From positions 701 through 64,700 of the forward strand of contig CAZPLK010000001.1 of assembly GCA_964587565.1 (NCBI GenBank): a stretch of 64,000 nucleotides of DNA. The letters run 5' to 3'. The notes beneath the pieces are model-generated. The model was not told where the DNA came from, searched no databases, and was given only the letters and a program-made list of their open reading frames with translations. Within the stretch, counting starts at the first letter, position 1. Every line of letters starts with the position of its first letter. The stretch is from an uncultured Muribaculaceae bacterium. GTDB taxonomy: Bacteria; Bacillota_I; Bacilli_A; RF39; UBA660. Position numbers and translations under genes: made by a program. Of this stretch, positions 1 to 64,000 are shown piece by piece.

Positions 1-990
1 CTGACAGTTGATTCAGAGGTTAATGTCGCAGAAGGCGGTATTAAAAACACAGGAATTGAAAACTCAGTAAGAGTTGCATTCACACAAATAGGCCGTGTTA
101 AAGCTGATGTAACGGATCAAGAGATTATTACTGGCATTACTTGCGATGGTGATGAGTCTGAAGGAGTAACAGGAATTTGTAGAGATGCTCAAATTTGGGA
201 ACCAAATAACACGAGTCACGTACAAGGTGCTATTAACTGGTATAATAAATCTTGCCGTGCAAGAACTGGGGAAGATTTAAGAGAAAAGGAATCGTATGGA
301 GGAGATTGCGGTGTAGTAGTTGACGGTCAACATTACCCAACTTATGCGATTAATCAAATAATTAACTCAGAAGATAGAGTTGATATATACGATGGTAAAG
401 CATTTAACAGTTACATGGATACAGTTGTTACTGAAGATAATGCTGAAGGATTCTTAACAGATTATAAATATTTTACTGATACTGAAAAATATGAAGCAGG
501 TACAGCACGTTTACCGTTTATGTATTTAGCGCCAAACAGTATTACAAAAGTAAGAATTTATGTTTATATCGAAGGACAAGATATTGATAATTACGATTTC
601 GCACAAATTGGTAAGAAAATTACTGTAAACTTCGGTTTTACAAAACAAAGATTTACAGAAGCGGATATCGATTATAACGATCCACTTGTTAACCAGCAAT
701 TTGGACCAGAAGGTGAAGATTTAACTCCACCACGTTTAACATTATTGCCATACGGCGATACTGAGCAAACAGATTTAGTAGTTTTAACAAAAGGTGATGA
801 GTACGAAGAAGCGGGTGCTACTGCGGTAGATCTTCAAAAAGATGGAACAGAAGAAGAAATAGAAGATGTTAAAGCTGTAGGAGTAGTTAACACAAATGTA
901 CCAGGTACTTATTATGTTACTTATAAAGCTAAAGATAAAGCTGGTAACTTAGGTACAATTGTTAGAACAATTGTGGTCGAGAAAGAATAA
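1..990 (+). CDS. 5'-truncated secreted protein (open from window start), TasA/camelysin-like paralog with a C-terminal Ig-like (DUF5011-type) domain
   Basis: Frame 1 has no stop from nt 1 to 990. It shares the motif 'ITK[VL]R[IV]YV[YW]IEGQDID' with the next ORF. The C-terminal stretch 'TPPRLTLLPYGD...GATAVD...VPGTYYVTYKAKDKAGNLGTIVRTIVV' is a classic bacterial Ig-like surface-protein domain. Confidence 0.5.
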   Translation: MTVDSEVNVAEGGIKNTGIENSVRVAFTQIGRVKADVTDQEIITGITCDGDESEGVTGICRDAQIWEPNNTSHVQGAINWYNKSCRARTGEDLREKESYGGDCGVVVDGQHYPTYAINQIINSEDRVDIYDGKAFNSYMDTVVTEDNAEGFLTDYKYFTDTEKYEAGTARLPFMYLAPNSITKVRIYVYIEGQDIDNYDFAQIGKKITVNFGFTKQRFTEADIDYNDPLVNQQFGPEGEDLTPPRLTLLPYGDTEQTDLVVLTKGDEYEEAGATAVDLQKDGTEEEIEDVKAVGVVNTNVPGTYYVTYKAKDKAGNLGTIVRTIVVEKE

Positions 991-1114
991 TTAGACATAA
1001 CTTACAATTAAATATATAAAATACTGACTAATGGTTATGTTAGTAATTAATTATTATTGGAATAATGAAGAGTAGCCAAAGTTGGTTGCTCTTTAATTAT
1101 TATAGGAGGTATTT

Positions 1115-2188
1115 ATGGATAAAAAAGGGGAAAATGTGAAGAAGAAAAGAATAAAACCGTTAAAAATTAATACAACATTATTAAAAGTATTAATGTTTTT
1201 GACTGCAATTTTCTTAATAATCTCTTCGTATGCATGGTTCTCTACCTCATTAAATGTTCGAATTAAATTTTTTGATTTAGTAGTATCAACAGATACTGGT
1301 TTATTTATATCGCTTGATGGGGTAAATTTTTCTGAAAATATCGAAGTATCTGTCGATAGTATAATAAGAGATTTAAGGGCTGTTTATCCTAACCATACAA
1401 ATCAATGGGCAGTCGGAGGATTATGGCCAGTATCTTCTCTTGGAATAAGAAATTCAAATTCTGATAGGTTTGATATGTTTATTGGCGAAATATACAGACC
1501 AATTGGACGTGAAAAAGATGATGAAATAAAATATTTAAATACAAATAGGTATAATGAAATTGGTCCATCCGCTTCCAATGTTTATGTAGCATTTGATATA
1601 TTTTTGAAAAACGTAAGTGGTTCACCTTATAATGATAATTTATATTTTACTGATGACACTTACATAGATTTTGACGGTGAAGTCCATGAGGAAACACAAG
1701 AGAAAATGAGCGGAATTATGAATTCACTAAGAATGGGTATTGTAAAAATTGGAAGTGTTTCATTAAATGCAGAAGTAAATACAATTCAAAATATTAGATG
1801 TAATAATAATTGCCAAGCAATTATATATGAGCCAAATAAAACGAGACACTCTGATATATCAATTGAAAATGCCGCAAAATTAGGAATTGATTTAGTGGAT
1901 GGAGTTTATTCTCCTACGTATGCGGTTATCAATCCTGGTAAAAAATTAGAGCATTTTAGTGGTCACGGAGGACGCCCTCTTGATACTGATCACTTTGCAT
2001 TACAAAGAACAATTGCATTTGAAGAGTTTGATAATCCGATTTTTGATATTCCAAACGGAATTACAAAATTAAGAGTATATGTATGGATTGAAGGTCAAGA
2101 CATAGACAGTTTAGAGACGCATTCAATTGGAGCACCAATATTTATCGCAATAGGACTTGAAAAAGACTTAGCTGGTTATGAAGAATAA
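1115..2188 (+). CDS. TasA/camelysin-family (peptidase M73-like) secreted protein with a SipW-cognate-type signal peptide
   Basis: Strong RBS 'aggaggt'. N-terminal lysine-rich region, a hydrophobic core, then 'SSYAWFSTSLNV', which resembles the 'TFAYFSD / TWAAFND' cleavage region of CalY/TasA. The C-terminus shares the 'IEGQDID' block with the upstream ORF. Confidence 0.55.
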   Translation: MDKKGENVKKKRIKPLKINTTLLKVLMFLTAIFLIISSYAWFSTSLNVRIKFFDLVVSTDTGLFISLDGVNFSENIEVSVDSIIRDLRAVYPNHTNQWAVGGLWPVSSLGIRNSNSDRFDMFIGEIYRPIGREKDDEIKYLNTNRYNEIGPSASNVYVAFDIFLKNVSGSPYNDNLYFTDDTYIDFDGEVHEETQEKMSGIMNSLRMGIVKIGSVSLNAEVNTIQNIRCNNNCQAIIYEPNKTRHSDISIENAAKLGIDLVDGVYSPTYAVINPGKKLEHFSGHGGRPLDTDHFALQRTIAFEEFDNPIFDIPNGITKLRVYVWIEGQDIDSLETHSIGAPIFIAIGLEKDLAGYEE

Positions 2189-2202
2189 GAAGGAGTGATG
2201 TT

Positions 2203-2352
2203 ATGAAGAAAGGTGAAAACAAAGTTAATTTTGATTTATCAACATTAAAATTAGAAGAATTAATAGATGTTTATAAAAACATAAATGACTTTCTTAAATT
2301 TTTAGATGAATCAAAAATTAAACAAAGTGAGAAGGTGGAAAATCCGAATGGC
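2203..2352 (+). CDS. Small hypothetical protein (49 aa), translationally coupled to the next gene
   Basis: Good RBS 'gaaggagtgatgtt' before the ATG. The stop overlaps the downstream start (atggctaa). Not in the supplied ORF track (too short). Confidence 0.3.
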
Positions 2353-4000
2353 TAATTTTTTAAATTTTATTAATGATGATATTATTGCTAAAAAAACATT
2401 ACTTTCTACTTTACCAACAAAAACAAAAGCTAATATTAAAAATTATAATGATAAAATAAATTCAATTATAAAAGATTATGAAAGTTATAAGGAAAGTGTT
2501 AGAAAATATCTTATTGCAAAAAATAATTCCTTTGAAATTGATAAAAATTATCATAATGTCGATGTCTTAAAAAAAGAAATAGAAGAATTAGAACAAATAC
2601 GGTTGTTATTAAATCCAACCAATACTTTTTTTGAAAAGATGGGATTTGATACACTTTTATATAACATAAGAAATTATTCTGATTTTAATTTCACTTCTAT
2701 GAATGAAATAATAAATGAATTTTTAACTAATTTTGAAAAAGCTGGTATTATACTTACAGTAAGCGATTTTGATTACACATATTATGTTAGAGAATATATG
2801 TCGTCATTTTTGGATATTAGAAATTCAACAAGTAGAAGTTTTGATATGTTATCAAAAACATTTGAAGAAATTTATTGGGAAAACCCAAATCTAATTCAAC
2901 AAATAGAACTTAATTTTAGAAAATTAATCAAAAAAAATCGTCGTAAATTTGACGCATACATCGCTAATGCGCAAAAAGAAATAATGTGGAAAAATAATAT
3001 TGGGAATTATAAAGATTGTATAAATAAACTTAAAATAAAATATTCTGAGTTAGAGGAAAATGGCAAAGAAGATATTGCAGATATTATTGAATTAGCCAAA
3101 AAAGGTGAGTTGGAAATCAATAATTTCTTTGAAGGTAGTAGAGTAATGGAAACGACATACCAATCATTAACAATTGAACAATTAGATTTAAATAACAAGC
3201 AATCATTGGACAACTTTTACGCTAATTTAAAAAAATTAAAAGATAATATTAATGAATACAATAATTACTTAACTTTTATGCCTTTGTTTGAAAATTTTAA
3301 AAATGAATTTAGAAAACCTCAACCTTCCACAATACAAGAGCCAGCTAGAAGAAACATAAGTAAATTACGTGCTATAGAAACAAAAATAAATGAAAAAGAA
3401 AATATACTTGCAAAATTAAATCGTAATTTATTTTCAACCGGAAGAAGTTTCTTTGGTTTTAAAAATGATATTCCTCCTCGTCAAATAAAACAGGATTCAA
3501 TTATTTTGTCTTCTGAACTATATAAGCTTTATAATGACTTTGATCAAGAATTATTTAGAGAAAAAGTTAAGCAAATTTTAAATGATTTTTTAACTGTGCC
3601 AGAATTACTACATTTATACTATAGTTTTGATTACTTTAAAAAGAAAGATATTAAAAAGGCTTTTAATTTAGAACAATATGATGAAATAATCCAGCAAAGC
3701 AAAAAATTTGATGAATTTGCAAAGAATCCTAATAATTTAATAACTAATGGTGTATCAATATTCTCAAAAAGTGATATCAGTAAAATAATTGTAAATAAAT
3801 ACCGCCTCGATAATATAAATATCACAGAAGAAAATTTAGAGCAAAGAGAATTAGAATCGTTATTAAATCAAATTGAATATTTACTTAGAATAGAAAAAAT
3901 TAATAAAAGTGAAACTACAGTAGAAAAAATTTGGTTTATGGTGAAAGTTACTAATATATTAAAAAAAGAAGAAGAAGAAAAAAAGAAAAAAATTCCGTAA
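2348..4000 (+). CDS. Hypothetical cytoplasmic coiled-coil protein of about 550 aa, no signal peptide, lysine-rich C-terminal tail
   Basis: Long ORF. The ATG at 2348 is preferred (RBS 'aaggtgg', overlaps the stop of the small ORF) over the track start at 2306. No recognisable catalytic motifs; K/N/E-rich helical composition. Confidence 0.45.
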   Translation: MANFLNFINDDIIAKKTLLSTLPTKTKANIKNYNDKINSIIKDYESYKESVRKYLIAKNNSFEIDKNYHNVDVLKKEIEELEQIRLLLNPTNTFFEKMGFDTLLYNIRNYSDFNFTSMNEIINEFLTNFEKAGIILTVSDFDYTYYVREYMSSFLDIRNSTSRSFDMLSKTFEEIYWENPNLIQQIELNFRKLIKKNRRKFDAYIANAQKEIMWKNNIGNYKDCINKLKIKYSELEENGKEDIADIIELAKKGELEINNFFEGSRVMETTYQSLTIEQLDLNNKQSLDNFYANLKKLKDNINEYNNYLTFMPLFENFKNEFRKPQPSTIQEPARRNISKLRAIETKINEKENILAKLNRNLFSTGRSFFGFKNDIPPRQIKQDSIILSSELYKLYNDFDQELFREKVKQILNDFLTVPELLHLYYSFDYFKKKDIKKAFNLEQYDEIIQQSKKFDEFAKNPNNLITNGVSIFSKSDISKIIVNKYRLDNINITEENLEQRELESLLNQIEYLLRIEKINKSETTVEKIWFMVKVTNILKKEEEEKKKKIP

Positions 4001-4082
4001 GGAGTTTTTTTAATGTAAAAAAAGTCGAATTGTGTTATAATTATATTATAATAATACTATGGCTCTATAAAGGAATGATGTT

Positions 4083-7000
4083 ATGGTAAAGGGGAATATA
4101 AAAACAAATAATATTAAAAAAGTTAATTACATAATTATTTTAGTATGTATAATTTTTTTGTTGCTTATATCAATTCCTACTATGGCAAGATTTAAAAATA
4201 GAAACACTTTAAAAAGAGTAACTACATGGGATGGTAGTGTCGCTAAAAATTATCGCAGCGGTGACGGTTCAAAAGAAAATCCCTTTTTAATAACCAACGG
4301 TTCTGAATTGGCGCATTTTTCTGAACAATTAGAAACAAATAATTATTTAGATATTTATTTTGAATTAAATAACGATATCATTATTAATGAAGGAATATTT
4401 AAATATGATGCAAATAACGGCATTTTATATATTAAAGATAATATAACTTATTATGTTGATCACGATACTAACAAATATTATAAAACAAAAGAACGTGATG
4501 GTGAGGTTATAGGAACTATTAATACGATGAAATCATTTGATAATTTCAAAGGACATTTTAATGGAAATTCATTTTCTATATTTGGATTTTATTTATCAGA
4601 TGAAATTAGCAATGAACTAGCACCGTTTACTAATTTGAATGGGAATATTAACAATCTTTATTTAGAAAATACAATGATTTATGGTGGTAATTATACTTCC
4701 GGTGTAGTCTCAGTTGCAAATAATAGTGAGTTAGAAAACATTTTTTCATCTGGCTATGTAGTAGGTAACAAGGATTATACATTGAATGAAAAAATAATTA
4801 CGTTACCAAATATAGAAGAAACACTTTCAAATGATGAATTAATTAAAAATGTTGAACTACCTAATAAAATACCATTAATTCACAGTGACATTAAAAACAT
4901 TAGTATTACTGGTAAAGTGGATTTATTAAATAAATGTGATCAAATAACTTTATTTGTAAATGACGTTGAAATAGAAAAAGCTGGGGAATTTGAATTAGAA
5001 CTAAATAATGAAATTTCTAAAAACTTAAATTTTAAACTTGTTTCCCAATGTAATGAAGAAACAAATATAAAAATAACAAATTTGCAATATAATGTGAAAT
5101 ATAATCACTCAGCAACAGCTGGAATTATTGCATTATCGCATAACAATAAATTGAAAAACATAATAAACAAAAGTGAAGTTTATGGTGAATTTATAAGTTC
5201 TGGATTAATTGGTACCAGCATAGATTCATTAACTATAACAAACGCTTATAATAAAGGTGCTATTAACAGCGAGAACAAAGGTGCGGGTTTAATAGGAGTT
5301 ATTGAGCAAAGTGACGATGTAATAATTAACAAATCATTTAATGAAGGTAATATAAATTTAGAAGATAATATAGGTTTAATATCTAATATATATAACGTTG
5401 ATAATATGATCGTTCAAAATAGTTTTAACACAGCTAACACTAATTATTTAATAAACACAATTCAATATTCTGTTGTTAATTTTGAAAATGTCTTTTACAC
5501 AACTGGATTAACACCTATCAAAGACGGTATTTATAATGGAATGATTAACGTTACCTTTTTAGAAAACTTAAAAGACAAGGAATTTTTAACAAATTATTTA
5601 TATTTTGAAGAGTTTGATGAAATAGAAAATATAAGCGAAGGCAAAAAAGTTTGGATTTTTGAAGAGGAAAGTTTGCCAATATTATATATTGATGATTTAA
5701 ACAAACCTCTTGTTAATATAAATGCTTTAACATACTCATGGAATAATTATTCTACTTCATTAAATGGTTATAAATTTTCTAAAAATATAACTTTTAATAT
5801 AGAAGAAGCAAATGAATTAAATAAAGTGGAAAATATATATTATTATATAAGTAACACTAGTGAACCATTATTCAAAGAAGAGTTAAATCAAATTAGTAAG
5901 TGGGAAACTTACAATGACATTGTTCAAATAAAAGAAGAAGGAATTTATGTTATATATGCTAAAATAATCGATATAAATGGAAATGTATTTTATATAAACA
6001 CAGATGCACTAGTCCTTGATTCAACAGGTATAACTTTAAATATAAGTTATAAAGATTTTTCATGGTCAGAATTTAGTAACGATTTAAAACAAATTTATAT
6101 TTACGAGCCTGAAATTTTAAATGTATCTTATAACAGTGTAATTTCATCAATAACTAACGCTCAATATTATATATCAAATGAACAATTAACAAGCAAAGAG
6201 TTAGATCAAATCACTGATTATGGCTGGAACGATTTAGAAGATGATATTTTGGTTAGCAATGTAGGGAATAACATAGTTTATGTAAAATTAATTGATAACT
6301 TTGGTTATGTTACATACGCCAATACTGATAAAATCTATATGGATTCTTATATTAATTCTAAAACATTACTCGGTAGAGGTGTTAAAGATTACCTAAACAA
6401 AGATTATAATATAAACACGAAATCATCTATTACTTTAACTTATAAATATTTAAATGAAGAAGCAAGTGATGATGCAGAATATTCACACAACTTAATTACA
6501 AGTAGTTTATTACCGAAGAATACTATTATTACTTTAATAGATAACATAAAAGAAAAGGTTTACACATACCAAATTCCAACTGATGAAGATTATTATAATT
6601 ATAATAAATCATGCGAATCGAATGATGGTGAATGTTATAAATATGCAACATATCCCTTTACTTTATTTAAAGAGGTCGGAATAGCGAATAAACCATTTGT
6701 GGAAGAGAGTTATTTTGTAGCGGGTAAAATAGAAGAAAACTTTGATGTAATAATAGATTTTTCTAAAACAAACATTACTGAAAATTTAACTAATGTAAAA
6801 GTTAAATTAGAAAAAACTAATAATAATATTTATATTACTACTAATGATAAAAATATTAAAACCTTTAATGTATTACAAGATTCTAATTATAATTTGAAAA
6901 TAAATACTGATTATGAAGATGGTCCGATTTTATACAATACCGATTCAGTAACAAATATTAATTTAACTGGTGGCGTAAAGTATTTTAAAACTAATAATAC

Positions 7001-7757
7001 TGAAATAATTGATACTTCTATTGAAAATAAAATATTAGGACTAGCTATTAGATTAGTAGATAGTGATGGAAAAATTATAGATAAAAAACATCTTAAAAAT
7101 TTAACATTTAAAATAGATAAAAACCAATTTTATCCAGAAAACGATAATGTAATTAGGGCAAAAATAGACAATAATTTTGAAAACTTAAACAAAACCTTAA
7201 CAGTTATAACAAATAAAACAAATAATACATTGAAAAATGGTGAATATTATTTGGAAATAAACACTTATTTGTCAATTGATGGATATTACTTTGATGAAAT
7301 AAGTAAAGACAAAATAAGTATACCAATTATAGTAGATAAAAAAGATTATATGCCATCGCATCTCTTTGATGTCCAAGTGGATGTGGAAAGTCAAATTATA
7401 AACAAAGAAGAAGAAAATGTGGACTTGAATTTTAATATAATACAAGGTGGCGAATTAGAAGAGCCAAACATAAGAATTTCTTTGTACCAAAAAAATCAAT
7501 TAACCGCTTATGATCAAAGTTACTCACTAATTGATTTAGATGATTATATAACTAACAATTTAGAAATAACAAGTCCAAATGTATACTATTTATCAAAAAA
7601 ACCTGTTGAATATACCGAAAAGGAAAAAAACATTAATGAGTACACTTTGAATATAAAAACTAATTTATTAGAAAATCACTCATATAAATTTGTGTTTGAT
7701 TTATATGATAATAATATAAAAATTAGTTCATTAGATAAATATTTCATTGTAAAATAA
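4083..7757 (+). CDS. Large (1224 aa) N-terminally anchored or secreted surface protein with parallel beta-helix-type repeats followed by beta-rich (probably Ig-like) domains
   Basis: N-terminal 'K-rich + IIILVCIIFLLLISIPTMA' signal/anchor. 'GSKENPFLITNGSELAHFSEQ' followed by 'FKGHFNGNSFSIFGFYL' and repeated 'N.G.I.......GGLIG' blocks ('SSGLIGTSIDSLTITNAYNKGAINSENKGAGLIGVIEQS') are typical of adhesin-like beta-helix/GLUG repeats. Confidence 0.55.
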   Translation: MVKGNIKTNNIKKVNYIIILVCIIFLLLISIPTMARFKNRNTLKRVTTWDGSVAKNYRSGDGSKENPFLITNGSELAHFSEQLETNNYLDIYFELNNDIIINEGIFKYDANNGILYIKDNITYYVDHDTNKYYKTKERDGEVIGTINTMKSFDNFKGHFNGNSFSIFGFYLSDEISNELAPFTNLNGNINNLYLENTMIYGGNYTSGVVSVANNSELENIFSSGYVVGNKDYTLNEKIITLPNIEETLSNDELIKNVELPNKIPLIHSDIKNISITGKVDLLNKCDQITLFVNDVEIEKAGEFELELNNEISKNLNFKLVSQCNEETNIKITNLQYNVKYNHSATAGIIALSHNNKLKNIINKSEVYGEFISSGLIGTSIDSLTITNAYNKGAINSENKGAGLIGVIEQSDDVIINKSFNEGNINLEDNIGLISNIYNVDNMIVQNSFNTANTNYLINTIQYSVVNFENVFYTTGLTPIKDGIYNGMINVTFLENLKDKEFLTNYLYFEEFDEIENISEGKKVWIFEEESLPILYIDDLNKPLVNINALTYSWNNYSTSLNGYKFSKNITFNIEEANELNKVENIYYYISNTSEPLFKEELNQISKWETYNDIVQIKEEGIYVIYAKIIDINGNVFYINTDALVLDSTGITLNISYKDFSWSEFSNDLKQIYIYEPEILNVSYNSVISSITNAQYYISNEQLTSKELDQITDYGWNDLEDDILVSNVGNNIVYVKLIDNFGYVTYANTDKIYMDSYINSKTLLGRGVKDYLNKDYNINTKSSITLTYKYLNEEASDDAEYSHNLITSSLLPKNTIITLIDNIKEKVYTYQIPTDEDYYNYNKSCESNDGECYKYATYPFTLFKEVGIANKPFVEESYFVAGKIEENFDVIIDFSKTNITENLTNVKVKLEKTNNNIYITTNDKNIKTFNVLQDSNYNLKINTDYEDGPILYNTDSVTNINLTGGVKYFKTNNTEIIDTSIENKILGLAIRLVDSDGKIIDKKHLKNLTFKIDKNQFYPENDNVIRAKIDNNFENLNKTLTVITNKTNNTLKNGEYYLEINTYLSIDGYYFDEISKDKISIPIIVDKKDYMPSHLFDVQVDVESQIINKEEENVDLNFNIIQGGELEEPNIRISLYQKNQLTAYDQSYSLIDLDDYITNNLEITSPNVYYLSKKPVEYTEKEKNINEYTLNIKTNLLENHSYKFVFDLYDNNIKISSLDKYFIVK

Positions 7758-7768
7758 GAGGTGATTTA

Positions 7769-8314
7769 ATGAAACGTAAAATATATATAATTTTCTTATT
7801 TCTCTTTGCATTAACACTAATGTCAGGGATTACATATTCTATATTTCATTCAAACATTAATTTAAATTCTGTTGATCAAAATGTTGCAAAGTTTATTTTT
7901 AATTCTGAATATGTAGATGAAATAAAGTTGCCGCTTATTGATTTAAAACCGGGTGATAAGGAAGAATTTTTATTTAACGTTAGTAATTATGATAATGAAA
8001 AAACTAGTGATGTAATAATTGAGTACAATTTAATTATAAAAACTTATCATTTCTTACCTTTAAATATTGAATTATATAAAATTAATGAAGATAATGAAGA
8101 AAAAATTTTATCATGTGATGAAACTTTTTCACGAAATGAAGATAATTATTTAATATGCAATACGGATGATTTTTATTTAGATTATAATATAGAAACAATG
8201 GATAATTATAAATTAATCGTCAAATTCCCAAAAGAATTTAATAGTGAAAAATATGCAGGATTAGTTGATTTTCTTGATGTTGAAATTAAAAGTAGACAAA
8301 AAATTGTAAATTAA
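7769..8314 (+). CDS. TasA/camelysin-family secreted protein (181 aa)
   Basis: Signal peptide 'IYIIFLFLFALTLMSGITYSIF'. 'IDLKPGDKEEFLFNVSNYDNEKTSDVIIEYNL' aligns with B. subtilis TasA 'LSNLKPGDKLTKDFQFENNGSLAIKEVLMALNY' (identical 'LKPGDK'). Confidence 0.65.
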   Translation: MKRKIYIIFLFLFALTLMSGITYSIFHSNINLNSVDQNVAKFIFNSEYVDEIKLPLIDLKPGDKEEFLFNVSNYDNEKTSDVIIEYNLIIKTYHFLPLNIELYKINEDNEEKILSCDETFSRNEDNYLICNTDDFYLDYNIETMDNYKLIVKFPKEFNSEKYAGLVDFLDVEIKSRQKIVN

Positions 8315-8326
8315 GGTGGTGCTACG

Positions 8327-9226
8327 TTGAAAAAAAAGAAATATTTTTATTTAGGATTATTTACAATCTTAATGTTTGGATTAATATATTACGGTATTAC
8401 ATTTGCTAAGTATGTTGCAGACATTACACACGATTTTTATTTGCAATCAAAAGGATTTTATTTTACAAGTGATCAACTAAATGAGGAAACTCTTATTAAC
8501 TACAATAATATATGGGATGGTAATAGTGTTTTCTTTAATGTAAAAAACTATTTAAACGAATCTGTAATCTCAACATATGACATTTATTATGATGTTATAT
8601 GTGAAATAGAAGGTGACGCTTCAAACTATTATGAGTGTGATTTAAATGATTCAGGACAAAGTCATATTAATGGCGTACTATCAAATTTTCAAAGTTGTAT
8701 TAATGAAACAAATGATTCCGTTGATGTTAGTCAATTTAATAAAACAGAATGCGAATTAAGTGGTTATAATTGGGTTAATCATAAAATTGTTAAAGATTTA
8801 TTTTTTAATGTAATTCCTCTTAGTCAAAATTATAAAATGGAAAATATATCCGTTCAAATAAAAATAAAGAGTACAAAACCTTATAAAAAGAAATTAATAG
8901 GGCAGTTTAATTTAAGCAAAAGCAATCTTGAAGAAAGTAAGATAGTTTTAAATTATAATAATTATTCAAAATTTGATGAATTGATAATTTCAAATTCACA
9001 TGATGTTTCAAAGTGTGCAGACATTTCATGGGATCCAAACAATATCGTACTTGGTTCAAACGAAAAGCAATTCAATTCATATGTTGTGGAAAGCAATGGA
9101 TATATAAGTGGAATAAAATTAATGTTAAATCCTAAAATGAGCCAAAGTATTATATTTTATAAAAAAGATTTTTCGTTAAACTATAATGTAAATGAGTTTA
9201 CATTAACTGAGTTAGATGAGTGTTAA
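8327..9226 (+). CDS. TasA/camelysin-like secreted protein (299 aa), TTG start
   Basis: RBS 'aaggtggtg'. N-terminal signal followed by 'YGITFAKYVADITHD'. Cys-rich beta-type composition. Related to the minus-strand gene at 16878-17504 ('YSRYVADATGN'). Confidence 0.5.
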   Translation: MKKKKYFYLGLFTILMFGLIYYGITFAKYVADITHDFYLQSKGFYFTSDQLNEETLINYNNIWDGNSVFFNVKNYLNESVISTYDIYYDVICEIEGDASNYYECDLNDSGQSHINGVLSNFQSCINETNDSVDVSQFNKTECELSGYNWVNHKIVKDLFFNVIPLSQNYKMENISVQIKIKSTKPYKKKLIGQFNLSKSNLEESKIVLNYNNYSKFDELIISNSHDVSKCADISWDPNNIVLGSNEKQFNSYVVESNGYISGIKLMLNPKMSQSIIFYKKDFSLNYNVNEFTLTELDEC

Positions 9227-9294
9227 AAAATTATATTCAATATATTTGGATTGATAAGTGGAATAAAGTGTGTTAATATGAAAGTGGTGGTATA

Positions 9295-9831
9295 ATGAAA
9301 ATATTAAAAGTTGTTAAAAATGTTATTGTAACTACATTAGTAGTGCTGTTTTTTATCTTTGCACTATCAATGACTATGTTATTATTAAACTATAACCAAT
9401 ATGGTGTAACTCAGTTTGAAAATAAATCATTAATTATTATTAGAGATGAAATATCTTCTGATAAATATAAAAAAGGAGATCTTGTTATTACTGAAGCCGG
9501 AAGAGTTAGTAACTTAAAAAAAGGTGATGAATTGTTTGTATATAGATTAAAACGTGATAATACTGTTGAAATTGATTTAGGTATTGTTGATTATGTAGAA
9601 AATGATTCAGTTACATTTGTTAATGGCGAAACTTACAATTCGGAATTTATAGCAGGTAAATCAACAAAGATATATAATGATATAGGAACGACCTTATCTT
9701 TTGTAACTTCAAAATGGGGATTCCTATTTCTAATATTAGTTCCAAGTTTTCTCATTTTTGTATACCAAGTTTATGCATTAATTATTGAAATAAAATATGG
9801 TGAAGAAGATTACTTGTATGATTATGTGTAA
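9295..9831 (+). CDS. SipW-like (TM - beta domain - TM) protein lacking the Ser/His catalytic dyad; probable inactive signal-peptidase paralog
   Basis: Same topology and 'GDLVI...KKGDELFVY' blocks as the two SipW homologs downstream. No 'SGSM' serine box and no 'THR/THE' histidine box. Confidence 0.4.
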   Translation: MKILKVVKNVIVTTLVVLFFIFALSMTMLLLNYNQYGVTQFENKSLIIIRDEISSDKYKKGDLVITEAGRVSNLKKGDELFVYRLKRDNTVEIDLGIVDYVENDSVTFVNGETYNSEFIAGKSTKIYNDIGTTLSFVTSKWGFLFLILVPSFLIFVYQVYALIIEIKYGEEDYLYDYV

Positions 9832-9849
9832 ATTATTACATTTAATATA

Positions 9850-9877
9850 GCACGTTTATTAAAAACGTGTTTTTTTA
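9850..9877 (+). terminator. Rho-independent terminator after the first surface-protein operon
   Basis: Stem cacgttt / aaacgtg (9851-9857 / 9863-9869), loop attaa, followed by an 8-T run. Confidence 0.6.
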
Positions 9878-9909
9878 ATATTTCAAAAAAAATAAAATGT
9901 CTTAATTTG

Positions 9910-9938
9910 TTGTAAAAAACTAGCTAATATGGTAAAAT
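9910..9938 (+). promoter_or_regulatory. Sigma-A-type promoter (TTGTAA - 17 nt - TGgTAAAAT, extended -10) for the SipW-fusion/McrB-like operon
   Basis: Read directly: -35 at 9910-9915, TG at 9930-9931, -10 TAAAAT at 9933-9938. Gene start at 9976 with RBS 'ggaaggg'. Confidence 0.5.
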
Positions 9939-9975
9939 TTATATATGGTAGAGTCTAAAGAGTAGGAAGGGTACT

Positions 9976-12327
9976 ATGAATAATAATAAAAACGTTGTTG
10001 TTGAAAAAGCAATTAATTTTTTATTGAATATATTGATTTTCATGTTTAGCATATTTTTATTGATATCTGTTTATATTGGATTTCAAACAAGAATTATCGG
10101 TAACGACTATGCTAATTTTTTTGGATATTCTTTGTTTGAAGTGCAAAGCGGAAGTATGGAAGATGAAATCAAAATTGGTGATTGGATTGTTGTAAAGCTA
10201 ACTAAAAACGTTGATTTTAATGATATTATAACATTTGAATTAGACGGAGAATTTGTAACACATCGCATTGTAGAGGTATATAAAGGTACTTTTGTTACAC
10301 AAGGGGATGCAAATAATAAAAAAGATGATCCAATAGATCAAAGTCAAGTAGTTGGTAAAGTAGTAAAAGTTTTAGGAGGGTTTGGCATTATAAGAAAGAC
10401 ATTATTTAATCCAATAGTATTATTATCACTTATAATTACGTTATTGTTGTTTAACTTTGCTTTTAAAAGTAATAAAATTAGTATAAACAATGAGTTAATA
10501 AATAATTTGTTAGAAAGTTTAGGTAATTTCATTGAAAACATTACTAATAAATTTAATAAATTGCTCAATAAAGACGAAATAAATGAAAGTTTCTTTGAAA
10601 AACAAAATTTAAATAGTGGTTTTATGAGTATAGAAAAGCAAGATGATTTTTTTGAAACAAAAGAATATGAAAAATTAGAAGAAGAATTAAGTAAAACCGC
10701 ATTGTATAGAGTAGTGACGGTTGATAAAGATAACGTTAAAGAAGATTTTAAAGTTTTAACGCCACAAAAAAAGACAGTAGAACAAATAGAAGAAGACTTG
10801 AGCAAAACATCATTGTACAGAATTATATCAGCTAATACAGAAGATGTCCCAAACAAATATAAAAACACTGACGTCAAAGTAAGTAGTAAAACTCAAACTC
10901 AAAAATATGCAGAAATTGAGGATGAATTAGGGAAAACTTCAATTTTCAGGGTAATATCAGTTGATAACGAAGAAGGCGAAAATGAAAAGCAAGAAAAGAT
11001 AAGCGAAACTTCACTGCATCGCTTTGTATCGGTAAATAATAATGAAACTGATAAAACTATTTCTGAAATCGCAAAACATGAAATAAAAGAGGAGCAGAAG
11101 CCTGAGAATGTAAAAATTAATCAAGAAGATAAAGAAATTACAAAAGTGGAAAAAGAAGATGATGAACACACTAAAGAAGAAGGGTTAACGGATATTAATT
11201 TAGAACTATTAAAAAGTAAAAATAGCAGACGTGGTAAAAATATTATTGATAAAACAATGATTATTAAAAAAGAAGAGTTAGATGAATTAATTGATATTTT
11301 AGTAAAAGACGATCCTACATATGTATACCGCGCAAGGGTTAAAGACAGATTCATCATATCTTACACTGATGCAAAATATTATAATTATTATGGTGCTGTT
11401 GAAATCGAAACACGTGGCAGGAACTTAACATCTAGAATAAAAGTTATTATTAAAATCTTAACTGAAGATATAATAAAAGAATACAAAGGCAAAGATAAAA
11501 ATTACCATGAAATTATTGAAAAATACTTAAAATTATTTACACTAATTGCCGATTTAGAGCAAGCAAGGGATTCAGCAACTACTGTAACAGCAAAAAAGAA
11601 ATTATATAGCAAATACCTTAATGATTATTTTGGCAATGTTAAACAAAGTGAAATAAATAATTTGATTGATGAAATTATGGATGTTCAACAAAGATACTTG
11701 GATACTATTAATTACTTTTTAGATCAACTAAAAACGAATGCTTTCGTACTGACTCAAAATAAAATAGTAGGTGCTAGGAACATGTTTGGACTATCACTTG
11801 AACATAATATTACGTTTAGTAAAGTTTATAGCGATTACATTATTGATAAAACATATACCGAGGGAATTGTGGCGGAAGATAAAGTATCAGTATTACTATC
11901 ACTGTTATCAGTACAATTAGTTGATGATATGTTAAATGCCAACTTTGACAACAAATATGTTGTTCATATACCAGTAAGTTTATACGGGAAAAAGCGCAAA
12001 TTGGCAAGTACTTTAAGACTTATAGATAATGAATATGCTAAAAGTAATATTATAATTTTAATTGAATATAAAGACTTATTAAAAAACAGACAAGTTGTTA
12101 AAGAATACAAAAAATCAGGATATAGATTTGGCTTAACATTTCATAAAAATGATAATTTATTAAAAAAGGATCACTCGTTATTATATATAGTAAATTGTTT
12201 CTTTATAAACAGAAGAACAAATGATATGAAAAAGATAATTTTATCAATACCAGAAGAATTATCGGATAAAATTATATCAGATGATGTTATTACTAAAGTG
12301 GGTGATTTTGGGGGTGAATCAACATGA
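9976..12327 (+). CDS. Type I signal peptidase SipW (archaeal-type S26) fused to a 4x tandem-repeat linker and a large cytoplasmic C-terminal domain resembling a degenerate EAL domain
   Basis: N-terminal TM. 'SGSMEDEIKIGDWIVVKL', 'VTHRIVEV' and 'TQGDANNKKDDPID' match the B. subtilis SipW Ser/His/GDAN boxes. A second TM ('PIVLLSLIITLLLFNFAF'). Four repeats of 'EE[ED]L[SG]KT[AS][LI][YF]R[VI][VI][ST]V[DN]'. C-terminal domain has 'YGAVEIETRG', 'ILIEYKDLL', 'GYRFGLTFHKND' and 'LLYIVNCFFINRR', which resemble the EAL blocks GvEALlRW / lEiTE / DDFGTG / lKIDrsF. Confidence 0.6.
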   Translation: MNNNKNVVVEKAINFLLNILIFMFSIFLLISVYIGFQTRIIGNDYANFFGYSLFEVQSGSMEDEIKIGDWIVVKLTKNVDFNDIITFELDGEFVTHRIVEVYKGTFVTQGDANNKKDDPIDQSQVVGKVVKVLGGFGIIRKTLFNPIVLLSLIITLLLFNFAFKSNKISINNELINNLLESLGNFIENITNKFNKLLNKDEINESFFEKQNLNSGFMSIEKQDDFFETKEYEKLEEELSKTALYRVVTVDKDNVKEDFKVLTPQKKTVEQIEEDLSKTSLYRIISANTEDVPNKYKNTDVKVSSKTQTQKYAEIEDELGKTSIFRVISVDNEEGENEKQEKISETSLHRFVSVNNNETDKTISEIAKHEIKEEQKPENVKINQEDKEITKVEKEDDEHTKEEGLTDINLELLKSKNSRRGKNIIDKTMIIKKEELDELIDILVKDDPTYVYRARVKDRFIISYTDAKYYNYYGAVEIETRGRNLTSRIKVIIKILTEDIIKEYKGKDKNYHEIIEKYLKLFTLIADLEQARDSATTVTAKKKLYSKYLNDYFGNVKQSEINNLIDEIMDVQQRYLDTINYFLDQLKTNAFVLTQNKIVGARNMFGLSLEHNITFSKVYSDYIIDKTYTEGIVAEDKVSVLLSLLSVQLVDDMLNANFDNKYVVHIPVSLYGKKRKLASTLRLIDNEYAKSNIIILIEYKDLLKNRQVVKEYKKSGYRFGLTFHKNDNLLKKDHSLLYIVNCFFINRRTNDMKKIILSIPEELSDKIISDDVITKVGDFGGEST

Positions 12328-13850
12328 ATACATTTTTTAGATTTTTCTATGAATTTATTTCAGTTTTTATTTCGGGTATTACATTAGTAATAAAAGGATT
12401 GATTGCAGGGGTTATTCAAATTATAAACGTTAGAGAGTATCAAAAAATTATTAATAGTTATAAAGAAAACTTTAAAACCTCTCAATGGATTTTAGTTGGA
12501 TTTTCGATCGCACTTTTAGTAATCATTATAGCTCTTGTAATATTTTTAATAATTATAGGAATTAGAAGGTTTTTAAGATTTAGAAGAACAAGATTAAATC
12601 AAGAAGATTTATTAGATGAAATTGCAGATTTAAACGATCAAGTTAGGAAGTTAATGAAGGAAAAAGATGAAATAATGGCAATGAAAGTATCAAAACTGGG
12701 TCTTAAACCTGGTGAAGAAGGTTATGAAGATAGCTTAGAAGAGTTAGAAGATGGTGAAATCGATATGTCCAATATTAGATTTCCAAAATTACATAAAATT
12801 GATCAAGATTATAAAAACTTTAAAGCAAGAAATTATAATAATAACTTTACATTAGAAGAATTAGTTGATAATTTTCAAGCTTATGCAGCTAGTCAATTAA
12901 AGCTTTATTACGAAAAATCTTTATTAAGAGCATTTATAGGTGGTTTATCAACTGGACGTTTAATTATATTACAAGGTATATCCGGAACTGGTAAAACATC
13001 CTTAGCTTATGCTTGGGGGAAGTTCGTTAACAAGGATTCTTGTGTGGCATTTGTTGAACCGTCATGGCGAGATAAAACTGAATTTCTAGGTTATTTTAAT
13101 GAATTTACAAAAAAATTTAACGAAACAGATGTATTAGCAGAACTTTATGTCGCATCGCTGGATGATGATGTTCATACGATTATTCTTGATGAAATGAATA
13201 TAGCACGAGTAGAATATTATTTTGCAGAAATGCTTTCTATTTTAGAAATGCCATCACGTGATGAGTGGATTATTGAATTGGTTACAAGTTCTTGGAAAGA
13301 AGATCCGGAAAGGATTGTGGGTGGTAAATTAAAACTACCTGGTAATTTATGGTATATCGGTACCATTAATAATGACGATTCAACGTTTATGGTTACTGAT
13401 AAAGTTTATGACCGTGCGATGCCAATAGATATTAATAATCGTATTGATCCATTTGAAACAAGAGAACAAGAAGCGATGAGTATCAATGCTAGTTATTTAG
13501 AAAATTTATTTGAAGAAGCTACAAAAACTCATCCAGTGTCGGCGGAAAATTTACAAAAAATTAAAGACATGGATGATTATGTAATAAAACATTTTAGAGT
13601 TGCTTTTGGTAACAGAATTATGATGCAACTACAAACATTTGTACCTGTTTATGTTGCTGGAGGTGGTTCCGAAGTAGAAGCGATAGATTACTTTATTGCA
13701 CGAAAAATATTCCGTAAATTCGATCAATTAAATTTTGCACTTATCCGTAATGAAATCGATCCGTTTATTGAATATTTAAACAAAGAATTTGGAGACGGTG
13801 TTATGAAAGAATCAATTGATTATTTTGAATTATTAAAAAAATCAATGTAA
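12324..13850 (+). CDS. Membrane-anchored McrB-like AAA+ GTPase (AAA_5 family) with an N-terminal TM hairpin and a coiled coil
   Basis: 'LIILQGISGTGKTSLAYAWGKFV' matches McrB 'IILQGPPGVGKTFVARRLAYLL'; 'FVEPSWRDKTEFLGYF' matches 'QFHQSYSYEDFIQGY'; 'IILDEMNIARVEYYFAEMLSILE' matches 'FIIDEINRANLSKVFGEVMMLME'; 'NLWYIGTINNDDSTFMVTDKVYDRAMPIDI' matches '[31 protein letters not shown]'. N-terminus 'WILVGFSIALLVIIIALVIFLIIIGIRRFLRFRR' is a TM segment. 4-nt overlap with the upstream gene. Confidence 0.7.
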   Translation: MNTFFRFFYEFISVFISGITLVIKGLIAGVIQIINVREYQKIINSYKENFKTSQWILVGFSIALLVIIIALVIFLIIIGIRRFLRFRRTRLNQEDLLDEIADLNDQVRKLMKEKDEIMAMKVSKLGLKPGEEGYEDSLEELEDGEIDMSNIRFPKLHKIDQDYKNFKARNYNNNFTLEELVDNFQAYAASQLKLYYEKSLLRAFIGGLSTGRLIILQGISGTGKTSLAYAWGKFVNKDSCVAFVEPSWRDKTEFLGYFNEFTKKFNETDVLAELYVASLDDDVHTIILDEMNIARVEYYFAEMLSILEMPSRDEWIIELVTSSWKEDPERIVGGKLKLPGNLWYIGTINNDDSTFMVTDKVYDRAMPIDINNRIDPFETREQEAMSINASYLENLFEEATKTHPVSAENLQKIKDMDDYVIKHFRVAFGNRIMMQLQTFVPVYVAGGGSEVEAIDYFIARKIFRKFDQLNFALIRNEIDPFIEYLNKEFGDGVMKESIDYFELLKKSM

Positions 13851-13863
13851 AGGGTGATTAAAA

Positions 13864-14997
13864 ATGTCTAAGGCCATAAAGGTAAGTATAGATGAAAAAT
13901 TAAGGAAAAAAAGTAATACATTTAGCAACAGAATAAAATCAGATATGTACTTTAAGGGTGAGGTTTCTGGCGAATCAATTTCATTTGAATGGTTGGATAT
14001 AATTGAAGAAGCTTGCCCTTACTTAGATAATGTTATTAGAAATCCTAGAGTTGCACTTATTACTGAAGAAGAAATTGTTAAAATAGAAAAAGCTAAAAAG
14101 GTCTCTGTTGCTAGTGTTAAAAATTTAGCTAAAAACACACAATACATTGATAAAATTGATAAAGTAACAGAAGATGTGCAACCGTCACGACTTTTAATTG
14201 AAAGACGTGAAGAAACATATAATACATACGAAAACAGATTTCTTTTTACAGTTGTAAAATTATTAATAAGATTTGTCGCTGACAAAGAAGAATCATTAAA
14301 AGAATTGATTATGAAAAAAGATAAAGTTATGGAATATGCTGCTGTTACTAACACAGACACAGAAAGAGTTAATATTAAATTAAATATTTCTACAAGTGAA
14401 ATACCAAAAGAAGTTATGGCTGATGCCTATGAAAATGAAATTAATAATGTTAAAAATCGTTTAAAAGAAATTAATGCATATTTTTCTATGTGGCAAAGAA
14501 GTGATTTTATGACTTCATTAGAAAAAGCTAGAGTAACTCCGGTATCGCCTCCAATAAGAAAGACAAACTTAATCTTAAAAAATCCTAATTTTCAAATGGC
14601 TACAAAATTATGGGAGTTTTTGAGAAATTACGAAGATGAAGAAAAAGATGAAACAAAAGTTGATTTGGAAACAACTGGAAATAAAATGTTAAAAGGAATA
14701 TTGGATGATATGTTTTTAACAAATTATTTTGTTTTAGATTCAATAAAAGCTGATAAAAGTGCTGAAAAGGAAAAATTAACTAAATATGCTGTCTTAATGT
14801 TAACACAACAAGTTAGACGTGCAATTCAACTATTAATAGATAGTGGGGTTGAAATTTCAGATGAAGAGATAATTAGTATGATTTCAGCTGAAATTAAAGC
14901 AGACGAAGGGAAAACAACAGCAGATAGTTCTGATGTTAAGAGAAAATTTAAAAAAGCTGTTGATGATTATATAGAGAAAATGCAAGATTATTTGTAG
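13864..14997 (+). CDS. Hypothetical cytoplasmic partner of the McrB-like GTPase (possible McrC-N-terminal/DUF2357-like activator; no nuclease motif)
   Basis: Starts 13 nt after the GTPase gene with RBS 'aagggtga'. Contains 'ETYNTYENRFLFTVVKLLIRFV', which resembles the 'NxxENRF' block seen in McrC-like partners. No PD-(D/E)xK motif found. Confidence 0.3.
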   Translation: MSKAIKVSIDEKLRKKSNTFSNRIKSDMYFKGEVSGESISFEWLDIIEEACPYLDNVIRNPRVALITEEEIVKIEKAKKVSVASVKNLAKNTQYIDKIDKVTEDVQPSRLLIERREETYNTYENRFLFTVVKLLIRFVADKEESLKELIMKKDKVMEYAAVTNTDTERVNIKLNISTSEIPKEVMADAYENEINNVKNRLKEINAYFSMWQRSDFMTSLEKARVTPVSPPIRKTNLILKNPNFQMATKLWEFLRNYEDEEKDETKVDLETTGNKMLKGILDDMFLTNYFVLDSIKADKSAEKEKLTKYAVLMLTQQVRRAIQLLIDSGVEISDEEIISMISAEIKADEGKTTADSSDVKRKFKKAVDDYIEKMQDYL

Positions 14998-15005
14998 GTG
15001 GTAAA

Positions 15006-15569
15006 ATGAATATAATAAATGAAAATAAAATTTTAAAAATAATAATAAAAATTATTAAAACAGCTATTTTGATTTTTTTATTAGGATTTATACTAGTTGT
15101 TTGCTTACAGCGCTTTAGCAATAATAAGATTTCTTTTTTTAAATATCGAATGTTTATAGTAGTATCAGGCAGTATGTATCCGGTTTATGACATAGGAGAT
15201 GTATTAATAGCTAAAGAAGTCAAACCTTCAACGATTAAAGTTGGTGATGCAATTAGTTATGAAGGTAAAGTAGGAGATTTAAAAGGCAAAGTAATAACAC
15301 ACGAGGTTATAAAAATAGATTATGATAAAGATTCCAATAAATATAAATTTCATGCAAAAGGTCGTGCAAACGTTATTGAAGATCCAATTGTTTCAGAAGA
15401 ACAATTATATGGAATAGTAATCCATAAAACTTTGTTACTGTCAATGATTTATAAAATAATAGGTACTCAACTGGGATTTTTCTTAGCTATTATAATACCC
15501 TTATTATATATATTTACCTCTGAGATTATTGGGTTTTTACTAGAACGTGAGGCTAAAAGAAGAGGTTAA
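15006..15569 (+). CDS. sipW: Type I signal peptidase SipW (archaeal/eukaryotic-type S26)
   Basis: N-terminal TM, 'FIVVSGSMYPVYDIGDVLIAKEV', 'VITHEVIKI', 'AKGRANVIEDPI', C-terminal TM; matches the B. subtilis SipW boxes. Confidence 0.7.
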   Translation: MNIINENKILKIIIKIIKTAILIFLLGFILVVCLQRFSNNKISFFKYRMFIVVSGSMYPVYDIGDVLIAKEVKPSTIKVGDAISYEGKVGDLKGKVITHEVIKIDYDKDSNKYKFHAKGRANVIEDPIVSEEQLYGIVIHKTLLLSMIYKIIGTQLGFFLAIIIPLLYIFTSEIIGFLLEREAKRRG

Positions 15570-15595
15570 AAAACGTTAGAAAAGGGGAGATGTGA

Positions 15596-16834
15596 ATGAA
15601 AAACAAGTATAAAGTTTACTGGCGTATAAATTTATTGTCGTTATTTTTTATCATCTTATCATTCATATCGGTTACATTGGCTTGGTTTGCCTATAGTGGA
15701 CTTTCTAATGTATCAACTGAAATTGGAGTAAAAGCTTGGTATATTACACTGGAAAAAGACGGTGAAATGATCTCGAATGATATTGTTATATCATCATCGG
15801 AAATATACCCAGGTATGGAAACATTGACAGAGACAGTTAAAATTCAAAATTTAGGAGATTCAGATGCAAATATAAGGTATTCAATTTTATCAGCAAGAAT
15901 ATTAGATCAACCTGAAAATAATTTTGTTGTAAATGACAAAACTGTTACAAGTGATTATGTTGAGGATCAATTATCGCATAGTTATCCTTTCAAAGTTAAT
16001 ATAAATTTATCAAAAGGATATGTTCTTGCAAAAGGTGATGAAAGTTTTTTTGAAGTTTCAATATCATGGCCACTTGATTCTGGTGATGATGGGTTAGATA
16101 GTTATTGGGGAAGTGAAGCTTTTAAGTTTCAACAAAGTGAAACAAATAGGAAAAGTGCTAATCCAGAATATCAAAAAAAACAACCTATACAAATAGTAAT
16201 TAGTGTAATCGCTGAACAAGATGTTGGTGATGAAAATTCAAATGATCCCAACTTTAATTTGGGAGATCAAATATTATTTGATGTAATTAATAATAAATCA
16301 TGTAAAGAATTAAGTGAGACTTGTATATCAACGTATGTAATTGATAGTAATAATAAAATAGCAAATAACAAAGTAACGCTTTTACCAACCCCTAGAAAGA
16401 CTTATTTAAGTGGTATTTATAGTAATTACAATTCTTTATTAAAGGGGGTAACAAGTGATTGGAATGTTGAAACACGGGCATTATATATTGAAGATATATT
16501 AAACGTAATATCAACAGATATTTTTAATTCAAAACTATTAAGTGATGAAATAACTGGAGTAGTAATCGGTGATTTAAAGTATCCGAATCGAATTCAAACA
16601 GAAATAGAAAAAGTAAAAAGTACAAATGGTTATTATAATTTTCGCAATGAGAAATTCCAATACATTTCCACAGCAAACTGTTATTGGATTAACAGTAGAT
16701 ATAATTCATCTAAATCATTTGCTATTAAGAGAGTTAATGAAGAAATTTCAAAAGTGTATGGTTTAGATAATAATTCTACATGTAATGTTGTCCCTGTAAT
16801 TACAGTGGATAAAAACAAAATAAAACAGGATTAA
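15596..16834 (+). CDS. TasA/camelysin-family secreted protein (412 aa) with SipW-cognate signal
   Basis: 'ISVTLAWFAYSGLSNVSTEIGVKAWYITL' aligns with CalY 'GGGTFAYFSDKEVSNNTFAAGTLDLTL'. 'VKIQNLGDSDANIRYSI' aligns with 'LLQNSGSLTIKDVKL'. Confidence 0.65.
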   Translation: MKNKYKVYWRINLLSLFFIILSFISVTLAWFAYSGLSNVSTEIGVKAWYITLEKDGEMISNDIVISSSEIYPGMETLTETVKIQNLGDSDANIRYSILSARILDQPENNFVVNDKTVTSDYVEDQLSHSYPFKVNINLSKGYVLAKGDESFFEVSISWPLDSGDDGLDSYWGSEAFKFQQSETNRKSANPEYQKKQPIQIVISVIAEQDVGDENSNDPNFNLGDQILFDVINNKSCKELSETCISTYVIDSNNKIANNKVTLLPTPRKTYLSGIYSNYNSLLKGVTSDWNVETRALYIEDILNVISTDIFNSKLLSDEITGVVIGDLKYPNRIQTEIEKVKSTNGYYNFRNEKFQYISTANCYWINSRYNSSKSFAIKRVNEEISKVYGLDNNSTCNVVPVITVDKNKIKQD

Positions 16835-16850
16835 CAAATCCTGTTTTACT
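16822..16850. terminator. Bidirectional rho-independent terminator between convergent genes
   Basis: 10-bp stem aaaacaggat / atcctgtttt, loop taacaa (contains the stop codon), T-rich on both sides. Confidence 0.6.
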
Positions 16851-16877
16851 TTGCAATATTGAATTATTTATGCCATT

Positions 16878-17504
16878 TTATTCAAATATTTGCTTAAATG
16901 ATACATCAGCTTTAATTTGTAATGTTATGTCTTCCGTAGCTGCCAAATGTCCGATCATTGAATCGTCTTCATCATTCATTAATTCCTCTTCACCCTCATA
17001 CCATTCAAAAAATATTCTTATAGTAAATGGTTTAAATTTAAAGTCCTCTTCTTCTTTGTTAAAGATTAATGCCTTTTTAATTTCTTTATCGTTTAAATTT
17101 ATTATTTCTATCGGATCATCTTCAATATAAGAGTCAGGTAAGATTGCATATTTAGTAATTATTAAATCAGGTATATTTTCATTTTGGACTTCTAAATTTA
17201 CTAAGTATTCAAACGATACTTCAACATTACTAGCATCTATCTTAATATCGAAATACCCTTTAGATGTTGGGGCGATTTTATTAGGCGCAATGTACTCGCT
17301 TTCTTCAATAATTGGTTCAAACATCAATGAAGATTCTGAGTTATTTGTAATATCTTCATTATTAACGAGTATTTGCCATTTAGCAAAAGTAGCCTCAATA
17401 TTCCCAGTTGCATCAGCAACATATCGTGAATATGTGGTACTCATAAGACAAAGACAAATGGATAAAGATAACATCCCAATTAAAAATTTTATTTTTCTAA
17501 ACAT
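16878..17504 (-). CDS. TasA/camelysin-like secreted protein (208 aa)
   Basis: Signal peptide then 'TTYSRYVADATGNIEATFAKWQIL', paralogous to 8327-9226. RBS 'aaaggagg' upstream on the minus strand. Confidence 0.5.
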   Translation of the reverse strand: MFRKIKFLIGMLSLSICLCLMSTTYSRYVADATGNIEATFAKWQILVNNEDITNNSESSLMFEPIIEESEYIAPNKIAPTSKGYFDIKIDASNVEVSFEYLVNLEVQNENIPDLIITKYAILPDSYIEDDPIEIINLNDKEIKKALIFNKEEEDFKFKPFTIRIFFEWYEGEEELMNDEDDSMIGHLAATEDITLQIKADVSFKQIFE

Positions 17505-17530
17505 ACTAACCTCCTTTGCTCTTAATTATA

Positions 17531-17559
17531 ATTATAAATCATCGAACAAAGATTGACAA
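17531..17559 (-). promoter_or_regulatory. Sigma-A-type promoter for the minus-strand TasA-like gene (TTGTCA - 17 nt - TATAAT)
   Basis: Reverse complement of plus 17554-17559 is TTGTCA; reverse complement of 17531-17536 is TATAAT; the spacer is 17 nt. Confidence 0.45.
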
Positions 17560-17767
17560 GAACATTTACATAAAAAACACAGACAAAGAGTAAACTTTAC
17601 ACTTCGTACGACACACTTTACGCAAAGGTGAGATGATTTGGAATTGTAATGAAGGAGAGTTGTAAACGAAAAGTCATATTACCCGGGAGCTTTACAGTTT
17701 AATTTGGTGGTAAAAAGATAAATGGGTACTTGAATTTAATTAGCACAGCGTTAAAACATGTTATCAA

Positions 17768-17797
17768 TTGACAAAAATGCCATTAATGTGCTATATT
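17768..17797 (+). promoter_or_regulatory. Strong sigma-A promoter (TTGACA - 18 nt - TGcTATATT) upstream of the small ORF and tyrS
   Basis: -35 TTGACA at 17768-17773; extended -10 TGcTATATT at 17789-17797. Confidence 0.5.
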
Positions 17798-17819
17798 ACT
17801 AGCACATACAAGGTGAAAG

Positions 17820-18002
17820 GTGATAAGTATGAAAAGCATAAAAATTAATTATAATATTTTCAACCATAAATATAAAGTTTATCCTTTAACTCCAGTTCAT
17901 AGATCAGAAAACAATAAAAAAGAAAAAAATGAAGAAAAATTTGCTGAAAAACTTAGTAAAAAAAAGATTAAAACAAAAAATAAAACAGGAGGTTTAAAGT
18001 GA
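17820..18002 (+). CDS. Small lysine-rich ORF (60 aa) translationally coupled to tyrS (stop overlaps the GTG start); possibly a leader peptide or spurious
   Basis: RBS 'aaggtgaaaggtga' 5 nt before the ATG. Ends 'gtga' overlapping the tyrS GTG. Low-complexity K/N-rich translation. Confidence 0.2.
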   Translation: MISMKSIKINYNIFNHKYKVYPLTPVHRSENNKKEKNEEKFAEKLSKKKIKTKNKTGGLK

Positions 18003-19228
18003 AATTATTTGACGAATTAAAATGGAGAGGGCTTATAGATAACATAACTAGCCCGGAGCTTGAACAAAAATTAAATGAAGGATGTTTAACTTTTTATATA
18101 GGTACGGATCCAACTGGTGATAGTCTCCACATTGGACACTTATCATCTTTATTAGTAGCACAAAGGCTATTTAACGCTGGACATAAACCTATAATTTTAG
18201 TTGGTGGTGCAACAGGTTTAATCGGTGATCCTAAGCCAAGTTCAGAAAGGCCTATGATTACAAAAGAAAAATTAGACTATAATTATAAAATGTTATCTAA
18301 GCAAATTCAAGACTTATTTGAATTTAAAATGGTTAATAATTATGATTGGTCTAAAAATATTAATTTTATTGATTATTTAAGGGATTACGGAAAATATTTT
18401 AGTGTCAATTACATGTTAGCTAAAGATACTGTAAAAAAACGGCTTGAAATAGGAATTACATATACAGAATTTTCTTATATGATTTTGCAGGCACTAGATT
18501 TTTTATATTTATATGAAAATGAAAATTGTGTTATGCAAATTGGTGGTCAAGATCAATGGGGAAATATAACATCTGGAATAGAACTAATAAGAAAAAAAGT
18601 TGGTGGTCAAGCATATGGTTTTACAATGCCTTTAATAACTAAGGCTGATGGCGATAAATTTGGTAAAAGTGAAGGTGGTACAATTTGGCTGGATAAAACA
18701 AAAACATCACCATATGAAATGTATCAATTTTTAATAAATACCGAAGATTCAAAAGTAATTGAGTATTTAAAAAAATTAACATTTCTAAGTTTTGACGAAA
18801 TAAATAAATTAGAAAAAAGTTTAAAAGAAGAACCACACTTGAGATTAGCACAGCAGAGGCTAGCCGAAGAAATTATCACCTTTTTACACGGAAGTAATGA
18901 ATATAAAACAGCATTAAAAATAAGCGAATCGCTATTTAGTGGTGCAGTTAAAAATTTAAGTGCGGAAGAAATAACTGTTGCATTTAAAGGTTTGCCTAAC
19001 TTTAAAATTACAGAAAAAATTAATATAGTAGATTTTTTAGTGAAATTCGATATATGTTCTAGTAAAAGGGAAGCAAGAGAATTTTTAAAAAGCGGGTCCA
19101 TAACAATAAATGATAATAAAGTATTATCACTTGAAACTAATGTAGACAAAAACATGGCAATTTACAACAACTTTATAGTTGTAAGGAGAGGGAAAAAGAA
19201 ATATTTTTTAGGATATTTTGAAAGGTAA
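17999..19228 (+). CDS. tyrS: Tyrosyl-tRNA synthetase
   Basis: 'GTDPTGDSLHIGHL' (HIGH), 'KFGKSEGG' (KMSKS), C-terminal S4-like domain. GTG start with RBS 'ggagg'. Confidence 0.95.
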   Translation: MKLFDELKWRGLIDNITSPELEQKLNEGCLTFYIGTDPTGDSLHIGHLSSLLVAQRLFNAGHKPIILVGGATGLIGDPKPSSERPMITKEKLDYNYKMLSKQIQDLFEFKMVNNYDWSKNINFIDYLRDYGKYFSVNYMLAKDTVKKRLEIGITYTEFSYMILQALDFLYLYENENCVMQIGGQDQWGNITSGIELIRKKVGGQAYGFTMPLITKADGDKFGKSEGGTIWLDKTKTSPYEMYQFLINTEDSKVIEYLKKLTFLSFDEINKLEKSLKEEPHLRLAQQRLAEEIITFLHGSNEYKTALKISESLFSGAVKNLSAEEITVAFKGLPNFKITEKINIVDFLVKFDICSSKREAREFLKSGSITINDNKVLSLETNVDKNMAIYNNFIVVRRGKKKYFLGYFER

Positions 19229-19232
19229 CAAA

Positions 19233-20231
19233 ATGAAAAAAATAAAATTTTTAGCTTATAGCATAGCTAACATTAATTTAATTAATATGTTTAAAACTGT
19301 AAAACAAATTAGTAACAAAATAAATAAACCATATATAATTGTACTAATAGATGTAATTTGGTGTGGATTTAAATATCAAGCGGGTTATCATGATTATTTA
19401 GAGTTTGAGTTTTATAATTTAAATAATGAAGAAAGAAAAACTTATATAACAAGAGGAATTAATAACGAAATAATAAAAAGATTTAACGATAAAAGTAAAT
19501 GGCATTATTTTAGTAATAAAGCTTTATTTCATGAAAACTTTTATGATTTTACAAAGCGTGAATTTCTTTGCTTGCACAATAATATAAAAGAATTTGAAAT
19601 GTTTTTGCGCAAACACCAACAAGTAATTGCTAAACCAATTGAAGGTGAAGGTGGTGAAGGTGTTGAGATGATAATTTATAAATCAATTTCTGATATAAAC
19701 AAAATATATAATAAACTAGTTGAAAATAACCAGTTACTTATAGAGGAGTATATAAAGCAACATAAAGGAATGAATGAGTTATACTCTACATCAGTTAATT
19801 CATTAAGAATGTTTACTTTTATAAAAGATAATAATCCACACTTTTTACAGGCAGCATTAAAAATTGGGAATGGAAGTATTATTGATAATTTTGCTGGTGG
19901 CGGGATGTATACAATTTTAAACGATGAAGGAAAAGTAATTTACAGTGCAATTGATAAAAATGATAACATTTATAATGTGCATCCAGTTACAAATAAACAA
20001 ATAATTGGATTTCAAGTACCGTTATTTGACGAAGCTGTCGAGCTAGTTTGCGAAGCAGCTAAAATAATACCTGAGGTCGGTTATATAGGATGGGATGTAG
20101 CAATCAGTGAAAATGGCCCAGTTATTATAGAGGGTAATTGTTATCCAGGTGTTTTCCAAACAAAACCAAGTTTAAAAGAAGACAAAACAGGATCGTTGTT
20201 AAAATACAATGAAGTGATGAAATTGCATTAA
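19233..20231 (+). CDS. ATP-grasp family protein (sugar-transfer-associated ATP-grasp type)
   Basis: Glycine-rich 'KPIEGEGGEGV', 'GGGMYTIL' and a C-terminal 'GWDVAISENGPVIIEGN' ATP-grasp signature. ATG 19233 chosen over the track TTG at 19218. Confidence 0.5.
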   Translation: MKKIKFLAYSIANINLINMFKTVKQISNKINKPYIIVLIDVIWCGFKYQAGYHDYLEFEFYNLNNEERKTYITRGINNEIIKRFNDKSKWHYFSNKALFHENFYDFTKREFLCLHNNIKEFEMFLRKHQQVIAKPIEGEGGEGVEMIIYKSISDINKIYNKLVENNQLLIEEYIKQHKGMNELYSTSVNSLRMFTFIKDNNPHFLQAALKIGNGSIIDNFAGGGMYTILNDEGKVIYSAIDKNDNIYNVHPVTNKQIIGFQVPLFDEAVELVCEAAKIIPEVGYIGWDVAISENGPVIIEGNCYPGVFQTKPSLKEDKTGSLLKYNEVMKLH

Positions 20232-20232
20232 A

Positions 20233-20265
20233 AAAAATCCATTATTAAATGGATTTTTATTTTAT
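20233..20265. terminator. Bidirectional terminator between the ATP-grasp gene and rpsD
   Basis: Stem aaaatccatt / aatggatttt, loop atta, flanked by A-run and T-run. Confidence 0.6.
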
Positions 20266-20864
20266 TTGTTATAAAACTCTACAATTAAAGCCTCATCAAT
20301 TTCTTGATTTAACTCACTACGTTCAGGATATCTTAAATAAGTTCCTTCTTTTTTGTTTTCATCAAAACTGATAAAATCAACACGACGTCCTAAAGACTCA
20401 AGTGAAGATAAAACAGCTGGATGATTTTGTGATTTCTCTCTTAATGAAATTACATCGCCTGGTTTAGCTTGGTATGATGGAATGTTTATTTTTTTACCAT
20501 TTACCAAAATATGACCATGGTTAACTAGTTGACGTGCTGCTCTTCTAGTGTTTGCAAAACCAATTCGATAAACAATATTATCTAAACGGCTTTCTAATAA
20601 TTTTAAGAAATCTTCACCTAAAACACCTTTTAGTTTTTTAGCATTTTCAAAAGTTCTTCTAAACTGTTTCTCATTTAATCCATACATGAATTTAACTTTT
20701 TGTTTTTCATGTAATTGTTGACCGTAGTTAGAAAGTTTTTTCCCACGCTTCTGGCCATGTTGGCCTGGAACATAAGGCTTCTTAGCAAGTTCTTCTCCAG
20801 TTTCTAAAATAGAAAATCCAAATCTTCGTGATTTTCTATAAACTGGTCCGGTATATCTAGACAT
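20262..20864 (-). CDS. rpsD: 30S ribosomal protein S4
   Basis: '[14 protein letters not shown]...' canonical S4 with an S4 RNA-binding domain. Start at 20864 (RBS 'gaaggaggggaa') rather than the track start 20897. Confidence 0.95.
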
Positions 20865-21228
20865 ATTTCCCCTCCTTCGATATTTATGCTTAAACATCGA
20901 GGTTATTCGCCAAGTTTTAGGGTGTTTATTTTAATATCTTCACTTTGCAGCAAAAGTTACAAATAACCCTTAGGTAATAAACACATTAAATCTTTCGAAT
21001 AACGCTGCATTGATGAATAGCAGTTATAATTATATTATGTTTTACATTATAAGTCAATACAAAAAAGGGGTTATTTATATTAAAAGTTAAAAAAAGTCTA
21101 AATAAAATCATAATAAAAAATAAGTTAAATAATATATAATTAAATACGTAACAATCAAAAGCAAAAAATCAGTATTATTTTAATGCAAAAAAGATCGAAA
21201 TATGATAAAATTATATTAGGTGATTACT

Positions 21229-22944
21229 ATGGAAGACTTAACTTTGGTAATTATAACTTTATTTATAATAGCGGTTACTTTAATTGTAACTGTTTTGAAT
21301 GTTATACAAAATTATAAAAACAAAAAAATAAGAAAAAGAATAGAGCGTTTAGAATATGAAAAAAACATTATAGAAAGCGCTCCAATAAGCCCAGAACTAT
21401 CAAAGATAGAATCATTTTTAAAAAATGAAAAGTTAGAGCAAATGTATAATGACTGGAAAAAACGTTTAGAAAATATAAAAAGTAGTTATATACCTAAAAT
21501 TACAGATATGATTATCGAAGCAGAATATTCTTTGTCTCGTATGGATTATAAATCAACAACTTATAAATTAGCAAAATTAGAAATGGAAATATATAAAGTA
21601 AGAACAACAGCCGAAATTTTACTAGAAGAAATAAAAGAAATAACAACAAGTGAAGAAAGAAACCGAGCGATTATAACTACACTTAAAACTAAATATAGGA
21701 AATTATTTCATGCATTTACAGAAGCGAAACTTGAATTTGGTGAAATAGAAAAACCAATATCTTTGCAATTTGAAAATATAGCACATCGTTTTGAAAAATT
21801 CGAAGAGGCAATGGATCAAAACGAATATACAGAAGTTACGAAAATTATAAAAGCAATAGATGAAATGATTAAACATATGGAAATAGTTATTGAAGAAACG
21901 CCAATTATTGTTATGACAGCAATTAATATTTTACCGAAGAAAATAAAGGAAGTTCAACAAACATACGAAACTATGACGAATGGTGGATATCCTTTAAGTT
22001 ATTTGAATGTTGAGTATAATATAGAAGAAGCAAATAAAAAAATCGAAGATATAACTGCTCGTTTAAAAGTTTTAAATTTAGAAGATAGTTTATTTGAATT
22101 AAAAGTTTTGCTAGATTATTTTGATTCATTATTTAATGATTTTGAAAAAGAAAAGTTAAACCGTAACATATACGAGGAAGCTAAAACTTTATTTAAAACA
22201 AAACTTGATAAAACAAATCAATTAGTTAACGATATCTTTTCACAATTAGAAGATATCAAAAAAACATATAATTTATCAAATGATGATATAAAATTATTGA
22301 AAAAAATTCGTAAAGAATTAAAAATTTTAAATGAGGATTATAATTTATTAATATCACATACTACTAATAATACATTTGCATTTTCAAAATTAGTAAAGGA
22401 AATTGAAGGGCTTACATTAAAGTTGGCAAAAGTTGAAGAAAAATTAGAAAATTCTTTAGATGCAATAGGGAGTATGAAAGAAGACGAGGCGCGTGCACGA
22501 CAACAACTTGATGAAATAAAGTCAATTTTAAAAGAATCAAAAAGTAAGTTACGAGAATATAACTTACCAATTGTTCCCAAAAGTTATTATGTTCAATTAA
22601 ACGAAGCTAGTGCTGCCATTAGGGAAATAGTTGTCGAATTAGAAAAAACTCCTATTACAATAAGTATTTTAAACACAAGAGTCGATACAGCAAGAGATTT
22701 AGTTTTAAAATTATTCAGTACAACAAAAGAAATGCTTAAAACTGCTATGTTTGCAGAAATGGCTATTGTGTATGGTAATAGATATAGAAGTAACATTCAA
22801 GAATTAGATAAAAGTTTAATTTATTCAGAATTATTGTTTTTTAAAGGTGAGTACCATAAGTCATTGGAATTGACAATTAATGCTTTAAATAAAATTGAAC
22901 CAGGTATATACGATAAGCTTATAAATTTATACGGTAGCAATTAA
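21229..22944 (+). CDS. ezrA: Septation ring formation regulator EzrA
   Basis: N-terminal TM, about 560 aa of coiled coil. Conserved position between rpsD (divergent) and thiI, as in Bacillus. Confidence 0.7.
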   Translation: MEDLTLVIITLFIIAVTLIVTVLNVIQNYKNKKIRKRIERLEYEKNIIESAPISPELSKIESFLKNEKLEQMYNDWKKRLENIKSSYIPKITDMIIEAEYSLSRMDYKSTTYKLAKLEMEIYKVRTTAEILLEEIKEITTSEERNRAIITTLKTKYRKLFHAFTEAKLEFGEIEKPISLQFENIAHRFEKFEEAMDQNEYTEVTKIIKAIDEMIKHMEIVIEETPIIVMTAINILPKKIKEVQQTYETMTNGGYPLSYLNVEYNIEEANKKIEDITARLKVLNLEDSLFELKVLLDYFDSLFNDFEKEKLNRNIYEEAKTLFKTKLDKTNQLVNDIFSQLEDIKKTYNLSNDDIKLLKKIRKELKILNEDYNLLISHTTNNTFAFSKLVKEIEGLTLKLAKVEEKLENSLDAIGSMKEDEARARQQLDEIKSILKESKSKLREYNLPIVPKSYYVQLNEASAAIREIVVELEKTPITISILNTRVDTARDLVLKLFSTTKEMLKTAMFAEMAIVYGNRYRSNIQELDKSLIYSELLFFKGEYHKSLELTINALNKIEPGIYDKLINLYGSN

Positions 22945-22993
22945 AAACAGCCATCATTAATTTGATGGCTTATAATTTTTAGGAGGTGTATTT

Positions 22994-24181
22994 ATGGAAA
23001 AAATTATATTAATCAGATATGGAGAATTAAGTACTAAAAAAGGTAATAGAAATTTTTTTGTTAATTTATTAGAAAAAAACATTAAAAATTTATTAAAAGA
23101 CTTTAATATAAAAATAATAAAAGATCGTGTAAGAATGTATATATATGTTGATAATATACAAATTGAAGATGTAGCTTTTAAATTAAAAAATGTTTTTGGA
23201 ATACAAAGTATAGTAATTTGTTATAAAGTTAATAATAATATTGACGATATACAAGAAAAAATATTAAATACAATCAATAATGAAATAGATGAAACTAAAA
23301 ACACATTTAAAGTTATTACTAAACGAGCATATAAACAATTCCCGGTTAATAGTATGGAATTTAACAATTTAATTGGTAGTCTAGTTTTACAAAACACATC
23401 ACTTAAAGTTGACGTTCATAATCCTCATATAAAAGTAAATATAGAAATTAGACAAGAAGGCACATTTATATATTATAATGAAATAAAAGGTGCTGGTGGA
23501 TATCCAGTAGGTGTTCAAGGAAAAGGAATGCTATTATTAAGTGGAGGAATCGATAGTCCAGTTGCTGGATATTTATCGTTAAAAAGGGGAGTTGATTTAG
23601 AATGTATCTATTTTGAATCACCACCACATACTAGTATAAGTGCAAAAAATAAAGTAATTCAATTAGCTAATATAATTAATAATTATTCTGGGAATATAAA
23701 ATTGCATGTTGTGCCTTTTACAAAGATTCAAGAAGAAATTTATAAAAAGGTTAATAGTAGTTATAGTATTACCATAATGAGAAGAATGATGTATAGAATT
23801 GCAGAGAAAATAGCACTGGAAAGAAATTGTAAAATAATAATTAATGGTGAAAGCATCGGTCAAGTTGCAAGTCAAACACTAGATAGTATGGTTGTAATTG
23901 ATAATGTTGTAAATATGCCTGTTATTCGTCCGGTTGCTTGCTTAGATAAGTTGGAAATTATTAAATTGGCAAAAGATATAAATACATACGAAACAAGTAT
24001 ATTGCCATATGAAGATTGTTGCACTATTTTTTTGCCAAAACATCCAGTAATTCATCCACTTTTATCAAAATGTTTAATATATGAAGAATTGTTAGAATAC
24101 GAACAACTTATTAATGATTGTGTTAAAAACATAGAAACAATAACAAATTTCACAACAAATGATTTTCAAGATTTATTATAA
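22994..24181 (+). CDS. thiI: tRNA 4-thiouridine synthase ThiI
   Basis: THUMP-type N-terminus; PP-loop 'LLSGGIDSPVAGY'. Confidence 0.9.
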   Translation: MEKIILIRYGELSTKKGNRNFFVNLLEKNIKNLLKDFNIKIIKDRVRMYIYVDNIQIEDVAFKLKNVFGIQSIVICYKVNNNIDDIQEKILNTINNEIDETKNTFKVITKRAYKQFPVNSMEFNNLIGSLVLQNTSLKVDVHNPHIKVNIEIRQEGTFIYYNEIKGAGGYPVGVQGKGMLLLSGGIDSPVAGYLSLKRGVDLECIYFESPPHTSISAKNKVIQLANIINNYSGNIKLHVVPFTKIQEEIYKKVNSSYSITIMRRMMYRIAEKIALERNCKIIINGESIGQVASQTLDSMVVIDNVVNMPVIRPVACLDKLEIIKLAKDINTYETSILPYEDCCTIFLPKHPVIHPLLSKCLIYEELLEYEQLINDCVKNIETITNFTTNDFQDLL

Positions 24182-24258
24182 GACCATTAATTACCACCTT
24201 TAAAAATGTATTAAATTTTATCTTGTACACAAATTAATAGTGTACAGGAGGTGAAACT

Positions 24259-24489
24259 ATGAATAACGCAAGTGGTCAAAATACTCGTTCAACAAATAAA
24301 CTGGTAGTTCCAGGTGCAAAGCAAGCAATTGATCAAATGAAATTTGAAATAGCAAATGAATTTGGTGTTAATCTTGGCCCTGATACTAGTTCTAGAATGA
24401 ACGGTTCAGTTGGAGGCGAAATTACTAAAAGGTTAGTTCAAATGGGTGAACAAAATATTGGTAATCAATCAAATTTTCAATCAAAATAA
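24259..24489 (+). CDS. Alpha/beta-type small acid-soluble spore protein
   Basis: '[34 protein letters not shown]' is the alpha/beta SASP signature. Confidence 0.9.
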
Positions 24490-24566
24490 ATACCATAAAC
24501 TAACATCCTAATATATACATTGTTTGTATGTAATTGAACAACCTATTAATAAAGGTGGTGAGATTT

Positions 24567-24800
24567 ATGAATCATGCAAGTAATCAAAATACTAGTTCAA
24601 CAAATAAACTAGTAGTACCTGGTGCTAAACAAGCATTAGATCAGATGAAATTTGAAATTGCACGTGAATTTGGAGTTACATTAGGTCCAGATACAGCATC
24701 TCGTTTAAATGGTTCGGTTGGTGGCGAAATTACTAAGAGATTAGTGCAATTAGGACAACAACAAATCGCTGGACAATCGAATATGCAAAATATGAAATAA
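24567..24800 (+). CDS. Alpha/beta-type small acid-soluble spore protein (tandem paralog)
   Basis: '[30 protein letters not shown]'. ATG 24567 has RBS 'aaaggtggtgag'; the track start 24534 is rejected. Confidence 0.9.
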
Positions 24801-24804
24801 ATAA

Positions 24805-24845
24805 AAAACCGATTTCCTTGTCACAATGAGAAATCGGTTTTAATA
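24805..24845 (+). terminator. Rho-independent terminator after the SASP genes
   Basis: 12-bp stem aaaaccgatttc / gaaatcggtttt, followed by a T-run. Confidence 0.7.
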
Positions 24846-24900
24846 TAAAAAAATTTACTTTAATTATAGTTTATGTTATAATTTTTTTAGGAGGGAAAGA

Positions 24901-25398
24901 ATGAAAGATAAACTAAAAAAATTAAAACAGAAATTAAATGAATTAAATAATGAAATATCCGAAAAACAAAACCAGCTTTATGAAATATCCAAAGACCCAC
25001 TTGTTGATCACTACAATTATATTTTAATGCAACTTCAAGCATATCATAATGAAAAACAAAAAACGTTATTAGAGTATACTATATTAAACCAAAATTTATG
25101 TGAGCACCCGCTTTGGTATTTATTAAAAGAAGAAATAGACGGTTATGAAATGCGCGTATATTGGAAGTGTAAATGCGTTCAATGTGAAAAAGTTGTGGAG
25201 CAAAGATCGAATGAATTTCAAAATGTAGTTTATAATAGTAATTTTTTCAATAAAACAAATAAAGCTCTCACATATAATGATATTAAAAAAATTTATAATA
25301 ACATGATTAAAGTTATTAATAATGGAAAACTTGAAAAAAATCTTATTACTGAACACGATGTAGCAAAAATATTAGTAAAGAATTATAGTCAAAAATAG
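24901..25398 (+). CDS. Hypothetical protein with a CxC...CxxC zinc-ribbon-like motif
   Basis: 'WKCKCVQCEK'; N-terminal coiled coil; no other recognisable motif. Confidence 0.4.
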   Translation: MKDKLKKLKQKLNELNNEISEKQNQLYEISKDPLVDHYNYILMQLQAYHNEKQKTLLEYTILNQNLCEHPLWYLLKEEIDGYEMRVYWKCKCVQCEKVVEQRSNEFQNVVYNSNFFNKTNKALTYNDIKKIYNNMIKVINNGKLEKNLITEHDVAKILVKNYSQK

Positions 25399-25427
25399 AT
25401 TGTTATTTATCAATCTATTTTATTTTG

Positions 25428-26003
25428 TTAACATTCCAATATTTCATCTACTAAGCCATAATCAAGTGCTTCATTAGCAGTCATAAAATTATCTCTTTCA
25501 GTATCCATTTCAATTTTTTTCAAATTTTGTCCTGTATTGTTTGCAATCATAATATTTAATTTATCTTTAAGTTTTAATATTCTTTCAGCGGCGATCTTTA
25601 TTTCTGTTGCTTGTCCTTGAACACCACCAAGGGGTTGATGAATCATTACCTCTGAATTAGGTAAACAATAGCGCTTTCCTTTTTTTCCACTTGATAAAAG
25701 CAAAGCCGCCATACTAGCAGCCATCCCAACACATATGGTTGCAACATCACTTTTAACAAAGTTCATTGTATCATATATAGCTAAGCCTCCCGTTACACTA
25801 CCACCAGGTGAATTAATATATAAACTAATTTCCTCATTATTAATAGAATCTAAATATAATAGTTGCGCGACAATGGTATTAGAATTGAGATCATCTATTT
25901 CACCACACAAAATAATAATTCTATCCCTTAAAAGTCTTGAATAAATATCATATGCTCGTTCACCGTTAGAAGTTTTCTCAATTACAGTTGGTATTAGTCC
26001 CAT
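25428..26003 (-). CDS. clpP: ATP-dependent Clp protease proteolytic subunit
   Basis: '[11 protein letters not shown]...[11 protein letters not shown]...MIHQPLGG' canonical ClpP. Confidence 0.95.
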
Positions 26004-26119
26004 AATATCATCTCCTTATATTATGATAAGTGTAAACTAAAAATATATTCATGAAAAAATGTGACAAAAACATCTTTTTTTGATAAAATATAATTACAGT
26101 AAAGAATAGAGGGATAAGT

Positions 26120-27784
26120 GTGGAAAAAATGATAAAAGTCGTTTATCGGAATAAAAAAACTAAAACATTTCCGATTGGTACATCATTTTATGAAATAAGC
26201 AAAGAATTTCAAAAATATTATAATTATCCAATTTTGGTAGGCAAGGTAGACAATAAAGTAATTGATTTAAGTGAAGAATTATATCAAAGTTGTGCGATAG
26301 ATTTTTTTGATAGAAGTAGTGTCGTGGGTAATGGAGTTTATTCACGTAGTTTATATTTTATGTTAGTATTAGCAGTAAAAAGGGTTTTAGGACAAGATGT
26401 GAATGTTATTATTGAACATTCTATTGACAAAGGGGTTTATTGTGAAATTATAAATGCTGATATTGATAAACCATTAATTGATAAAATAGAAAACGAAATG
26501 AAAAGCATGAATAAAGAAGAACTGCTATACACTAAAATAAACGCATCAAGATATGATGCAATTAGATATTTTAAAGAAAATAATAGAGAAGATAAAGTAA
26601 AAGCATTAAAGTATATAAGCAATAGTTATGTAAATTTATATAAGTTAGATAATATATATGATTATTTTTATAGTGAGATGGCTTATAGTACTAAAGATAT
26701 TGATGACTTTAAATTAACTTTTGTCAAGGATAATGGTTTTGTTTTGAGTTATCCAGATATATATAACCCTGAATGTACATTAGATTACATACATCATAAA
26801 AAAATGTATGATGCCTTTTTAGACTATACTAAATGGGGACGAATAATAGGTATTAGTACAGCAGCAGATTTAAATGAATTAGTATCTACTGGTGGTTACG
26901 ACAATCTAATTAGACTCTCAGAGGCTTATTATAATGGTCAATTATCAAGAATTGCTGATGATATAGCACAGCACAATGATGACATTAAAATTGTACTAAT
27001 TGCAGGACCTTCATCAAGTGGTAAAACAACTACTTCAAAAAAATTAGAAGTATATTTACAAAGTCATGGATTAAACACGCATCAAATTTCATTGGATGAT
27101 TATTTTTTAAATCGTGAAGATACGCCAAAAGATGAAGAAGGTAATTATGATTTTGAATCAATTCGTGCGATAGACATTGAATTATTTAATCAACACCTGC
27201 ACAAACTATTAAATAAAGAAAGAGTGCTTTTGCCTGAATTTAACTTCATAAATGGTACAAGAGAATATAAAGACAAGTGGTTACAACTTGGAGACAATGA
27301 TATCATTATTATTGAAGGTCTTCACGGTTTAAATGAAGAACTTACAATGTCAATAGAAAAAAAACACAAATATAAAATTTATATTAGCCCATTAACTCAA
27401 TTAAATATAGATATTCATAACCGTATTCACACAAGTGATACTAGAAAATTAAGAAGAATTATTAGGGATAATAAATACAGAGGTTACAGTGCGGTTGATA
27501 CATTGAAGATGTGGCCTAGTATTAGAAAAGGTGAGGAAAAGTATATTTTTCAATACCAAGATGAAGCTGATGTAATAATTAACTCAGCGTTTGTATACGA
27601 ATTAGGTGTTTTAAAAACTTATGCAGAACCTTTATTATTTTCAGTTTGTGAAAATGACGAAGAGTATCCAGAAGCATTAAGGTTAATTAATTTTCTGAGA
27701 AACTTTTTACCTATACCTAGTGATAATGTGCCAAATGATTCTATTTTACGTGAGTTTATTGGTGGGAGCTGTTTTAAAGATTAA
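26120..27784 (+). CDS. TGS-domain / uridine-kinase (PRK) family nucleoside kinase-like protein
   Basis: N-terminal TGS-like domain; P-loop 'LIAGPSSSGKTTTSKKL' with a PRK/Udk-type downstream region. Confidence 0.65.
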   Translation: MEKMIKVVYRNKKTKTFPIGTSFYEISKEFQKYYNYPILVGKVDNKVIDLSEELYQSCAIDFFDRSSVVGNGVYSRSLYFMLVLAVKRVLGQDVNVIIEHSIDKGVYCEIINADIDKPLIDKIENEMKSMNKEELLYTKINASRYDAIRYFKENNREDKVKALKYISNSYVNLYKLDNIYDYFYSEMAYSTKDIDDFKLTFVKDNGFVLSYPDIYNPECTLDYIHHKKMYDAFLDYTKWGRIIGISTAADLNELVSTGGYDNLIRLSEAYYNGQLSRIADDIAQHNDDIKIVLIAGPSSSGKTTTSKKLEVYLQSHGLNTHQISLDDYFLNREDTPKDEEGNYDFESIRAIDIELFNQHLHKLLNKERVLLPEFNFINGTREYKDKWLQLGDNDIIIIEGLHGLNEELTMSIEKKHKYKIYISPLTQLNIDIHNRIHTSDTRKLRRIIRDNKYRGYSAVDTLKMWPSIRKGEEKYIFQYQDEADVIINSAFVYELGVLKTYAEPLLFSVCENDEEYPEALRLINFLRNFLPIPSDNVPNDSILREFIGGSCFKD

Positions 27785-27798
27785 GAAAGAGGGATAAA

Positions 27799-28806
27799 AT
27801 GAAAAAAGTAGCTATTAATGGATTTGGAAGAATTGGGAGATTAATTTATCGAATATTAGAAGATGATAATGAATTTGAAGTTGTGGCAATTAACGATCTA
27901 ACAGATGCCGAGCAATTAGCTTATTTATTAAAATATGATAGTAGTCACCGTACTTATTTGAGTGATCAAATAACTTACGATGATGAACATATAATTGTTA
28001 AAAACAAAAAAATTCGCGTCTTTGCTGAACAAGATCCTATCAATCTTCCATGGGATGATTTGGAAATCGATATTGTATTTGAATGTACTGGATTTTTTAC
28101 AAGTAAAGATAGTTCAATGGCCCACATTAACGCGGGTGCAAAACAAGTTATAATTTCAGCACCTGCAAAAGGGGATTTGAAAACTGTTGTATATGGAGTT
28201 AATGAAAACATACTAGATGGTAGTGAAAAAATTGTTAGTGCAGCAAGCTGTACAACAAATTGTTTAGCACCAGTAGTAAATTTGTTAGATAAACACTTTG
28301 GGCTTAACAAAGGATATATGACTACAATTCATGCTTATACAAACGACCAAACAGTGCTAGATGTTCCACATCGTAAAGGTGCAAATTCAAGACGTGGTCG
28401 TGCAGCAGCAGCAAATATAATACCATCATCGACTGGAGCTGCTAGTGCAATCGGTGTAGTTTTACCACAATTAAAAGGAAAATTAGATGGAACGGCACTT
28501 AGAGTTCCAACAACTACTGGTTCAATCATAGATTTAACTTTACAATTGAATAAAAACGTATCAGTCGAAGAAATTAATAATATGTTTGAAGAAAACCAAA
28601 ATGATACTATTGCAATAACTTATGATCCTATTGTTTCTAGTGATATTATTAGTTCACATTTAGGAGCACTTGTTGATGCTCAAATTACCGATGTTTTAGA
28701 TGTCGACGGTGAGCAATTAGTGAAAGTTATGGCATGGTATGATAATGAAATGGGCTATAGTGCACAAATGATTCGAATAGCTAAATATTTATCAAAATTA
28801 AAATAA
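27799..28806 (+). CDS. gap: Glyceraldehyde-3-phosphate dehydrogenase
   Basis: 'INGFGRIGR', 'ASCTTNCLAP'. Confidence 0.95.
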   Translation: MKKVAINGFGRIGRLIYRILEDDNEFEVVAINDLTDAEQLAYLLKYDSSHRTYLSDQITYDDEHIIVKNKKIRVFAEQDPINLPWDDLEIDIVFECTGFFTSKDSSMAHINAGAKQVIISAPAKGDLKTVVYGVNENILDGSEKIVSAASCTTNCLAPVVNLLDKHFGLNKGYMTTIHAYTNDQTVLDVPHRKGANSRRGRAAAANIIPSSTGAASAIGVVLPQLKGKLDGTALRVPTTTGSIIDLTLQLNKNVSVEEINNMFEENQNDTIAITYDPIVSSDIISSHLGALVDAQITDVLDVDGEQLVKVMAWYDNEMGYSAQMIRIAKYLSKLK

Positions 28807-28810
28807 TTCA

Positions 28811-28841
28811 AAAGATTGGAATTAAACTCCAATCTTTTTTA
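28811..28841 (+). terminator. Rho-independent terminator after gap
   Basis: 10-bp stem aaagattgga / tccaatcttt, followed by a T-run. Confidence 0.65.
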
Positions 28842-28918
28842 TTAAAAAAATAATTATCAAATTATAATTACGTAATGATTAAAACAATAACATACAAACT
28901 TTATCTTTTAAATATAAC

Positions 28919-28947
28919 TTGAATATTGTAAGGAAACAGTATAAAAT
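28919..28947 (+). promoter_or_regulatory. Sigma-A-type promoter (TTGAAT - 17 nt - TAAAAT) driving the pseudopilin-pgk-GT-tpi transcript
   Basis: Read directly from the sequence. Confidence 0.45.
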
Positions 28948-28970
28948 ATTAATAGAAGATAGGTGATAAA

Positions 28971-30029
28971 ATGAATAATAATAACAAAGCTTTTACTATG
29001 GTTGAGTTATTAGGTATTTTAGTTTTGTTAAGTGTTATAGCATTAGTTGTATTTCCTAACATAGTTACAACGATTAAATTAGCAACAGATAAAGAATATG
29101 ATAGATTTACAAAAGAACTATCAATAATAACTGAAAATTACATAGATAAAAATAATGATAAATTAGAATTATCAGAACCTGGAGACGTAATATTTATCGA
29201 ACTTGGCGATTTGGTAGAATCAGGTTATTTAAATAGAAAAACTATAAACCCTAAAACGAAAAACAAAATAGATTTAAACACAACAATATTAGTAACTGTT
29301 TTAAATGATTATACAAAGCATTTTGAATACACTGGAACAAAAGCTGCTATACATAATTATGAGATAGATAATTTGAAAATAATGTATGATGGTTACAAAA
29401 AAATAGAACAAGATGGTAATTTATTTATATGGAAAGATATTATGGGAAACAATGATGGTAGAGTTATTAATGGAAGTGGTGTTGAAGATTGGAGTAATTA
29501 TAAAATAATATTAGGCCGTGATAATAATTATATTAGTGCACACGGTTCATCATCTTTAATACCTGTTGATTCAGAAATAACGGTAGAGATTGTTTATGAA
29601 GGTATTGATCAAAAAAACAAATTATATTTAAACAATCGTGGCTTAGGTTTTTATTATTTCAATTTATATGATGATGGAATGATTAGATCTATGGTACGTA
29701 ATTCGGCAGATACCGCAAATTATTGGCCACAATCAACTGATATATCATTAGTGCAACCCAACAAAGTTCATACATTATCTGTAACAGTAAAGAAAAATGG
29801 AAATAACTTTGATTTTAATTATTTTGGTAACGGTAAAACATTAGTAACCTTGAATAAGACAGGCCAAAAACATTCTAGTTTAGATTTTACTATTGGAAAG
29901 GATTATACAACCGATTCATCTCCTGTATATATACATGGTTTTAGATTATATGATAAAGCTTTAAATGCAGAACAAATAAAAAACAATCATAAAATAGATA
30001 TGAACAGATATAATTGGAGGGGCAAATGA
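28971..30029 (+). CDS. Prepilin-type (type IV pilin-like) protein with a C-terminal LamG/concanavalin-like domain
   Basis: 'KAFTMVELLGILVLLSVIALVVFPNI' is a class III (prepilin) signal. The C-terminus 'VYIHGFRLYDKALNAEQIKNN' is the LamG-domain hallmark. Stop overlaps the pgk start (atga). Confidence 0.6.
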   Translation: MNNNNKAFTMVELLGILVLLSVIALVVFPNIVTTIKLATDKEYDRFTKELSIITENYIDKNNDKLELSEPGDVIFIELGDLVESGYLNRKTINPKTKNKIDLNTTILVTVLNDYTKHFEYTGTKAAIHNYEIDNLKIMYDGYKKIEQDGNLFIWKDIMGNNDGRVINGSGVEDWSNYKIILGRDNNYISAHGSSSLIPVDSEITVEIVYEGIDQKNKLYLNNRGLGFYYFNLYDDGMIRSMVRNSADTANYWPQSTDISLVQPNKVHTLSVTVKKNGNNFDFNYFGNGKTLVTLNKTGQKHSSLDFTIGKDYTTDSSPVYIHGFRLYDKALNAEQIKNNHKIDMNRYNWRGK

Positions 30030-31210
30030 AAACAACAATAAAAGAATTAGATTTAAATAATAAAAAAGTAATAATAAGGTGTGATTTTAATGTGCCGATA
30101 AAAGATGGGAAAATCACTGATGATAATAGGATCATCGAAAGTTTACAAACAATAAATCATGCAATAGAACATGGTGCAAAATTAATATTGATGTCCCATC
30201 TAGGGCGAATAAAAAGTGAAGAAGATAAGCAGAATAATTCTCTTAGACCAGTAGCGCAAAGATTAAGTACACTATTAAATAAAGATGTAATGTTTATTCC
30301 AAATACAAGAGGCCAAATGCTTGAAGAAGCCATTTCAAAAATGGGAAAAGGTGATGTATTATTAATTGAAAATACTAGATTTGAAGATTATCCAAATAAA
30401 TTAGAAAGTAGTAATGATTCAGAACTTGCAAAATACTGGGCAAGCTTGGGTGATATATATATAAATGATGCTTTTGGAACTAGTCATCGTGTACACGCCT
30501 CTAATGTTGGTATCGCAACTTTATTGCCAAATGCTGTTGGATTTTTGATCGAAAAGGAATTAAATGCAATTGGCGAAATTATTGTAAATCCTAAAAGACC
30601 TTTTACCGTTATTTTAGGAGGTGCCAAAGTTAGTGATAAAATTGGTGTAATTAAAAATCTTGTTAACGTTGCTGATCATATATTAGTCGGCGGTGGAATG
30701 GCGTATACATTTTTAAAAGCATTAGGTCATGATGTCGGAAAATCAATTATTGATTTAGATAGTTTAAAATTTTGTGAAGAAATCATGAGGGAAAATAATG
30801 AAAAAATTATATTGCCAATTGATATTGTTAGTAGTAACAAAATAAGTAATATGAGTGATGCGAAAATAAAACATATAAATGATATCGGAAAAGATGATAT
30901 AGGTTTGGATATAGGGCCTGAAACAATAGGTCTATTTAATAATTATATAATAAATAGTAAGGCTGTTGTTTGGAATGGTCCACTAGGAGTTTTTGAAATT
31001 GAGCAATTTTCAAATGGTACAAAAAAAATTGCTGCAACATTATCACAAAGTGATAAAATTACTATTATTGGCGGTGGTGATACAGCTGCTGCTGTAATCA
31101 ACTTTGGTTATAAAGATAAATTTACTCATATATCAACTGGTGGAGGTGCATCACTTGCAATGTTAGAAGGAAAAATTTTGCCGGGAATTGATATAATTAA
31201 AAATAGATAA
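30026..31210 (+). CDS. pgk: Phosphoglycerate kinase
   Basis: 'RCDFNVP', 'GGGASL'. RBS 'ggagggg' before the ATG at 30026. Confidence 0.95.
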   Translation: MKTTIKELDLNNKKVIIRCDFNVPIKDGKITDDNRIIESLQTINHAIEHGAKLILMSHLGRIKSEEDKQNNSLRPVAQRLSTLLNKDVMFIPNTRGQMLEEAISKMGKGDVLLIENTRFEDYPNKLESSNDSELAKYWASLGDIYINDAFGTSHRVHASNVGIATLLPNAVGFLIEKELNAIGEIIVNPKRPFTVILGGAKVSDKIGVIKNLVNVADHILVGGGMAYTFLKALGHDVGKSIIDLDSLKFCEEIMRENNEKIILPIDIVSSNKISNMSDAKIKHINDIGKDDIGLDIGPETIGLFNNYIINSKAVVWNGPLGVFEIEQFSNGTKKIAATLSQSDKITIIGGGDTAAAVINFGYKDKFTHISTGGGASLAMLEGKILPGIDIIKNR

Positions 31211-31220
31211 GAGGTGAATT

Positions 31221-32462
31221 ATGCGAATAGGGATATTTACGGATACGTATCCCCCTTTTATAAATGGGGTATCAACTAGTATTTTAGTACTACAAAAGGC
31301 ATTAGAAAAAAAAGGTCATGAAGTATTTATAATTACCGTTAATAATGAAAAGCTAAGCTATAATTTCGCAGAAAAAAATATAATTAGAATTCCAGGAATA
31401 CCTGTTGGCATATATGATTACCGTTTAACAGGTATATATCCACTTAGAATAATTAATAAAATTAAGAAATTAAATTTAGATATAATTCACTCCCAAACTG
31501 AATTCGGAATTGGAACATTTGCAAGAATAATATCAAAACAATTTGATATACCTCTAGTACATACTTATCATACAATGTATGAAGATTATGTAGCGTCTGT
31601 AACAAAGGGGAAATTTCAATGGCCTAGTCAAAAAATAATTGAAGAGTTAACAAAATTTTACTGTGATAAAACAGCATCTGAGTTAATTGTTCCAACTAAA
31701 AAAACTTATGACTTATTTAAAGAAAAATATAAAATTGATAGAAATGTTCATATAATCCCAAGTGGTATAGAAATAGAAAAATATTTTCATGAAAATTATA
31801 AAATTGAAGATATTTTCAAAATCAAAAAAAACTTAGGATTAAAAGCTGATGATTTTATTGTTTTGTTTGTAGGTAGATTAGGACCAGAAAAAAACATTGA
31901 ATTTTTAATAGACGCACACATTCAACTAGCTAGAAGAAATAAAAAATGTAAACTTGTTATAATTGGTGATGGCCCACTCAAAAATACGTTTCAAAAAAGA
32001 ATAAATGACTTAAAATTAACAGATAATATAATATTGGGAGGGAAAGTACCTTACGAAGAGATTGGAAAATATTATCAAATAGCATCAATTTTTGCAACAG
32101 CATCTTTTGCTGAAACTCAAGGGTTGACAGTTATTGAAGCTTTAGCGTCATCTTTGCCTATATTAGTTATTGATGATGAAAGTTATGATGATGCTGTTAA
32201 AGTGGGGATTAATGGCTTTAAATTTAAAAATAAAAGGGAATATAGAAGACATATTAATTATTTAATAAAAAACCCAACAAAACTTAAAGAAATGAAAGTA
32301 TCAGCAAGAAATAGTTCGTTAAAACATTCTGCTAATTATTTTGCAGATAAAGTTTTAGACGTATATAAGATAGCAATAGGAAATGAAATAACTAAAAATA
32401 AAAAAACATTTATAAGTCGTTTTAAAAAGGTGGTGAAAAACGCTTGGAAACCCAAAAAATAA
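31221..32462 (+). CDS. GT4-family glycosyltransferase (glycolipid/diglucosyl-diacylglycerol-synthase-like)
   Basis: 'MRIGIFTDTYPPFINGVSTSI' GT4 N-terminus and an 'E..G....EA' C-terminal fold signature. Confidence 0.75.
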   Translation: MRIGIFTDTYPPFINGVSTSILVLQKALEKKGHEVFIITVNNEKLSYNFAEKNIIRIPGIPVGIYDYRLTGIYPLRIINKIKKLNLDIIHSQTEFGIGTFARIISKQFDIPLVHTYHTMYEDYVASVTKGKFQWPSQKIIEELTKFYCDKTASELIVPTKKTYDLFKEKYKIDRNVHIIPSGIEIEKYFHENYKIEDIFKIKKNLGLKADDFIVLFVGRLGPEKNIEFLIDAHIQLARRNKKCKLVIIGDGPLKNTFQKRINDLKLTDNIILGGKVPYEEIGKYYQIASIFATASFAETQGLTVIEALASSLPILVIDDESYDDAVKVGINGFKFKNKREYRRHINYLIKNPTKLKEMKVSARNSSLKHSANYFADKVLDVYKIAIGNEITKNKKTFISRFKKVVKNAWKPKK

Positions 32463-33181
32463 TAGTTGGAAACTTAAAAAGTTATATGGATATTAATGAT
32501 GTAAGTAATTACTTAAAAATTATTAATGAAGAGGTTGTCGATAAACGTGTAATAATTTGTCCTTCTAATATATATATCCCATATTTTTTAAAACAAAGGT
32601 ACGAAGTAGGACTACAAAATATTTTTATTAATGAAGAAGGGCCGTATACTGGAGAAATCACACCGAGCCAAGCAAGTAGTATAGGTATTAATTATGTTAT
32701 TATTGGTCATAGTGAAAGAAGATTACATTTAAACGAAACTAATAATTTAATAAGTAAAAAAGTTTTGTCAGCATTAAAAAACAATATGAAAGTTATTTTG
32801 TGCGTTGGTGAAACTATTGAAGAAAAGCAACTATTGAAAACAGATCAAGTTATAAGGAAGCAATTAGTTGTGGCTTTAAACAGTTTAACAAAAGATATGC
32901 TTGATAATGTTATAATTGCATATGAGCCAGTTTGGGCGATAGGTTCTAATAAAGTAGCTGATTATAATGATATAAAACAAACATCAAAATATATTAAAAT
33001 GGTTGTAGAACAAATAACAAATTATTCTAATATAAAAGTTTTATACGGCGGTAGTGTTAATGAAACTAATATAAAAGAATTAAATAAAATCGAAAATATA
33101 TATGGCTTCTTAATAGGTGGTGCGTCCACAAAGGCAGATGTATTTTTAAAAATAATAAACGAAGTTATTGCAAAACAATAA
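32444..33181 (+). CDS. tpiA: Triosephosphate isomerase
   Basis: 'IIVGNLK', 'IIGHSERR', 'AYEPVWAIGS', 'GGS'. Confidence 0.9.
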   Translation: METQKIIVGNLKSYMDINDVSNYLKIINEEVVDKRVIICPSNIYIPYFLKQRYEVGLQNIFINEEGPYTGEITPSQASSIGINYVIIGHSERRLHLNETNNLISKKVLSALKNNMKVILCVGETIEEKQLLKTDQVIRKQLVVALNSLTKDMLDNVIIAYEPVWAIGSNKVADYNDIKQTSKYIKMVVEQITNYSNIKVLYGGSVNETNIKELNKIENIYGFLIGGASTKADVFLKIINEVIAKQ

Positions 33182-33299
33182 CTTTTTTTGATATTAAATG
33201 CTAAAATTTGACAAATAAAGCTAAAAATAACCCTAGTTAAACAAGTTTATTTTATGTTATAATTAAACTAGTGACGCAGTACTTTGAAGGGAGAATAAA

Positions 33300-34064
33300 A
33301 TGGAAAATATTAGTGTACTAATGGTTGATGATAATGTGAACCTAGTAGAAATGATTAAGGAGTATTTTAGTAGTCACAAGTTTATAAGTGTTGATTTTTG
33401 TGCATATGATGGTTTGGAAGGAATGGAACTAATAATTAATGAACAAGATCAATACGATGTTATAATTTTAGATTTGATTATGCCTAATAAAGATGGTATG
33501 TATGTTTTGGAAGAAATGCAAAAAAGAAGAATAGACAAGAAAGTTATAGTAGCCACCAGTTATAATTCAAGTGATGTTATAAGAAGAGTATCAGATTTTG
33601 GTGTAAGTTATTTCATTTTAAAACCATTTGAACTATCAGATTTGGAAAAGCGAATTATTGAGTGCAAAAATAGGGTTAGAGAAAAAAAGAATATCGATTT
33701 TCATCATAATAATTTACAAATATCAATTAGTAAAATATTACATGAACTTGGAATACCATCACATATAAAAGGATATCAATATATTAGAGAGGGAATAAGT
33801 ATTATATACGAATCACCTGAAATCATAGGTGGAATAACTAAAGAGTTATATCCTGAGTTAGCACTTAAATTTGACACAACTGTTTCAAGGGTTGAGCGGG
33901 CAATAAGGCACGCAATTGAAGTTAGTTGGAATCGCGGTAATTGGGATTTGATGGAAGATATATTCGGGCATAGTGTAGATATTGACAAAGCAAAGCCGAC
34001 CAACTCAGAATTCATAGTAACAATTGCAGATAAATTGAGGTTAGAATTTCATAAAGTAGGATAA
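33300..34064 (+). CDS. spo0A: Stage 0 sporulation protein A (response regulator)
   Basis: Receiver domain 'VLMVDDN...DLIMP'. Spo0A-specific C-terminal DNA-binding domain '[15 protein letters not shown]...[14 protein letters not shown]'. Confidence 0.95.
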
Positions 34065-34122
34065 CTACTTTTTTTAATTTGACAGCAATTAAAAAAAATG
34101 TATAATATATCCAGGTGATTTT

Positions 34123-34995
34123 ATGAAAAGAATCTTTATCGTTAATCCAATAGCAGGTAATGGTAATGCGTTAAAAATAAGTAAAGATATTAAACATATT
34201 TGTGCTGAAGAAAAATTCAATTATGAAATAATATTTACGACTGGCCCAGGGCATGCAAAAGCAATAGCCCAAAAGTATAGAACTAAATTAGGTGAAAATA
34301 TTGTTTATAGCGTTGGTGGTGATGGAACTTTAAATGAAATTGTAAATGGTATTGCAAATAGTAATACAATACTAGGAGTTATACCAGGTGGTACTGGCAA
34401 TGATTTTTATCGTTCGATTGGTTATTCATGTCGTCCAATTAATAAAATTGATATAGGTAAAGTAAATGACCGCTATTTTATTAACATTGCATCACTAGGT
34501 TTAGATGCTAATATAGCACAAAGTGCTAATGAATTAAAAACTAAAAATATACCTAATTCTTTAGTTTATTACATAAGCATTATCAAAGAATTAATAAAAA
34601 TAACAAATATTAATTTACTCGTTGATAACCGCCAACAAAGTGAAGACTTTACAATGTTATCCGTATGTAATGGTGCATATTACGGAGGTGGAATAAAACT
34701 AGCACCACACGCATTAATAAATGATGGAGTGTTTGATATATATGAAGTATCAAAGGCAACAAGAATAGAAATATTAAAAGTATTAAAAAAACTAATAAAA
34801 ATGGAACACGATAAATCAAAGTTTGTAAACTATTGGAAAACAGATTACTTAGTAGTAGAATCTTTAATACCTTTAATATGTAATGTAGATGGTGAAATAA
34901 TAAAAAGCAATAAATTTGTATTTGAAAATATTGAGGAAGGTTTACATCTGTTATACGAAGATCATCCTAAGATAATGAAATTGTATAAAAAATAA
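34123..34995 (+). CDS. dagK: Diacylglycerol kinase-family lipid kinase
   Basis: 'VGGDGTLNEIVNG', 'GGTGNDF'. Confidence 0.8.
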   Translation: MKRIFIVNPIAGNGNALKISKDIKHICAEEKFNYEIIFTTGPGHAKAIAQKYRTKLGENIVYSVGGDGTLNEIVNGIANSNTILGVIPGGTGNDFYRSIGYSCRPINKIDIGKVNDRYFINIASLGLDANIAQSANELKTKNIPNSLVYYISIIKELIKITNINLLVDNRQQSEDFTMLSVCNGAYYGGGIKLAPHALINDGVFDIYEVSKATRIEILKVLKKLIKMEHDKSKFVNYWKTDYLVVESLIPLICNVDGEIIKSNKFVFENIEEGLHLLYEDHPKIMKLYKK

Positions 34996-35049
34996 CTAAA
35001 TTATTATAAGAAAATCATTTTTATGGTAAAATATAATTGGAGTGATAAT

Positions 35050-36552
35050 ATGAGACCAGTTATATTATGCATACTTGATGGCGTAGGAATTAGAGAAACA
35101 AAAAAAGGCAATGCTTTTGAGCATGCTGTTAAACCAAATTTTGATTATTTGTGGTTAAACTATCCACACACACTCTTAGAAGCGAGTGGTGAACAAGTAG
35201 GACTCCCAAAAGGTCAAATGGGGAATAGTGAAGTAGGACACATGAATATAGGAGCAGGTAGGATAGTTTATCAACCATTACCATATATTAATCAAAAAAT
35301 TGCTGATAAAACATTTTTTCAAAATGAAAATCTTCAAGAAGTAATTAACCACACTAAAAAACACCAATCAAAATTGCACTTGCTTGGACTAATTAGTGAT
35401 GGCGGTATCCATTCGCATATAGACCATTTATTAGCTTTAATAGAAATGGCCAAAATTAATAACATCGATAAGTTATATTTACACTTATTTTTAGATGGAA
35501 GGGACACATTACCAGACGTAGCCCCTATTTTCTTAAAAAAAGTAACTGATAAATTAAAACAAGAACAAATTGGCTCAATAGCAACAATATCAGGACGATA
35601 TTATGCTATGGATAGAGATAATCGTTGGGATCGAATTCAATTAGCTTATGATGCAATAATTAATGGTAAAGGCGAAAAGTTTAATGATTATTCTAGTTTA
35701 ATAAATAGTAATTTGAAAAGAGGACTAACGGATGAATTTGTTATACCGGCTGTGTTAGATTCTAATGGAATTGTTGAAGAAGATGATGGTTTAATTGTTT
35801 TTAATTTTAGACCAGATCGATTAAGACAATTATGCAAATCTATAACAAATTCAAAATTTGATAAATTTGATAGAAAACCCATCGTTAATACAAAGTTAGT
35901 TACAATGATGCCAGTTAGTGAACAAATAACATCTAAAAGTGCATATCAACAAGAAAAATTAATCAATACATTAGGTGAGTATATTTCTAAACGCGGAATG
36001 AAACAACTTAGAATAGCTGAAACTGAAAAATATGCACACGTAACTTATTTTTTTGATGGAGGGGAAGAAAAACAAATTCCAAACTGTCAAAAAATTTTAA
36101 TACCTTCACCCAAAGTAGCAACATATGATTTACAACCTGAAATGAGTGCTTATAAAATAACAGAATCGGTATTAAACGAATTAGATAATGGTTATGATTT
36201 GATTATCTTGAACTATGCTAATGGTGATATGGTAGGTCATACTGGTAATTTCAAAGCTGCTGTGTCTGCGATCGAAGCTGTAGATAACTGTTTAGGAAAA
36301 TTATATGCAAAAGTTAATGAAGTAGGAGGCACATTATTAGTTACATCTGACCATGGTAATTGTGAATATATGATCGATAACAATGGGAATATAATAACAT
36401 CTCATACAACTAATAAAGTACCATTAATAATTACAAATAATCAATACAAATTAAAAGAAGGTAGTTTAGCAAACTTAGCGCCAACTATTTTGGAAATTTT
36501 AAATTTAGAAAAACCAAAAGAAATGGTAGAAACTAGTTTAATTAAAAAATAA
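35050..36552 (+). CDS. gpmI: 2,3-bisphosphoglycerate-independent phosphoglycerate mutase
   Basis: 'ILDGVG', 'SEVGHMNIGAGR', iPGM C-terminal metal-binding blocks. ATG 35050 (RBS 'tggag') preferred over 35023. Confidence 0.9.
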   Translation: MRPVILCILDGVGIRETKKGNAFEHAVKPNFDYLWLNYPHTLLEASGEQVGLPKGQMGNSEVGHMNIGAGRIVYQPLPYINQKIADKTFFQNENLQEVINHTKKHQSKLHLLGLISDGGIHSHIDHLLALIEMAKINNIDKLYLHLFLDGRDTLPDVAPIFLKKVTDKLKQEQIGSIATISGRYYAMDRDNRWDRIQLAYDAIINGKGEKFNDYSSLINSNLKRGLTDEFVIPAVLDSNGIVEEDDGLIVFNFRPDRLRQLCKSITNSKFDKFDRKPIVNTKLVTMMPVSEQITSKSAYQQEKLINTLGEYISKRGMKQLRIAETEKYAHVTYFFDGGEEKQIPNCQKILIPSPKVATYDLQPEMSAYKITESVLNELDNGYDLIILNYANGDMVGHTGNFKAAVSAIEAVDNCLGKLYAKVNEVGGTLLVTSDHGNCEYMIDNNGNIITSHTTNKVPLIITNNQYKLKEGSLANLAPTILEILNLEKPKEMVETSLIKK

Positions 36553-36634
36553 AGTTATTATCTAATAACTTTTTTCTTAAAATGTAAAGTTGTCAAAATC
36601 ATATATATATAATATAATAAAAAAAGGTGATTTC

Positions 36635-37594
36635 ATGTGGAAAATTGGAGATATTACAATCAAAAACAAATTAGTTTTAGCACCAATGGCTGGTATTTCT
36701 AACAGTGCATATAGAAAAATCGTAAAAGAAATGGGTTGTGGTTTAATTTATGCTGAAATGGTAAGTGACAAAGCAATTAGTTATGGAAATAAAAAAACAA
36801 TTGACATGCTTTATATGACTGAATATGAACGGCCTCTCGCTCAGCAAATATTTGGAAGCGATGTTCAATCATTTGTAAAAGCAGCACAATATATATATAA
36901 AAATATGCGACCAGATATAATAGATATAAACATGGGATGTCCTGTCCCAAAAGTCGCAATACGTGCTCAAGCGGGAAGTGCACTATTAAAAGATCCAAAA
37001 AAAGTTTATGAAATAGTATCAAAGGTAGTCAAGAGTGTGCCGATTCCAATTACAGTGAAAATAAGAAGTGGCTGGGATAGTAATAATATTAATGCAGTTG
37101 AAATTGCTAAAATGTGTGAAAAGGCGGGTGCAAAAGCAATAACGATACACGGACGCACTCGCAGTCAAGGTTACAGCGGTAATGTTGATTTAAACATAAT
37201 TAAAAATGTAAAAGAAAACGTCAGTATACCTGTAATTGGTAATGGAGATATCAAATCATGTTATGATGCTAAAAAAATGTTAGATTATACCAAGTGTGAC
37301 GCGGTTATGATTGGAAGAGCATCACTAGGTAATCCTTGGATTTTCAAAGAGTGCATTGAATATTTAGAAAAAGGAATCGAGCCAAGAGCAATAACAATTC
37401 AAGAAAGAATAGAAATGATAAAAAAGCATATTACATATTTAAAAAAACAAAAATGCGAAAAAACGGTGGTGTTAGAAATGAGAAGCCATGTAGCATGGTA
37501 TTTAAAAGGGGTTGCCGGAAGTGCAGAAGTGAAGCGGAAACTAAGCACTGCTTCGACAGTGTTAGAAATAATTGATATTTTAAACAGTTTATAA
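36635..37594 (+). CDS. dusB: tRNA-dihydrouridine synthase
   Basis: 'LAPMAGISNSAYR', 'INMGCPVPK'. Confidence 0.85.
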   Translation: MWKIGDITIKNKLVLAPMAGISNSAYRKIVKEMGCGLIYAEMVSDKAISYGNKKTIDMLYMTEYERPLAQQIFGSDVQSFVKAAQYIYKNMRPDIIDINMGCPVPKVAIRAQAGSALLKDPKKVYEIVSKVVKSVPIPITVKIRSGWDSNNINAVEIAKMCEKAGAKAITIHGRTRSQGYSGNVDLNIIKNVKENVSIPVIGNGDIKSCYDAKKMLDYTKCDAVMIGRASLGNPWIFKECIEYLEKGIEPRAITIQERIEMIKKHITYLKKQKCEKTVVLEMRSHVAWYLKGVAGSAEVKRKLSTASTVLEIIDILNSL

Positions 37595-37606
37595 AGGAGA
37601 TAATAT

Positions 37607-39683
<2,077 letters not shown>

Positions 39684-39697
39684 AAAGAAGGATTATT

Positions 39698-40876
39698 GTG
39701 AAAATATTAGCTATTAACGCTGGAAGTTCCTCTTTAAAATTTCAGCTATATAATATGCCAGAGGAAGAAGTATTAGTATCAGGTCTTTTTGAAAGAATCG
39801 GAATAGATAATAGTGCTTATACAATTAAAATTAATGGAGAAAAAATTAAAAATAAAGTTGTTTTAAATAATCATGAGGATGCAGTGAAATTTTTAATAGA
39901 AGAGTTAATGAATAATAACGTCGTTAATTCCCTAGACGAAATTGATGCTTTAGGACATCGTATTGTTCACGGTGGTGATAAGTATTCTGATTCGGTAATA
40001 ATTACAGATGAAGTATTAAAGGATATTGAAAGTTTTTATTCTTTAGCACCGCTTCATAACCCTGCAAATGTTTTGGGAGTAAAGGCATTTAAAAAATATA
40101 TACCAAATGCAATTGCAGTAGGCGTTTTTGATACAGCATTTCATCAAACGATGGAAGAAAAAGATTTTTTATACGGTGTGCCATATGAGTGGTACAGTAA
40201 GTACAAAGTAAGAAAGTATGGTTTTCATGGGACAAGCCATAAATTTTTATCGAATAGGATGAGTGAAATATTAAACAAAAAGGATTTGAAAATTATTACA
40301 TGTCATTTAGGTAATGGTGGAAGTTTATGTGCAATACAAAACGGTAAATGTATTGATACATCAATGGGTTTCACTCCTAATGCTGGTATTATAATGGGAA
40401 CAAGATCAGGGGATATTGATGTAACTATAATACCTTATATGATTGAACAAACCGGTAAAACACTTGATGAAATAATAGAAATACTAAATAAAGAAAGTGG
40501 ATTTTTAGGAATTTGCGGTATAAGTAGTGACTCTAGGGACGTGGAAGAAGGTATGTTAGATAATAACTACCGCTGTATACTAACACATCAAATGTTTATA
40601 AAAAGTGTCGTTGATTATATTGCCAGCTATTATGTTTTATTAGGGGGCGTTGATGCAATTTGTTTTTCAGCAGGAATTGGCGAAAACTCATCCCTTGTTA
40701 GAAAAGATATTTTAAATTCCTTAAGAGTTTTAGGAATAAATATTGATGAAACACAAAACAAAATACGAGGTAAAGAAGCAATAATTACTTCCTCAGATTC
40801 AAAAATACCTTGTTATGTTATACCAACAGACGAGGAATTAATGATTGTTAGAGATACTTATAAATTAATACAATAG
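39698..40876 (+). CDS. ackA: Acetate kinase
   Basis: 'ILAINAGSSSLKFQLY', 'HGTSH'. GTG start. Confidence 0.95.
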   Translation: MKILAINAGSSSLKFQLYNMPEEEVLVSGLFERIGIDNSAYTIKINGEKIKNKVVLNNHEDAVKFLIEELMNNNVVNSLDEIDALGHRIVHGGDKYSDSVIITDEVLKDIESFYSLAPLHNPANVLGVKAFKKYIPNAIAVGVFDTAFHQTMEEKDFLYGVPYEWYSKYKVRKYGFHGTSHKFLSNRMSEILNKKDLKIITCHLGNGGSLCAIQNGKCIDTSMGFTPNAGIIMGTRSGDIDVTIIPYMIEQTGKTLDEIIEILNKESGFLGICGISSDSRDVEEGMLDNNYRCILTHQMFIKSVVDYIASYYVLLGGVDAICFSAGIGENSSLVRKDILNSLRVLGINIDETQNKIRGKEAIITSSDSKIPCYVIPTDEELMIVRDTYKLIQ

Positions 40877-40889
40877 AAAGTGTGATAAA

Positions 40890-41852
40890 ATGAGTCGTAA
40901 AATGATCAGACAGATATATAGAAAAATAAAGCAATATGATAAAATTGTTATCGCACGTCATATTGGGCCCGATCCAGATGCTTTATCAAGTCAATTAGGT
41001 TTAAGAGATGCAATTTTAAAAACATTTCCTAATAAGGAAGTTTATGCGGTAGGAACACCAGCATCTAAGTTTAAATATTTAGGAACATTAGACCGATTTA
41101 AAGAAGAGATGTATAATAATTCACTTTTGATATTAGTTGACGTACCTGATAAGGCACGTGTGGATGGGGTGGATGTTGATAAATTTGATTATAAAATCAA
41201 AATAGATCATCACCCTCCAGTGGAGGAATTTTGTGATATAGAATGGGTAGATGATACCGCGAGCAGCGCAGCTCAAATGGTAATTGAACTAATATTAACA
41301 ACAAAACTAAAAATGACTAGGGATATAGCAGAAAAATTATTTATTGGTGTTGTTGCAGATACAAATCGTTTTTTATTTTATTATACAACACCTAAAACGT
41401 TTGACTTAATATCAAAATTAATAAAAAAGACTAAATTAGACTTTACCAATTTATATGATAATTTATATTTAAGACCTATTAAAGAATTGAAATTTCAAAG
41501 CTATATAATTGATCATATAACAATAACAGAAAATGGTTTAGGGTATATAAAGATAGAAGATCAAACATTAAAAGATTACGATATAGATGTTGCAACTGCT
41601 AGTAATATGGTAAATGATTTAAATTACATTGACGAAATGTTAGCATGGATTATTTTAACGGAAGATATTAATAATAAAAATATAAGAGGTTCGATTCGTT
41701 CAAGAGGTCCAATAATAAATGATGTAGCATCTAACTTCAATGGTGGAGGCCATATATACGCAAGTGGTGTAAGGCTTAAAACTATAGAAGAAGCCGATAT
41801 TCTTATAGATGAATTAGATAAAGAGTGTTTAAAGTACAAAGAAAAACAGTAA
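40890..41852 (+). CDS. nrnA: DHH-family phosphoesterase (NrnA-like nanoRNase/pAp phosphatase)
   Basis: 'IARHIGPDPDALSS', 'KIDHHP', DHHA1 'GGGH'. Confidence 0.75.
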   Translation: MSRKMIRQIYRKIKQYDKIVIARHIGPDPDALSSQLGLRDAILKTFPNKEVYAVGTPASKFKYLGTLDRFKEEMYNNSLLILVDVPDKARVDGVDVDKFDYKIKIDHHPPVEEFCDIEWVDDTASSAAQMVIELILTTKLKMTRDIAEKLFIGVVADTNRFLFYYTTPKTFDLISKLIKKTKLDFTNLYDNLYLRPIKELKFQSYIIDHITITENGLGYIKIEDQTLKDYDIDVATASNMVNDLNYIDEMLAWIILTEDINNKNIRGSIRSRGPIINDVASNFNGGGHIYASGVRLKTIEEADILIDELDKECLKYKEKQ

Positions 41853-41866
41853 AACTGTTTTTTTTA
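41843..41866. terminator. Bidirectional terminator
   Basis: Stem aaaacag / ctgtttt followed by a T8 run. Confidence 0.5.
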
Positions 41867-42247
41867 TGGCATTAAAAATGTTTCTTCTTCTATTGTTTCA
41901 CTCGGTAAAAATGTTGGTAGTAAAGCAATAACAATAGCTGATACAAATTGTAACTCATTAATAATTAAATTAATAAAAGAAGATTTTAAAGCGTTAATAT
42001 CGTTTGATTCTTTTCTTAAACTATATTCATTATAGCTGTTATAAACATATAAAAGGGAAACAATAACTAACAAAAAGCTAATTATATTACTCATTTTATT
42101 AGCTTCTTCTTTAGTAAAAATTGGTTTTTTCTTTTCTAATATAAGCAGTTCGTTATAAGAAAGAAGGATTAAAATTATTATTAGAAAAATGAAAATAATA
42201 GATGTTATTATATTCATCTTTCTTAAATTTATTTTTTTATTCATCAT
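41864..42247 (-). CDS. Small hypothetical membrane protein
   Basis: Two or three TM segments. Start trimmed to ATG 42247 (RBS 'aaaggt') to remove the overlap with the divergent gene. Confidence 0.35.
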   Translation of the reverse strand: MMNKKINLRKMNIITSIIFIFLIIILILLSYNELLILEKKKPIFTKEEANKMSNIISFLLVIVSLLYVYNSYNEYSLRKESNDINALKSSFINLIINELQFVSAIVIALLPTFLPSETIEEETFLMP

Positions 42248-42342
42248 AACAGTACCTTTATAAATTATATAATAAATAAAATAAATAATGACAATGTATA
42301 ATACTTTTAGAAAAAAACATAATAAAAGTAAGGAGGATATTA

Positions 42343-42891
42343 ATGAAAAAAACATTTTATGTATTTATATTATTAACTTTATTTACCGCTGCTTGTTCTG
42401 TAAAAGAAATGGCTAATACCCCAATAAAACAAACGGAAATATTTCTTAACAAATACCAAACATTAGATCAAAATGTTCTTGATGATTTAAATCGTGTTGT
42501 CGCTAAAGAAACTCAATTTAATACTGAACAAAGAGAAAGGTATAAAGATATTATGAAAAACCATTATCGGAATCTAGTTTACACAATAAAAGATGAAGAA
42601 ATAAATGGAGACAGAGCAGTCGTTACAGTAGAAATAGAAGTGATTGATTATTCCACGCATTTGCGCGAATCGGAAATATACTTAGCTGAAAATCCAGATG
42701 AATTTCAAAATGAGTTTGGAGAATATGATATTATAAAATATTCAGATTACAGATTAAAAAGATTAAAAGAAGCAAAAGATAAGGTAAAATATACGTTAGA
42801 TATTAATTTAACTAAAGATGATGATAACTGGAATGTTGAACAAATTAGTACAATTGATGAAGAGAAGATTCATGGCATATACGTTTATTAA
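42343..42891 (+). CDS. Hypothetical lipoprotein
   Basis: Lipobox 'LLTLFTAAC'; RBS 'aaggagg'. Confidence 0.5.
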   Translation: MKKTFYVFILLTLFTAACSVKEMANTPIKQTEIFLNKYQTLDQNVLDDLNRVVAKETQFNTEQRERYKDIMKNHYRNLVYTIKDEEINGDRAVVTVEIEVIDYSTHLRESEIYLAENPDEFQNEFGEYDIIKYSDYRLKRLKEAKDKVKYTLDINLTKDDDNWNVEQISTIDEEKIHGIYVY

Positions 42892-42894
42892 TTA

Positions 42895-42928
42895 AAACAT
42901 TAAGACAAACAAACTTAATGTTTTTTTA
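42895..42928 (+). terminator. Rho-independent terminator
   Basis: 10-bp stem aaacattaag / cttaatgttt followed by a T7 run. Confidence 0.65.
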
Positions 42929-42973
42929 TATTCTAAAATTAAGTTGTCCTCATATTATTAAATAGGTGATTGT

Positions 42974-44041
42974 GTGAAAAAAATAATATTTGTATTATTA
43001 ATATTTTTAATGTTACCGTGTAAAACAATGGCCTTTAGTACAAGTGCTGAATGTGCTATATTAATGGATCAAAATAGTAAAAGAGTACTTTATGAAAAAA
43101 ACATTCATAAAGTAAAGAGTGTGGCAAGTATTAGTAAAATAATGACAGCAATTTTGGCCATTGAAAGTGGTAAAACAAATGATATTGTATTAGTAGATGA
43201 GGAAGTTCTAAAAGCATACGGCTCTGCAATTTACATAAAACCAGGAGAAAATATTTTATTGTTGGATTTAGTTTATGGTTTAATGTTAAGGAGTGGAAAT
43301 GACGCTGCTTTAACAATCGCTAAATATGTATCTGGTAATGTTGAGAAGTTTATTACCTTAATGAATGAAAAAGCTAAAGAGATTGGAATGAAAAATACAA
43401 CATTTAATAACCCAAGTGGATTAGATAATGAAACGGGTAATTATTCAACTGTATATGATATGGCCATTTTAACAAGTTATGCAATGCAAAATGATATTTA
43501 TAAAAGAGTAACATCAACAAAAAAACATATTGTTAAAACTAATATGAATGTATATGAGTGGTTTAATAAAAACAAATTATTAAATTTATATAAATATACA
43601 ACAGGGGGAAAAACAGGTTTTACTGAAAAAGCAAAAAGAACATTAGTTACTACCGCAACTAAAAACAACTTAAACTTGGTAGTTGTTACATTAAATGATG
43701 GGAATGATTTTTACGATCATCAAAAATTATATGAAAACGCATTTAATGAATACAAAAATTACGAAATACTTAAAGGTAGTCGTATAGATATAATAAACGA
43801 AAATTATTACAACACAACATTTTACTTAAAAAATAATTTCCATTACCCGATGTTCAAAAATGAAATAAACAATATATATTTAAAAATACAACTAGAAAAA
43901 AAACGCAAATATAATAATGGTGAAAAAGTAGGTGTCGTGAAAGTTGTATTAGGAGATACCGAAATTTATAAAGATGATATTTTTGTAAGTAAAATAAAAA
44001 TTAAAAAAACTTTTTGGGGATGGTTGAAGAACTTATGGTAA
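42974..44041 (+). CDS. dacB: D-alanyl-D-alanine carboxypeptidase (sporulation-specific PBP, peptidase S11)
   Basis: 'SISKIMT' (SxxK), 'LRSGND' (SxN), 'GKTGFT' (KTG). GTG start. Followed by spmA-spmB as in Bacillus. Confidence 0.85.
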   Translation: MKKIIFVLLIFLMLPCKTMAFSTSAECAILMDQNSKRVLYEKNIHKVKSVASISKIMTAILAIESGKTNDIVLVDEEVLKAYGSAIYIKPGENILLLDLVYGLMLRSGNDAALTIAKYVSGNVEKFITLMNEKAKEIGMKNTTFNNPSGLDNETGNYSTVYDMAILTSYAMQNDIYKRVTSTKKHIVKTNMNVYEWFNKNKLLNLYKYTTGGKTGFTEKAKRTLVTTATKNNLNLVVVTLNDGNDFYDHQKLYENAFNEYKNYEILKGSRIDIINENYYNTTFYLKNNFHYPMFKNEINNIYLKIQLEKKRKYNNGEKVGVVKVVLGDTEIYKDDIFVSKIKIKKTFWGWLKNLW

Positions 44042-44619
44042 ATAAAATTTGGAGTTTTTTTATAATTACGGGATTAGTATATGCTTTATTAACTGGACAA
44101 ATTGAATTAATAAACAAAATAATATTAGAAAGTACAAGTTCAAGTTTTGAGCTTGCATTACAAATTTTTCCGGTAATTGCGCTTTGGTTAGGGATTATGA
44201 ATATTGCATCAGTAGCAGGTTTATTAAAAAGAATATCAGAAATTATTTCTCCCTATTTAGGCAAATTATTCCCTGGAATACCAAAGGGTCATGAGGCACT
44301 TAGTTTAATAGCTTCAAATATAGTTATAAACATGTTTGGTTTAGGTAACGCAGCAACGCCTTTCGGTTTAAAGGCAATGCAATCATTACAAGAATTAAAT
44401 GATAATAAAGAAGTAGCCAGTGATAGTATGGTTACCTTTTTAATAATCAATACAGGAGGAGTTACGCTAATACCTACTACTGTTATATCAATGCGCATGA
44501 TGTATGATAGTAAAAGCCCAACTGAAATTGTCATGGCTTGTATTATTGCTACATTAATATCTTTAGTATCTGGAATAATTATCGATTACATTATTAGAAA
44601 GAGGAAGAAAAATGCTTAA
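44035..44619 (+). CDS. spmA: Spore maturation protein A
   Basis: 'GLGNAATPFGLKAMQSLQELN' matches B. subtilis SpmA 'GLGNAATPFGLKAMQELQKLN' almost exactly. Start uncertain (44014, 44020 or 44035). Confidence 0.85.
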   Translation: MVNKIWSFFIITGLVYALLTGQIELINKIILESTSSSFELALQIFPVIALWLGIMNIASVAGLLKRISEIISPYLGKLFPGIPKGHEALSLIASNIVINMFGLGNAATPFGLKAMQSLQELNDNKEVASDSMVTFLIINTGGVTLIPTTVISMRMMYDSKSPTEIVMACIIATLISLVSGIIIDYIIRKRKKNA

Positions 44620-45139
44620 TTTTATATCTGAATTAATGATTCCTTTGTTGGTATTGTTTATTGTTGTATATGGGATACTAAAAAAAATAAATATATATGA
44701 TGCTTTTGTTGATGGATCAACCGAAAGCTTTCAAATGATATTAACAATTTTTCCGTGTATTCTCGCAATGATTTTTGGAATAAACATCTTTATCCAAAGT
44801 GGGTTATTAACCGGTATCCTAAATTTAATTAGACCAATATTACTAAAAATAAAAGTTCCTGTTGAAATAATACCAATGGCTTTAATTAGACCAGTTTCTG
44901 GTAATGCTACATTAGCGATTTTAAATAATTTACTAAAAGAATATGGCCCAGATAGTTTAATAGGGAGAATAGGATCAGTTTTACAAGGTTCAACCGAAAC
45001 AACATTTTATGTTTTAACTTTATATTTTGGCAGTGTTGGAATAAAAAAAATCAAACATGCAATGTGGACAGGATTAATAGTCGACTTAATAGGAATAATA
45101 TCTAGTATCACTATTGTCCTATTGTTTTTTGGTCACTAA
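44612..45139 (+). CDS. spmB: Spore maturation protein B
   Basis: 'LIRPVSGNATLAI...YGPDSLIGRIGSVLQGSTETTFYVLTLYFGSVGIKK' matches B. subtilis SpmB. Confidence 0.85.
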   Translation: MLNFISELMIPLLVLFIVVYGILKKINIYDAFVDGSTESFQMILTIFPCILAMIFGINIFIQSGLLTGILNLIRPILLKIKVPVEIIPMALIRPVSGNATLAILNNLLKEYGPDSLIGRIGSVLQGSTETTFYVLTLYFGSVGIKKIKHAMWTGLIVDLIGIISSITIVLLFFGH

Positions 45140-45155
45140 ATATGTATAATATAAA

Positions 45156-45887
45156 TTGGGTGATTTGGTGGAAAGAATACAAAAAGTAATAGCTAATTAT
45201 GGTTATTGCTCAAGAAGAAAAGCAGAAGAGTTATTACTTGCGGGAAAAGTTAAGGTTAATGGGCGAGTAGTTACCAAATTAGGGCTTAAAGTAAGTGCTA
45301 AAGATAAAATAGAAGTAAATGGAATTCCTATTAAAAAACAGGAAAAAGAATATATAATATTAAATAAGCCAAGGGGTGTTATAACCTCAACTAATGATAA
45401 TAAAAACAGAACAACAGTTACAGACATAGTTAATAGTGATAAAAGAATTTATCCAGTAGGGCGTTTAGATTACGAAACTACTGGTTTGTTAATTTTAACA
45501 AACGATGGTGAATTGGCGAATTTATTAATGCATCCTAAAAATGAAGTGCCAAAAACTTATATTGCAAAAATTGAAGGTATATTATCAAAAGAAGGTATAA
45601 AAAAGCTTGAAAAAGGGATAATAATTGATAAGTTTAAAACTTCACCTTCAAAAATAAAAGTTCGCAAAATAAACAGGAGAAAAAATACATCTATTGTTGA
45701 AATAACTATTCACGAAGGAAGAAATCATCAAGTTAAGAAAATGTTTTTATCAGTTGGTCATAAAGTTTTAAAATTAAAACGTGAAAGAATTTCTTTTTTA
45801 ACTTTACAAGGATTAAATTCAGGTGAATATAGGCATTTATCAAATAAAGAAGTGAGATTGTTATATAATGAAATTACTAAAAAGTGA
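45156..45887 (+). CDS. rluB: 23S rRNA pseudouridine synthase (RsuA/RluB family)
   Basis: S4 domain 'RIQKVIANYGYCSRRKAEELLLAGKVKVNG'; catalytic 'GRLDYETTGLLILTNDG'. Confidence 0.85.
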   Translation: MGDLVERIQKVIANYGYCSRRKAEELLLAGKVKVNGRVVTKLGLKVSAKDKIEVNGIPIKKQEKEYIILNKPRGVITSTNDNKNRTTVTDIVNSDKRIYPVGRLDYETTGLLILTNDGELANLLMHPKNEVPKTYIAKIEGILSKEGIKKLEKGIIIDKFKTSPSKIKVRKINRRKNTSIVEITIHEGRNHQVKKMFLSVGHKVLKLKRERISFLTLQGLNSGEYRHLSNKEVRLLYNEITKK

Positions 45888-47125
45888 GTGATGCAATGGG
45901 AGAATATATCGATAAATTGACCGGATTATATAATTTGTTTTACTTAAAGGATAATTATAACAATTATTTAATAAACGATTCAGTAGCGTATTTAATCTCT
46001 ATTGATTTTACAAAATTAAAATATATAAATGATAACTACGGTCATAGTTTAGGAGATTTAATTATCAAATTATTCGCCAATATAACTACGGATATATTTA
46101 AAGAATCATTAGTTGTAAGACGTAGTGGGGATGAATTTGTAATTTTCAGTCCACTAACCAAACAACAAATAATTATTAATCTTGAACAAATAATTAAAGA
46201 AATAAAAAAAGCATATGATAAAAAAATTATACCAATTGAGTTTAGTTTCAATTCAGGAATAAAAATGTGTGAAAGTGATTTTGATGAGACTTTGTTTAAG
46301 TCTGATATTACTATGTATGAAGCAAAAAGAAACAACAAATTATACGAAATTTATACATGCGAGATTTTATATAATTTAGAAAAACAAATTAATTTTATTG
46401 AAAATATTGATAAAGCGGTTAAAGAAGATATGTTACAACATAGTTATCAAAAAATTTATGATATAAATGGAAAAAGTAGTAAAATTACACAAATATATAC
46501 AAGAGATAATCATGGTAATTCGATTTTCACAAATAAAAAAATGAACACTTTAAAAACAAATTATAGATTAGGATTAATTGATTTATATAATGTTCAAAAG
46601 GCATTTGATGAATTACCAACAAATTCAAGTAGTGATTATTATATGATTAATATATTTTACTCTTCCTTATTTTCAACTGAATGTAATATTATAAACTATT
46701 TACAAAAATTAAAAGATACAGATTCGTATAATTTAAAAAACATAATAATAAGCATTAACGTTAATGGGAATAACAGACCAATTAATAAATTAGTTAATAA
46801 AATCGAAGAATTAAAAAACATTGGAGTAAAAATTTGTATTGACAATTTAAATTTTTCTAAATGTGATTCAGTTATTCCTTTAATTTCTACTACGGATATT
46901 AATTATGTTAATATTGATAAAAAGTTTTTAGTTAAAGCAATGAATGAAAAAAAATATAAAATTGTGTTAGAAACATTAACATCATTGTTTATAAAATTAA
47001 ATATCACACCTATATTTATCAATATTGATAACGAAAGTGAACTGAAATTTATAAAAAACATTAATAATAAAAGTTTAATTAGAGGGTATATATATTCAAG
47101 TGAACAATTAAAAAACAGTGCTTAA
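45884..47125 (+). CDS. Degenerate GGDEF-EAL domain protein (probable c-di-GMP receptor or regulator rather than an enzyme)
   Basis: 'LTGLYNLFYL...ISIDFTKLKYINDNYGHSLGDLIIK...RRSGDEFVI' is a GGDEF fold with SGDEF in place of GG[DE]EF. The C-terminus 'ICIDNLNFS...DINYVNIDKKFLV' is EAL-like with the DDFGTG box degenerated. Confidence 0.6.
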   Translation: MSDAMGEYIDKLTGLYNLFYLKDNYNNYLINDSVAYLISIDFTKLKYINDNYGHSLGDLIIKLFANITTDIFKESLVVRRSGDEFVIFSPLTKQQIIINLEQIIKEIKKAYDKKIIPIEFSFNSGIKMCESDFDETLFKSDITMYEAKRNNKLYEIYTCEILYNLEKQINFIENIDKAVKEDMLQHSYQKIYDINGKSSKITQIYTRDNHGNSIFTNKKMNTLKTNYRLGLIDLYNVQKAFDELPTNSSSDYYMINIFYSSLFSTECNIINYLQKLKDTDSYNLKNIIISINVNGNNRPINKLVNKIEELKNIGVKICIDNLNFSKCDSVIPLISTTDINYVNIDKKFLVKAMNEKKYKIVLETLTSLFIKLNITPIFINIDNESELKFIKNINNKSLIRGYIYSSEQLKNSA

Positions 47126-47136
47126 AAAGCTCTGTT

Positions 47137-47325
47137 TTATTCAACCCATTCAATTGCATCTGTTGGGCATGTATCAATCGCTTCTTGAACAAGTTCAACT
47201 TGATCATTATCCACATTATCTACAATTACTTTAGCAATATCTTCAACAACAAACACATCACTAATAATTGCTTCACAGACCCCACATGCAATACAATTTT
47301 CATCAATAATTTTAACTTTTTTCAT
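47137..47325 (-). CDS. 4Fe-4S ferredoxin
   Basis: 'CIACGVCEAI' and 'DTCPTDAI'. Start at 47325 (RBS 'aggagga'); track start 47391 rejected. Confidence 0.85.
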   Translation of the reverse strand: MKKVKIIDENCIACGVCEAIISDVFVVEDIAKVIVDNVDNDQVELVQEAIDTCPTDAIEWVE

Positions 47326-47428
47326 AAATCCTCCTAAAAACATTATAGTTAAAAAACAACTAAAATGCAATATCATGTTCAAAAAACTCATAAATTATGA
47401 TATTATAGTAATAGGTTGAGGTGTTATT

Positions 47429-48217
47429 ATGAGTAGCAGAATGGAAAGGTATTACAAAACTAACAATCGGGTGAAAAGTCGTGCTATTAAAAATGCCGAT
47501 TTATATAAAACAATTTACGATGTTGGTGAATATACTAATATTGAAGGCATTGCCAGTATAGAAAAAACAAATCAAATTGATTTAGAACAAATAAGGCAAT
47601 TATTAAAAAGTGTAGAGCCGAAAGAAAACACACAAACACGTGAAACACCAACTTATTCAAAGGAATCTGCTAAGAAATTTACGACCTCTATTATTGATAA
47701 TGAAGAAAAAAGTTATGATATTAGAGATGTTTTAAACAAAGCTAAAACAGAACGCGGTGAAACTAATAATGATTATCGCCAGTTAGATAATACTCAACAT
47801 AACATTTTAAAGAAAATTAAAATAGATGAGCCAATTGAAGAACAAGAATTAAAAGAATTGATACATACTATTACAAATACAAGTATGTTAAATAAAATGG
47901 AAGATCGTGAATTAAGTTTAAACTTACTTTCTTCATTACAATCTAGTGAACACACAATGGCTAATGAATCTAAAATGATTGAAGAAAATAAAAACAAATA
48001 TGCAACAAGTAAGTGCGATACATTAATAGATGAAATAGATAAATCATTTTTTACATCAAGCATGAACTTTAGTGAAGAAGATTTTGAAGATTTAGAAGAT
48101 ATTAAGAAAAATTTAAAACAAAACAACATATTAATAAAAATTCTTACATTTATATTAATTGCAGTTGTGGTTTCGGTTATACTTTACATAGCCTATAATT
48201 TTTATCAGCCAAATTAG
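47429..48217 (+). CDS. Hypothetical protein with a C-terminal TM anchor
   Basis: Charged N-terminal 230 aa; single C-terminal TM 'ILIKILTFILIAVVVSVILYIAY'. Confidence 0.35.
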   Translation: MSSRMERYYKTNNRVKSRAIKNADLYKTIYDVGEYTNIEGIASIEKTNQIDLEQIRQLLKSVEPKENTQTRETPTYSKESAKKFTTSIIDNEEKSYDIRDVLNKAKTERGETNNDYRQLDNTQHNILKKIKIDEPIEEQELKELIHTITNTSMLNKMEDRELSLNLLSSLQSSEHTMANESKMIEENKNKYATSKCDTLIDEIDKSFFTSSMNFSEEDFEDLEDIKKNLKQNNILIKILTFILIAVVVSVILYIAYNFYQPN

Positions 48218-48307
48218 AACGAAATATGTTCTTTTTTTGTACATTTTAAAGCATTATATTAATTGAAAAAAGATTATAAATAAGTTATAATAGTTTTCGA
48301 GGTTGTA

Positions 48308-49375
48308 ATGATGAGTGTAATTGTTGATGTCAAAGATAAAATGAATTTAGGCGTTGCTAATGGAGTTTTTCCTGGAGCAACATACGCAATAATATATAAA
48401 AATAATATTATAATGGATGCTGTAGGTAATAAATCGTTGTACCCAGTAAAAGAAATAAATTGTATTAATACAGTTTATGATACTGCGTCACTAACTAAGG
48501 TAATTGTTACCAATTTTTTAATTGGTAAATTAATTGAAGAAAACCAAATTAATTTAAAAGATGCTGTGCAAAAATACTTGCCTGAAATAAAACATAACGA
48601 TATTACAATAGAAGACTTATTATTACACGCTTCTGGACTACCTGCTAATGTTAGTTGGTGGCATATTAATAAAAAAGAAGAATATTTAAATTTAATATTA
48701 AACATAAATAAACAAACGAAAAGAAAAACAAAGGCAATTTATTCGGATATAGGGTTTATAATGTTGGGTGTAATTATAGAAAAAATTACAAATAAACAAT
48801 TGGACCAGCTAGCTCAAGAAATGATCTTCGATGTTTTAAACATGAAAAATACATCTTTTAACCCCAAAAACACAGAGAGTTGTGCCCCAACAGAATTAGA
48901 AAACAATACTTATATAAAAGGAATAGTTCATGATAAAAAAGCAAGATTATTTAACGGGGTGTCAGGACATGCTGGGATGTTTAGTACTATTAGTGATATA
49001 ACTAATTTTGCACAAATGATTTTAAACGATGGCTTTTATAATAATAAAAAAATAATTTCAAAAGATATTTTAGAAACGTGGTATAAACCAAGAATAAAGG
49101 ATGATAAAGATAGATATAGAACAATAGGATGGATAGAAGGGAAAAATAGTGGACTTTGTGATAGTATTTCATCAAAATCCATTTATCACCAAGGCTTCAC
49201 GGGTAGTCGTTTCTTGATTGATAAAAAAAGTGATTTGGCAATTATTGTACTATCTAATCGTATTCATCCTACTAGAGATAACGATAAATTTGGTCCATTT
49301 TGGGCCGAGTTTGTACAATTAGTATATAATAATATTAAAAACAGTGGTAAGGAGAAATATGAAAAATTTAATTGA
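48308..49375 (+). CDS. Serine hydrolase of the beta-lactamase/PBP (class C-like) fold
   Basis: 'DTASLTKV' SxxK, 'YSD', 'HQGFTGS' (K/HTG-like). Confidence 0.7.
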   Translation: MMSVIVDVKDKMNLGVANGVFPGATYAIIYKNNIIMDAVGNKSLYPVKEINCINTVYDTASLTKVIVTNFLIGKLIEENQINLKDAVQKYLPEIKHNDITIEDLLLHASGLPANVSWWHINKKEEYLNLILNINKQTKRKTKAIYSDIGFIMLGVIIEKITNKQLDQLAQEMIFDVLNMKNTSFNPKNTESCAPTELENNTYIKGIVHDKKARLFNGVSGHAGMFSTISDITNFAQMILNDGFYNNKKIISKDILETWYKPRIKDDKDRYRTIGWIEGKNSGLCDSISSKSIYHQGFTGSRFLIDKKSDLAIIVLSNRIHPTRDNDKFGPFWAEFVQLVYNNIKNSGKEKYEKFN

Positions 49376-51098
49376 ATTATTAAAAAATATAAAAACGTAT
49401 AAGAAGTGGGCTTTAATCGCCCCTCTTTTAGTCATTATAGAAGTGATAGTAGATTTGTTACTACCTACAATAATGGCTAATATTGTTAATATTGGTATTG
49501 GGACTAATAATCCAAAATACATAATTGCTAATGTTCTGCTAATGGTATTTTTATCAATTGTTGGAATTATATGCGGTGTAGGTGGGATTTACTATGCAAC
49601 ATTAGTTAGTGAATCAACGGTTGCTGATATACGTGAAAAATTATTTGAAAAAATAAATAATTTGTCATTATTTAATTTCACCAAATTAAAAACCGGAAAA
49701 ATAATAACGATTTTAACAAATGATACATCTGTTGTAGGCAATGTTATAATGATGTCATTGCGTTTTATTTTTAGGGTTCCTATAATTATGATAGGAAGTA
49801 TTGTTATGGCAATTTTAATAAGTCCTAAACTATCGTTAATATTACTCTTTTTTATTCCTATTATAGCGCTAACAATTGTAATAATAATAAAAAGAGCATT
49901 TCCATATTTTACGATAACCCAAGAAAGTGTTGATAATGTTAATTCAGTAGTAAGAGAAAATTTATCTGGCATTAGAGTAGTTAAGTCTTATGTAATGGAA
50001 GAATATGAGATTGAAAAATTTGACAAAGTGAATAAAGAAATGAAGGATGTTTTAATAATAGCTCTAAGGTTTTTAGTGTTAACAATGCCTTTGATGATGC
50101 TTTTTATAAATTTAGCAACGGTATTTGTTTTATGGTATGGTGGTAAAATGGTAATTGCAGGCTCTATGCAAATTGGTAGCATAATGGCCTTTATCCAATA
50201 TTTAACAAATATATTAACAACAATTTTAATGGCATCAATGGCTATTGCAGTTACTACAAGAAGTATAGTAAGTGCCAATAGAATTGCTGAAATTTTAAAC
50301 TTAGAAGAGGATGTAAAAGAAATAAAAAGCCCGATTTTTAAAGAAAGAATGTTAGGAAATATAACGTTTGAAAATGTCAGTTTTTCATACGAAAGTGGTA
50401 GTGGTGACTATGTAATAAAAGATATTAGTTTTAATGTTGAAAAAGGATGTAAAGTTGCCATTTTAGGACCAACAGGAAGCGGTAAAACAACTATAGCATC
50501 TTTAATAGCAAGATTTTACGATCCGCTCGAAGGTAGAATATTAATTGATGGAGTTGATATAAAAAAATATTCACTATCGACGTTAAGAAATAATATTAGT
50601 GTAGTTTTTCAGCAAGCAAAACTTTTTTCAGATACTGTTGAAAACAATATAAAATATGGGTGTCCAGAAGCATCTATTAATGATGTAATAAAGGCGTCTA
50701 AAACAGCACATGCACACAAATTTATAAATAATTTCCCGGAAAAATATAATTATATTGTAGAACAAAATGCAACAAATTTAAGTGGTGGCCAAAAACAAAG
50801 AATATCTCTAGCCCGCGCTATTATTATGAGATCACCAATTTTAATATTAGATGACACAACTAGTGCGATCGATATGAAAACAGAAAAATTAATAAGGCAA
50901 TCGTTAAAAAAGGATTTAAAGGATCAAACAGTTTTAATGATTACTCAAAGAATTGCCACTGCATTAGATGCAGATAAAATAATTGTGCTAGATGATGGTA
51001 AAATAACAGGAATTGGAACTCATAATTCATTAATCAAAACTAATGATATGTATAAAAGTATTTATGACTCTCAGTTATCTAAAGGGGTGATAAAATGA
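49344..51098 (+). CDS. ABC exporter, fused permease-ATPase subunit
   Basis: Six TM segments, Walker A 'GPTGSGKTT', signature 'LSGGQKQR', Walker B 'ILILDDTTSAID'. Confidence 0.9.
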   Translation: MVRRNMKNLIELLKNIKTYKKWALIAPLLVIIEVIVDLLLPTIMANIVNIGIGTNNPKYIIANVLLMVFLSIVGIICGVGGIYYATLVSESTVADIREKLFEKINNLSLFNFTKLKTGKIITILTNDTSVVGNVIMMSLRFIFRVPIIMIGSIVMAILISPKLSLILLFFIPIIALTIVIIIKRAFPYFTITQESVDNVNSVVRENLSGIRVVKSYVMEEYEIEKFDKVNKEMKDVLIIALRFLVLTMPLMMLFINLATVFVLWYGGKMVIAGSMQIGSIMAFIQYLTNILTTILMASMAIAVTTRSIVSANRIAEILNLEEDVKEIKSPIFKERMLGNITFENVSFSYESGSGDYVIKDISFNVEKGCKVAILGPTGSGKTTIASLIARFYDPLEGRILIDGVDIKKYSLSTLRNNISVVFQQAKLFSDTVENNIKYGCPEASINDVIKASKTAHAHKFINNFPEKYNYIVEQNATNLSGGQKQRISLARAIIMRSPILILDDTTSAIDMKTEKLIRQSLKKDLKDQTVLMITQRIATALDADKIIVLDDGKITGIGTHNSLIKTNDMYKSIYDSQLSKGVIK

Positions 51099-52855
51099 GA
51101 AAAGGATTTGAACAAATCAAACCTAATGACCCCAAATCAACAATAAAAAGATTGTGGGAATATTTAAAGCAATATCAACTAAGATTAATATTTGTTGTTA
51201 TGATGGTAATTTTATCATCTATTACAACAATAGTAAGTCCTGTATTAATTTTGCTCGCAATAGATAAATTTATTGCAAGTGGTAATTTACAATTATTATT
51301 TTATTTATTAATAGGGTTAGGTATATTGTATACTTTATCTTCTTTTTTTAATTACATGTCAGGTTTTAATATGGTATATATTTCAGAAAATTCATTGTAT
51401 GAAATTAGAAAAGATTTATTTGCACATTTAGAAAAATTATCATTAAACTTTTTCGATCAAAACAAAACTGGAGATTTAATGAGCCGATTTATAAATGATA
51501 TTTCAGTGATTAGCGATACTTTAAGTGATGCTATTATACAATTTATAAGTAGTATATTATTATTGTTTGGAATAACAATAATAATGTTTATAATAAATCC
51601 TATCTTAACAATTACAACAATTTTAACTGTACCACTTTTCGTTGTTTTTGTTACTAAAATCGGACGCAAAATCGGTGAATATTATAAAAAACGCCAAAAA
51701 TCTTTAGGTGAATTAAATGCTTACGCCGAAGAAAGAATAAGTGGCATAGAAGTAGTAAAAAGTTACGGTAAAGAACAAGAGGCTTTAGATGGGTTTAAAA
51801 AATATAATAATGAGTTTAAAAAAAGTTCTATTAAAGCGCAAGTGTTTTCAAGTTTAGTAATGCCTATAAATATGGCTATAACTAATATTGGTAATATATT
51901 AATAATAGCTATAGGTTCAATACTAACAATAAATAATATGGCGACTGTAGGTAGCATTTTAACATTCATTACTTATTCAAAAATGTTTAGAAGACCAATT
52001 AACCAATTGGCATCTATATATTCTTCAATACAATCATCATTAGCAGGTGCAGAACGAATTTTTGAAATTATGGATCATCCTATAGAAGTTAAAGACGCAA
52101 ACAACCCGATTCCATTAAATGAAATAAAAGGAGAAGTTGAATTTGAAAATGTCAGTTTTGGTTATAGTGAAAAAGAAATGATATTAAAAGATATAAACTT
52201 AAAAGCAAAGCCAGGTCAAAACATTGCAATAGTTGGGCCAACAGGAGCGGGTAAGACAACAATAATAAACTTGTTATCACGATTTTATGACTTAAATAAA
52301 GGGAAAATAACAATAGATGGCAACGATATTAGTAAAGTAAGAAAAAGTGATTTACGTAGTAAAATAGGAATCGTATTACAAGATACCTACTTGTTTAAAG
52401 GAACGGTATTAGAAAATGTTAAGTATGGAAATGTTAATGCAACTATAGAAGAAGTTATAGAAGCTTGTAAGAAATCTCAAGCACATTCATTTATTAGAAG
52501 ATTACCTAACGGTTATGACTCTTTTGTTGAAGAGGAAGGTTCAAATTTTTCACAAGGCCAAAGGCAGTTGATTGCAATTGCCCGTGCCCTTTTATCTAAT
52601 CATGATATATTAATATTAGATGAAGCAACTAGTAATGTTGACACAAGGACAGAAGTTGCAATTCAAAAAGGGATGAAAGAGTTAATGAAAGGGAAAACAA
52701 GTTTTGTTATTGCACACAGATTATCAACAATAGAAAATGCTGATAAAATAATAGTAATTAATAACGGAACGATTATCGAGAAAGGGAAACACGAATATTT
52801 AATTAGCAAAAAGGGTTTTTACTACCATTTATATAGTAGCCAGTTTGAAAATTAA
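51095..52855 (+). CDS. ABC exporter, fused permease-ATPase subunit (heterodimer partner)
   Basis: 'GPTGAGKTT', 'FSQGQRQL', 'ILILDEATSNVD'. 4-nt overlap with the partner gene. Confidence 0.9.
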   Translation: MRKGFEQIKPNDPKSTIKRLWEYLKQYQLRLIFVVMMVILSSITTIVSPVLILLAIDKFIASGNLQLLFYLLIGLGILYTLSSFFNYMSGFNMVYISENSLYEIRKDLFAHLEKLSLNFFDQNKTGDLMSRFINDISVISDTLSDAIIQFISSILLLFGITIIMFIINPILTITTILTVPLFVVFVTKIGRKIGEYYKKRQKSLGELNAYAEERISGIEVVKSYGKEQEALDGFKKYNNEFKKSSIKAQVFSSLVMPINMAITNIGNILIIAIGSILTINNMATVGSILTFITYSKMFRRPINQLASIYSSIQSSLAGAERIFEIMDHPIEVKDANNPIPLNEIKGEVEFENVSFGYSEKEMILKDINLKAKPGQNIAIVGPTGAGKTTIINLLSRFYDLNKGKITIDGNDISKVRKSDLRSKIGIVLQDTYLFKGTVLENVKYGNVNATIEEVIEACKKSQAHSFIRRLPNGYDSFVEEEGSNFSQGQRQLIAIARALLSNHDILILDEATSNVDTRTEVAIQKGMKELMKGKTSFVIAHRLSTIENADKIIVINNGTIIEKGKHEYLISKKGFYYHLYSSQFEN

Positions 52856-52912
52856 AGTACTATCTTTTTAAGTATATTTTTGATATAATTTATATACAAA
52901 GGAGATGATGGT

Positions 52913-53362
52913 ATGGAAAAAAAAGATTTTAATGATATTGAAATTATAGACGATTTGGAACTCCAAAATAATGTTAAAAATGAAACGATCAATAGTGATT
53001 GGCTTTCAGATTTTCAAAATGTTGAAAAAAACAAAAATAATATAGAAAATTTAAATGATGAAATAATAGAAATTGAAGATCTTGATATATCTCAAAATAA
53101 TAAAGTCGGTGAAAGTCTTCAAGTGCCATCTCCTAATAATAAGTTATCAACATCTAGTGTAAAAGAAATGTTGGAAAGTGTCGAGCCAACTGATATTTCT
53201 GAAAACATAAATTATAAACCCAACTTAGATAAAAAAGAAATTAATGAAGAGGTTGAAGCTGAGTTAGACAGTAATCGTAGCTTAATGTTTATAATAATTT
53301 TATTTTCGATATTAATTTTATTCATCATATTTTTACCGACAATTACAAAAATTATAAAATAA
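52913..53362 (+). CDS. Hypothetical acidic tail-anchored membrane protein
   Basis: D/E/N-rich N-terminus; C-terminal TM 'LMFIIILFSILILFIIFLPTI'. Confidence 0.3.
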   Translation: MEKKDFNDIEIIDDLELQNNVKNETINSDWLSDFQNVEKNKNNIENLNDEIIEIEDLDISQNNKVGESLQVPSPNNKLSTSSVKEMLESVEPTDISENINYKPNLDKKEINEEVEAELDSNRSLMFIIILFSILILFIIFLPTITKIIK

Positions 53363-53486
53363 TAATTTTAAAATCTCATACACTAAAGGAAATATTTAAT
53401 GTTTCCTTTTTATATTTATATATAATTAGGTTGTTTAAATTTATAAAAAATGGTAAATAATATAGTGAATAATATCAAAAATAAAT

Positions 53487-53559
53487 TTGGCAGTCATATA
53501 TTGACATTGCTAAAATATAATAGTATAATGAGATGGCATTCAAGTTTATGGAGTGCTAA
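53487..53559 (+). promoter_or_regulatory. hrcA promoter (TTGACA - 17 nt - TATAAT at 53501-53529) with two CIRCE-like inverted repeats
   Basis: First repeat 'ttggcagtc-N9-cattgctaa' (53487-53513). Second repeat 'atggcattc-N9-GAGTGCTAA' (53533-53559). CIRCE consensus is TTAGCACTC-N9-GAGTGCTAA. Confidence 0.4.
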
Positions 53560-53574
53560 TGTGGTGGTGATATT

Positions 53575-54564
53575 ATGTTGACTAAACGACAAGAACATTT
53601 GTTAAAGTTAATAATTGAAGAGCATATTAAAACGGCAAAAGCTATTAGTTCTAATTCACTTTGCAATAAATTAGATTGTTCTAGTGCAACCATAAGAAAT
53701 GAAATGGTTATATTAGAAGACTATGGCTTACTTGAGAAAACACATATATCTTCAGGTAGGCTTCCGAGTGAAAAAGGCTATCGCTATTATGTAGATAATA
53801 TAATGGAGCCCAAGCAATTAACCGGTGAAGATGTATTAAAACTTCAAACTATATTCCATAATAAGTCATTAATGTTAAATGATGTAATATTAAAAAGCAT
53901 GGAAATAATATCTGAATTAACAAGTTACACATCAATCGTACTTGGTGGTTCTTCTAAAGATAATCGTTTAAATAAAGTGGAAGCAATTCCAATTAATGAA
54001 AATAGGGTTATTGCAATAGTTATCACTGATAAAGGACATGTAGAACATAGAAATGTATTTATTGAACCAACTGTAAGTATAGAAGAAGTGCAAAAAACAA
54101 TTGATTTAATAAATAAACTTATAGTAGGGACTCCAATCAGTGAAATTAGTAGTAAATTGGAGTTTGAGATTAAACCAATAATTTCAAAATATGTAACTCA
54201 ATATGAAACACTATATAATGCATTTTATACAGCATTTAGTGATTTTTCAAATGAATCAAAAATTAAAGTTACAGGTGCTAGTAATATATTAAAACAACCA
54301 GAATTTAATGACGCTGATAAAATAGCAGCTATACTCAATAAATTTGATGATAAAAATTTAATAAGAAGTGTAATGGAAGAAGATAAAGGAATTAATATAT
54401 ATGTTGGCAGTGAAAATGAATTTGATAAAGATGTTGGATTAATTAAAACTACATTTGAAGTAAATGGCGAAGAAGGAACAATTGCTATTATAGGACCTAA
54501 AAGAATGGAATATGGCCGTGTTCTAGCTCTTTTAGAATATATAAAGAAAAATATAGGAGGGTAA
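53575..54564 (+). CDS. hrcA: Heat-inducible transcription repressor HrcA
   Basis: 'LTKRQEHLLKLIIEEHIKTAKAISSNSL' winged-helix N-terminus; position before grpE-dnaK. Confidence 0.9.
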   Translation: MLTKRQEHLLKLIIEEHIKTAKAISSNSLCNKLDCSSATIRNEMVILEDYGLLEKTHISSGRLPSEKGYRYYVDNIMEPKQLTGEDVLKLQTIFHNKSLMLNDVILKSMEIISELTSYTSIVLGGSSKDNRLNKVEAIPINENRVIAIVITDKGHVEHRNVFIEPTVSIEEVQKTIDLINKLIVGTPISEISSKLEFEIKPIISKYVTQYETLYNAFYTAFSDFSNESKIKVTGASNILKQPEFNDADKIAAILNKFDDKNLIRSVMEEDKGINIYVGSENEFDKDVGLIKTTFEVNGEEGTIAIIGPKRMEYGRVLALLEYIKKNIGG

Positions 54565-54566
54565 AA

Positions 54567-56965
<2,399 letters not shown>

Positions 56966-56968
56966 AAT

Positions 56969-56994
56969 GTAGAAGTCAAATGACTTCTACATTC
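56969..56994 (+). terminator. Stem-loop (attenuator or weak terminator) between dnaK and pepF
   Basis: 10-bp inverted repeat gtagaagtca / tgacttctac separated by 'aa'; the U-tail is poor. Confidence 0.35.
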
Positions 56995-57015
56995 GTTATG
57001 CAAAGGAGAACAATA

Positions 57016-58821
57016 TTGAAAACAGAAAAACTTAGAGAAGAAGTTAATATTAATTATAAGTGGGATTTAAGTTTGATGTATAATTCAATTGACGATTGGT
57101 TTATTGAATATAAAAAACTGGATAAAAAAGCTAATGATTTTTTAAATTACAAAGGGAAAAGCTTGCTTGACTCTAATAATTTACTTAATATTTTAGATGA
57201 TTATATAGCGTTGCAAAGAGGATTATCAAAATTGTATGTTTTTGCCAATATGAAAAGTGATGAAAACACACTAGATGTTGAAAATCAAAAAATAAAAGGA
57301 AAAGCAGAAAATTTAAACACTAAGATATTAGAAGTGACTTCATTTTTAATACCAGAATTAATTAAAGTTGATTATAATGAGGTAGAAGAGTGCATGGCTC
57401 AAAATTCAAACTTAAAACAATACGAAAGAATGATTAAAGAAATATTTCGATATAAAAATCATATATTATCAGAAGATATGGAAAAAATATTGTCTTCTTT
57501 AAGCAAAATATTAAATATTCCAACTAATGTATCTAATTTAGTTACAAATGCTGATTTAAAATTCGAGAGTATTAAAGATGAAAATAATAATTTAGTTGCT
57601 ATAACAAATAGCAATTATAATAAATATATAAAATCTGTTAATAGGGATATTAGAAAAAATGCGTTTTATTCTTTATATGGTGGATATAAAAGTGTTATTA
57701 ATACATTAGCCGAAACATTAGCAAGTGAAGTAGAAAAAAACAATACAATTGCTAGTATAAGAGGATATAAAAATGCTTTGGAACATTCTCTTTTTGATAG
57801 TAATATTAGTAGTGGTGTATATTTAAATTTAATTAAAACAGTTAACGATAATTTAGATGAAATTCATAAATACTATAAATTAAAAAAAGACACATTGCAA
57901 CTAACTGAATTAACATTATATGATGTGCATGTTCCTATTGTAAGACAACAAGTATCTAATTATAGCTTCAAAGAAGCACGTCAAATTATTACAGATGCTT
58001 TGAGTATTTTTGGAACTGATTATATAAAAGTTATAAACATGGCCTTTTCAGAAAAATGGATAGATATTTATCCAAACAAAGGGAAGAAAAGTGGGGCATA
58101 CTCTTGGGGATGTTATGATAGTCCCCCATACATACTAATGAATTATCAAAATAAATTAGATGATGTTTCTACATTAATACATGAACTTGGCCACTCTATA
58201 CATAGTTATTTTTCTAGTGAAAACAATAAATATCAAGATTCATCATATAAAATATTTGTAGCTGAAGTTGCATCCTTAGTTAATGAATTAATATTATATG
58301 ATTATATGCTAGAAAATACTAATTGTAAAAAAACAAAAATTAATATTATAGAAAGTAAACTGGAATTATTTAAAAACACATTATTTAGACAAACAATGTT
58401 TGCTGAATTTGAAATAAGCATACATCAAAAAGCCCTTGACAATGAGATTTTAACTAATGAATTGTTCTCGCAAATTTATTATCAATTAAATGATAAATAT
58501 TTTGGTAATGATGTTTTTGTAAACGATGAAATAAAATATGAATGGGCAAGAATACCGCATTTTTATCGAAGTTTTTACGTTTATCAGTATGCAACAGGAT
58601 TAGCAGCAGCTTGCACTATAGTTAATAACATAAAAAAACAAAAAGATAATGCAATTGAAAATTATTTAAAATTTTTAAAATCTGGAAATAGTGATCATCC
58701 ATTAGAATTGTTGAAAATAGTAGATGTAGATTTAACAAAAGCTTACGTAATTGAAAATGCAGTAAATGAATTTAGTGATACATTGGATCAATTTGAATAT
58801 TTAATAAAAAATAGGAAGTAG
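57016..58821 (+). CDS. pepF: Oligoendopeptidase F (M3B)
   Basis: '[11 protein letters not shown]' HExxH and an M3B C-terminal domain. TTG 57016 with RBS 'aaaggag' preferred; track ATG 56980 lies inside the hairpin. Confidence 0.8.
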
Positions 58822-58828
58822 GTGTCAA

Positions 58829-59926
58829 ATGGAAAAAAGGGATTATTATGATATTTTAGGGGTTAATAAAGATGCTTCTATGGATGAAATAAAAAGTGCT
58901 TTTCGAAAGTTGGCAAAAAAATATCACCCCGATGTATCTAAAGAACCAAATGCCGAAGAAAAATTTAAAGAAGCGCAAGAAGCATATGCTATTTTAAGTG
59001 ATGAACAAAAGAGAAGACAATATGATCAATTTGGACACGGGGCCTTTTCAGGTGGTGGTTTTCAAGATTTTGACTTTGACTTTTCGGATATATTTGGAGA
59101 TATATTTGGAGGAGGTTTTGGTGACTTTTTCACGGGTGGTCGTTCAAATCGAAACGCACCTAGAAAAGGTCGTGATACACTGGTAGAAATGAAACTTACT
59201 TTTGAAGAAGCAGTTTTTGGTACTAAAAAGAATTTAAAGTTAAATGTTGATGAAAACTGTACAGAATGTAAAGGTAAAGGTGGATATGGTGAGTCAAACT
59301 GTTCTGTGTGTCACGGAAGTGGTGAAGTGACTACAGAGCAGAGGACAATGTTTGGAACGTTTATGACAAGAACTACTTGTAATAATTGTTTAGGTAAAGG
59401 CACCTCATATGAAAAATCGTGTTCTAGTTGTCGAGGCAGTGGAAAACAAACACAATTAAAAAATATTGAAGTAACAATACCGGCTGGTGTTGATACTGGT
59501 AATCAATTAAGAATACGAGAAAAGGGAGAAGCTGGTACTAATGGTGGTCCAAATGGAGATGTATATTTAGAGTTTGTTGTAGATTTACATCCCTTATTTG
59601 AACGTCATGGTAATGATATTTATTTAGAATTGCCAATAACAATAACAGATGCCGTTTTAGGTGCTAAAATAGATATTCCTACATTAACGGGCAAAGTAAC
59701 TATGTCCATTCCAGCCGGTAGTATGACAAATGATAAGCACCGATTACGCGGTAAAGGTATTGAAGATGTCAATTCACGTCGTAAAGGGGATATGTATGTA
59801 GTCTTAAAAATAGATGTGCCTAAAAAAATAAATAGGGCTCAACGAAAATTATTTGAAGAACTTAAAAAAACGAATTTAGAAACAGACCCACAGTTTAAAA
59901 ACATAAGAAAATACTTAAAATCTTGA
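58829..59926 (+). CDS. dnaJ: Chaperone DnaJ
   Basis: J-domain 'DYYDILGV...KYHPD'; G/F-rich region; four CxxCxGxG zinc repeats. Confidence 0.95.
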
Positions 59927-59973
59927 TTATAATAAATTAATATACTATAATTATAGTATGAAAGGATGAAGTT

Positions 59974-60516
59974 ATGGAAAATATTTTATTAGATGCAGAA
60001 GGAAAGATGGATGAAGCGATTGAGACTATGGAATCTCGATTTGCTAACATAAGAGCAGGGAGAGCTAATCCAGCCATTTTAGATGGTGTTACTGTTTCTT
60101 ACTATGGTGTTGATACACCATTAAAACAATTAGCAACAATTTCAATTCCAGAAGCACGACAATTAAATATCAAACCATTTGATCCTGCAACATTAGGTGC
60201 AATAGAAAAAGCGATTTTTGAATCAAATATTGGACTAACACCTAACAATAGTGGTGAGACTATTATTTTAAATATTCCAGTTTTAACTGAGGAAACTAGA
60301 AAAGATTATGTAAGGCAAGTAAAGGCTATGTCTGAAGATTGCAAAGTCGCACTACGTAAAGTTAGACAGGAAGCAAATGATCGAGTAAAAAAACTTGATA
60401 TTTCAGAAGATGAAATAAAAAATGGTATGGATAATGTTCAAGATTTAATTGATAAATATAATAAAATAGTAGATGAAAAACTAAATACAAAAGAAGAAGA
60501 ATTGATGACTATTTAA
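59974..60516 (+). CDS. frr: Ribosome recycling factor
   Basis: 'RANPAILDGV...', 'VALRKVRQEAND'. Confidence 0.95.
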   Translation: MENILLDAEGKMDEAIETMESRFANIRAGRANPAILDGVTVSYYGVDTPLKQLATISIPEARQLNIKPFDPATLGAIEKAIFESNIGLTPNNSGETIILNIPVLTEETRKDYVRQVKAMSEDCKVALRKVRQEANDRVKKLDISEDEIKNGMDNVQDLIDKYNKIVDEKLNTKEEELMTI

Positions 60517-60630
60517 AAGTGTGGGAATAAAACCCCATATTTTTTAATTAAATAAATTATTATATTTTTTATAAGAATAGTATTTTATATTATATTTTGA
60601 TATAATGTTATATATGTAAGAGGTGATTAT

Positions 60631-61794
60631 ATGAAGAAGATTGGATATTTTATTTTAATGGTGATATTTTTGATGCCACTTTTTATGACTTCTTATACTG
60701 TAGATGCTAGTTCTAAGACATTAAGAGATTTATATAACGAATTATTAGCAATAGAAGATGAGTTAAGAAAAATTAATAATGACAAAAATAGAACAGAAGG
60801 CAAAATAAATGAAATAAAAAATAATGTAGTCCAAATTGATAATGAAGTTGTAACTATTGAAAAAACAATTTTAAATATAAATAACGATATCTTGCGATTA
60901 AATGAAGAGATTATAGGGAAAGATGACGAAATAAAAGAACTTATGAGTTTTTTTCAATTATCAACAGGCGAAAACATTTATTTAGAATATGCTTTTAGTG
61001 CCAATAGTATGACAGATTTTATTTATAGATTGGCAATAGTAGAACAACTAACTAATCATAATAATCGCTTAATTAATGAGATGAATGAAATGATAATTTC
61101 ACAAGAACAAAAATCAATTGAACTTTCTAAACATCAGAAAGATATTTTAGAAAAGAAAAAACAATTACTAAATGAACAAGTTAAACTAGGAGATCAAGTT
61201 AATTTGTTATATAAAAATTCACAATCATTATCTGATGAAATAGCGGATGCAAAAAAAACAATAAAAAATTATGAAAGATTAGGTTGTAAACCATCCGACA
61301 TATTAAGTGAATGTATAAAAATTAATAGGGATGTTTCATTTGCACGTCCAACATTGAGAGGTAGAATTACTTGTGGCTGGCTTTGCTATTCTGGACATCG
61401 TGCTGTTGATATCGGCGGAATTGCCGGTGAAAATATATATCCTACAGCCAATGGAAGAGTAGTGGATATTACTTGGGGATCATCTTGTGGTGGCAACTAT
61501 GTAACTATTCAACATAATATTAATGGTGTACCGTATGCATCACGTTACATGCATATGCAAAATATATATGTGAGGTTTAATGATGTAGTAAGTCGAGACA
61601 CCGTAATAGGAACTGTTGGTGGATGGGCAGGCGGAGTTGACAAGTGTACTACTGGGCCTCATTTACACTTTGCAATTGCAAGAGGTACTTATGCACAAGA
61701 TTTCTGGAGTTTTGGTAATTATGCTATAAATCCATACTCCGTAATAAAATTACCACCAGAAGGTGGATGGTTTTCAACACGATACGGTAATTAA
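60631..61794 (+). CDS. M23-family peptidoglycan metalloendopeptidase with an N-terminal signal peptide and coiled coil
   Basis: Signal peptide; long coiled coil; 'SGHRAVDIGG' (HxxxD) and 'GPHLHFAI' (HxH). Confidence 0.8.
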   Translation: MKKIGYFILMVIFLMPLFMTSYTVDASSKTLRDLYNELLAIEDELRKINNDKNRTEGKINEIKNNVVQIDNEVVTIEKTILNINNDILRLNEEIIGKDDEIKELMSFFQLSTGENIYLEYAFSANSMTDFIYRLAIVEQLTNHNNRLINEMNEMIISQEQKSIELSKHQKDILEKKKQLLNEQVKLGDQVNLLYKNSQSLSDEIADAKKTIKNYERLGCKPSDILSECIKINRDVSFARPTLRGRITCGWLCYSGHRAVDIGGIAGENIYPTANGRVVDITWGSSCGGNYVTIQHNINGVPYASRYMHMQNIYVRFNDVVSRDTVIGTVGGWAGGVDKCTTGPHLHFAIARGTYAQDFWSFGNYAINPYSVIKLPPEGGWFSTRYGN

Positions 61795-61810
61795 TGTAAA
61801 GGAGAATTTT

Positions 61811-64000
61811 ATGGAAATAAAAAATAAAAAACCTAAAATATATATATTAGCAGGCAAAGCAAGAACAGGAAAAGATACGGTAGCTCAAATAATAGGCGAA
61901 ATTTGTAGTGAACAAAAATTAAAACACATTAATTTGCAATACAGTTCATATCTTAAAGAAATGGCACAAAACATAAGTAATTGGGATGGGAGCGAAGAAA
62001 CAAAACCGCGTTCATTACTTCAATTTTTAGGAACAGATTTAATCAGAAAAGAAATTGATGAATTGTTTTTCATTAAAAAGATGTGTTCTGATATAAAGGT
62101 TTATTCAAAATTTTTTGATGTAATTACAATAAGTGATGCTAGATATAAAATTGAAATAGATATAATAAAAGAAAAATTTGATAATGTTTATTCCGTTTCA
62201 ATGGTTCGGCCAAACATCAAAACTACATTATCTAAAACAGAGCAACAGCATATATCAGAAATTGATTTAGATGATTATGATAAATATGATTATATTATTA
62301 ACAACGATGGTACTTTAAAAGATTTAGAAAAAAAAGTACAAGAAATTTTTAATAAAGACAATAAAAAAAACATTAAAATAACGCATAATGAAATGCGCCA
62401 GATGTGGTTTGAATTTTGGAAAACAAAAAACCACGACATTATTCCAAGTGCATCATTAATCCCAATTAATGATCCGACTTTATTATGGATTAATGCAGGG
62501 GTTACACCATTAAAAAAGTTTTTTGATGGTTCTGTTGTACCAAATAATAAAAGAATGGCTAGTAGTCAAAAGTGTATTAGAACAAACGATATAGAAAATG
62601 TTGGAAAAACAGCCCGACACGCAACATTTTTTGAAATGCTTGGAAATTTTTCTATTGGTGATTATTTTAAGGATGAGGCAATAAAATGGTCTTGGGAATT
62701 TTTAACAAGTAATAAATGGTTAGGATTTGATCCAAAAAGATTATATATAACGATTTATCCTACTGATGAAGAAGCCTTTAATGCATGGGTAAAAGTTGGG
62801 GTTGATTCAAATAGAATTATTAAAATGAAAGATAATTTTTGGGAAATAGGGCCGGGACCAAGTGGGCCGTGTAGTGAGATTTTTTATGATTTAGGACCAA
62901 ATTATGATCCTGATAATCTTGGTATTAAAATGTTAAAAGAAGATATTGAAAATGATCGATATATTGAAATATGGAACAATGTATTTAGCATGTATAACGC
63001 TAAGGATGGGATAAAGCGACAAGATTACGAAGAGTTACCAAGTAAAAATATAGATACTGGAATGGGGCTTGAAAGAATATTAACTATTTTACAAAATGTT
63101 GATAATATATATGAGACAGATTTATTTTACCCTGTAATAGAACAAGTAGAAAAACTTTGTAATAAAAAGTATGACGGTAGTGTTGCATTTAAAGTAATTG
63201 CTGATCATATTAGAACAATTACTTTTGCTCTTTCTGATGGCGCAAATTTTGGTAATACTGGACGTGACTATGTTTTAAGAAGATTATTAAGAAGAGCAAT
63301 TAGACATGGCAAAAACTTAAATATTACGGAACCATTTTTATATAAATTAGTACCGACTGTCGTACAAATTATGGAAGAACCTTTCCCTTATTTAAAAGAC
63401 CATGTAAAAAAAGTTTCAAATAAAGTCAAAAAAGAAGAACAATTATTTTTAAAAACTTTAATAGAAGGTGAAAAAAAATTAAATGAATTAATGGATTCTA
63501 GTCAAAGTAAACAAATAAGCGGTGAAGAAGCTTTTAAATTATATGATACATATGGTTTCCCATTTGAACTAACACAAGAAATAGCCCTAGAAAAAGGTTA
63601 TGAAGTATGTAAAAAAGAATTTGATTTAAGTATGGAAAAACAACAAGAAAGAGCACGACAAGCGCGCTTACAAATTAGTAGTATGAGTGTCCAAAATGAA
63701 GATTTAATTAATTTTCATGAAAAAAGTGAGTTTGTTGGTTTTGACAAAAGTTCAATTTCGACAAAAATTATCGGTTTATTCGATGGAAATAATTTAGTAC
63801 CAATTTTGGATAAAGAAGGTTATATAGCACTGGAAAAAACACCTTTTTATGCAGAATCAGGAGGGCAAATTTCTGATAGTGGAATAATTAAAATAAACGA
63901 CCAACAATTAGAAGTTTTAGAAGTGTTTAAAGCTCCTAATGGACAACATTTTCACTTTGTTCAATTTGAAGGTGAGTTAAAAACAGAAAAAATAGTAGAA
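61811..64000 (+). CDS. alaS: In-frame fusion of a T4-gp1-like dNMP kinase P-loop domain (about 190 aa) with alanyl-tRNA synthetase (3'-truncated by the window end)
   Basis: 'KIYILAGKARTGKDTVAQ' matches T4 dNMP kinase 'LIFLSGVKRSGKDTTADF'; 'RSLLQFLGTDLIRKEIDELFFIK' matches 'RRLMQALGTDLIVNNFDRMYWVK'; 'YIINNDGTLKDLEKKVQEIF' matches 'LVITNDGSLEELFSKIKNTL'. No stop before 'HNEMRQMWFEFW...SASLIPINDPTLLWINAGV', which is the AlaS N-terminus. The ORF is still open at 64000. Confidence 0.8.
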   Translation, partial: MEIKNKKPKIYILAGKARTGKDTVAQIIGEICSEQKLKHINLQYSSYLKEMAQNISNWDGSEETKPRSLLQFLGTDLIRKEIDELFFIKKMCSDIKVYSKFFDVITISDARYKIEIDIIKEKFDNVYSVSMVRPNIKTTLSKTEQQHISEIDLDDYDKYDYIINNDGTLKDLEKKVQEIFNKDNKKNIKITHNEMRQMWFEFWKTKNHDIIPSASLIPINDPTLLWINAGVTPLKKFFDGSVVPNNKRMASSQKCIRTNDIENVGKTARHATFFEMLGNFSIGDYFKDEAIKWSWEFLTSNKWLGFDPKRLYITIYPTDEEAFNAWVKVGVDSNRIIKMKDNFWEIGPGPSGPCSEIFYDLGPNYDPDNLGIKMLKEDIENDRYIEIWNNVFSMYNAKDGIKRQDYEELPSKNIDTGMGLERILTILQNVDNIYETDLFYPVIEQVEKLCNKKYDGSVAFKVIADHIRTITFALSDGANFGNTGRDYVLRRLLRRAIRHGKNLNITEPFLYKLVPTVVQIMEEPFPYLKDHVKKVSNKVKKEEQLFLKTLIEGEKKLNELMDSSQSKQISGEEAFKLYDTYGFPFELTQEIALEKGYEVCKKEFDLSMEKQQERARQARLQISSMSVQNEDLINFHEKSEFVGFDKSSISTKIIGLFDGNNLVPILDKEGYIALEKTPFYAESGGQISDSGIIKINDQQLEVLEVFKAPNGQHFHFVQFEGELKTEKIVE

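Follow-up and report, generated by a model that had tools for sequence, protein, structure and literature searches.

A conserved cluster of signal peptidases, secreted proteins and an McrB/McrC-like pair in uncultured Bacillota that probably belongs to the CoCoPALM type

Two published systems bear on the locus reported here. CoCoPALM was named by Bell et al. 2024 (eLife) in one paragraph, without further description, as McrB GTPases of the NxD type that carry a fused FtsB-like transmembrane and coiled-coil domain; it is set there beside the CoCoNuT systems in a census of McrBC restriction systems. On the extracellular side, AbpA is a published homolog of TasA and a donor-strand pilin (PMC9245690). 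The locus analyzed here is a conserved 14-gene cluster carried by hundreds of uncultured Bacillota from gut and digesters; it spans positions 1-17504 of the window (the whole stretch of DNA analyzed, 64,000 nucleotides), with the left end of the system lying outside it. Through its McrB/McrC-like pair (g8 and g9) it matches the CoCoPALM description of Bell et al., and the best explanation, which we regard as rather probable, is that the locus is one conserved apparatus of that type.

Composition and conservation of the locus

All open reading frames listed in the first-pass annotation were found where it had placed them. The genes and hairpins of the locus are as follows:

1-990, + strand: g0, C-terminal 329 residues, cut by the window edge
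1066-1095, + strand: terminator-like hairpin after g0 (13-pair stem; consensus match only)
1115-2188, + strand: g1, secreted protein, 357 aa
2203-2355, + strand: g1b, conserved 50-aa open reading frame
2306 or 2348 to 4000, + strand: g2, cytoplasmic protein, 564 or 550 aa
4083-7757, + strand: g3, secreted protein, 1224 aa
7769-8314, + strand: g4, secreted protein, 181 aa
8327-9226, + strand: g5, secreted protein, 299 aa
9295-9831, + strand: g6, SipW-like pseudo-peptidase, 178 aa
9849-9871, + strand: terminator-like hairpin between g6 and g7 (9-pair stem, then a T run)
9976-12327, + strand: g7, signal peptidase fusion, 783 aa
12324-13850, + strand: g8, McrB-like AAA+ GTPase, 508 aa
13864-14997, + strand: g9, McrC-like protein with DUF2357, 377 aa
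15006-15569, + strand: g10, stand-alone SipW-type signal peptidase, 187 aa
15596-16834, + strand: g11, secreted protein, 412 aa
16815-16854, unstranded: hairpin between the convergent g11 and g12 (18-pair stem)
16878-17504, - strand: g12, secreted protein, 208 aa

The same block was found in synteny across 78 fetched loci, and its genes each recur in 47 to 81 of 81 related loci while the adjacent tyrS recurs in 2, so the block exceeds chance. Relatives of g7 are encoded in at least 537 species genomes. The gene set is common to Bacilli and Clostridia; in the latter the order is rearranged, with the C-terminal domain of g7 (g7C), g8, g9, g10 and g11 still adjacent. No transposase or integrase was seen within the window and the right-hand neighbors are housekeeping genes, which supports the earlier view of a chromosomal locus. 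The first-pass annotation proposed two forward operons plus a convergent gene; the hairpins fit an arrangement of g0, g1-g6, g7-g11 and g12, with the 16815-16854 hairpin possibly serving as a bidirectional terminator. Promoter-like sites, one of which had been assigned to each unit, did not outnumber those of shuffled sequence (133 versus 136). Between the secreted proteins g1 and g3 lie g1b and g2, neither of which has a hydrophobic segment. The small g1b is 56-57% identical to genes of 44-48 aa called at the same position in two related loci (L001 and L002), and g2, found in 51 of the 81 loci, opens at 2306 with conservation starting at Met15 (base 2348). No match to g2 was detected in Pfam, PADLOC or NCBIfam, and no profile supported the coiled-coil nature previously ascribed to it.

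The McrB/McrC-like pair and the signal peptidases

Judged from sequence, g8 and g9 are the core of the locus, a pair overlooked in the first-pass annotation whose identity alters what the locus is. Their genes are placed between those of the peptidases, g8 starting within the last 4 nt of g7, and no other genes of the block are as conserved or as tightly coupled (g8 and g9 are found in 74 and 68 of the 81 loci, respectively). By profile comparison, g8 matched McrB (PDB 6hz4) over 208 positions at an E-value of 3.2e-5, with the Walker B and signature motifs aligned. Its motifs are GISGTGKTS (Walker A), ILDEMN (Walker B) and a signature of I-N-N-D-D; among 25 orthologs the mean column identity was 74%, and N349, N350 and D351 were invariant. 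The NNDD motif is compatible with an NxD as well as an NxxD reading. In the N-terminal part of g8, residues 62-80 form a strong hydrophobic segment and residues 5-23 a weaker one, a short heptad stretch occupies about 91-122, and the protein is predicted to be membrane-anchored; homology of its N-terminus to FtsB/DivIC was not detected by Pfam HMMs. The partner g9 carries DUF2357 (PF09823, the McrC N-terminal domain) at 47.6 bits against a cut-off of 23.3. It has no hydrophobic segment and no match in the PDB, and no nuclease was detected in it, D...(D/E)xK being absent from the invariant columns. As a separate observation, the closest relatives of the g8 GTPase are defence candidates (PADLOC PDC-M26A; E-value 1.4e-38, 130.9 bits), which counts against the fibre machine considered below.

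The three SipW paralogs of the first-pass annotation are indeed homologs: the g7 N-terminus (63.7 bits) and g10 (68.5 bits) score above the TIGR02228 cut-off of 51.85 bits, and g6 matches g10 by hhalign with a probability of 98.4%. The g7 N-terminus and g10 are predicted to be catalytically intact, and g6 to be a conserved inactive copy. In the g6 family the Ser column is occupied by I, V, E or L and the His column by Gly in 58 of 69 members, with transmembrane segments at 10-28 and 146-164. In the g10 family, also with two transmembrane segments, all 65 members keep the Ser, the His and the second Asp; the column of the first Asp holds I or L. Residues 1-160 of g7 correspond to an ER/archaeal-type signal peptidase with two transmembrane segments (E-value 2.7e-4 against SEC11A, 7p2p), and S60, H96, D111 and D117 are kept in 41 of 41 members. 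Behind the peptidase, g7 has about 630 cytoplasmic residues in all, comprising a linker with four (E/D)LSKTSLYRVISVD repeats (residues 240, 277, 320 and 344) and, at the C-terminus, a conserved domain of about 370 aa. Clostridia loci encode this domain and the peptidase as separate genes.

Secreted proteins and their relationship to TasA

At least seven proteins of the locus are predicted to be exported. Each of g0, g1, g3, g4, g5, g11 and g12 has a single N-terminal hydrophobic segment that ends in T-x-[A/S] followed by x-[F/Y], a junction that conforms to the -3/-1 rule for signal peptidase I. Each secreted family has 20-55 members that bear the T-x-[AS]-x-[FY] junction. The cytoplasmic and peptidase families lack it entirely, and of 363 other open reading frames 6 have it. 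Mature TasA (PDB 8aur) starts A-F, so that a single residue separates its cleavage site from the aromatic position, which is also the spacing in the junction motif of the cluster.

The secreted proteins comprise several distinct families without a Pfam assignment. The best-conserved exported component is g1, a candidate major subunit, whose signal-anchor ends S-Y-A followed by W-F and which has the invariant motifs FDIFLKN, EPN..H and R-V-Y-x-W-x-E-G-Q-D-x-D. Of its 678 homologs, the top 120 share 54-79% identity with it; no precomputed Pfam domain was present in these 120, and g1 of the window had no Pfam match. Its AF2 model (pLDDT 78, moderate confidence) consists of an N-terminal helix and a beta-rich body for which neither a significant fold match nor a sequence match was found in the PDB, and neither structure nor sequence gave a significant match to TasA or any pilin. 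For the truncated g0, the N-terminus is seen in the full-length orthologs of L001 and L002, which open with a hydrophobic segment and then TYAWF, and the C-terminus is a Bact_surface_Ig-like domain (PF16403, E-value 1.5e-14). The giant g3, a candidate tip or adhesin, has its hydrophobic segment at 17-35, a signal-anchor ending P-T-M-A followed by R-F, and repeat units of GG(L/I)(I/V)G...NSYN.G.I at residues of about 200-480. No Pfam domain was found among 16 g3 members, the PDB match was weak (IgA1-protease-like protein 3n6z, E-value 0.016), and the beta-helix that it had been taken for was supported by no profile. The junctions of the remaining proteins are G-I-T-Y-S followed by I-F (g4), G-I-T-F-A followed by K-Y (g5), V-T-L-A followed by W-F (g11) and T-T-Y-S followed by R-Y (g12). 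Pfam gave no match for members of the g5 family or for g11 and its family members; g11 is about 210 aa in Clostridia loci. With no match in the PDB, g12 is found in 63 of the 81 loci, retains its opposite-strand orientation in related loci and has the motifs APSSKGYFDI, RVYFEWYEG and a terminal F-x-Q.

The first-pass annotation viewed these genes as an island of seven TasA/camelysin paralogs. What stands of that label is the presence of SipW-type peptidases beside secreted proteins with a TasA-like junction; family membership and paralogy do not. When the profile searches that it had itself proposed were run, TasA/camelysin membership largely failed: all open reading frames of the window miss the TasA/camelysin models, no secreted protein reached the cut-off of Pfam Peptidase_M73, and none of g1, g3, g4 and g5 reached that of the NCBIfam TasA/SipW-signal models. 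PF12389 was matched, below threshold only, by 7 of 25 g4-family members (best E-value 7.2e-5) and 1 of 64 remoter relatives, and not at all in the g5, g11 and g12 families (25 members for g12). As to paralogy, hhalign related the g0 and g1 families (99.8% probability) and g11 with g12 (90% over 184 columns), and joined g4 with g5 only over about 89 N-terminal residues (95.9%, 87 columns); g11 matched g1 in 41 N-terminal columns, and the remaining links were confined to about 40 N-terminal residues. The TasA paralog island was thus rejected, as the secreted proteins fail the TasA profiles and are not all interrelated.

By sequence comparison, TasA likeness appears marginal and limited to the family of the 181-aa g4. 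This protein has 881 representative clusters at an E-value of at most 1e-3, and NCBI gives the name 'TasA family protein' to P0247, which is 54% identical to it. The 'LKPGDK' block noted earlier as precisely TasA-like is present in g4, which contains DLKPGD and a C-terminal ...IEIKSxQ strand; hhalign with TasA (the PDB-verified mature sequence as query) aligned the LKPGD segment alone, over 34 columns at 5%, and found nothing in the g1 and g12 families. The AF2 model of g4 is a jelly roll (pLDDT 75, moderate confidence) with residues 23-47, after the signal, disordered; among the Foldseek matches listed, AbpA (7ueg_A) had the highest TM score (0.45, E-value 2.8e-3).

A putative GTPase-coupled surface machine

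The multi-subunit extracellular structure suggested by the first-pass annotation remains the best reading of the locus, the fibre itself being what we infer. Our preferred interpretation, which we consider reasonably likely, is a putative GTPase-coupled machine that would process and assemble a surface fibre. Subunits would enter the membrane via Sec and remain tethered by the signal-anchor until cleavage by g7 and g10 at the T-x-A junction frees an N-terminal strand that could act as the donor strand for polymerization, as in TasA and AbpA fibres. The fibre would be built chiefly of g0/g1-family subunits; g4, g5, g11 and g12 would serve as minor or adaptor subunits, and g3 would be an adhesin at the distal end. 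On the cytoplasmic side of the membrane, g9 would activate a hexamer of g8 that docks on the cytoplasmic domain of g7, possibly involving g2 and g1b, and GTP hydrolysis by this hexamer would gate, order or drive processing and assembly. The proposed role of g8 and g9 resembles that of the assembly ATPase and platform of type IV pili. The TasA, AbpA and BsaA fibres are not known to require an NTPase in the cytoplasm, and a motor role would for this reason be unprecedented.

Two other readings seem unlikely to us, to a similar degree. The locus may be (i) a derivative of type IV restriction, related to CoCoNuT, that serves defence or conflict, with the McrB/McrC-like pair sensing infection and the peptidases and secreted proteins providing the output (e.g., surface remodeling, receptor masking or abortive infection). 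The 130.9-bit match of g8 to PDC-M26A and the placement of CoCoPALM beside CoCoNuT in the McrBC restriction census of Bell et al. are in line with this; however, searches of g8, g9, g2 and g7C gave no nuclease, DNA-binding or RNA-binding domain, and g1, g1b, g2, g3 and g9 have no PADLOC match, that of g7 being a marginal one to HORMA (E-value 0.0081). The locus also lies among housekeeping genes. Its gene order is kept across hundreds of species and the column identity of g8 is 74%, whereas defence islands are, from general knowledge, typically patchy and fast-evolving. Alternatively, the locus may be (ii) an export or sorting system for a non-filamentous surface layer, with seven adhesin or coat substrates released or anchored singly after cleavage and the GTPase complex acting as a motor that extracts signal-anchored precursors or controls their quality. 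The heterogeneity of the substrates (the Ig-like g0, the 1224-aa g3 and several unrelated families), the lack of a pilin-like structural match for g1 and the general knowledge that AAA+ proteins often extract or unfold proteins are consistent with such a system. Against it, the g4 model resembles a donor-strand pilin with a disordered N-terminal strand, one abundant family with small minor proteins and one giant is generally the usual pilus operon, and McrB-type hexamers are not known for polypeptide threading.

Compared with these and with the preferred fibre machine, a duplicated but otherwise ordinary SipW/TasA-type biofilm-matrix operon into which an unrelated McrBC restriction system was inserted by chance is very improbable: SipW-like peptidases do adjoin secreted proteins with a TasA-like junction, the g4 family has its weak PF12389 matches and one NCBI 'TasA family' name, and McrBC systems are generally known as mobile defence genes, but the secreted proteins fail the TasA profile tests, no nuclease is detected in g9, the membrane segment of g8 occupies the place of the DNA-binding domain, g8 overlaps g7 by 4 nt, and synteny disfavors this origin, g8 and g9 holding their position in 74 and 68 of the 81 loci, respectively, across Bacilli as well as Clostridia.

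Gene content, order and boundaries of the cluster

The cluster at window positions 1 to 17504 that the first-pass annotation had singled out was found to be real, each of its ORFs (g0 to g12) recurring as part of a block across the 81 related loci compared, and it is the label attached to it that needs correction. As predicted from sequence, the conserved set joins (i) two active and one inactive SipW-type peptidases with at least seven exported proteins bearing one junction; and (ii) a McrB-like GTPase with a membrane anchor, its McrC-like partner without a detectable nuclease, and the cytoplasmic products g7C (the C-terminal domain of g7), g2 and g1b. The cluster region has a G+C content of about 24 to 33%; of its thirteen large ORFs, twelve are on the plus strand and one is convergent to them.

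Features of the cluster and its right flank in window coordinates. For secreted products, the junction that follows the N-terminal hydrophobic segment is included, with a slash at the junction point.
1-990, plus strand: g0, secreted protein, cut by the window edge; junction in orthologs TYA/WF
1066-1095: terminator-like hairpin after g0
1115-2188, plus strand: g1, secreted protein; junction SYA/WF
2203-2355, plus strand: g1b, 50-aa ORF (MKKGENKVNFDLSTLKLEELIDVYKNINDFLKFLDE...), below the ≥80-aa ORF listing
2306 or 2348 to 4000, plus strand: g2, predicted cytoplasmic protein
4083-7757, plus strand: g3, secreted protein; junction TMA/RF
7769-8314, plus strand: g4, secreted protein; junction TYS/IF
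8327-9226, plus strand: g5, secreted protein; junction TFA/KY
9295-9831, plus strand: g6, SipW-like peptidase homolog
9849-9871: terminator-like hairpin after g6
9976-12327, plus strand: g7, SipW-like peptidase homolog at its N-terminus, with domain g7C
12324-13850, plus strand: g8, McrB-like GTPase
13864-14997, plus strand: g9, McrC-like protein
15006-15569, plus strand: g10, SipW-like peptidase homolog
15596-16834, plus strand: g11, secreted protein; junction TLA/WF
16815-16854: terminator-like hairpin between the convergent g11 and g12
16878-17504, minus strand: g12, secreted protein; junction TYS/RY
17999-19228: tyrS, next gene after the cluster

The positions of the terminator-like hairpins are consistent with the earlier description, in which two operons run forward and a single gene converges on them. 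A promoter scan returned 133 sites compared with 136 in shuffles, which is the background level for a sequence of 27% GC. The start codon of g8 and the stop of g7 overlap by 4 nt, and related loci likewise have g12 on the minus strand. The annotated start of g2 is overlapped by g1b, with the conserved region of g2 beginning at Met15 (base 2348); g1b itself has counterparts of 56 to 57% identity in two related loci (L001 and L002), where a small gene occupies the equivalent position. Neither g2 (about 550 aa from Met15) nor g1b was found to have a hydrophobic segment or a recognised relative.

Homologs were detected in large numbers for g1 (678) and g7 (670). The best 120 of the g1 homologs, at 54 to 79% identity, were all unnamed or "hypothetical" and came from Bacilli and "Mollicutes" MAGs, while a pattern scan using one genome per species identified a g7 relative encoded in 537 genomes. 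For synteny comparison, 78 loci were fetched with 10-kb flanks. When the window proteins were compared by BLASTP with all ORFs of the 81 loci, g0 to g12 were each found to recur in 47 to 81 loci, and tyrS in only 2. The right boundary at 17504 is thus considered real, since g0 to g12 recur in a block whereas tyrS recurs in 2 loci. The left end at the window edge is not a true boundary, and the system is truncated by the window. Upstream in related loci were found additional genes of the g0/g1 family, together with a conserved protein of about 230 to 250 aa with one transmembrane segment; the extra paralogs to the left of the window-equivalent region all have the TYAWF junction, and g0/g1 is the truly expanded family. 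The one-transmembrane protein (230 to 248 aa) and two to four extra g0/g1-family paralogs were seen at 5815-6507 of L001 and at 7988-8734 and 1851-9980 of L002. The gene set as a whole is vertically conserved.

On the right flank, tyrS is under T-box leader control in many Bacillota; the 494-bp gap that precedes it here (17505-17998) gave no match to a T-box or other Rfam family, even at E ≤ 1, and across the entire 64-kb window neither a tRNA gene nor an Rfam family above its gathering threshold was detected. Directly after tyrS is a sugar-transfer-associated ATP-grasp protein (PF14397, E 1.3e-48; 19218-20231). The genes beyond tyrS include the housekeeping genes for EzrA, ThiI, PGK, iPGM, LysRS and DnaK, and a 352-aa Laminin_G_3/concanavalin-like protein is encoded further downstream (28971-30029).

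Signal peptidases and exported proteins

Three SipW paralogs had been proposed for the cluster. Homology was supported for all of them, in the N-terminus of g7 and in g10 by the archaeal/ER-type signal peptidase I model TIGR02228 (63.7 bits for the N-terminal 160 residues of g7 and 68.5 bits for g10; cut-off 51.85), and in g6 by hhalign (98.4% to g10 and 93.4% to g7); one of the three, g6, was found to be without the catalytic Ser and His and scored only 12.6 bits with TIGR02228. The g7 profile also matched human SEC11A (7p2p, E 2.7e-4). With the B. subtilis SipW equivalog model NF046067, g7 (58.4 bits) and g10 (49.5 bits) fell far under the 190-bit cut-off, and so both are regarded as SipW-type enzymes rather than SipW orthologs. 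In a joint alignment, (i) g7 conserved the Ser, the His and both Asp residues in 41 of 41 members; (ii) g10 conserved the Ser, the His and the second Asp in 65 of 65, the first Asp column being I/L; and (iii) g6 had I/V/E/L in the Ser column and Gly in the His column in 58 of 69. These replacements of the catalytic columns indicate that g6 is a conserved pseudo-peptidase.

Each of g6, g7 and g10 has an N-terminal and a C-terminal hydrophobic segment, and by this predicted topology the approximately 630 residues of g7 behind its second segment must be cytoplasmic. This part comprises a K/E-rich linker and, behind it, some 370 aa that form a conserved domain. Within residues 240 to 360 the linker holds four copies of the motif (E/D)LSKTSLYRVISVD, which occurs 0 to 4 times in homologs and may provide docking sites for the GTPase complex. 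The C-terminal domain had no recognisable relative in profile comparisons; a likeness to EAL domains was considered and rejected, as the motif order did not fit and profile support was absent. In Clostridia MAGs, g7 is split into a peptidase of about 170 aa and a separate cytoplasmic protein of about 330 aa directly upstream of g8, and the gene order is g6, g12-like, SipW, g4, g5, g7C, g8, g9, g10, g11, g12, one further gene, g1 and g2. The split form was seen in L055-L081 (e.g., L059 at 9974-13053 and L063 at 9995-13049), with g4 and g5 homologs between both halves; these loci also carry the extra g12-like gene upstream and a g11 of just about 210 aa.

The secreted products g1, g3, g4, g5, g11 and g12 have exactly one N-terminal hydrophobic segment each, as do full-length g0 orthologs. 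When the junction was expressed as a regular expression (a hydrophobic run, then [TS][YFWL][AS]x[FY]), it was detected in 20 to 55 members of each of the seven secreted families, in none of the g2, g6, g7, g8, g9 and g10 families, and in 6 of 363 other ORFs of at least 150 aa. The junctions obey the signal peptidase I rule of small residues at −3 and −1. The TasA precursor has the junction GTWA/AF, and mature TasA in PDB 8aur starts with A-F. The SipW-signal model TIGR04088 matched 1 of 52 g4 relatives (E 0.052) and gave no match to the window ORFs g1, g3, g4 and g5.

The secreted products had been described as seven TasA/camelysin-like paralogs forming an expanded island. This assignment did not hold, the locus being instead of the kind named CoCoPALM, as judged by the comparison in the next section, and both the profile and the hhalign tests against TasA were unsupportive. 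No window ORF matched the TasA/camelysin model PF12389, and a scan of g1, g3, g4 and g5 with NF046066 was likewise without a match. Similarity to these models was confined to the g4 family and was marginal: taken member by member, 7 of 25 matched PF12389, all sub-threshold (best E 7.2e-5); of the remoter g4 relatives, which were taken from the 881 clusters that an exhaustive search with the profile yielded at E ≤ 1e-3, 1 of 64 matched (E 0.0061); and NF046066 matched 1 of 52 g4 relatives (E 0.006). A g4 homolog of 54% identity is named "TasA family protein" by NCBI. The g5, g11 and g12 families gave no match to PF12389, and no Pfam domain was found in the best 120 of the 678 g1 homologs. Profiles of g1, g4 and g12 retrieved nothing at E ≤ 10 from all PDB sequences, TasA (5of1 and 8aur) included. 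By hhalign, PDB-verified TasA aligned with the g4 family over the LKPGD hairpin alone (34 columns, probability 5%) and with the g12 and g1 families not at all. All-against-all hhalign also ruled out that the seven are paralogs of one family. Relationships were found between g0 and g1 (99.8%), between g11 and g12 (90%) and, over about 89 matched N-terminal residues, between g4 and g5 (95.9%), with the remaining links limited to the approximately 40 N-terminal residues of the signal region.

The 1224-aa g3 product has repeated GG(L/I)(I/V)G...NSYN.G.I units, which look like solenoid repeats at the level of sequence pattern. No Pfam domain was detected in g3 (0 of 16 orthologs), its sole PDB match was a weak one to an IgA1-protease-like protein (E 0.016), and its designation as a beta-helix or GLUG protein was without profile support.

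Structure predictions were examined for two of the secreted products. The g1 model (pLDDT 78, pTM 0.76) starts with a helix, and the body behind it is rich in beta structure; Foldseek against the PDB returned nothing under E 0.04, and the TasA fibre 8aur ranked 32nd (E 0.73, TM 0.12 to 0.16). The g4 model (pLDDT 75) is a jelly-roll sandwich in which the post-signal residues 23 to 47 are disordered. Foldseek matched it to many generic jelly rolls, the highest TM among the matches listed being the weak one to Pyrobaculum AbpA (7ueg_A; TM 0.45/0.45, E 2.8e-3, rank 25); TasA was absent among the 50 matches listed.

The GTPase pair and its relationship to McrBC and CoCoPALM

The g8/g9 pair was overlooked in the first-pass annotation, and g8 is the most highly conserved protein of the locus (74% mean column identity). 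The features of a McrB-like AAA+ GTPase were all found in g8, namely an AAA+ core, Walker A, Walker B and an N-x(x)-D signature. Its Walker A (GISGTGKTS) and residues N349, N350 and D351 are invariant among 25 orthologs, and a profile of these orthologs matched E. coli McrB (6hz4, 6ut6 and 7vsr) at E 3e-5 to 7e-5 over 208 positions, aligning LDEMNxAR of g8 with IDEINRAN of McrB and GTINNDDS with the McrB signature GLMNTADRS. Pfam AAA_5 matched weakly in 11 of 25 family members. The N-terminus of g8 has a strong hydrophobic segment at residues 62 to 80 and a weaker one at 5 to 23, and about four heptads of a/d-spaced hydrophobic residues can be read from its sequence at approximately 96 to 122; the Pfam HMMs for DivIC/FtsB gave no match to this N-terminus in the 25 members. 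The g9 product is a DUF2357 (McrC N-terminal domain) protein (47.6 bits against a cut-off of 23.3). Its profile had no match among PDB sequences.

The pair resembles E. coli McrBC in its AAA+ GTPase core, where the Walker B and signature motifs can be aligned, and in the McrC N-terminal domain of the partner. It differs from E. coli McrBC, and from what restriction by such a system entails, in that g8 is without an N-terminal DNA-binding domain and g9 without a detectable PD-(D/E)xK nuclease, there being neither a nuclease profile match nor a D...(D/E)xK among the invariant residues of g9; further differences are the membrane anchor and a genomic context that is not one of defence. These differences speak against a role of the locus in defence, a reading that we regard as unlikely; in its favour is the score of 130.9 bits that g8 obtained with the PADLOC defence-candidate model PDC-M26A.

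The locus fits, by comparison with the published description, the CoCoPALM kind named in a survey of McrBC systems (Bell et al., eLife 2024, PMC11090510), which deferred its analysis to a later publication. That description occupies one paragraph and does not list the components; it gives, with the use of HHpred, a GTPase to which a transmembrane and coiled-coil domain resembling FtsB is fused, and the signature "NxD usually followed by E or D" (PMC11090510). In the present locus, (i) a predicted transmembrane segment and heptads at the g8 N-terminus replace the DNA-binding domain; (ii) the McrC-like DUF2357 partner g9 has no detectable nuclease; (iii) the McrB and McrC homologs are operonic with genes of the signal peptidase family, g7-g8-g9-g10 being adjacent in the window and in most of the 81 loci; (iv) the host phylum is Bacillota; and (v) the invariant N-N-D of g8, followed by a nearly invariant D, fits the signature when read as NxD, although it can also be read as NxxD. 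A literature search found no follow-up publication on CoCoPALM, and the supplementary text of PMC11090510 has no mention of CoCoPALM, SipW or TasA. Because the kind has only this one-paragraph description, the anatomy given here is mostly new detail: new relative to that paper are the families of putative substrates and the junction common to them, the inactive peptidase copy, g7 both as a fusion and as two split genes, the 50-aa ORF, and the 1224-aa protein. CoCoPALM has had a name in the literature and no published anatomy, and the parts list and cleavage motif make the system directly testable.

Proposed assembly mechanism and comparison with known surface fibres

We tentatively suggest, as a possibility to which we give somewhat over one chance in three, that the locus encodes a new class of Gram-positive filament, in which Sec-exported, SipW-cleaved subunits would be joined by donor-strand exchange and a nuclease-less, membrane-anchored GTPase derived from McrB/McrC would control or power assembly. 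In the more general explanation that we favour, the exported proteins would be cleaved at T-x-[AS]/x-[FY] and would then form a surface fibre, with g0/g1 as putative major subunits, g4, g5, g11 and g12 as minor subunits and g3 as a distal adhesin. The GTPase complex may dock on the cytoplasmic domain of g7 and thereby gate or power processing or assembly. The same genes might instead specify a non-filamentous coat or export system, an alternative that we hold to be about as improbable as a defence function; that McrBC was inserted by chance into a TasA operon is disfavoured and is contradicted by the synteny across related loci.

To our knowledge, no cytoplasmic NTPase takes part in the assembly of any TasA-type, sortase-type or chaperone-usher fibre, and McrBC is known to us only as a nucleic-acid-directed restriction motor; both fields would for this reason be extended by a conserved apparatus in which signal peptidases and pilin-like substrates are linked to a McrB-type GTPase. 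If the filament proposal is correct, a restriction-enzyme motor has been exapted as a pilus assembly engine, and a coupling of such a GTPase to the processing of pilin-like proteins would be both unexpected and widespread.

Several known systems share some of these properties. The B. subtilis tapA-sipW-tasA and B. cereus sipW-calY loci are similar in that (i) a dedicated ER-type signal peptidase gene adjoins the predicted substrate genes; (ii) a T-x-A, then x-F junction is present in both cases; and (iii) members of the g4 family have an LKPGD hairpin and a marginal similarity to Peptidase_M73. Unlike both, the cluster has three peptidase homologs, of which one is inactive and another continues into a large cytoplasmic domain, at least seven putative substrates from several families with none at TasA model thresholds, and in addition the GTPase pair and another two cytoplasmic proteins; a TapA-like gene was not recognised in it. 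The sipW-bsaA biofilm pilus operon of C. perfringens is a Clostridia example of a SipW-dependent matrix or pilus protein, and we know of no McrBC-like genes described for it; with the BsaA model TIGR04090, one g4 relative was marginal (E 0.032) and there was no significant similarity. The type IV pilus and archaellum offer a functional analogy only, in their dedicated peptidase, their major and minor subunits with a common N-terminal motif, their membrane platform and their cytoplasmic hexameric NTPase. No part is homologous; in the cluster, cleavage is expected after the hydrophobic segment and not before it, and the NTPase is a McrB-type GTPase and not a PilB/FlaI ATPase. Archaeal bundling pili (AbpA/AbpB, 7ueg; PMC9245690) share with g4, as predicted, a jelly roll and processing by signal peptidase I, and AbpA has its donor strand at the mature N-terminus (PMC9245690). 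Unlike the window cluster, the ABP operon has no dedicated peptidase; the TasA-like ABP operon of Pyrobaculum is reported to include one predicted GTPase, Pcal_0906, which related species do not conserve (PMC9245690).

The system is abundant in poorly understood uncultured gut Bacillota (former "Mollicutes/Tenericutes" MAGs), where attachment to host or particles could depend in part on a dedicated surface fibre; hundreds of uncultured Bacilli and Clostridia from gut and digester share it through vertical conservation. Variation was also observed among the related loci. In L003, minus-strand insertions were found inside the cluster at 2610-5992, 12991-14453 and 17913-19310, one of the inserted genes being a faint match to a DDE transposase; these insertions indicate that mobile elements can disrupt the locus elsewhere, though not in this window. 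Further loci (L015-L017, L027, L033, L038, L044, L051, L054, L056, L057 and L074) come from MAGs labelled Muribaculaceae or Actinomycetes, with proteins 40 to 60% identical, and a g1 homolog and a g7 homolog (P0107 and P0195) were labelled Ignavibacteriales. The gene content suggests that binning or labelling went wrong in these cases, and not that the system really occurs outside Bacillota.

What the first reader, a model, noticed from the sequence alone, without database searches (positions are those of the whole stretch)
9976..16834. Self-contained operon coupling SipW peptidases and a TasA-like protein to a membrane-anchored McrB-like GTPase
A promoter at 9910-9938 and terminators at 9850-9877 and 16822-16850 delimit five tightly coupled genes (4-nt overlap, then gaps of 13, 8 and 26 nt). 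They are: (1) a SipW peptidase fused to a 4x repeat linker and an EAL-like cytoplasmic domain; (2) a McrB-family AAA+ GTPase with an N-terminal TM hairpin; (3) a 377-aa cytoplasmic protein; (4) a canonical SipW; (5) a 412-aa camelysin/TasA-like secreted protein. McrB-like NTPases are known from restriction and defence systems with a nuclease partner (McrC). Here there is no nuclease, and the NTPase is wired into a signal-peptidase/fibre-subunit operon. I am not aware of any described system with this composition. It could be an NTPase-driven assembly or quality-control machine for TasA-like fibres, or an anti-phage module embedded in a surface-protein island.
Basis: partly seen in the sequence, partly recalled or inferred. 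Interest (0 to 1): 0.88.

Follow-up and report, generated by a model that had tools for sequence, protein, structure and literature searches.

The report
Membrane McrBC-like GTPase in a signal-peptidase locus
A GTPase pair descended from the McrBC DNA-restriction system has lost its nuclease, is anchored in the membrane and sits in a strictly conserved gene cluster with signal peptidases and the secreted proteins they probably cut; this class was named "CoCoPALM" in 2024 but has never been studied experimentally.

Summary
The promoter and upstream terminator are conserved in related genomes.

Most domain calls were right:
- Gene 2 is a TM-anchored McrB-family GTPase of the NxD branch.
- Gene 4 is an intact SipW.

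Two points need correcting:
- Gene 3 is a McrC homologue (DUF2357, 47.6 bits) that lacks the nuclease domain, so a McrC partner is present.
- The TasA/camelysin call for gene 5 got no profile support. It does share a TasA-like T-x-A|x-F cleavage motif with five other proteins in the locus.

The arrangement is not new. Bell et al. (eLife 2024) named it CoCoPALM in one paragraph.

Synteny is very strong: 82 loci from different species, with 459 confirmed matches in the genome scan. The invariant core is EAL-like, McrB, McrC, SipW, secreted protein, and a convergent secreted paralogue. The EAL-like protein is fused to SipW in one clade and free-standing in another.

The GTPase is about as conserved as TyrS and is absent from phage contigs. 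I favour a surface-fibre processing or assembly machine over phage defence.

The parts
1115..2188 (+). u357: membrane-anchored or secreted protein. It has an N-terminal hydrophobic segment followed by S-Y-A-W-F, and a conserved C-terminal W.EGQD.D motif.
   Evidence: Homologues travel with the cluster: upstream in clade A, downstream in clade B. The motif is present in 33 of 34 family members that have a hydrophobic segment. No Pfam hit.
2306..4000 (+). u564: conserved cytoplasmic protein of unknown function. First gene of the upstream operon.
   Evidence: No N-terminal hydrophobic segment in any of 28 members. No Pfam hit. Co-located with the cluster in both clades.
4083..7757 (+). u1224: very large secreted protein with an N-terminal signal-anchor and a T-M-A|R-F motif. 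Candidate adhesin or tip component.
   Evidence: sequence. Conserved upstream of the core in clade A. Motif in 21 of 29 members. No Pfam hit.
7769..8314 (+). u181: small secreted subunit, a paralogue of d208. It carries G-I-T-Y-S|I-F after the signal-anchor and an LKPGD...F.F.N strand.
   Evidence: hhalign u181 family against d208 family: probability 95%, E 2.5e-8 over 171 columns. Weak alignment to verified TasA residues 20-84 in the correct register: probability 18%, E 1.3e-3.
8327..9226 (+). u299: secreted protein with G-I-T-F-A|K-Y after the signal-anchor.
   Evidence: Conserved position in the cluster. Motif in 43 of 53 members.
9295..9831 (+). u178: SipW-fold pseudo-peptidase. The catalytic Ser and His are replaced.
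   Evidence: hhalign against the gene-4 SipW family: probability 99.1%, E 6e-19 over 182 columns. SGSM and THxV align to non-catalytic residues. No conserved Ser or His in 61 members.
9849..9877 (+). Intrinsic terminator closing the upstream operon.
   Evidence: Hairpin plus T-run. Equivalent hairpins with different stem sequences, each followed by a T-run, occur in related loci.
9910..9938 (+). Promoter of the five-gene unit: TTGTAA, 17 nt, extended -10 TG.TAAAAT.
   Evidence: 9 of 12 match with TG. Invariant across 7 loci in an otherwise diverged spacer, together with a conserved RBS AGAGTAGGAAGG.
9976..10455 (+). Gene 1, residues 1-160: SipW/ER-type signal peptidase domain flanked by two TM helices. 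The active site faces outward.
   Evidence: TIGR02228 E 1.7e-17, 63.7 bits against a 51.85 cut-off. GSM, THR and GDAN are conserved in 120 homologues.
10456..11172 (+). Gene 1, residues 161-399: variable acidic cytoplasmic linker. It carries four L(S/G)KTxLYRxxxV(D/N) repeats at nt 10687-10725, 10798-10836, 10927-10965 and 10999-11037.
   Evidence: Repeats located by regex. Occupancy and length vary among homologues; only the last repeat is conserved.
11173..12327 (+). Gene 1, residues 400-783: cytoplasmic helical bundle plus a degenerate EAL-fold beta/alpha barrel.
12324..13850 (+). Gene 2: membrane-anchored McrB-family GTPase of the NxD branch. TM segments lie at about residues 4-33 and 50-80, a coiled coil at about 85-125, and the GTPase core at about 190-400.
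   Evidence: phmmer to E. coli McrB 6hz4, E 2e-4, residues 194-380. PADLOC PDC-M26A 1.4e-38. AAA_5 in 37 of 50 relatives. The signature is T-[AI]-N-x-D-[D/E]-S-T in 150 representatives. The 4-nt overlap with gene 1 is.
13864..14997 (+). Gene 3: McrC homologue with the N-terminal domain (DUF2357) only. It has an inserted helical hairpin and an all-helical C-terminus, and no nuclease.
   Evidence: PF09823 E 1.7e-12, 47.6 bits against 23.3. All 120 listed homologues carry PF09823 and nearly all are 348-393 aa long. The AF2 model has no strand after residue 178.
15006..15569 (+). Gene 4: stand-alone SipW/ER-type signal peptidase, catalytically intact.
   Evidence: TIGR02228 E 6e-19, 68.5 bits. S56, M57, T98 and H99 are invariant in 43 members.
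15596..16834 (+). Gene 5: secreted protein. It has a signal-anchor with T-L-A|W-F, an N-terminal module of about 200 aa conserved in both clades, and a Cys-rich C-terminal extension of about 200 aa found only in clade A.
   Evidence: Lengths are about 410 aa in clade A and about 200 aa in clade B. Invariant C236, C243, C362 and C396. Motif in 64 of 74 members. hhalign of the N-terminal part to d208: 79%, E 1.7e-5. No TasA or camelysin hit.
16815..16854 (.). Hairpin terminator shared by the convergent genes 5 and d208.
   Evidence: 18-bp stem plus T-run.
16878..17504 (-). d208: small secreted subunit, always convergent to gene 5, with T-T-Y-S|R-Y after the signal-anchor.
   Evidence: Present on the opposite strand in about 67 loci. 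Paralogue of u181. Motif in 49 of 68 members.

Best explanation
IDENTITY (well supported). [quoted passage not shown] 2024). Its parts are:
- an NxD-branch McrB GTPase tethered to the membrane by N-terminal TM segments and a coiled coil;
- a McrC homologue reduced to its GTPase-engaging N-terminal domain, with no nuclease;
- a cytoplasmic degenerate EAL-fold protein that is always encoded immediately 5' of the GTPase gene and is here fused to a SipW peptidase;
- a second active SipW and a catalytically dead SipW paralogue;
- six proteins with a signal-anchor followed by a TasA-like T-x-(A/S)|x-(F/Y) motif.

MECHANISM (inferred).
1. On the cytoplasmic face, the McrB ring and the McrC N-terminal domain form a GTP-driven switch or motor, as in McrBC.
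2. With no DNA-binding or nuclease domain, its output goes to the EAL-fold adaptor instead of to DNA.
3. The adaptor is covalently (clade A) or non-covalently (clade B) coupled to a SipW whose active site is outside the membrane.
4. GTP turnover thereby gates when the SipWs cut the N-terminal anchors of the small paralogous subunits (u181, u299, gene 5, d208) and of the 1224-aa protein.
5. Cutting releases them for assembly into a surface fibre or pilus.

The domain identities, topology logic, gene fusion, co-transcription signals and synteny are shown. The physical contacts, the gating, the cleavage sites and the fibre itself are inferred.
For: Domain identities.

Published naming of the class, with the same suggested pilus link: (PMC11090510, section 7).

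Tight linkage:
- 4-nt overlap between gene 1 and gene 2, and short gaps between the rest.
- Conserved promoter, RBS and terminators.
- Invariant order EAL-like, McrB, McrC, SipW, secreted protein, convergent secreted protein in 82 loci from different species.

Rosetta-stone fusion: SipW and the EAL-like domain are one protein in about 47 loci and separate in about 34. In the split form the EAL-like gene still abuts the McrB gene.

A distant variant has a SipW-like gene ending one base before a TM-McrB gene.

Substrates: six families share the T-x-(A/S)-x-(F/Y) motif at the end of the signal-anchor in 72-97% of members that have a hydrophobic segment, against 25% of background ORFs. The motif matches the TasA site TWA|AF, and mature TasA in PDB 8aur starts at A28. 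u181 and d208 are paralogues.

Housekeeping-like behaviour:
- In the three closest loci the GTPase is 74-79% identical, against TyrS 72-76% and RpsD 81-84%. The flanking tyrS and rpsD (and, in two of the three, the ATP-grasp gene) are shared, which indicates vertical descent.
- There are no relatives on IMG/VR viral contigs.
- On plasmids only GTPase-core matches of at most 40% identity are found.
Against: - No experiment exists for any CoCoPALM.
- TasA-family fibres assemble outside the cell by donor-strand exchange without an NTPase (PMC9674648, listed), so the need for a GTPase is unexplained.
- Homology of the secreted proteins to TasA is not established: at best probability 18% for u181, and nothing for gene 5 or d208.
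- All relatives of the GTPase with known or proposed roles are conflict systems (McrBC, CoCoNuT, the PADLOC candidate PDC-M26).
- No protein-protein interaction was modelled.
Confidence: 0.5

Rival explanations
1. Anti-phage or conflict system. The membrane-tethered McrBC-like sensor detects invading nucleic acid or an infection cue at the membrane. It uses the SipW peptidases as effectors, for example to shed or remodel a surface receptor fibre or to trigger abortive infection, in place of the lost nuclease.
For: Ancestry: the closest characterised relatives are McrBC restriction and the predicted CoCoNuT defence systems. The GTPase core hits the PADLOC defence candidate PDC-M26A at 1.4e-38. 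Core-only relatives occur on plasmids. An integrase and a transposase lie within 8 kb of the cluster in L001 and L002.
Against: No nuclease, HEPN or DNA-binding domain was found in the operon. The locus is single, syntenic and apparently vertically inherited across hundreds of species, and the GTPase is as conserved as TyrS. That is unlike patchy, fast-evolving defence islands. It is absent from viral contigs. Its neighbours here are housekeeping genes: tyrS, rpsD and ezrA.
Confidence: 0.2
2. General secretion or quality-control machinery. In these reduced-genome Bacilli the SipW paralogues are the cell's main type I signal peptidases. The GTPase, McrC-like and EAL-like module is an AAA+-type regulator or extractor that clears or controls uncleaved signal-anchored proteins in general, rather than a dedicated fibre system.
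For: Housekeeping-level conservation and vertical inheritance. There are three SipW-fold genes in one locus, one of them a pseudo-enzyme that could act as a substrate-holding factor. McrB belongs to the AAA_5 group, whose other members remodel proteins (established knowledge; AAA_5 hits).
Against: Six dedicated proteins with the same cleavage-site motif are always encoded alongside, which points to a cognate substrate set. The McrC-type partner is expected to plug the ring pore, which argues against threading (by analogy with the McrBC structures 6hz4 and 6ut6). Whether LepB-type peptidases exist elsewhere in these genomes was not tested.
Confidence: 0.15
3. LapD-like inside-out switch driven by c-di-GMP. 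The EAL-fold domain is a cyclic-dinucleotide receptor, and ligand binding rather than GTP turnover controls the external peptidase. The GTPase plays an accessory role.
Confidence: 0.1
4. Chance juxtaposition of a degenerate restriction remnant with a surface-protein island.
For: None beyond the lack of a nuclease.
Against: The same order and orientation occur in 82 loci from different species. The genes overlap or sit close together, there is a fusion between the two modules, and the regulatory signals are conserved.
Confidence: 0.01

Closest known systems
[quoted passage not shown]
   Same: An NxD-branch McrB GTPase with an N-terminal TM segment and coiled coil, an adjacent McrC (DUF2357) homologue, and association with signal-peptidase-family proteins.
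   Different: The published text is one paragraph, with details deferred to a paper that is not in the library. The main text does not mention the following features found here, and the two supplementary files held as text contain none of the terms CoCoPALM, signal peptidase, FtsB or pilus: the EAL-fold partner and its fusion to SipW, the pseudo-SipW, the complete absence of a nuclease domain in McrC, the family of motif-bearing secreted paralogues, and the housekeeping-like conservation in reduced-genome gut Bacilli.
CoCoNuT systems (same paper)
   Same: The same NxD GTPase branch. Many of the nearest representatives are 700-870 aa proteins with no TM segment before the GTPase. In CoCoNuTs the McrC homologue often lacks an active nuclease.
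   Different: CoCoNuTs always have an accompanying HEPN or other nuclease and are cytoplasmic. Here no nuclease is present and the GTPase is membrane-anchored.
E. coli / Thermococcus McrBC type IV restriction (PDB 6hz4, 6ut6, 7vsr, 6ut5)
   Same: An AAA+ GTPase core with Walker A, Walker B and an Asn/Asp signature, and a partner with the McrC N-terminal domain.
   Different: The signature is NxD, not NxxD. TM segments and a coiled coil replace the DNA-binding N-domain. The partner has no PD-(D/E)xK domain.
B. subtilis tapA-sipW-tasA and C. perfringens sipW-bsaABC matrix-fibre operons (PMC9674648, PMC11580942)
   Same: An ER-type SipW peptidase is encoded with several small secreted proteins, and the cleavage-site motif resembles TasA's TWA|AF.
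   Different: Those operons contain no NTPase, no EAL-like protein and no pseudo-peptidase. Sequence homology of the secreted proteins here to TasA is not established.
LapD/LapG inside-out control of an adhesin (Pseudomonas; PDB 3pjt, 3pjx)
   Different: LapD sequesters a separate protease and responds to c-di-GMP. Here the protease is fused or adjacent, a GTPase pair is present, and no c-di-GMP machinery was seen.

Membership tests
CoCoPALM (Bell et al. 2024) | McrB-like GTPase of the NxD signature branch | tested here: met
   In 150 representatives the motif is T-[A/I]-N-x-D-[D 105 / E 34]-S-T. N and the first D are invariant in every ungapped sequence, and the position after D is D or E, as the paper describes. 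The window protein has INNDDST.
CoCoPALM (Bell et al. 2024) | GTPase fused to an FtsB-homologous TM plus coiled-coil module | tested here: inconclusive
   TM segments and a coiled coil precede the GTPase. By eye, LLDEIADLN...AMKVSKLGLKPGE resembles FtsB LFAEIDDLN...ARNELSMVRPGE. However, hhalign against verified E. coli FtsB gives only 22 columns at probability 1.7%, and Pfam DivIC hits 1 of 50 members at E 0.012.
CoCoPALM (Bell et al. 2024) | Adjacent McrC homologue (DUF2357), usually with a coiled coil | tested here: met
   PF09823 at 47.6 bits against 23.3, in all listed homologues. The model shows a long helix, beta-hairpin, helix insertion at residues 122-211.
CoCoPALM (Bell et al. 2024) | Genomic association with signal-peptidase-family proteins | tested here: met
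   Two TIGR02228-positive genes and one pseudo-peptidase are in the locus. The association is conserved in 82 loci and in a distant variant.
Canonical McrBC type IV restriction | McrC with a PD-(D/E)xK nuclease domain | tested here: not met
   The protein is 377 aa. The AF2 model has no beta strand after residue 178 and an all-helical C-terminus. There is no nuclease family hit.
Canonical McrBC type IV restriction | McrB N-terminal DNA-binding domain and NxxD signature | tested here: not met
   The N-terminus consists of TM segments and a coiled coil. The signature is of the NxD type.
CoCoNuT | Tandem HEPN or other nuclease encoded with the GTPase pair | tested here: not met
   No nuclease domain was detected in any of the 13 locus proteins from 415 to 17504 by Pfam. 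The nine from 7769 to 17504 were also scanned with NCBIfam, and the five operon proteins with PADLOC.
ER/archaeal-type signal peptidase I (SipW; TIGR02228) | Profile score above the curated cut-off and conserved catalytic Ser and His | tested here: met
   Gene 1 N-domain scores 63.7 bits and gene 4 scores 68.5 bits, against 51.85. GSM and TH are conserved. u178 fails the catalytic test. Neither gene reaches the B. subtilis SipW equivalog cut-off of 190 bits.
EAL domain c-di-GMP phosphodiesterase (PF00563) | EAL fold | tested here: met
EAL domain c-di-GMP phosphodiesterase (PF00563) | Sequence-profile membership and conserved catalytic residues (EAL Glu, Asn, ExxE, DD, K) | tested here: not met
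   No Pfam hit at E <= 0.1 and no PDB-profile hit. The Glu position is E in 60 of 120 homologues and S here. The Asn position is Pro in 114 of 120. This residue mapping follows strand order, not a structural alignment.
TasA/camelysin (Peptidase_M73) fibre subunits | Sequence-profile similarity to TasA or camelysin | tested here: not met
   No Pfam or NCBIfam hit for gene 5, d208, u181 or u299. PDB-profile searches found no TasA. hhalign against verified TasA: u181 probability 18%, d208 2.6%, gene 5 0.2%.
TasA/camelysin (Peptidase_M73) fibre subunits | TasA-like jelly-roll fold and assembly by donor-strand exchange | not tested
TasA/camelysin (Peptidase_M73) fibre subunits | SipW-type cleavage motif after the signal-anchor (TasA: GGGTWA|AFND) | tested here: met
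   [ST]-x-[AS]-x-[FYW] lies at the end of the hydrophobic segment in 72-97% of members of six families, against 25% of background ORFs. The TasA mature N-terminus was verified against PDB 8aur.

The most novel reading that the evidence does not exclude
A restriction-derived McrBC GTPase pair has been taken over as the cytoplasmic engine or timer of a previously unrecognised, NTP-dependent pathway for building Gram-positive surface fibres. It acts across the membrane through an EAL-fold adaptor on SipW signal peptidases. The system has become a near-essential, vertically inherited envelope machine in a large lineage of reduced-genome gut Bacilli.
Probability: 0.4. Interest if true: 0.8.

Novelty: new member of a known kind. 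Interest (0 to 1): 0.55.

Why it matters
If the favoured reading is right, an AAA+ GTPase module known only from nucleic-acid restriction has been rewired to control protein processing on the other side of the membrane. That would be a clear case of a defence machine turned into a cell-envelope machine. It would also be the first NTPase-coupled SipW/TasA-type system. The lineage is abundant in human and animal guts but largely uncultured, so a conserved surface-fibre apparatus could bear on how these bacteria attach to hosts or to partner cells. The split and fused forms of SipW and the EAL-like protein, the pseudo-peptidase and the short repeated linker motif give concrete, testable handles for a class that so far exists only as a name.

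Tried and rejected
Dead ends and negative results:
- Direct Pfam scan of gene 2 for AAA_5: no hit at E <= 0.1. The relationship was recovered through relatives, PDB and motifs.
- Pfam EAL and a PDB sequence profile for the gene 1 C-domain: nothing except weak TPR-like noise. Only the fold search resolved it.
- TasA/camelysin tests on gene 5, d208 and u181: Pfam and NCBIfam per-member scans, N-terminal fragments against NCBIfam (no TIGR04088), PDB profiles, and hhalign against TasA. All were negative or weak.
- FtsB homology by hhalign: negative.
- Riboswitch or other RNA element in 1-22000: no Rfam hit at E <= 1.
- GGDEF motif scan: none.
- Viral contigs: no relative. Plasmids: GTPase core only.
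- Supplementary files of the eLife paper held as text: no mention of CoCoPALM. A search for a follow-up paper found none.
- Source names for the window's own proteins: none on record.
- Exact-sequence contig look-up of gene 2: not on record.

Considered and rejected: chance juxtaposition; canonical restriction; an active c-di-GMP phosphodiesterase.

Full report
1. OBSERVATION

There is a 4-nt overlap followed by gaps of 13, 8 and 26 nt.

Terminator-like hairpins with T-runs lie at 9849-9871 and 16815-16854, and a TTGTAA-17-TAAAAT site with an extended -10 TG lies at 9910-9938. The scan itself is no better than chance in this 27% G+C DNA: 75 promoter-like sites against 77 in shuffles.

Comparison with other loci settles the matter. 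In seven loci whose proteins are only 40-63% identical, the spacer upstream of gene 1 keeps an invariant TTGTAA-17-TG.TAAAAT and an AGAGTAGGAAGG ribosome-binding site. Upstream of that, each locus has a hairpin of different sequence followed by a T-run. The five genes are therefore a real, separately promoted transcription unit.

2. WHAT EACH GENE IS

Gene 1 (783 aa) has three parts.
- Residues 1-160 are a SipW/ER-type signal peptidase: TIGR02228 at 63.7 bits against a 51.85 cut-off. GSM, THR and GDAN are conserved in 120 homologues, and the domain is flanked by two hydrophobic helices. By the known SipW topology, everything after residue about 162 is cytoplasmic.
- Residues 161-399 are a variable acidic linker with four L(S/G)KTxLYRxxxV(D/N) repeats at residues 238, 275, 318 and 342.

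Sequence profiles do not see it, and the positions expected to hold catalytic residues are not conserved. The EAL Glu position is E in 60 of 120 homologues and S in the window protein. The Asn position is Pro in 114 of 120 (the mapping follows strand order and is an inference). The most conserved segment of the whole protein is the loop HN..FSKVYSDYIIDKTY.EG..AEDK. It is modelled with pLDDT below 50, which suggests an element that becomes ordered on binding a partner.

Gene 2 (508 aa) has hydrophobic segments at about residues 4-33 and 50-80, an Arg-rich stretch, a coiled coil and an AAA+ core.
- Pfam AAA_5 does not hit the window protein itself.
- phmmer finds E. coli McrB (6hz4, E 2e-4) across Walker A, Walker B and the signature motif.
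- The PADLOC candidate PDC-M26A hits at 1.4e-38.
- AAA_5 hits 37 of 50 relatives, best E 1.2e-8.
- An exhaustive search gives 8101 representative clusters at E <= 1e-3 and 735 at E <= 1e-30.
- In the best 150 representatives the signature is T-[A/I]-N-x-D-[D/E]-S-T, with N and D invariant in every ungapped sequence. This is the 'NxD followed by D or E' variant that defines the CoCoNuT/CoCoPALM branch. 89 of the 150 have TM-like segments before Walker A.

Gene 4 is an intact stand-alone SipW (68.5 bits; S56, M57, T98 and H99 invariant).

Gene 5 has a signal-anchor, a conserved N-terminal module of about 200 aa, and a C-terminal extension with four invariant cysteines that is present only in the window's clade. 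It gave no hit to TasA or camelysin by any sequence method.

3. SURROUNDINGS

The conserved system is larger than the finding.
- Upstream lies a second operon: u564 (cytoplasmic, unknown function), u1224 (very large secreted protein), u181 and u299 (small secreted proteins), and u178.
- u178 is homologous to SipW along its whole length (hhalign 99.1%, E 6e-19), but its catalytic Ser and His are replaced. It is a pseudo-peptidase.
- Convergent to gene 5 is d208, a paralogue of u181 (hhalign 95%, E 2.5e-8).
- The N-terminal part of gene 5 is weakly related to d208 (79%).

Six families (gene 5, d208, u181, u299, u357 and u1224) carry [ST]-x-[AS]-x-[FYW] at the end of the N-terminal hydrophobic segment. 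This holds in 72-97% of members that have such a segment, against 25% of background ORFs. The consensus T-(Y/F/L)-(A/S)|x-(F/Y) resembles the SipW site of B. subtilis TasA, GGGTWA|AFND. I checked my recalled TasA sequence against PDB 8aur, whose mature chain starts at A28. hhalign places the u181 family on TasA residues 20-84 in the expected register (cleavage motif, then LKPGD...F.F.N), but only at 18% probability. These proteins are therefore plausible SipW substrates. Their TasA homology remains unproven.

4. COMPARATIVE GENOMICS

80 loci from different species were fetched, and two more came by exact look-up. The record titles are MAGs labelled Bacilli, Mollicutes, Tenericutes, Clostridium sp. 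CAG:567, Firmicutes CAG:884 and Candidatus Coprovivens.

HMM mapping of all ORFs gives two arrangements.
- Clade A (about 47 loci, including the window): u181, pseudo-SipW, SipW::EAL-like fusion, McrB, McrC, SipW, gene 5 (about 410 aa), d208 (convergent).
- Clade B (about 34 loci): pseudo-SipW, (d208-like, SipW, u181-like), free-standing EAL-like protein of 304-354 aa, McrB, McrC, SipW, short gene 5 (about 200 aa), d208 (convergent).

The free-standing protein L062:8963-9970 aligns to the gene 1 C-domain at 99.3% probability, E 1e-20, and has no hydrophobic segment. The invariant core is thus EAL-like, McrB, McrC, SipW, secreted protein, and a convergent secreted protein. The SipW::EAL-like fusion is a Rosetta-stone link between the peptidase and the GTPase module.

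A more distant TM-McrB (P0251, 629 aa) starts one base after the end of a SipW-like gene and lies next to the dnaK operon.

The GTPase is the most conserved protein of the set, at 57-79% identity. The ranges for the others are:

| Protein | Identity range |
|---|---|
| Gene 1 | 25-63% |
| Gene 3 | 30-66% |
| Gene 4 | 30-68% |
| Gene 5 | 23-64% |

In the three closest loci the GTPase is 74-79% identical, TyrS 72-76% and RpsD 81-84%. The flanking tyrS and rpsD are shared in all three, and the ATP-grasp gene in two of them. No relative is found on IMG/VR viral contigs. On plasmids only GTPase-core matches of 40% identity or less appear.

5. WHAT IS KNOWN

[quoted passage not shown] They name the class CoCoPALM and defer it to a later paper. 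The library holds no such later paper, and the supplementary files held as text do not mention the class.

Membership tests gave these results.
- NxD branch: met.
- Adjacent DUF2357 protein: met.
- Association with signal peptidases: met.
- FtsB homology: inconclusive. The TM and coiled-coil architecture is there, and by eye there is an LLDEIADLN...AMKVSKLGLKPGE resemblance. hhalign against verified FtsB is negative, and Pfam DivIC hits 1 of 50 members.

The locus fails the defining tests for canonical McrBC (no nuclease, no DNA-binding domain, NxD rather than NxxD) and for CoCoNuT (no accompanying nuclease).

6. HOW IT MOST LIKELY WORKS

The following are shown:
- a membrane-tethered McrB-type GTPase;
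- a McrC partner that keeps only the ring-engaging domain;
- a cytoplasmic degenerate EAL-fold protein always encoded next to the GTPase gene and fused to an outward-facing SipW in half of the loci;
- a second active SipW and a dead one;
- six cognate motif-bearing exported proteins;
- co-transcription signals and near-universal synteny.

The following is inferred. The McrB ring and the McrC N-terminal domain act as a GTP-driven switch, as in McrBC, where McrC insertion stimulates hydrolysis (structures 6hz4 and 6ut6; established knowledge). Its output is passed to the EAL-fold adaptor, and through it across the membrane to SipW. This times the removal of the signal-anchors and hence the release and polymerisation of the small paralogous subunits and the large protein into a surface fibre. 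I put the identity as CoCoPALM at about 0.85 and this mechanism at about 0.5.

The main difficulty is that TasA-type fibres are known to assemble outside the cell by donor-strand exchange without an NTPase (PMC9674648; archaeal bundling pili, PMC9245690).

Rivals:
- Anti-phage or conflict system using the peptidases as effectors (0.2). Ancestry and the PADLOC hit favour it. The housekeeping-like conservation, vertical inheritance, absence from phages and lack of any nuclease count against it.
- General signal-peptidase or quality-control machinery of reduced genomes (0.15).
- Chance juxtaposition: refuted.

7. VERDICT

Its claim of novelty and its 'no McrC partner' and 'TasA-like' statements need correction.

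The locus is a new, well-resolved member of a class that has been named but not characterised. What appears to go beyond the published paragraph:
- the EAL-fold adaptor and its fusion to SipW;
- the pseudo-SipW;
- the McrC reduced to its N-terminal domain;
- the family of secreted paralogues sharing one cleavage motif;
- the conserved promoter;
- the evidence that the system behaves like a core envelope machine rather than a mobile defence island.

Interest is moderate to high (0.55).

Noticed in passing
window 9295-9831: A third SipW-fold gene in the locus is a pseudo-peptidase. It is homologous to SipW over its full length, but the catalytic Ser and His are replaced. It is conserved in nearly all related loci.
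   Followed up: yes
window 11803-11886 (gene 1 residues 610-637): The most conserved stretch of gene 1 (HN..FSKVYSDYIIDKTY.EG..AEDK, many columns invariant in 120 homologues) is the part of the EAL-like model with pLDDT below 50. It may be a partner-binding loop.
   Followed up: partly
window 2306-4000: A conserved 564-aa cytoplasmic protein with no family hit. Together with u357 it moves from upstream (clade A) to downstream (clade B) of the core but always stays linked to it. Its role is unknown.
   Followed up: partly
window 4083-7757: A 1224-aa secreted protein with the same cleavage-site motif as the small subunits and no Pfam hit. Its length varies from 491 to 1572 aa among loci. It is a candidate adhesin or tip protein.
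   Followed up: partly
window 415-990: A 191-aa ORF with a bacterial surface Ig-like domain (PF16403, E 1e-14) at the edge of the cluster. Homologues are found near the cluster in several loci.
   Followed up: no
window 15596-16834 compared with L046-L082: Gene 5 is about 410 aa in the window's clade and about 200 aa in the other clade. The extra C-terminal half carries four invariant cysteines.
   Followed up: partly
window 17505-17998: No T-box or any other Rfam family was detected upstream of tyrS (17999-19228, GTG start) at E <= 1. A strong promoter-like site (11 of 12 match) lies at 17768-17797.
   Followed up: no
window 19218-20231: A sugar-transfer-associated ATP-grasp gene (PF14397, E 1e-48) overlaps the end of tyrS by 11 nt. 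The tyrS / ATP-grasp / rpsD neighbourhood is shared with the closest loci (L003, L005).
   Followed up: no
L083 7028-11135: A distant variant. A 180-aa SipW-like gene ends one base before a 629-aa TM-McrB gene, followed by a 552-aa protein with no DUF2357 hit on record. It lies next to hrcA-grpE-dnaK-dnaJ and has no EAL-like gene directly upstream.
   Followed up: partly
L053 12656-13900; L067 and L069 (ORFs of about 374 aa): Other fusions occur within the family: SipW fused to the gene-5-like protein in L053, and SipW fused to a u181-like protein in L067 and L069. These may be real fusions or frameshifts or assembly artefacts.
   Followed up: no

Follow-up and report, generated by a model that had tools for sequence, protein, structure and literature searches.

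A predicted membrane-anchored McrB-type GTPase encoded in a conserved cluster of SipW-type signal peptidases and secreted proteins

The gene cluster and its distribution

The window, by which we mean the whole stretch of DNA analysed (64,000 nucleotides), carries a gene cluster in which a McrB-like GTPase and a McrC-like partner stand in a context that is entirely related to membrane or secretion, comprising three genes of the SipW family and six proteins that bear signal peptides of the SipW type (Table 1). The GTPase reading frame of the initial annotation proved to be real. A Shine-Dalgarno sequence, GGGGGTGA, lies 8 nt 5' of its start codon at 12324, the start overlaps the stop of the upstream ORF 11296..12327 in an ATGA, and the N-terminus M.TF.rF.yEF is kept in 79 orthologues, which supports this start codon. 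A terminator-like site at 9849-9871 divides the upstream module and the pseudo-peptidase gene from the GTPase operon, and a terminator-like hairpin at 16815-16854 lies at the end of the 412-aa gene.

Table 1. Features of the cluster, with positions counted from the first letter of the window.
Feature	Position	Strand	Basis
Upstream module: three secreted proteins (1224, 181, 299 aa), same signal-peptide class	4083..9226	+	Motif, synteny
SipW-fold pseudo-peptidase (178 aa)	9295..9831	+	Joint alignment; 65/80 loci, with contig ends restricting the count
SipW-type signal peptidase domain of 783-aa fusion (TM, catalytic domain, TM)	9976..10470	+	TIGR02228 1.7e-17, above model cut-off
Cytoplasmic X domain of the fusion: helical bundle and degenerate EAL-like domain	11296..12327	+	EAL-like part ~11743-12285
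McrB-like GTPase gene, putative CoCoPALM GTPase subunit (508 aa)	12324..13850	+	ORF call
Conserved N-terminal helix (residues 1-34)	12324..12425	+	Consensus M.TF.rF.yEF.s.Ff.G; moderately hydrophobic
TM helix (residues 54-80) and basic cluster RRFLRFRRTR (residues 81-90)	12483..12593	+	Hydropathy
Short coiled coil (residues 93-125)	12600..12698	+	Heptad register; mean column conservation 0.76
AAA+ McrB-type GTPase domain and C-terminal lid	12804..13847	+	Alignment to McrB, invariant residues
Walker A GISGTGKT (residues 218-225)	12975-12998	+	Matches GxxGxGK[ST]
Walker B ILDEMN (residues 287-292)	13182-13199	+	Matches hhhhDE
NxD signature NNDDST	13368-13385	+	After sensor-1 strand
McrC-like partner (377 aa), DUF2357 N-domain, all-helical C-terminal half	13864..14997	+	Domain match, AF2
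Second SipW-type peptidase (187 aa)	15006..15569	+	TIGR02228 6e-19, above cut-off; in 78/80 loci
Secreted protein (412 aa), signal-peptide motif VTLAWF, operon's last gene	15596..16834	+	Motif in 56/58 orthologues
Secreted protein (208 aa), signal-peptide motif TTYSRY, convergent	16878..17504	-	Motif in 59/61 orthologues

The order pseudo-SipW, SipW/EAL-like, McrB-like, McrC-like, SipW and two secreted proteins was found at all 80 species-representative loci of our synteny sample, with SipW-family genes detected in 65-78 of them. The 208-aa protein is syntenic in 66 loci and the upstream-module proteins in 36-50, and the flanking housekeeping genes tyrS, rpsD and ezrA adjoin the cluster in just 3-4. 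More than 8000 database matches were obtained for the GTPase, the best 120 full-length ones being almost all 502-517 aa long and 66-79% identical to it; matches occur in at least 459 species-representative genomes, and no other gene of the cluster is conserved as well as this one, whose median identity is 62%. Plasmid and phage collections yielded only matches to the GTPase domain, below 40% identity and without the transmembrane (TM) and coiled-coil N-terminus. The GTPase is a conserved, non-mobile core gene of its lineage and not a sporadic defence gene.

Defence genes are typically patchy and variable, and this bears on an immune function, in which a membrane-associated McrBC derivative would sense phage at the envelope and trigger abortive infection, for instance through a disturbance of the membrane or of secretion. 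The GTPase does have Type IV restriction motors as its ancestors, the candidate defence protein PADLOC PDC-M26A is its strongest match in the library (1.4e-38), and relatives of its GTPase domain are present on plasmids. Furthermore, a TM-less sister branch (for instance P0287 at locus L085, a coiled-coil relative beside the Upf1-like helicases AAA_11/AAA_12) resembles CoCoNuT defence loci. However, high identity and uniform length over hundreds of species, fixed synteny among surface-protein genes, the absence of the TM/coiled-coil form from plasmid and phage collections, and the lack of a nuclease or other recognisable effector in the cluster proteins scanned make such a role decidedly improbable.

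The core of SipW, GTPase and DUF2357 genes, in part with a further SipW gene, appears again at two distant loci, L087 and L089, at a GTPase identity of 48-55%; L087 is surrounded by bona fide GGDEF and EAL genes. At a third locus, L082, a membrane-anchored relative has no SipW gene nearby, and the GTPase module can therefore work in other contexts.

The GTPase domain and its N-terminal region

Four blocks had initially been aligned to E. coli McrB, and all of them could be placed without gaps (6hz4; query residues 194-380). The similarity is specific, McrB chains alone being found among PDB sequences at E<=0.01, both with the single GTPase sequence (2e-4) and with a 41-sequence family profile (9.4e-6). 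To call the homology strong, as was done before, nevertheless overstates a remote relationship, because the Pfam search gave no match to AAA_5 and only weak ones to AAA_22 and AAA_16. By sequence, McrB is a nearer relative of the GTPase than the other AAA+ families are. Invariant among 41 diverse relatives of the broad clade are G218, G221, G223, K224, D289, N292 and R295, together with E297, N349, D351, S353, T354, R364 and R431. The McrB-specific asparagine loop, to which the initial annotation had pointed, is present as GTINNDDST, aligned with GLMNTADRS of E. coli McrB; in N349-N350-D351 the Asn and the third-position Asp are invariant across the wider clade, and position 352 is D, E or Q, so that relatives follow the pattern N-x-D-[D/E/Q]-S-T. 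Read from these residues, the signature is a shortened NxD variant, not the canonical NxxD.

Upstream of this domain, the TM helix (WILVGF...IIIGI) has a Kyte-Doolittle 19-residue mean of 2.9-4.1 in 79/79 orthologues and is followed, across the same 79, by a median of five K/R within 15 residues; because of this cluster, the positive-inside rule places the C-terminal GTPase domain in the cytoplasm. The preceding hydrophobic helix (residues ~10-34) may either cross the membrane as a second TM or lie at its interface, reaching 2.1, at the TM threshold, in the protein of the window and a 19-residue mean of at least 1.6 in just 20 of the 79 orthologues. As for the TM hairpin proposed earlier, the 26-aa string quoted for it is a single helix, and with the second helix behaving in this way a hairpin topology is doubtful. 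The predicted coiled coil is borne out by heptad a/d residues L96, I100, L103, V107, L110 and I117, but it spans about 30 aa rather than the roughly 60 first given, ending at the conserved G126/P129, after which a variable acidic linker extends to residue 160.

Residues 1-160 thus consist of TM helix, coiled coil and acidic linker and gave no DNA-binding or other Pfam domain above threshold, in agreement with the earlier statement that no DNA-binding domain can be recognised. A McrB-type GTPase in which the DNA-binding N-terminus is replaced by a membrane anchor and coiled coil is supported by these sequence features, and we infer from this architecture that it acts at the membrane. The membrane-localised function suggested at the outset is likewise upheld by the TM helix and K/R cluster in 79/79 orthologues, by the missing DNA-binding domain and by the membrane- and secretion-related neighbours.

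In the paragraph that Bell et al. devote to such proteins, the N-terminal TM/coiled-coil module is described as an FtsB homologue (PMC11090510). The conservation of our GTPase gene, for its part, resembles that of housekeeping genes. Both points would suit a factor of cell division or envelope growth that is recruited to the divisome via an FtsB-like module. Nonetheless, hmmscan of residues 1-160 against Pfam and NCBIfam gave no FtsB/DivIC match, and the fixed neighbours are peptidases and secreted proteins instead of division genes, ezrA being near in so few loci, so that we give a division role hardly any credence.

Partner proteins and relation to known systems

DUF2357 is the sole domain detected in the McrC-like protein, for which there was no PDB sequence match; AF2 predicted long helices over residues 186-376 at a low mean pLDDT of 64. 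Its invariant columns contain no conserved D...(D/E)xK, no nuclease fold was seen, and neither HEPN nor other nuclease families were detected in the 12 cluster proteins scanned. Having no nuclease and no DNA-binding domain, the McrB/McrC-like pair is not a restriction system. We therefore rejected canonical McrBC Type IV restriction, for want of the N-terminal modified-DNA-binding domain and of the McrC PD-(D/E)xK nuclease, and also CoCoNuT, as none of these 12 proteins matched HEPN or another nuclease family. With McrBC of E. coli and Thermococcus (6hz4, 6ut6, 6ut5, 7vsr) the pair shares the AAA+ GTPase core, Walker A and B, an Asn/Asp signature after sensor-1 and a DUF2357 partner gene directly downstream of the GTPase, but it differs in lacking the DNA-binding domain and the partner's nuclease, in its NxD instead of NxxD, in its membrane anchor and in being chromosomally conserved rather than sporadic. 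CoCoNuTs, as portrayed by Bell et al., belong to the same NxD GTPase branch, carry a coiled coil N-terminal to the GTPase and often have a McrC homologue that is without active nuclease too; they always include HEPN or another nuclease, and they lack both a TM segment and peptidases (PMC11090510). In our cluster no nuclease was found, and the GTPase is accompanied by SipW peptidases and an EAL-like domain.

CoCoPALM was named by Bell et al. (eLife 2024) in one paragraph, with its analysis deferred to a separate publication (PMC11090510, section 7). The hallmarks given there are an NxD GTPase, usually with D/E following, an FtsB-like TM and coiled coil, neighbours of the signal-peptidase family, and a coiled coil also on the McrC homologue (PMC11090510). 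Our cluster fits this class as described in that paragraph, with its NxD McrB GTPase, TM helix and coiled coil, signal-peptidase genes and DUF2357 McrC with a predicted helical extension, and nothing contradicts membership. New with respect to the accessible text and supplements of Bell et al. (PMC11090510) are the SipW-EAL-like fusion, the pseudo-peptidase, the six SipW-type substrates and the lineage-wide synteny.

Regarding the peptidases, the catalytic S60/H96/D111 of the 783-aa protein are kept in 25/25 orthologues, the 187-aa paralogue retains Ser and His with L, I or R at the Asp position, and in the joint alignment all three catalytic positions of the 178-aa protein are substituted. 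In about half of the species the X domain and the peptidase make up one protein; elsewhere the X domain has its own gene directly upstream of the GTPase. The EAL-like part of the domain was found to have the (beta/alpha) barrel fold of EAL domains, and its nearest fold neighbours include the degenerate receptors LapD, FimX and YdiV. PF00563 gave no match to it even at E<=10, and the catalytic E/N/E/DD/K/E set is absent from 30 X-domain orthologues, which keep only aromatics and one Asp outside the barrel; on these sequence grounds, an EAL c-di-GMP phosphodiesterase was rejected.

Fold neighbours of this kind, the fusion of the X domain to a peptidase with its catalytic domain outside the membrane, and the true GGDEF and EAL genes flanking the distant locus L087 would agree with a nucleotide-sensing switch in the manner of LapD and FimX. 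Here the EAL-like domain, as a putative binder of c-di-GMP or a similar nucleotide, would act jointly with the GTPase in an "inside-out" control of the extracytoplasmic peptidase and so time the release of surface proteins, with no mechanical work. We regard it as unlikely, since no polar residue constellation is conserved in the X-domain family and the whole 64-kb window contains neither a GGDEF nor a DDFGTG motif, though it overlaps with our preferred explanation and does not exclude it. Unlike LapD and FimX, the cluster also has no GGDEF, HAMP or PilZ partners and no sequence similarity to PF00563, and its NTPase belongs to the McrB clade, not to the PilB/GspE family.

Six proteins of the cluster show a conserved [TS][YFL][AS]x[FYW] motif following the h-region (in the upstream module in 13/17, 37/37 and 37/48 orthologues of the 1224-, 181- and 299-aa proteins, respectively) and are, by sequence, candidate SipW substrates. 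The tapA-sipW-tasA operon of Bacillus and the BsaA type of C. perfringens are similar in that genes of ER/archaeal-type signal peptidases are clustered with those of secreted substrates whose h-region ends in a characteristic motif (PMC9245690, PMC11580942). The tapA-sipW-tasA type, however, has one peptidase and no NTPase, whereas three SipW paralogues, one of them dead and one fused to a cytoplasmic domain, accompany a GTPase/McrC pair here. Models of TasA, TapA and camelysin gave nothing above threshold against the secreted proteins, nor did these match a pilin family by sequence.

A proposed role in surface-protein processing or assembly

The role that we favour, at roughly even confidence, is that of a GTP-driven motor or switch on the cytoplasmic face, coupled to the processing or assembly of surface proteins and not to restriction. 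One TM helix and a short coiled-coil stalk are predicted to tether the NxD-type GTPase to the membrane on its cytoplasmic side. By analogy with the solved McrBC complexes, the GTPase may form a ring to which the nuclease-less DUF2357 McrC homologue would bind, stimulating GTP hydrolysis. The motor may be coupled to the SipW-type peptidase through the cytoplasmic helical and degenerate EAL-like domain, presumably by physical contact; the ATGA overlap with its Shine-Dalgarno sequence, the fusion/split pattern and the operon boundaries argue for this coupling. Through GTP turnover the motor might gate or power the steps by which the six surface proteins with SipW signals are processed, released or polymerised, and the output could be a platform for the energy-dependent assembly or "inside-out" control of a surface filament or adhesin layer.

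A membrane protein quality-control machine or dislocase, resembling FtsH or Cdc48, would make different use of the same parts, the ring extracting uncleaved precursors or cleaved signal peptides of the abundant SipW substrates from the membrane and the McrC-like protein serving as adaptor. A predicted AAA+ ring tethered by TM helices directly beneath the membrane, its translational coupling to a signal peptidase, and a catalytically dead peptidase paralogue that could be a substrate trap are all consistent with it. Yet we know of no polypeptide threading by McrB-clade rings, the pore is occupied by McrC in the solved McrBC complexes (6hz4, 6ut6), and the cluster encodes neither a protease nor another partner for degradation, which leaves a dislocase quite unlikely.

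As the sequences of the secreted proteins belong to none of the TasA/camelysin or pilin families, the "filament" output within the proposed motor or switch role is guessed from their class of signal peptide and from what Bell et al. called the system. TasA-type fibres assemble outside the cell without an NTPase (PMC9245690), and the requirement for a motor in our best explanation is therefore unexplained. Tentatively, and with some doubt, an exapted restriction motor could constitute a new machine for surface-filament biogenesis in monoderm bacteria, unrelated to type IV, sortase and chaperone-usher systems, in which a membrane-anchored GTPase ring, activated by a nuclease-less McrC and docked to the peptidase via the EAL-like domain, would spend GTP on passing subunits processed by SipW to a growing pilus or adhesin fibre, perhaps with a second messenger in control.

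Among GTP-dependent restriction motors, McrBC is the textbook example. In hundreds of species of gut Bacilli its core persists at 60-80% identity, with all DNA-directed parts gone, and now stands beside signal peptidases and secreted proteins. Should the model be true, this would be a clear instance of an immune motor recruited for cell-surface construction, and there would be an energy-dependent step in a SipW/TasA-type pathway previously thought to need none. The operon limits, the fused and split forms of the partner and the candidate substrates provide defined constructs for biochemical work and for structure prediction. The uncultured host lineage maintains this conserved cluster of ~16 kb in spite of its small genome, and the product of the cluster is therefore probably of central importance for attachment or persistence of these bacteria in the gut.

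The McrB-like GTPase and its membrane module

The McrB-like GTPase is encoded by an ORF whose ATG overlaps the stop codon of the upstream 783-aa ORF (ATGA), with GGGGGTGA at -8. Phmmer comparison with all PDB sequences revealed E. coli McrB (6hz4) as the sole significant match (E 2e-4, residues 194-380), and the four McrB blocks quoted in the initial annotation all lie inside this alignment. Likewise, a profile of 41 diverse relatives matched nothing but McrB chains in the PDB (9.4e-6). Since, moreover, the AAA_5 model was silent in the Pfam scan and AAA_22 and AAA_16 gave only weak matches, the relationship to McrB, as judged from sequence comparison, is specific but remote. Across 79 full-length orthologues from 80 species-representative genomes, there is essentially no variation in Walker A (ILQGISGTGKTSLAYAWGKF), in Walker B (ILDEMNiaRVEYYF) or in the signature block WYIGTINNDDSTFmVTDKVYDRAMPiDIN.

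The N-terminus had been described as a TM hairpin followed by a coiled coil of roughly 60 aa. In 79/79 orthologues, residues ~55-80 make up a strongly hydrophobic helix (Kyte-Doolittle 19-residue mean 2.9-4.1), and the 15 residues after it contain a median of five Lys/Arg, which, by the positive-inside rule, places the GTPase in the cytoplasm. The first helix (residues ~10-34) is conserved in sequence but passes the TM threshold in only 20 of the 79, so that the predicted hairpin is uncertain; it lacks support across the family, and we dropped it in favour of the single robust helix. The coiled coil displays a clean a/d register (L96, I100, L103, V107, L110, I117) over about 30 residues, half the earlier estimate, and stops at the conserved G126/P129, where a variable acidic linker follows. 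A domain scan of residues 1-160 gave no match to a DNA-binding or any other domain. The initial annotation had proposed that the protein works at the membrane and has no recognisable DNA-binding domain, and this interpretation is supported; its observation is largely correct, with the exception of the hairpin and the coiled-coil length. A canonical restriction system was rejected for lack of a nuclease, a DNA-binding domain and a methyltransferase.

The operon and its peptidase partners

Three genes follow the GTPase gene at gaps of 13, 8 and 26 nt, and terminator-like hairpins flank a five-gene unit encoding the 783-aa, McrB-like, 377-aa (McrC-like), 187-aa and 412-aa proteins. A promoter scan performed no better than chance (133 found vs 136 expected) and was not used. 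The window has about 27% G+C, with tyrS, rpsD, ezrA and thiI close by, indicating chromosomal DNA of a low-GC Bacillota member. A sugar-transfer-associated ATP-grasp gene (PF14397, 1.3e-48), which starts inside the last tyrS codons, accompanies tyrS in the closest relatives as well.

Coordinates of features in the window
Feature	Position	Strand	Basis or remark
178-aa SipW-fold paralogue	9295-9831		
Terminator-like hairpin	9849-9871		
Antisense ORF	10344-10877	-	
Linker repeat, 783-aa protein	10675-11045		residues ~234-356
Antisense ORF	11121-11357	-	
Most conserved X-domain stretch	~11797-11883		fusion residues ~608-636
GDFGGE codons with McrB-like Shine-Dalgarno	12300-12327		
McrB-like GTPase ORF, 508 aa	12324..13850	+	ORF listing
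Antisense ORF	14019-14360	-	
Terminator-like hairpin	16815-16854		
ATP-grasp gene (PF14397)	19218-20231		

The N-terminal part of the 783-aa protein is a SipW/ER-type signal peptidase domain (TIGR02228, 1.7e-17), whose Ser60/His96/Asp111 are kept in 25/25 orthologues. Its cytoplasmic X domain comprises a helical bundle and a degenerate EAL-like domain; it is a stand-alone protein of 304-370 aa in 35 of 77 loci and fused to the peptidase in 40. Fused or split, it is encoded immediately before the GTPase gene, mostly at a distance of -3 to +18 nt, and this pattern argues for a physical link from peptidase to motor. The 187-aa SipW paralogue retains Ser and His and has lost Asp, while in the 178-aa paralogue, conserved just upstream of the GTPase operon, Ser, His and Asp are all replaced in 25/25 orthologues, which identifies it as a putative pseudo-peptidase. 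Sequence searches of the PDB with the McrC-like protein and with the X domain returned only noise.

In six further cluster proteins, the n-region is basic, the h-region hydrophobic and the motif [TS][YFL][AS]x[FYW] conserved, a predicted layout that is that of SipW-cognate signal peptides. TIGR04088 (cognate_SipW signal) gave sub-threshold hints on the secreted proteins (0.006-0.035), and their mature parts matched no known family in Pfam or NCBIfam. Assignment to the TasA, camelysin, TapA or pilin families was rejected, as the hints were sub-threshold (TapA 0.023).

Some observations on the fusion protein are recorded here in their own right. Its cytoplasmic linker between the SipW and EAL-like domains carries three to four copies of the short motif E-[ED]-L-[SG]-K-T-[SA]-[LI]-[YF]-R-[VI]-[VI]-S-V-D; as no more than 7 of 40 fused orthologues contain the strict pattern (one to three times), the repeat was kept out of the model. 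The C-terminal GDFGGE of the family is encoded by the Shine-Dalgarno sequence of the GTPase gene, so its conservation may mirror the ribosome-binding site. The most conserved X-domain stretch, NIxFSKVYSDYIIDKTYxEGIIAEDK, has an AF2 pLDDT below 50 and could serve as a peptide that docks on the GTPase or on the McrC-like protein. Long antisense ORFs inside the fusion and McrC-like genes have low-complexity, Ser/Leu/Phe-rich translations and therefore most likely arise as a side effect of the AT-rich coding strand.

Relatives and distribution

When the GTPase domain was searched exhaustively with HMMER, 7993 cluster representatives were obtained, of which 704 fell below 1e-30. The 40 that were inspected in full all share N-x-D-[D/E/Q]-S-T. 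Aligned jointly, the sequences vary at residue 352 and never at N349 or D351; the signature of the window GTPase reads as the 'NxD, usually followed by D/E' variant. The N-termini of the relatives are diverse, including helix/TM/coiled coil as here, two TM without coiled coil, signal peptide plus large ectodomain plus TM, 4-6 TM, and long TM-less coiled coils, one of which adjoins Upf1-like helicases and is CoCoNuT-like. Modules of the ectodomain or 4-6 TM type are found on several close relatives (P0265, P0267, P0290, P0295, P0296, P0302, P0305 and P0310); for the multi-TM example, at locus L082, the downstream partner measures 520 aa, and no SipW gene lies closer than 8 kb.

Two distant members with the same N-terminus, at the loci L087 and L089, have SipW directly upstream and a DUF2357 gene downstream. 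In L087 (1-15439), where the GTPase is 55% identical, a second SipW follows the 623-aa DUF2357 protein, and the core is surrounded by bona fide GGDEF and EAL genes, which encode one protein of the former type and two of the latter that match PF00563, one of these 949 aa long (2.8e-52).

Bell et al. (eLife 2024, PMC11090510) mention in section 7 that 'another large clade' of the NxD branch has the GTPase fused to an FtsB-like TM and coiled-coil domain, name these systems CoCoPALM and defer their analysis to a forthcoming paper. The supplements searched hold no CoCoPALM details, and our literature search found no later paper mentioning the name. The window locus shows each of the published CoCoPALM features that lent itself to a test, and the gene is a new member of an already named, unexplored class. 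FtsB or DivIC homology of the N-terminus was not reproduced with hmmscan. A role in the divisome, to which the published FtsB-like label might point, we consider very improbable.

A word-indexed search returned at least 8000 scored candidates, of which the best 120 are almost all full-length (502-517 aa), 66-79% identical and from MAGs labelled Bacilli, Mollicutes or Tenericutes. Scanning one genome per species gave at least 459 stretches that encode the protein. Gene order is constant in the best 80 of these loci (pseudo-SipW, SipW/EAL-like, McrB-like, McrC-like, SipW, 412-aa homologue and, on the other strand, the 208-aa homologue), and the tyrS, rpsD and ezrA flanks are common to only 3-4. 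No cluster gene is better conserved than that of the GTPase (median 62% identity). Plasmid and phage collections contained only GTPase-domain matches, all below 40% identity and without the N-terminal module. With constant order, variable flanks and no such module in these collections, the distribution is that of a lineage-core gene cluster and not of a mobile defence island. The best plasmid match (L090, Polaromonas plasmid pPNAP01, 3696-8029) covers the GTPase domain alone, at 36% identity. This 'AAA family ATPase' of 813 aa is encoded on a conjugative IncP plasmid, after another AAA-domain protein and before a hypothetical protein of 631 aa whose gene overlaps its own; it is probably a CoCoNuT-type relative.

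The PADLOC candidate-defence model PDC-M26A matches the GTPase far better than the PDB does (1.4e-38), and a literature search found 'PDC-M26' in no paper. Set beside the lineage-core distribution, a membrane-linked defence system seems to us quite unlikely.

A proposed role in surface-protein handling

In the cluster, a GTPase of the McrB type, predicted to be cytoplasmic and tethered by a TM helix and a coiled coil, stands with a McrC homologue that lacks a nuclease. A degenerate EAL-like domain, either joined to an intact SipW peptidase or the product of a gene next to it, is translationally coupled to the GTPase, and three SipW paralogues and six candidate substrates complete the fixed arrangement. 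By analogy with solved McrBC complexes, the GTPase would form a hexamer, and the McrC homologue would enter the ring and stimulate hydrolysis. Judged from the gene context, the output would be control of, or mechanical help for, the processing, release or assembly of surface proteins. We hold this reading of a GTPase motor controlling or assisting these steps with moderate confidence; its main weaknesses are that none of the secreted proteins is recognisable with certainty as a filament subunit and that no NTPase is known to be required for TasA-type fibres (PMC9245690). A nucleotide-sensing inside-out switch alone, which overlaps in part with the motor model, is a tentative alternative of rather low probability, and a membrane dislocase or quality-control role for the tethered GTPase appears unlikely.

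The CoCoPALM-type architecture is already in print. New here are the link of the EAL-like domain to SipW, the pseudo-peptidase, the set of candidate substrates, the boundaries of the operon and the synteny across the lineage, all of which bring the system within reach of experiments. A restriction motor turned to such a use would be a striking exaptation, and in gut Bacilli the cluster is a prominent feature.

Follow-up and report, generated by a model that had tools for sequence, protein, structure and literature searches.

A SipW-like signal peptidase with an EAL-like C-terminal fold is encoded next to a membrane McrB-like GTPase in uncultured small-genome Bacilli

The 64,000-nucleotide stretch of DNA analysed here (the window) encodes a 783-aa protein (9976..12327, + strand), in which a SipW-like signal peptidase is followed by a linker, a helical bundle and an EAL-like barrel, as delineated by the ORF call, profile searches and AF2 modelling. 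The bundle and the barrel together constitute an evolutionarily independent module, found as a SipW fusion in some genomes and as a protein of its own in others. The module gene always lies immediately 5' of the gene for a membrane McrB-like GTPase, which is in turn followed by that for a nuclease-less McrC-like protein. The best reading of this arrangement, to which we assign a probability of roughly 0.55, is that the module, an EAL-fold domain without catalytic activity, links the peptidase to the GTPase as an adaptor in the manner of YdiV.

The reading frame of this long SipW opens with ATG and closes with TGA. Its C-terminal part alone, used as a query, retrieved 280 homologue clusters, nearly all of 650–870 aa and carrying PF00717, so the 783-aa frame did not arise by chance. 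A fusion created by frameshift or assembly artefact was ruled out, as the same architecture is present in hundreds of independent assemblies. Upstream, a terminator-like hairpin with a 9-bp stem and a T-run (9849..9871, + strand) closes the preceding transcription unit, and a 105-nt gap containing the RBS GGAAGGG separates it from the ATG at 9976. An Rfam scan of the window returned no RNA family.

Residues 1–165 (9976..10470) make up a signal peptidase I domain of the ER/archaeal (SipW-like) type, which is intact and set between two TM helices, as the initial annotation had proposed. The protein matches TIGR02228 (E = 1.7e-17, 63.7 bits; curated cut-off 51.85) and PF00717 (E = 3.6e-7, 30.3 bits; cut-off 23.3) above both cut-offs, and the family profile matched SEC11A/C in the PDB (E = 4.5e-5). 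The Bacillus SipW equivalog NF046067 scored 58.4 bits (E = 6.6e-16), under its 190-bit cut-off, so that the protein counts as SipW-like without being orthologous to Bacillus SipW. The catalytic triad of Ser, His and Asp is complete, within a Ser box SGSME (aa 58–62, nt 10147–10161), a His box THRIV (aa 95–99, nt 10258–10272) and GDANN (aa 110–114, nt 10303–10317), boxes that are near-invariant in 102 homologues; the corresponding triad of B. subtilis SipW is S47/H87/D106 (PMC8767453). Kyte–Doolittle hydrophobic segments at 6–41 and 136–166 lie on either side of the catalytic domain, with TM1 at aa ~14–36 (nt 10015–10083) and TM2 at aa ~143–163 (nt 10402–10464) by hydropathy. By this topology the peptidase domain is outside the membrane and the 620-aa tail after TM2 is cytoplasmic, since there are two TM helices and the SipW C-terminus is known to be on the cis side (PMC8767453); the cytoplasmic placement given previously is consistent with this. 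The protein thus resembles B. subtilis SipW (tapA-sipW-tasA) in its ER-type Ser/His/Asp triad, its two TM helices and its putative dedicated substrates in the same operon. According to PMC8767453, which cites Terra et al. 2012, the cytoplasmic C-terminus of B. subtilis SipW also has a regulatory function independent of proteolysis; that tail measures ~20 residues, against 620 with two folded domains here.

The tail begins with a variable, E/K/N-rich cytoplasmic linker (aa 166–399, 10471..11172; composition and alignment), which is disordered and carries four short docking-type motifs. Its length varies from 51 to 324 aa among 175 fused homologues, and tblastn detected it in only 13 of 83 loci. 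A motif search located four copies of [ED]L[SG]KT[SA]x[YFH]R[VIF][VI][ST][VA][DN], at aa 236–250, 273–287, 316–330 and 341–354 (nt 10681–10725, 10792–10836, 10921–10965 and 10996–11037, respectively). At least one copy is found in 137 of the 175 fused homologues, and the motif was absent from the one standalone-type cluster searched. The copies do not form a DNA tandem repeat, TRF reporting only trivial AT-rich repeats.

The module starts with a helical-bundle subdomain (aa ~420–585, 11233..11730; helices 24–184 of the AF2 fragment, and conservation), in which Y463, Y468 and Y469 ('AKYYNYY') are invariant across the family. It continues as a truncated, degenerate EAL-like β/α barrel (aa 586–783, 11731..12324; AF2, Foldseek and hhalign) of ~200 aa, composed of a β1–β2 hairpin and four or five β–α units, that stops before EAL strands 7–8. 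An EAL block order had been proposed for the last 450 aa, but the resemblance to EAL is confined to the last ~200 aa (586–783), with ~420–585 being an all-helical bundle. One block of that proposal, 'GAVEIETRG' (473–481), lies in a loop of the bundle and is not conserved, so its assignment as an EAL motif was wrong. Three others, namely ILIEYKDLL for EitE (694–702), GYRFGLTFHKND for DDFGTG (715–726) and LLYIVNCFFINRR for KiD (735–747), coincide with predicted β4, β5 and β6 and are collinear in hhalign, although that alignment is non-significant. The best-conserved stretch of the module, HNITFSKVYSDYIIDKTYTEGIVAEDK (aa 610–636, 11803..11883; conservation), is a family signature comprising a loop and the start of a helix; it follows β2, on the barrel's C-terminal side, and includes Y618, S619, G630, E634 (99–100%) and K636, conserved pan-family. 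Its pLDDT is <50 in the model of the window module and 83–88 in that of a standalone homologue.

The two AF2 models, of the window module (pLDDT 86.2, pTM 0.85) and of this standalone homologue (~30% identical; pLDDT 92.7, pTM 0.89), were compared by Foldseek with 350,542 PDB chains. The top ~22 matches of the former and the top 23 of the latter are all EAL domains, including FimX, LapD, YkuI and YdiV, with YdiV (3tlq) matched by the standalone model at a probability of 0.92. The antiparallel β1–β2 hairpin, unusual and typical of EAL barrels, appears in both models. The statistics are marginal (E ~3e-3, never <1e-3; TM ~0.45–0.5). The modelled structures support an EAL-like β/α barrel at the extreme C-terminus, and we regard the fold resemblance as real.

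By sequence, the long SipW tail is not an EAL. The EAL assignment gained nothing from PF00563 (gathering score 31.3 bits), which had no match in three C-terminal fragments of long SipW even at E ≤ 10 and none in 21 fused modules, whereas the same profile found the divergent, AT-rich EAL encoded in the same genome (4.8e-10, 39.6 bits). Among 36 standalone homologues, two gave sub-threshold PF00563 matches, the best of 13.1 bits (E = 0.06) aligning protein positions 226–286 with profile positions 85–149 in register; for the standalone member P0226, PF00563 was the sole Pfam match, in register. Profile–profile alignment by hhalign was collinear and not significant with narrow profiles (four-sequence EAL profile, P = 0.42–0.54), and collinear with the strand order and again not significant with 220 family sequences against seven EALs (P = 0.08–0.21). 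These values are of limited sensitivity because they rely on a small EAL profile built for this analysis; widening it with homologues of the native EAL returned only four. A home-made EAL HMM run over the 220 family proteins yielded noise only, phmmer and the family profile against the PDB gave no EAL match, and BLASTP against the genome's own EAL found nothing significant (E = 0.66). The sole PADLOC match of long SipW, to HORMA (E = 0.008), carries no meaning.

Such marginal values, with other TIM barrels also present among the fold matches, are what would be expected if the EAL resemblance were convergent and the C-terminus a generic flavodoxin- or TIM-like spacer or oligomerisation domain without kinship to EAL. 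We consider this unlikely, given that two divergent models each rank EAL domains first in an unbroken run, that the unusual hairpin is present, that hhalign places the strands in full collinear order and that PF00563 gives sub-threshold matches in 2 of 36 standalone members, being the sole Pfam match of P0226. The module is moreover conserved as an independent gene and is thus more than a spacer.

The residues of EAL chemistry are gone. None of the 11 catalytic and c-di-GMP-contacting positions (Q, E-A-L-x-R, N, ExxE, DD, K, E, Q) is kept in long SipW, and none is conserved in ≥50% of the 220 family members, in a register taken from the low-confidence hhalign alignment and with the last two positions past the module end; the strands bearing EGVE and QG are missing. 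The catalytic degeneracy noted in the initial annotation is therefore borne out. Its inference of a probable c-di-GMP binder is unsupported on this sequence evidence, given the missing PF00563 match, the non-significant hhalign alignment, the 0/11 residues and the truncated barrel. The last two also argue against binding by the precedent of YdiV: with 8 of 10 such residues lost, that protein is unable to bind c-di-GMP and works through protein–protein contact (PMC3510510).

A degenerate EAL that still binds c-di-GMP in the manner of FimX or LapD, and switches the SipW peptidase inside-out during fibre secretion, would nevertheless have a functional precedent in LapD/LapG (PMC3032553), and LapD and FimX, both c-di-GMP receptors, are among the top structural matches of the module. 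The window encodes a genuine GGDEF-EAL protein (45884–47125; GGDEF 1.3e-21, EAL 4.8e-10), so the organism probably makes c-di-GMP, and invariant K672, K675, Y618 and Y661 are placed where TIM-barrel ligands bind. Against these points stand the lost ligand residues and the YdiV precedent, the failure of a profile that does detect the same genome's EAL, and the genomic context: a search of 1.42 Mb of neighbourhood DNA from 80+ genomes carrying the family, with consensus sequences of GGDEF, EAL, PilZ and DAC, found only the window's GGDEF-EAL gene, whose homologues are rare (4 clusters, vs ≥280 for the module), and the invariant partner of the module is a GTPase and not a c-di-GMP enzyme. Sensing of c-di-GMP by the module is accordingly improbable. 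LapD–LapG and FimX–PilZ–PilB do share with it a degenerate cytoplasmic EAL joined to membrane machinery, which governs an extracytoplasmic protease in one case (LapG) and the assembly of pili in the other (FimX). LapD is the known case in which periplasmic proteolysis is controlled from inside the cell (PMC3032553, PMC3032545). LapD and FimX differ in keeping the c-di-GMP-contacting residues, in being paired with GGDEF and in being PF00563-positive, whereas the module has none of these ligand residues; the LapD-controlled protease is a separate, sequestered protein and here it is a fused domain. With that precedent, and with the fusion being a conserved family, the earlier description of a novel, unique inside-out architecture was overstated.

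EAL-like proteins of the YdiV/STM1697 type (E. coli, Salmonella) also have an EAL fold from which most catalytic and c-di-GMP-binding residues are gone. They do not bind c-di-GMP and act by protein–protein contact (PMC3510510; PMC5622320). YdiV has a complete 8-stranded barrel, is seen as EAL-related by Pfam and sequence methods and targets FlhD4C2, whereas the module is truncated, bears an extra N-terminal helical bundle, is unrecognisable by sequence and is tied to a peptidase and a GTPase.

The GTPase gene (12324..13850, + strand; 508 aa) overlaps the end of the long SipW gene, its ATG and the TGA sharing bases in the sequence ATGA (12324–12327). Its product was identified as a membrane-anchored McrB-like AAA+ GTPase by the match to 6hz4, by PADLOC and by synteny. 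It has hydrophobic N-terminal segments at aa ~4–26 and ~56–87 followed by a charged helical stretch, RRFLRFRRTRLNQEDLLDEIADLNDQVRKLMKEKDEIM, and contains a Walker A GISGTGKT (nt 12975–12998), LDEMN (nt 13185–13199) and the NxD+D signature INNDD (nt 13365–13379). The best PDB match is the McrB AAA+ domain 6hz4 (E = 2e-4), spanning Walker A/B and the signature. The next gene (13864..14997, + strand) encodes a 377-aa McrC-like protein with DUF2357 (PF09823; E = 1.7e-12, 47.6 bits, cut-off 23.3), found in 63/63 loci; no nuclease domain was detected in it, and a PDB sequence search was without match. DUF2357 is the N-terminal domain of McrC and activates McrB (PMC11090510). The GTPase is directly downstream of the module in all 63 fused loci, is the best-conserved protein of the cluster (median identity 66%), and in standalone-type contexts the module adjoins the GTPase pair in 4/4. 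The coupling to this pair, overlooked in the initial annotation, is the decisive context of the gene. Canonical McrBC type IV restriction in E. coli shares the AAA+ GTPase with Walker A/B and N..D signature and the DUF2357 activator partner; the present pair, by contrast, has neither a DNA-binding N-terminal domain nor a detected PD-(D/E)xK nuclease, and the GTPase is membrane-anchored within a secretion/signal-peptidase cluster.

The presence of DUF2357 alone in the McrC-like protein invites the question of whether the module is itself an enzyme with a new active site on an EAL/TIM-like scaffold, and the cluster or its McrBC-like core a conflict or defence system; the module could, for example, be a phosphodiesterase or nuclease replacing the missing PD-(D/E)xK nuclease. 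The GTPase matches the PADLOC phage-defence candidate PDC-M26A (1.4e-38), TIM-barrel nucleases (UVDE) are among the lower fold matches, E634 stands beside K636, K672 and K675, and the flanks of the cluster vary from genome to genome. The PADLOC match, however, is limited to the GTPase domain (163–316 vs 283–438 of 724), and the module has a single invariant acidic residue and hence no metal-binding acidic or His cluster. It is also fused to a signal peptidase amid 6+ secreted proteins and three SipW paralogues in every genome examined, and its spread over ≥132 species with conserved internal synteny differs from the patchy distribution of typical defence islands. We judge an enzymatic or defence role very improbable.

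In its extent, the module family comprises 381 representative clusters, either fused to SipW or standalone at ~330 aa, so homologues of the fusion do exist in other genomes. It is present, with conserved internal synteny, in at least 132 species-level genomes, its hosts being uncultured small-genome Bacilli of animal guts and digesters.

The cluster contains three SipW-like genes, an association kept in 63/63 loci and in standalone-type clusters. A SipW-like pseudo-peptidase of 178 aa with two TM segments (9295..9831, + strand; weak TIGR02228 and SipW matches, alignment) has both catalytic Ser and His substituted, and is conserved in 57 loci and in standalone-type clusters. A second, short SipW-type peptidase of 187 aa (15006..15569, + strand; TIGR02228 6e-19 and alignment; 63/63 loci) keeps Ser and His and has GRAN in place of GDAN. 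It is followed by a secreted protein of 412 aa (15596..16834, + strand; 70 loci) with a SipW-class-like signal peptide (…VTLAWFAYS…), whose gene closes the transcription unit at a bidirectional terminator-like hairpin (16815–16854). The last conserved gene of the cluster, convergent with the operon, encodes a secreted protein of 208 aa (…STTYSRYVAD…; 16878..17504, - strand; 60 loci). Upstream, the conserved genes (1115..9226, + strand; synteny in loci L001–L003, tblastn in 39–54 loci) encode secreted proteins of 357 aa (1115–2188), 1224 aa (4083–7757), 181 aa (7769–8314) and 299 aa (8327–9226), with signal-peptide ends of type [ST]x[YFA][SA]x[FY], and a cytoplasmic helical protein of 564 aa (2306–4000). 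The secreted proteins gave no match to known pilin, TasA or camelysin families, and the putative substrates differ from those of B. subtilis SipW in having no detectable similarity to TasA or camelysin. From their signal-peptide-like N-termini and one sentence in PMC11090510, we infer that they are fibre or pilus subunits and a large adhesin-like protein.

By comparison with the published text, the cluster matches the CoCoPALM type, a name to which Bell et al. 2024 (eLife 13:RP94800; PMC11090510) give a single paragraph, deferring the description. The likeness extends to the GTPase, apparently of NxD type, with INNDD reading as NxD plus the second D described for the clade, and with an N-terminal transmembrane and helical segment; to the McrC homologue with DUF2357 and no nuclease detected; and to the genomic association with signal-peptidase-family proteins. 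The CoCoPALM GTPase is an FtsB-like TM/coiled-coil fusion, and Pfam FtsB/DivIC gave no match at E ≤ 1 in the GTPase N-terminus here. The CoCoPALM paragraph does not include the peptidase with its 620-aa tail, the helical and EAL-fold module, the standalone form or the pseudo-peptidase; the term 'EAL' is absent from the text of PMC11090510.

As a mechanism for the YdiV-like adaptor, we propose that the peptidase domain would process the cluster's six or more secreted proteins by cleaving off their SipW-class signal peptides. The cytoplasmic module, acting as a non-enzymatic EAL-fold adaptor in the style of YdiV, would dock the peptidase onto a GTPase complex of the McrB-like and McrC-like proteins on the cytoplasmic side of the membrane, and a GTP-driven step, such as subunit hand-over, extraction or assembly gating, would be coupled to signal-peptide cleavage. 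The link between module and GTPase suggested here is genomic, resting on gene order, fusion and fission, and translational coupling. The cluster formed by Y618, S619, E634, K636, Y661, K672 and K675 may be a protein interface or a pocket for an anionic ligand; the strongly conserved polar residues on the C-terminal side of the barrel might just as well bind a ligand or carry out catalysis as form an interface. More tentatively, and with some doubt, the EAL-derived module may use its own Tyr/Ser/Glu/Lys pocket to sense a nucleotide or another anionic ligand and/or the nucleotide state of the GTPase, and so gate the SipW peptidase.

Although the fold resemblance is real, it gives no ground to annotate a c-di-GMP-sensing peptidase. 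Read as an adaptor, the module would extend the range of 'dead' EAL-fold adaptors of the YdiV kind to a form too divergent for Pfam. CoCoPALM-type systems have been named yet never described. They are present in at least 132 species-level genomes, and almost nothing is known of the surface structures of these uncultured small-genome Bacilli. An invariant core order of EAL-fold module, membrane McrB-like GTPase and nuclease-less McrC, together with a module that one lineage carries as a signal-peptidase fusion and another as a free protein, and that is devoid of all EAL chemistry, could provide a testable anatomy for a restriction-type GTPase recruited to secretion or fibre assembly. On the more tentative reading of a ligand-sensing module that gates the peptidase, the module may be what couples the parts of a novel machine for fibre or pilus assembly in Bacilli with small genomes and reduced walls. 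The motor of a restriction system would then have been put to a new use, driving or licensing the cleavage of signal peptides and the polymerisation of subunits.

The 783-aa open reading frame at 9976–12327 (+ strand, ATG to TGA), in a window of ~24–33% G+C, opens with an archaeal/ER-type signal peptidase I. Residues 1–165 match TIGR02228 (E = 1.7e-17, 63.7 bits; cut-off 51.85), PF00717 (E = 3.6e-7) and, far under its equivalog cut-off, the Bacillus SipW model (E = 6.6e-16), and a homologue-built profile retrieved human SEC11A/C from the PDB (E = 4.5e-5). The Ser box SGSME (aa 58–62), His box THRIV (aa 95–99) and GDANN (aa 110–114) are near-invariant in the family; their counterpart in B. subtilis SipW is the triad S47/H87/D106 (PMC8767453). 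Hydrophobic segments at ~14–36 and ~143–163 flank the catalytic domain, placing the remaining 620 aa on the cytoplasmic side. These profile matches, catalytic boxes and flanking segments bear out the initial annotation of a complete SipW with a cytoplasmic tail, and the peptidase triad is intact. B. subtilis SipW likewise has a cytoplasmic C-terminus, a 20-residue tail with a separate regulatory function (PMC8767453), and this long SipW may be viewed as the same layout taken to an extreme.

Conservation mapping and AlphaFold2 modeling (102 sequences; pLDDT 86.2, pTM 0.85) divide the tail into three parts: a variable, E/K/N-rich linker (aa 166–399), a helical bundle (aa ~420–585) and a beta hairpin that leads into beta/alpha repeats (aa 586–783), the last two constituting what we call the module. 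The best-conserved stretch of the entire tail, HNITFSKVYSDYIIDKTYTEGIVAEDK (aa 610–636), lies right after strand 2. The linker, found by tblastn in just 13 of 83 related loci, holds four copies of [ED]L[SG]KT[SA]x[YFH]R[VIF][VI][ST][VA][DN] (aa 236–250, 273–287, 316–330 and 341–354, within window 10681–11037, + strand). Homologues carry 0–4 copies, with at least one in 137 of 175; the copies are not a DNA tandem repeat, and across the six frames of the window there are just 3 instances of the strict pattern. The motif (…LSKTxLYRVxxVD…) is set in an acidic, otherwise non-conserved linker, and is absent from every protein of L087, a cluster of the type with a standalone module. It is probably a docking motif.

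The initial annotation had also read the C-terminal ~450 aa as a degenerate EAL domain. Judged by sequence, the tail is not an EAL domain. The proposed profile check came back negative, with no PF00563 match (Pfam, E ≤ 10) in three C-terminal fragments of the long SipW, nor any in 21 trimmed family modules; PDB sequence searches with the tail were empty. As a positive control, a divergent though genuine, AT-rich GGDEF-EAL protein of the same window was recognized by Pfam, and BLASTP revealed no similarity between it and the tail (E = 0.66). Alignment of the module to EAL profiles by hhalign was non-significant with narrow profiles (P = 0.42–0.54) and with 220 family sequences (P = 0.08–0.21), using EAL alignments that we assembled from a consensus, three PDB sequences and native EALs; this consensus retrieves EAL structures at 1e-82. 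The relaxed, non-significant alignment is collinear over ~185 columns, with each predicted strand on the matching EAL strand. Sub-threshold PF00563 matches were present in 2 of 36 standalone homologues of the module. The better of these, in P0226 (E = 0.06, 13.1 bits; no other Pfam match in this protein), aligns residues 226–286 with profile positions 85–149, that is, beta3 to beta5 in the predicted register. EAL was the hypothesis set in advance. E = 0.06 over 24,736 models gives, by our rough estimate, a per-model p of ~2e-6, still ~1e-4 after correction for the ~60 related proteins scanned; these figures call for caution, as the family members lack independence and the score may be inflated by biased composition.

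Structural comparison gave a different picture. Foldseek searches of the module model against 350,542 PDB chains returned essentially only EAL domains among the top ~22 matches (Bd1971, FimX, MorA, MucR, BifA and PA0575; RocR and YahA rank further down), at a probability of ~1.0 but E of only 3.6e-3 to 0.1 and target-normalized TM scores of 0.45–0.52. As an independent replicate, the standalone homologue P0197, ~30% identical, was modeled with 36 sequences (pLDDT 92.7, pTM 0.89); its top 23 matches were all EAL (FimX, LapD, Bd1971, MorA and others); YkuI and YdiV, the latter EAL-like but non-c-di-GMP, come later in the list. We consider it quite probable that the last ~200 aa form an EAL-like, probably EAL-derived, barrel. 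Convergence on this fold, with a purely structural role, would fit the non-significant profile scores; set against the matching strand register and the two models, it appears rather unlikely. The fold call, made from sequence alone, was a good one, and three of its blocks, ILIEYKDLL, GYRFGLTFHKND and LLYIVNCFFINRR, fall on the right strands; the fourth, GAVEIETRG, lies in the helical bundle and is non-conserved, so it was misassigned.

The residues that define an EAL enzyme or receptor are gone. In the hhalign register, 0 of 11 catalytic or c-di-GMP-binding residues are kept: the Gln of QP is replaced by N595, the Glu of EAL by S607, Arg by E609, Asn by P666, the two Glu of ExxE by L695 and Y698, the DD pair by T721 and N725, and Lys by F743. 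At each of these positions conservation stays below 50% across 220 family members, and the strands bearing EGVE and QG are missing, the module stopping before them. The fold is EAL-like with its EAL residues lost. Catalysis and c-di-GMP binding depend on ten conserved EAL residues; YdiV, lacking eight of them, does not bind c-di-GMP and acts by binding FlhD (PMC3510510). The module is comparable in principle to such dead EAL adaptors; in fold it resembles FimX and LapD. Fused and standalone forms share a distinct set of conserved residues (Y463, Y468, Y469, F590, Y618, S619, G630, E634, K636, Y661, K672, K675, G715 and F718); at the C-terminal face of the barrel, this Tyr/Ser/Glu/Lys set, specific to the family, might serve as an interface or as a pocket for another anionic ligand.

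The source organism probably makes c-di-GMP. The window's GGDEF-EAL protein (45884–47125, + strand; 413 aa; Pfam GGDEF 1.3e-21, EAL 4.8e-10) carries RRSGDEF as its GGDEF motif, and its EAL half looks degenerate, with ICIDNLNF in place of DDFGTG. Its gene is the sole c-di-GMP-type gene found in the window and 83 loci; consensus searches of 1.42 Mb from 80+ module-carrying genomes found no further GGDEF, EAL or PilZ gene, and homologues of this native protein are rare (4 clusters versus at least 280 for the module). That the module is a c-di-GMP receptor is improbable. Overall, the initial annotation is partly borne out in what it observed and partly backed in its interpretation; its c-di-GMP-sensing peptidase does not hold up. 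Nor is the concept of inside-out control new, because LapD/LapG is an established case of c-di-GMP control over an extracytoplasmic protease (PMC3032553, PMC3032545).

Far from being a unique architecture, the fusion is a conserved family of 280 clusters (90% identity), with 132 relatives in species-representative genomes. Almost all come from gut or digester MAGs of uncultured 'Bacilli', 'Mollicutes', 'Tenericutes' or 'Erysipelotrichia', one of them a complete 1.49-Mb chromosome. Many public MAG records (loci L005, L006, L013, L014, L018–L020 and others) carry the low-GC Bacilli-type cluster under 'uncultured Muribaculaceae bacterium' (Bacteroidota) titles, and one record is titled 'Ignavibacteriales'; these are probably mislabelled or mis-binned, not real occurrences outside Bacilli. 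An exhaustive tail-only profile search yielded 381 representatives at E ≤ 1e-3 (293 at ≤ 1e-10) and a second architecture, standalone proteins of ~320–357 aa that lack any Pfam domain and match the module over its full length (1e-28 to 1e-39). The module is an independent unit.

Its gene order stands out. Each of the 63 fused loci with ≥6 kb of sequence downstream continues directly with the genes for a 508-aa TM+AAA protein, a DUF2357 protein and a second SipW. In all 4 standalone contexts that extend downstream, the same AAA protein (47–57% identity where compared) again comes immediately after the module, and DUF2357 after it; on the 5′ side lie the same small secreted proteins and a short SipW. 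The ATG of the AAA gene overlaps the TGA of the long SipW (ATGA, 12324–12327), and five genes (SipW-module, AAA, DUF2357, second SipW and a 412-aa secreted protein) lie between terminator-like hairpins at 9849–9871 and 16815–16854. The AAA protein is the best-conserved component (median identity 66% versus 39% for the module). A wider ~17.5-kb cluster (~1115–17504), including a 1224-aa secreted protein, is syntenic in genomes with differing flanks.

The only PDB relative of the AAA protein is the McrB AAA+ GTPase domain (E = 2e-4), the match spanning Walker A, the DE(I/M)N.A motif and the N..D signature (INNDD in the window). DUF2357 is the N-terminal part of McrC, the domain that activates McrB (PMC11090510). 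The module is obligately coupled in the genome to a membrane McrB-like GTPase and an McrC-like protein. The GTPase (12324–13850, + strand) matches the PADLOC phage-defence candidate PDC-M26A (E = 1.4e-38) over its GTPase domain only, so automated annotation could mislabel secretion-linked clusters as defence systems. No nuclease was detectable in the window's 377-aa DUF2357 protein. That the module is a novel enzyme or defence effector we regard as very unlikely. One paragraph of the McrBC census by Bell et al. 2024 describes an NxD-type McrB GTPase clade fused to an FtsB-like transmembrane/coiled-coil domain, coining the name CoCoPALM and deferring its description to a forthcoming paper (PMC11090510). 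The window cluster shows the features of CoCoPALM that can be defined: a GTPase of the McrB-like NxD+D kind, anchored in the membrane, a partner with DUF2357, and signal peptidases; its FtsB homology and clade membership are putative. A literature search for the term retrieved only Bell et al. 2024 and its preprint, whose text and the supplements covered mention neither EAL nor a peptidase tail (PMC11090510). A cytoplasmic, K/E/N-rich, apparently all-helical 564-aa protein with no family match (2306–4000, + strand) is kept in 39 loci (541–543 aa in L001–L003, 540 aa in L087), its gene preceded in relatives by a 45–50-aa ORF; it is a candidate for the coiled-coil component to which the name alludes.

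Two short SipW paralogues accompany the long one. The 178-aa protein at 9295–9831 (+ strand), with two TM segments, has lost the Ser box (RDEIS for SGSM) and the His; found in 57 related loci and in standalone-type clusters (L084 1496–2275, L085 6751–7284), it is a conserved pseudo-peptidase. The second (15006–15569, + strand) keeps Ser (SGSMY) and His (THE) but reads GRAN for GDAN (Asp to Arg), the following EDP offering a candidate substitute acidic residue. Six secreted-type proteins (1115–2188, 4083–7757, 7769–8314, 8327–9226 and 15596–16834, + strand; 16878–17504, − strand) begin with a basic stretch, a hydrophobic segment and an [ST]x[YFA][SA]x[FY] motif (as in TYSRYVAD, TFAKYVAD, LAWFAYS and YAWFSTS), putative signal peptides that we take to resemble the SipW-cognate ones of TasA/CalY; TasA, camelysin and pilin profiles matched none of the six. 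In standalone-type L087 (1–5791) and L088 (1–5790) the system adjoins a giant ~7,900-aa surface protein with DUF285 repeats, to which a 1,224-aa secreted protein corresponds in the window-type clusters; L001 has a Bact_surface_Ig-like protein upstream. These are candidate adhesin cargo or tip proteins.

We favor, at a probability of roughly 0.55 for the reading as a whole, a peptidase–module protein that would dock to the GTPase complex. The peptidase would process the secreted proteins of its cluster, and the cytoplasmic module, possibly aided by the repeated linker motifs, would dock to the GTPase complex, so that signal-peptide cleavage and the release of subunits become tied to a step that depends on GTP. 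What emerges is a hitherto undescribed but conserved part of CoCoPALM-type clusters, which extends two kinds of system already known, dead EAL-fold adaptors and McrBC-linked secretion clusters.
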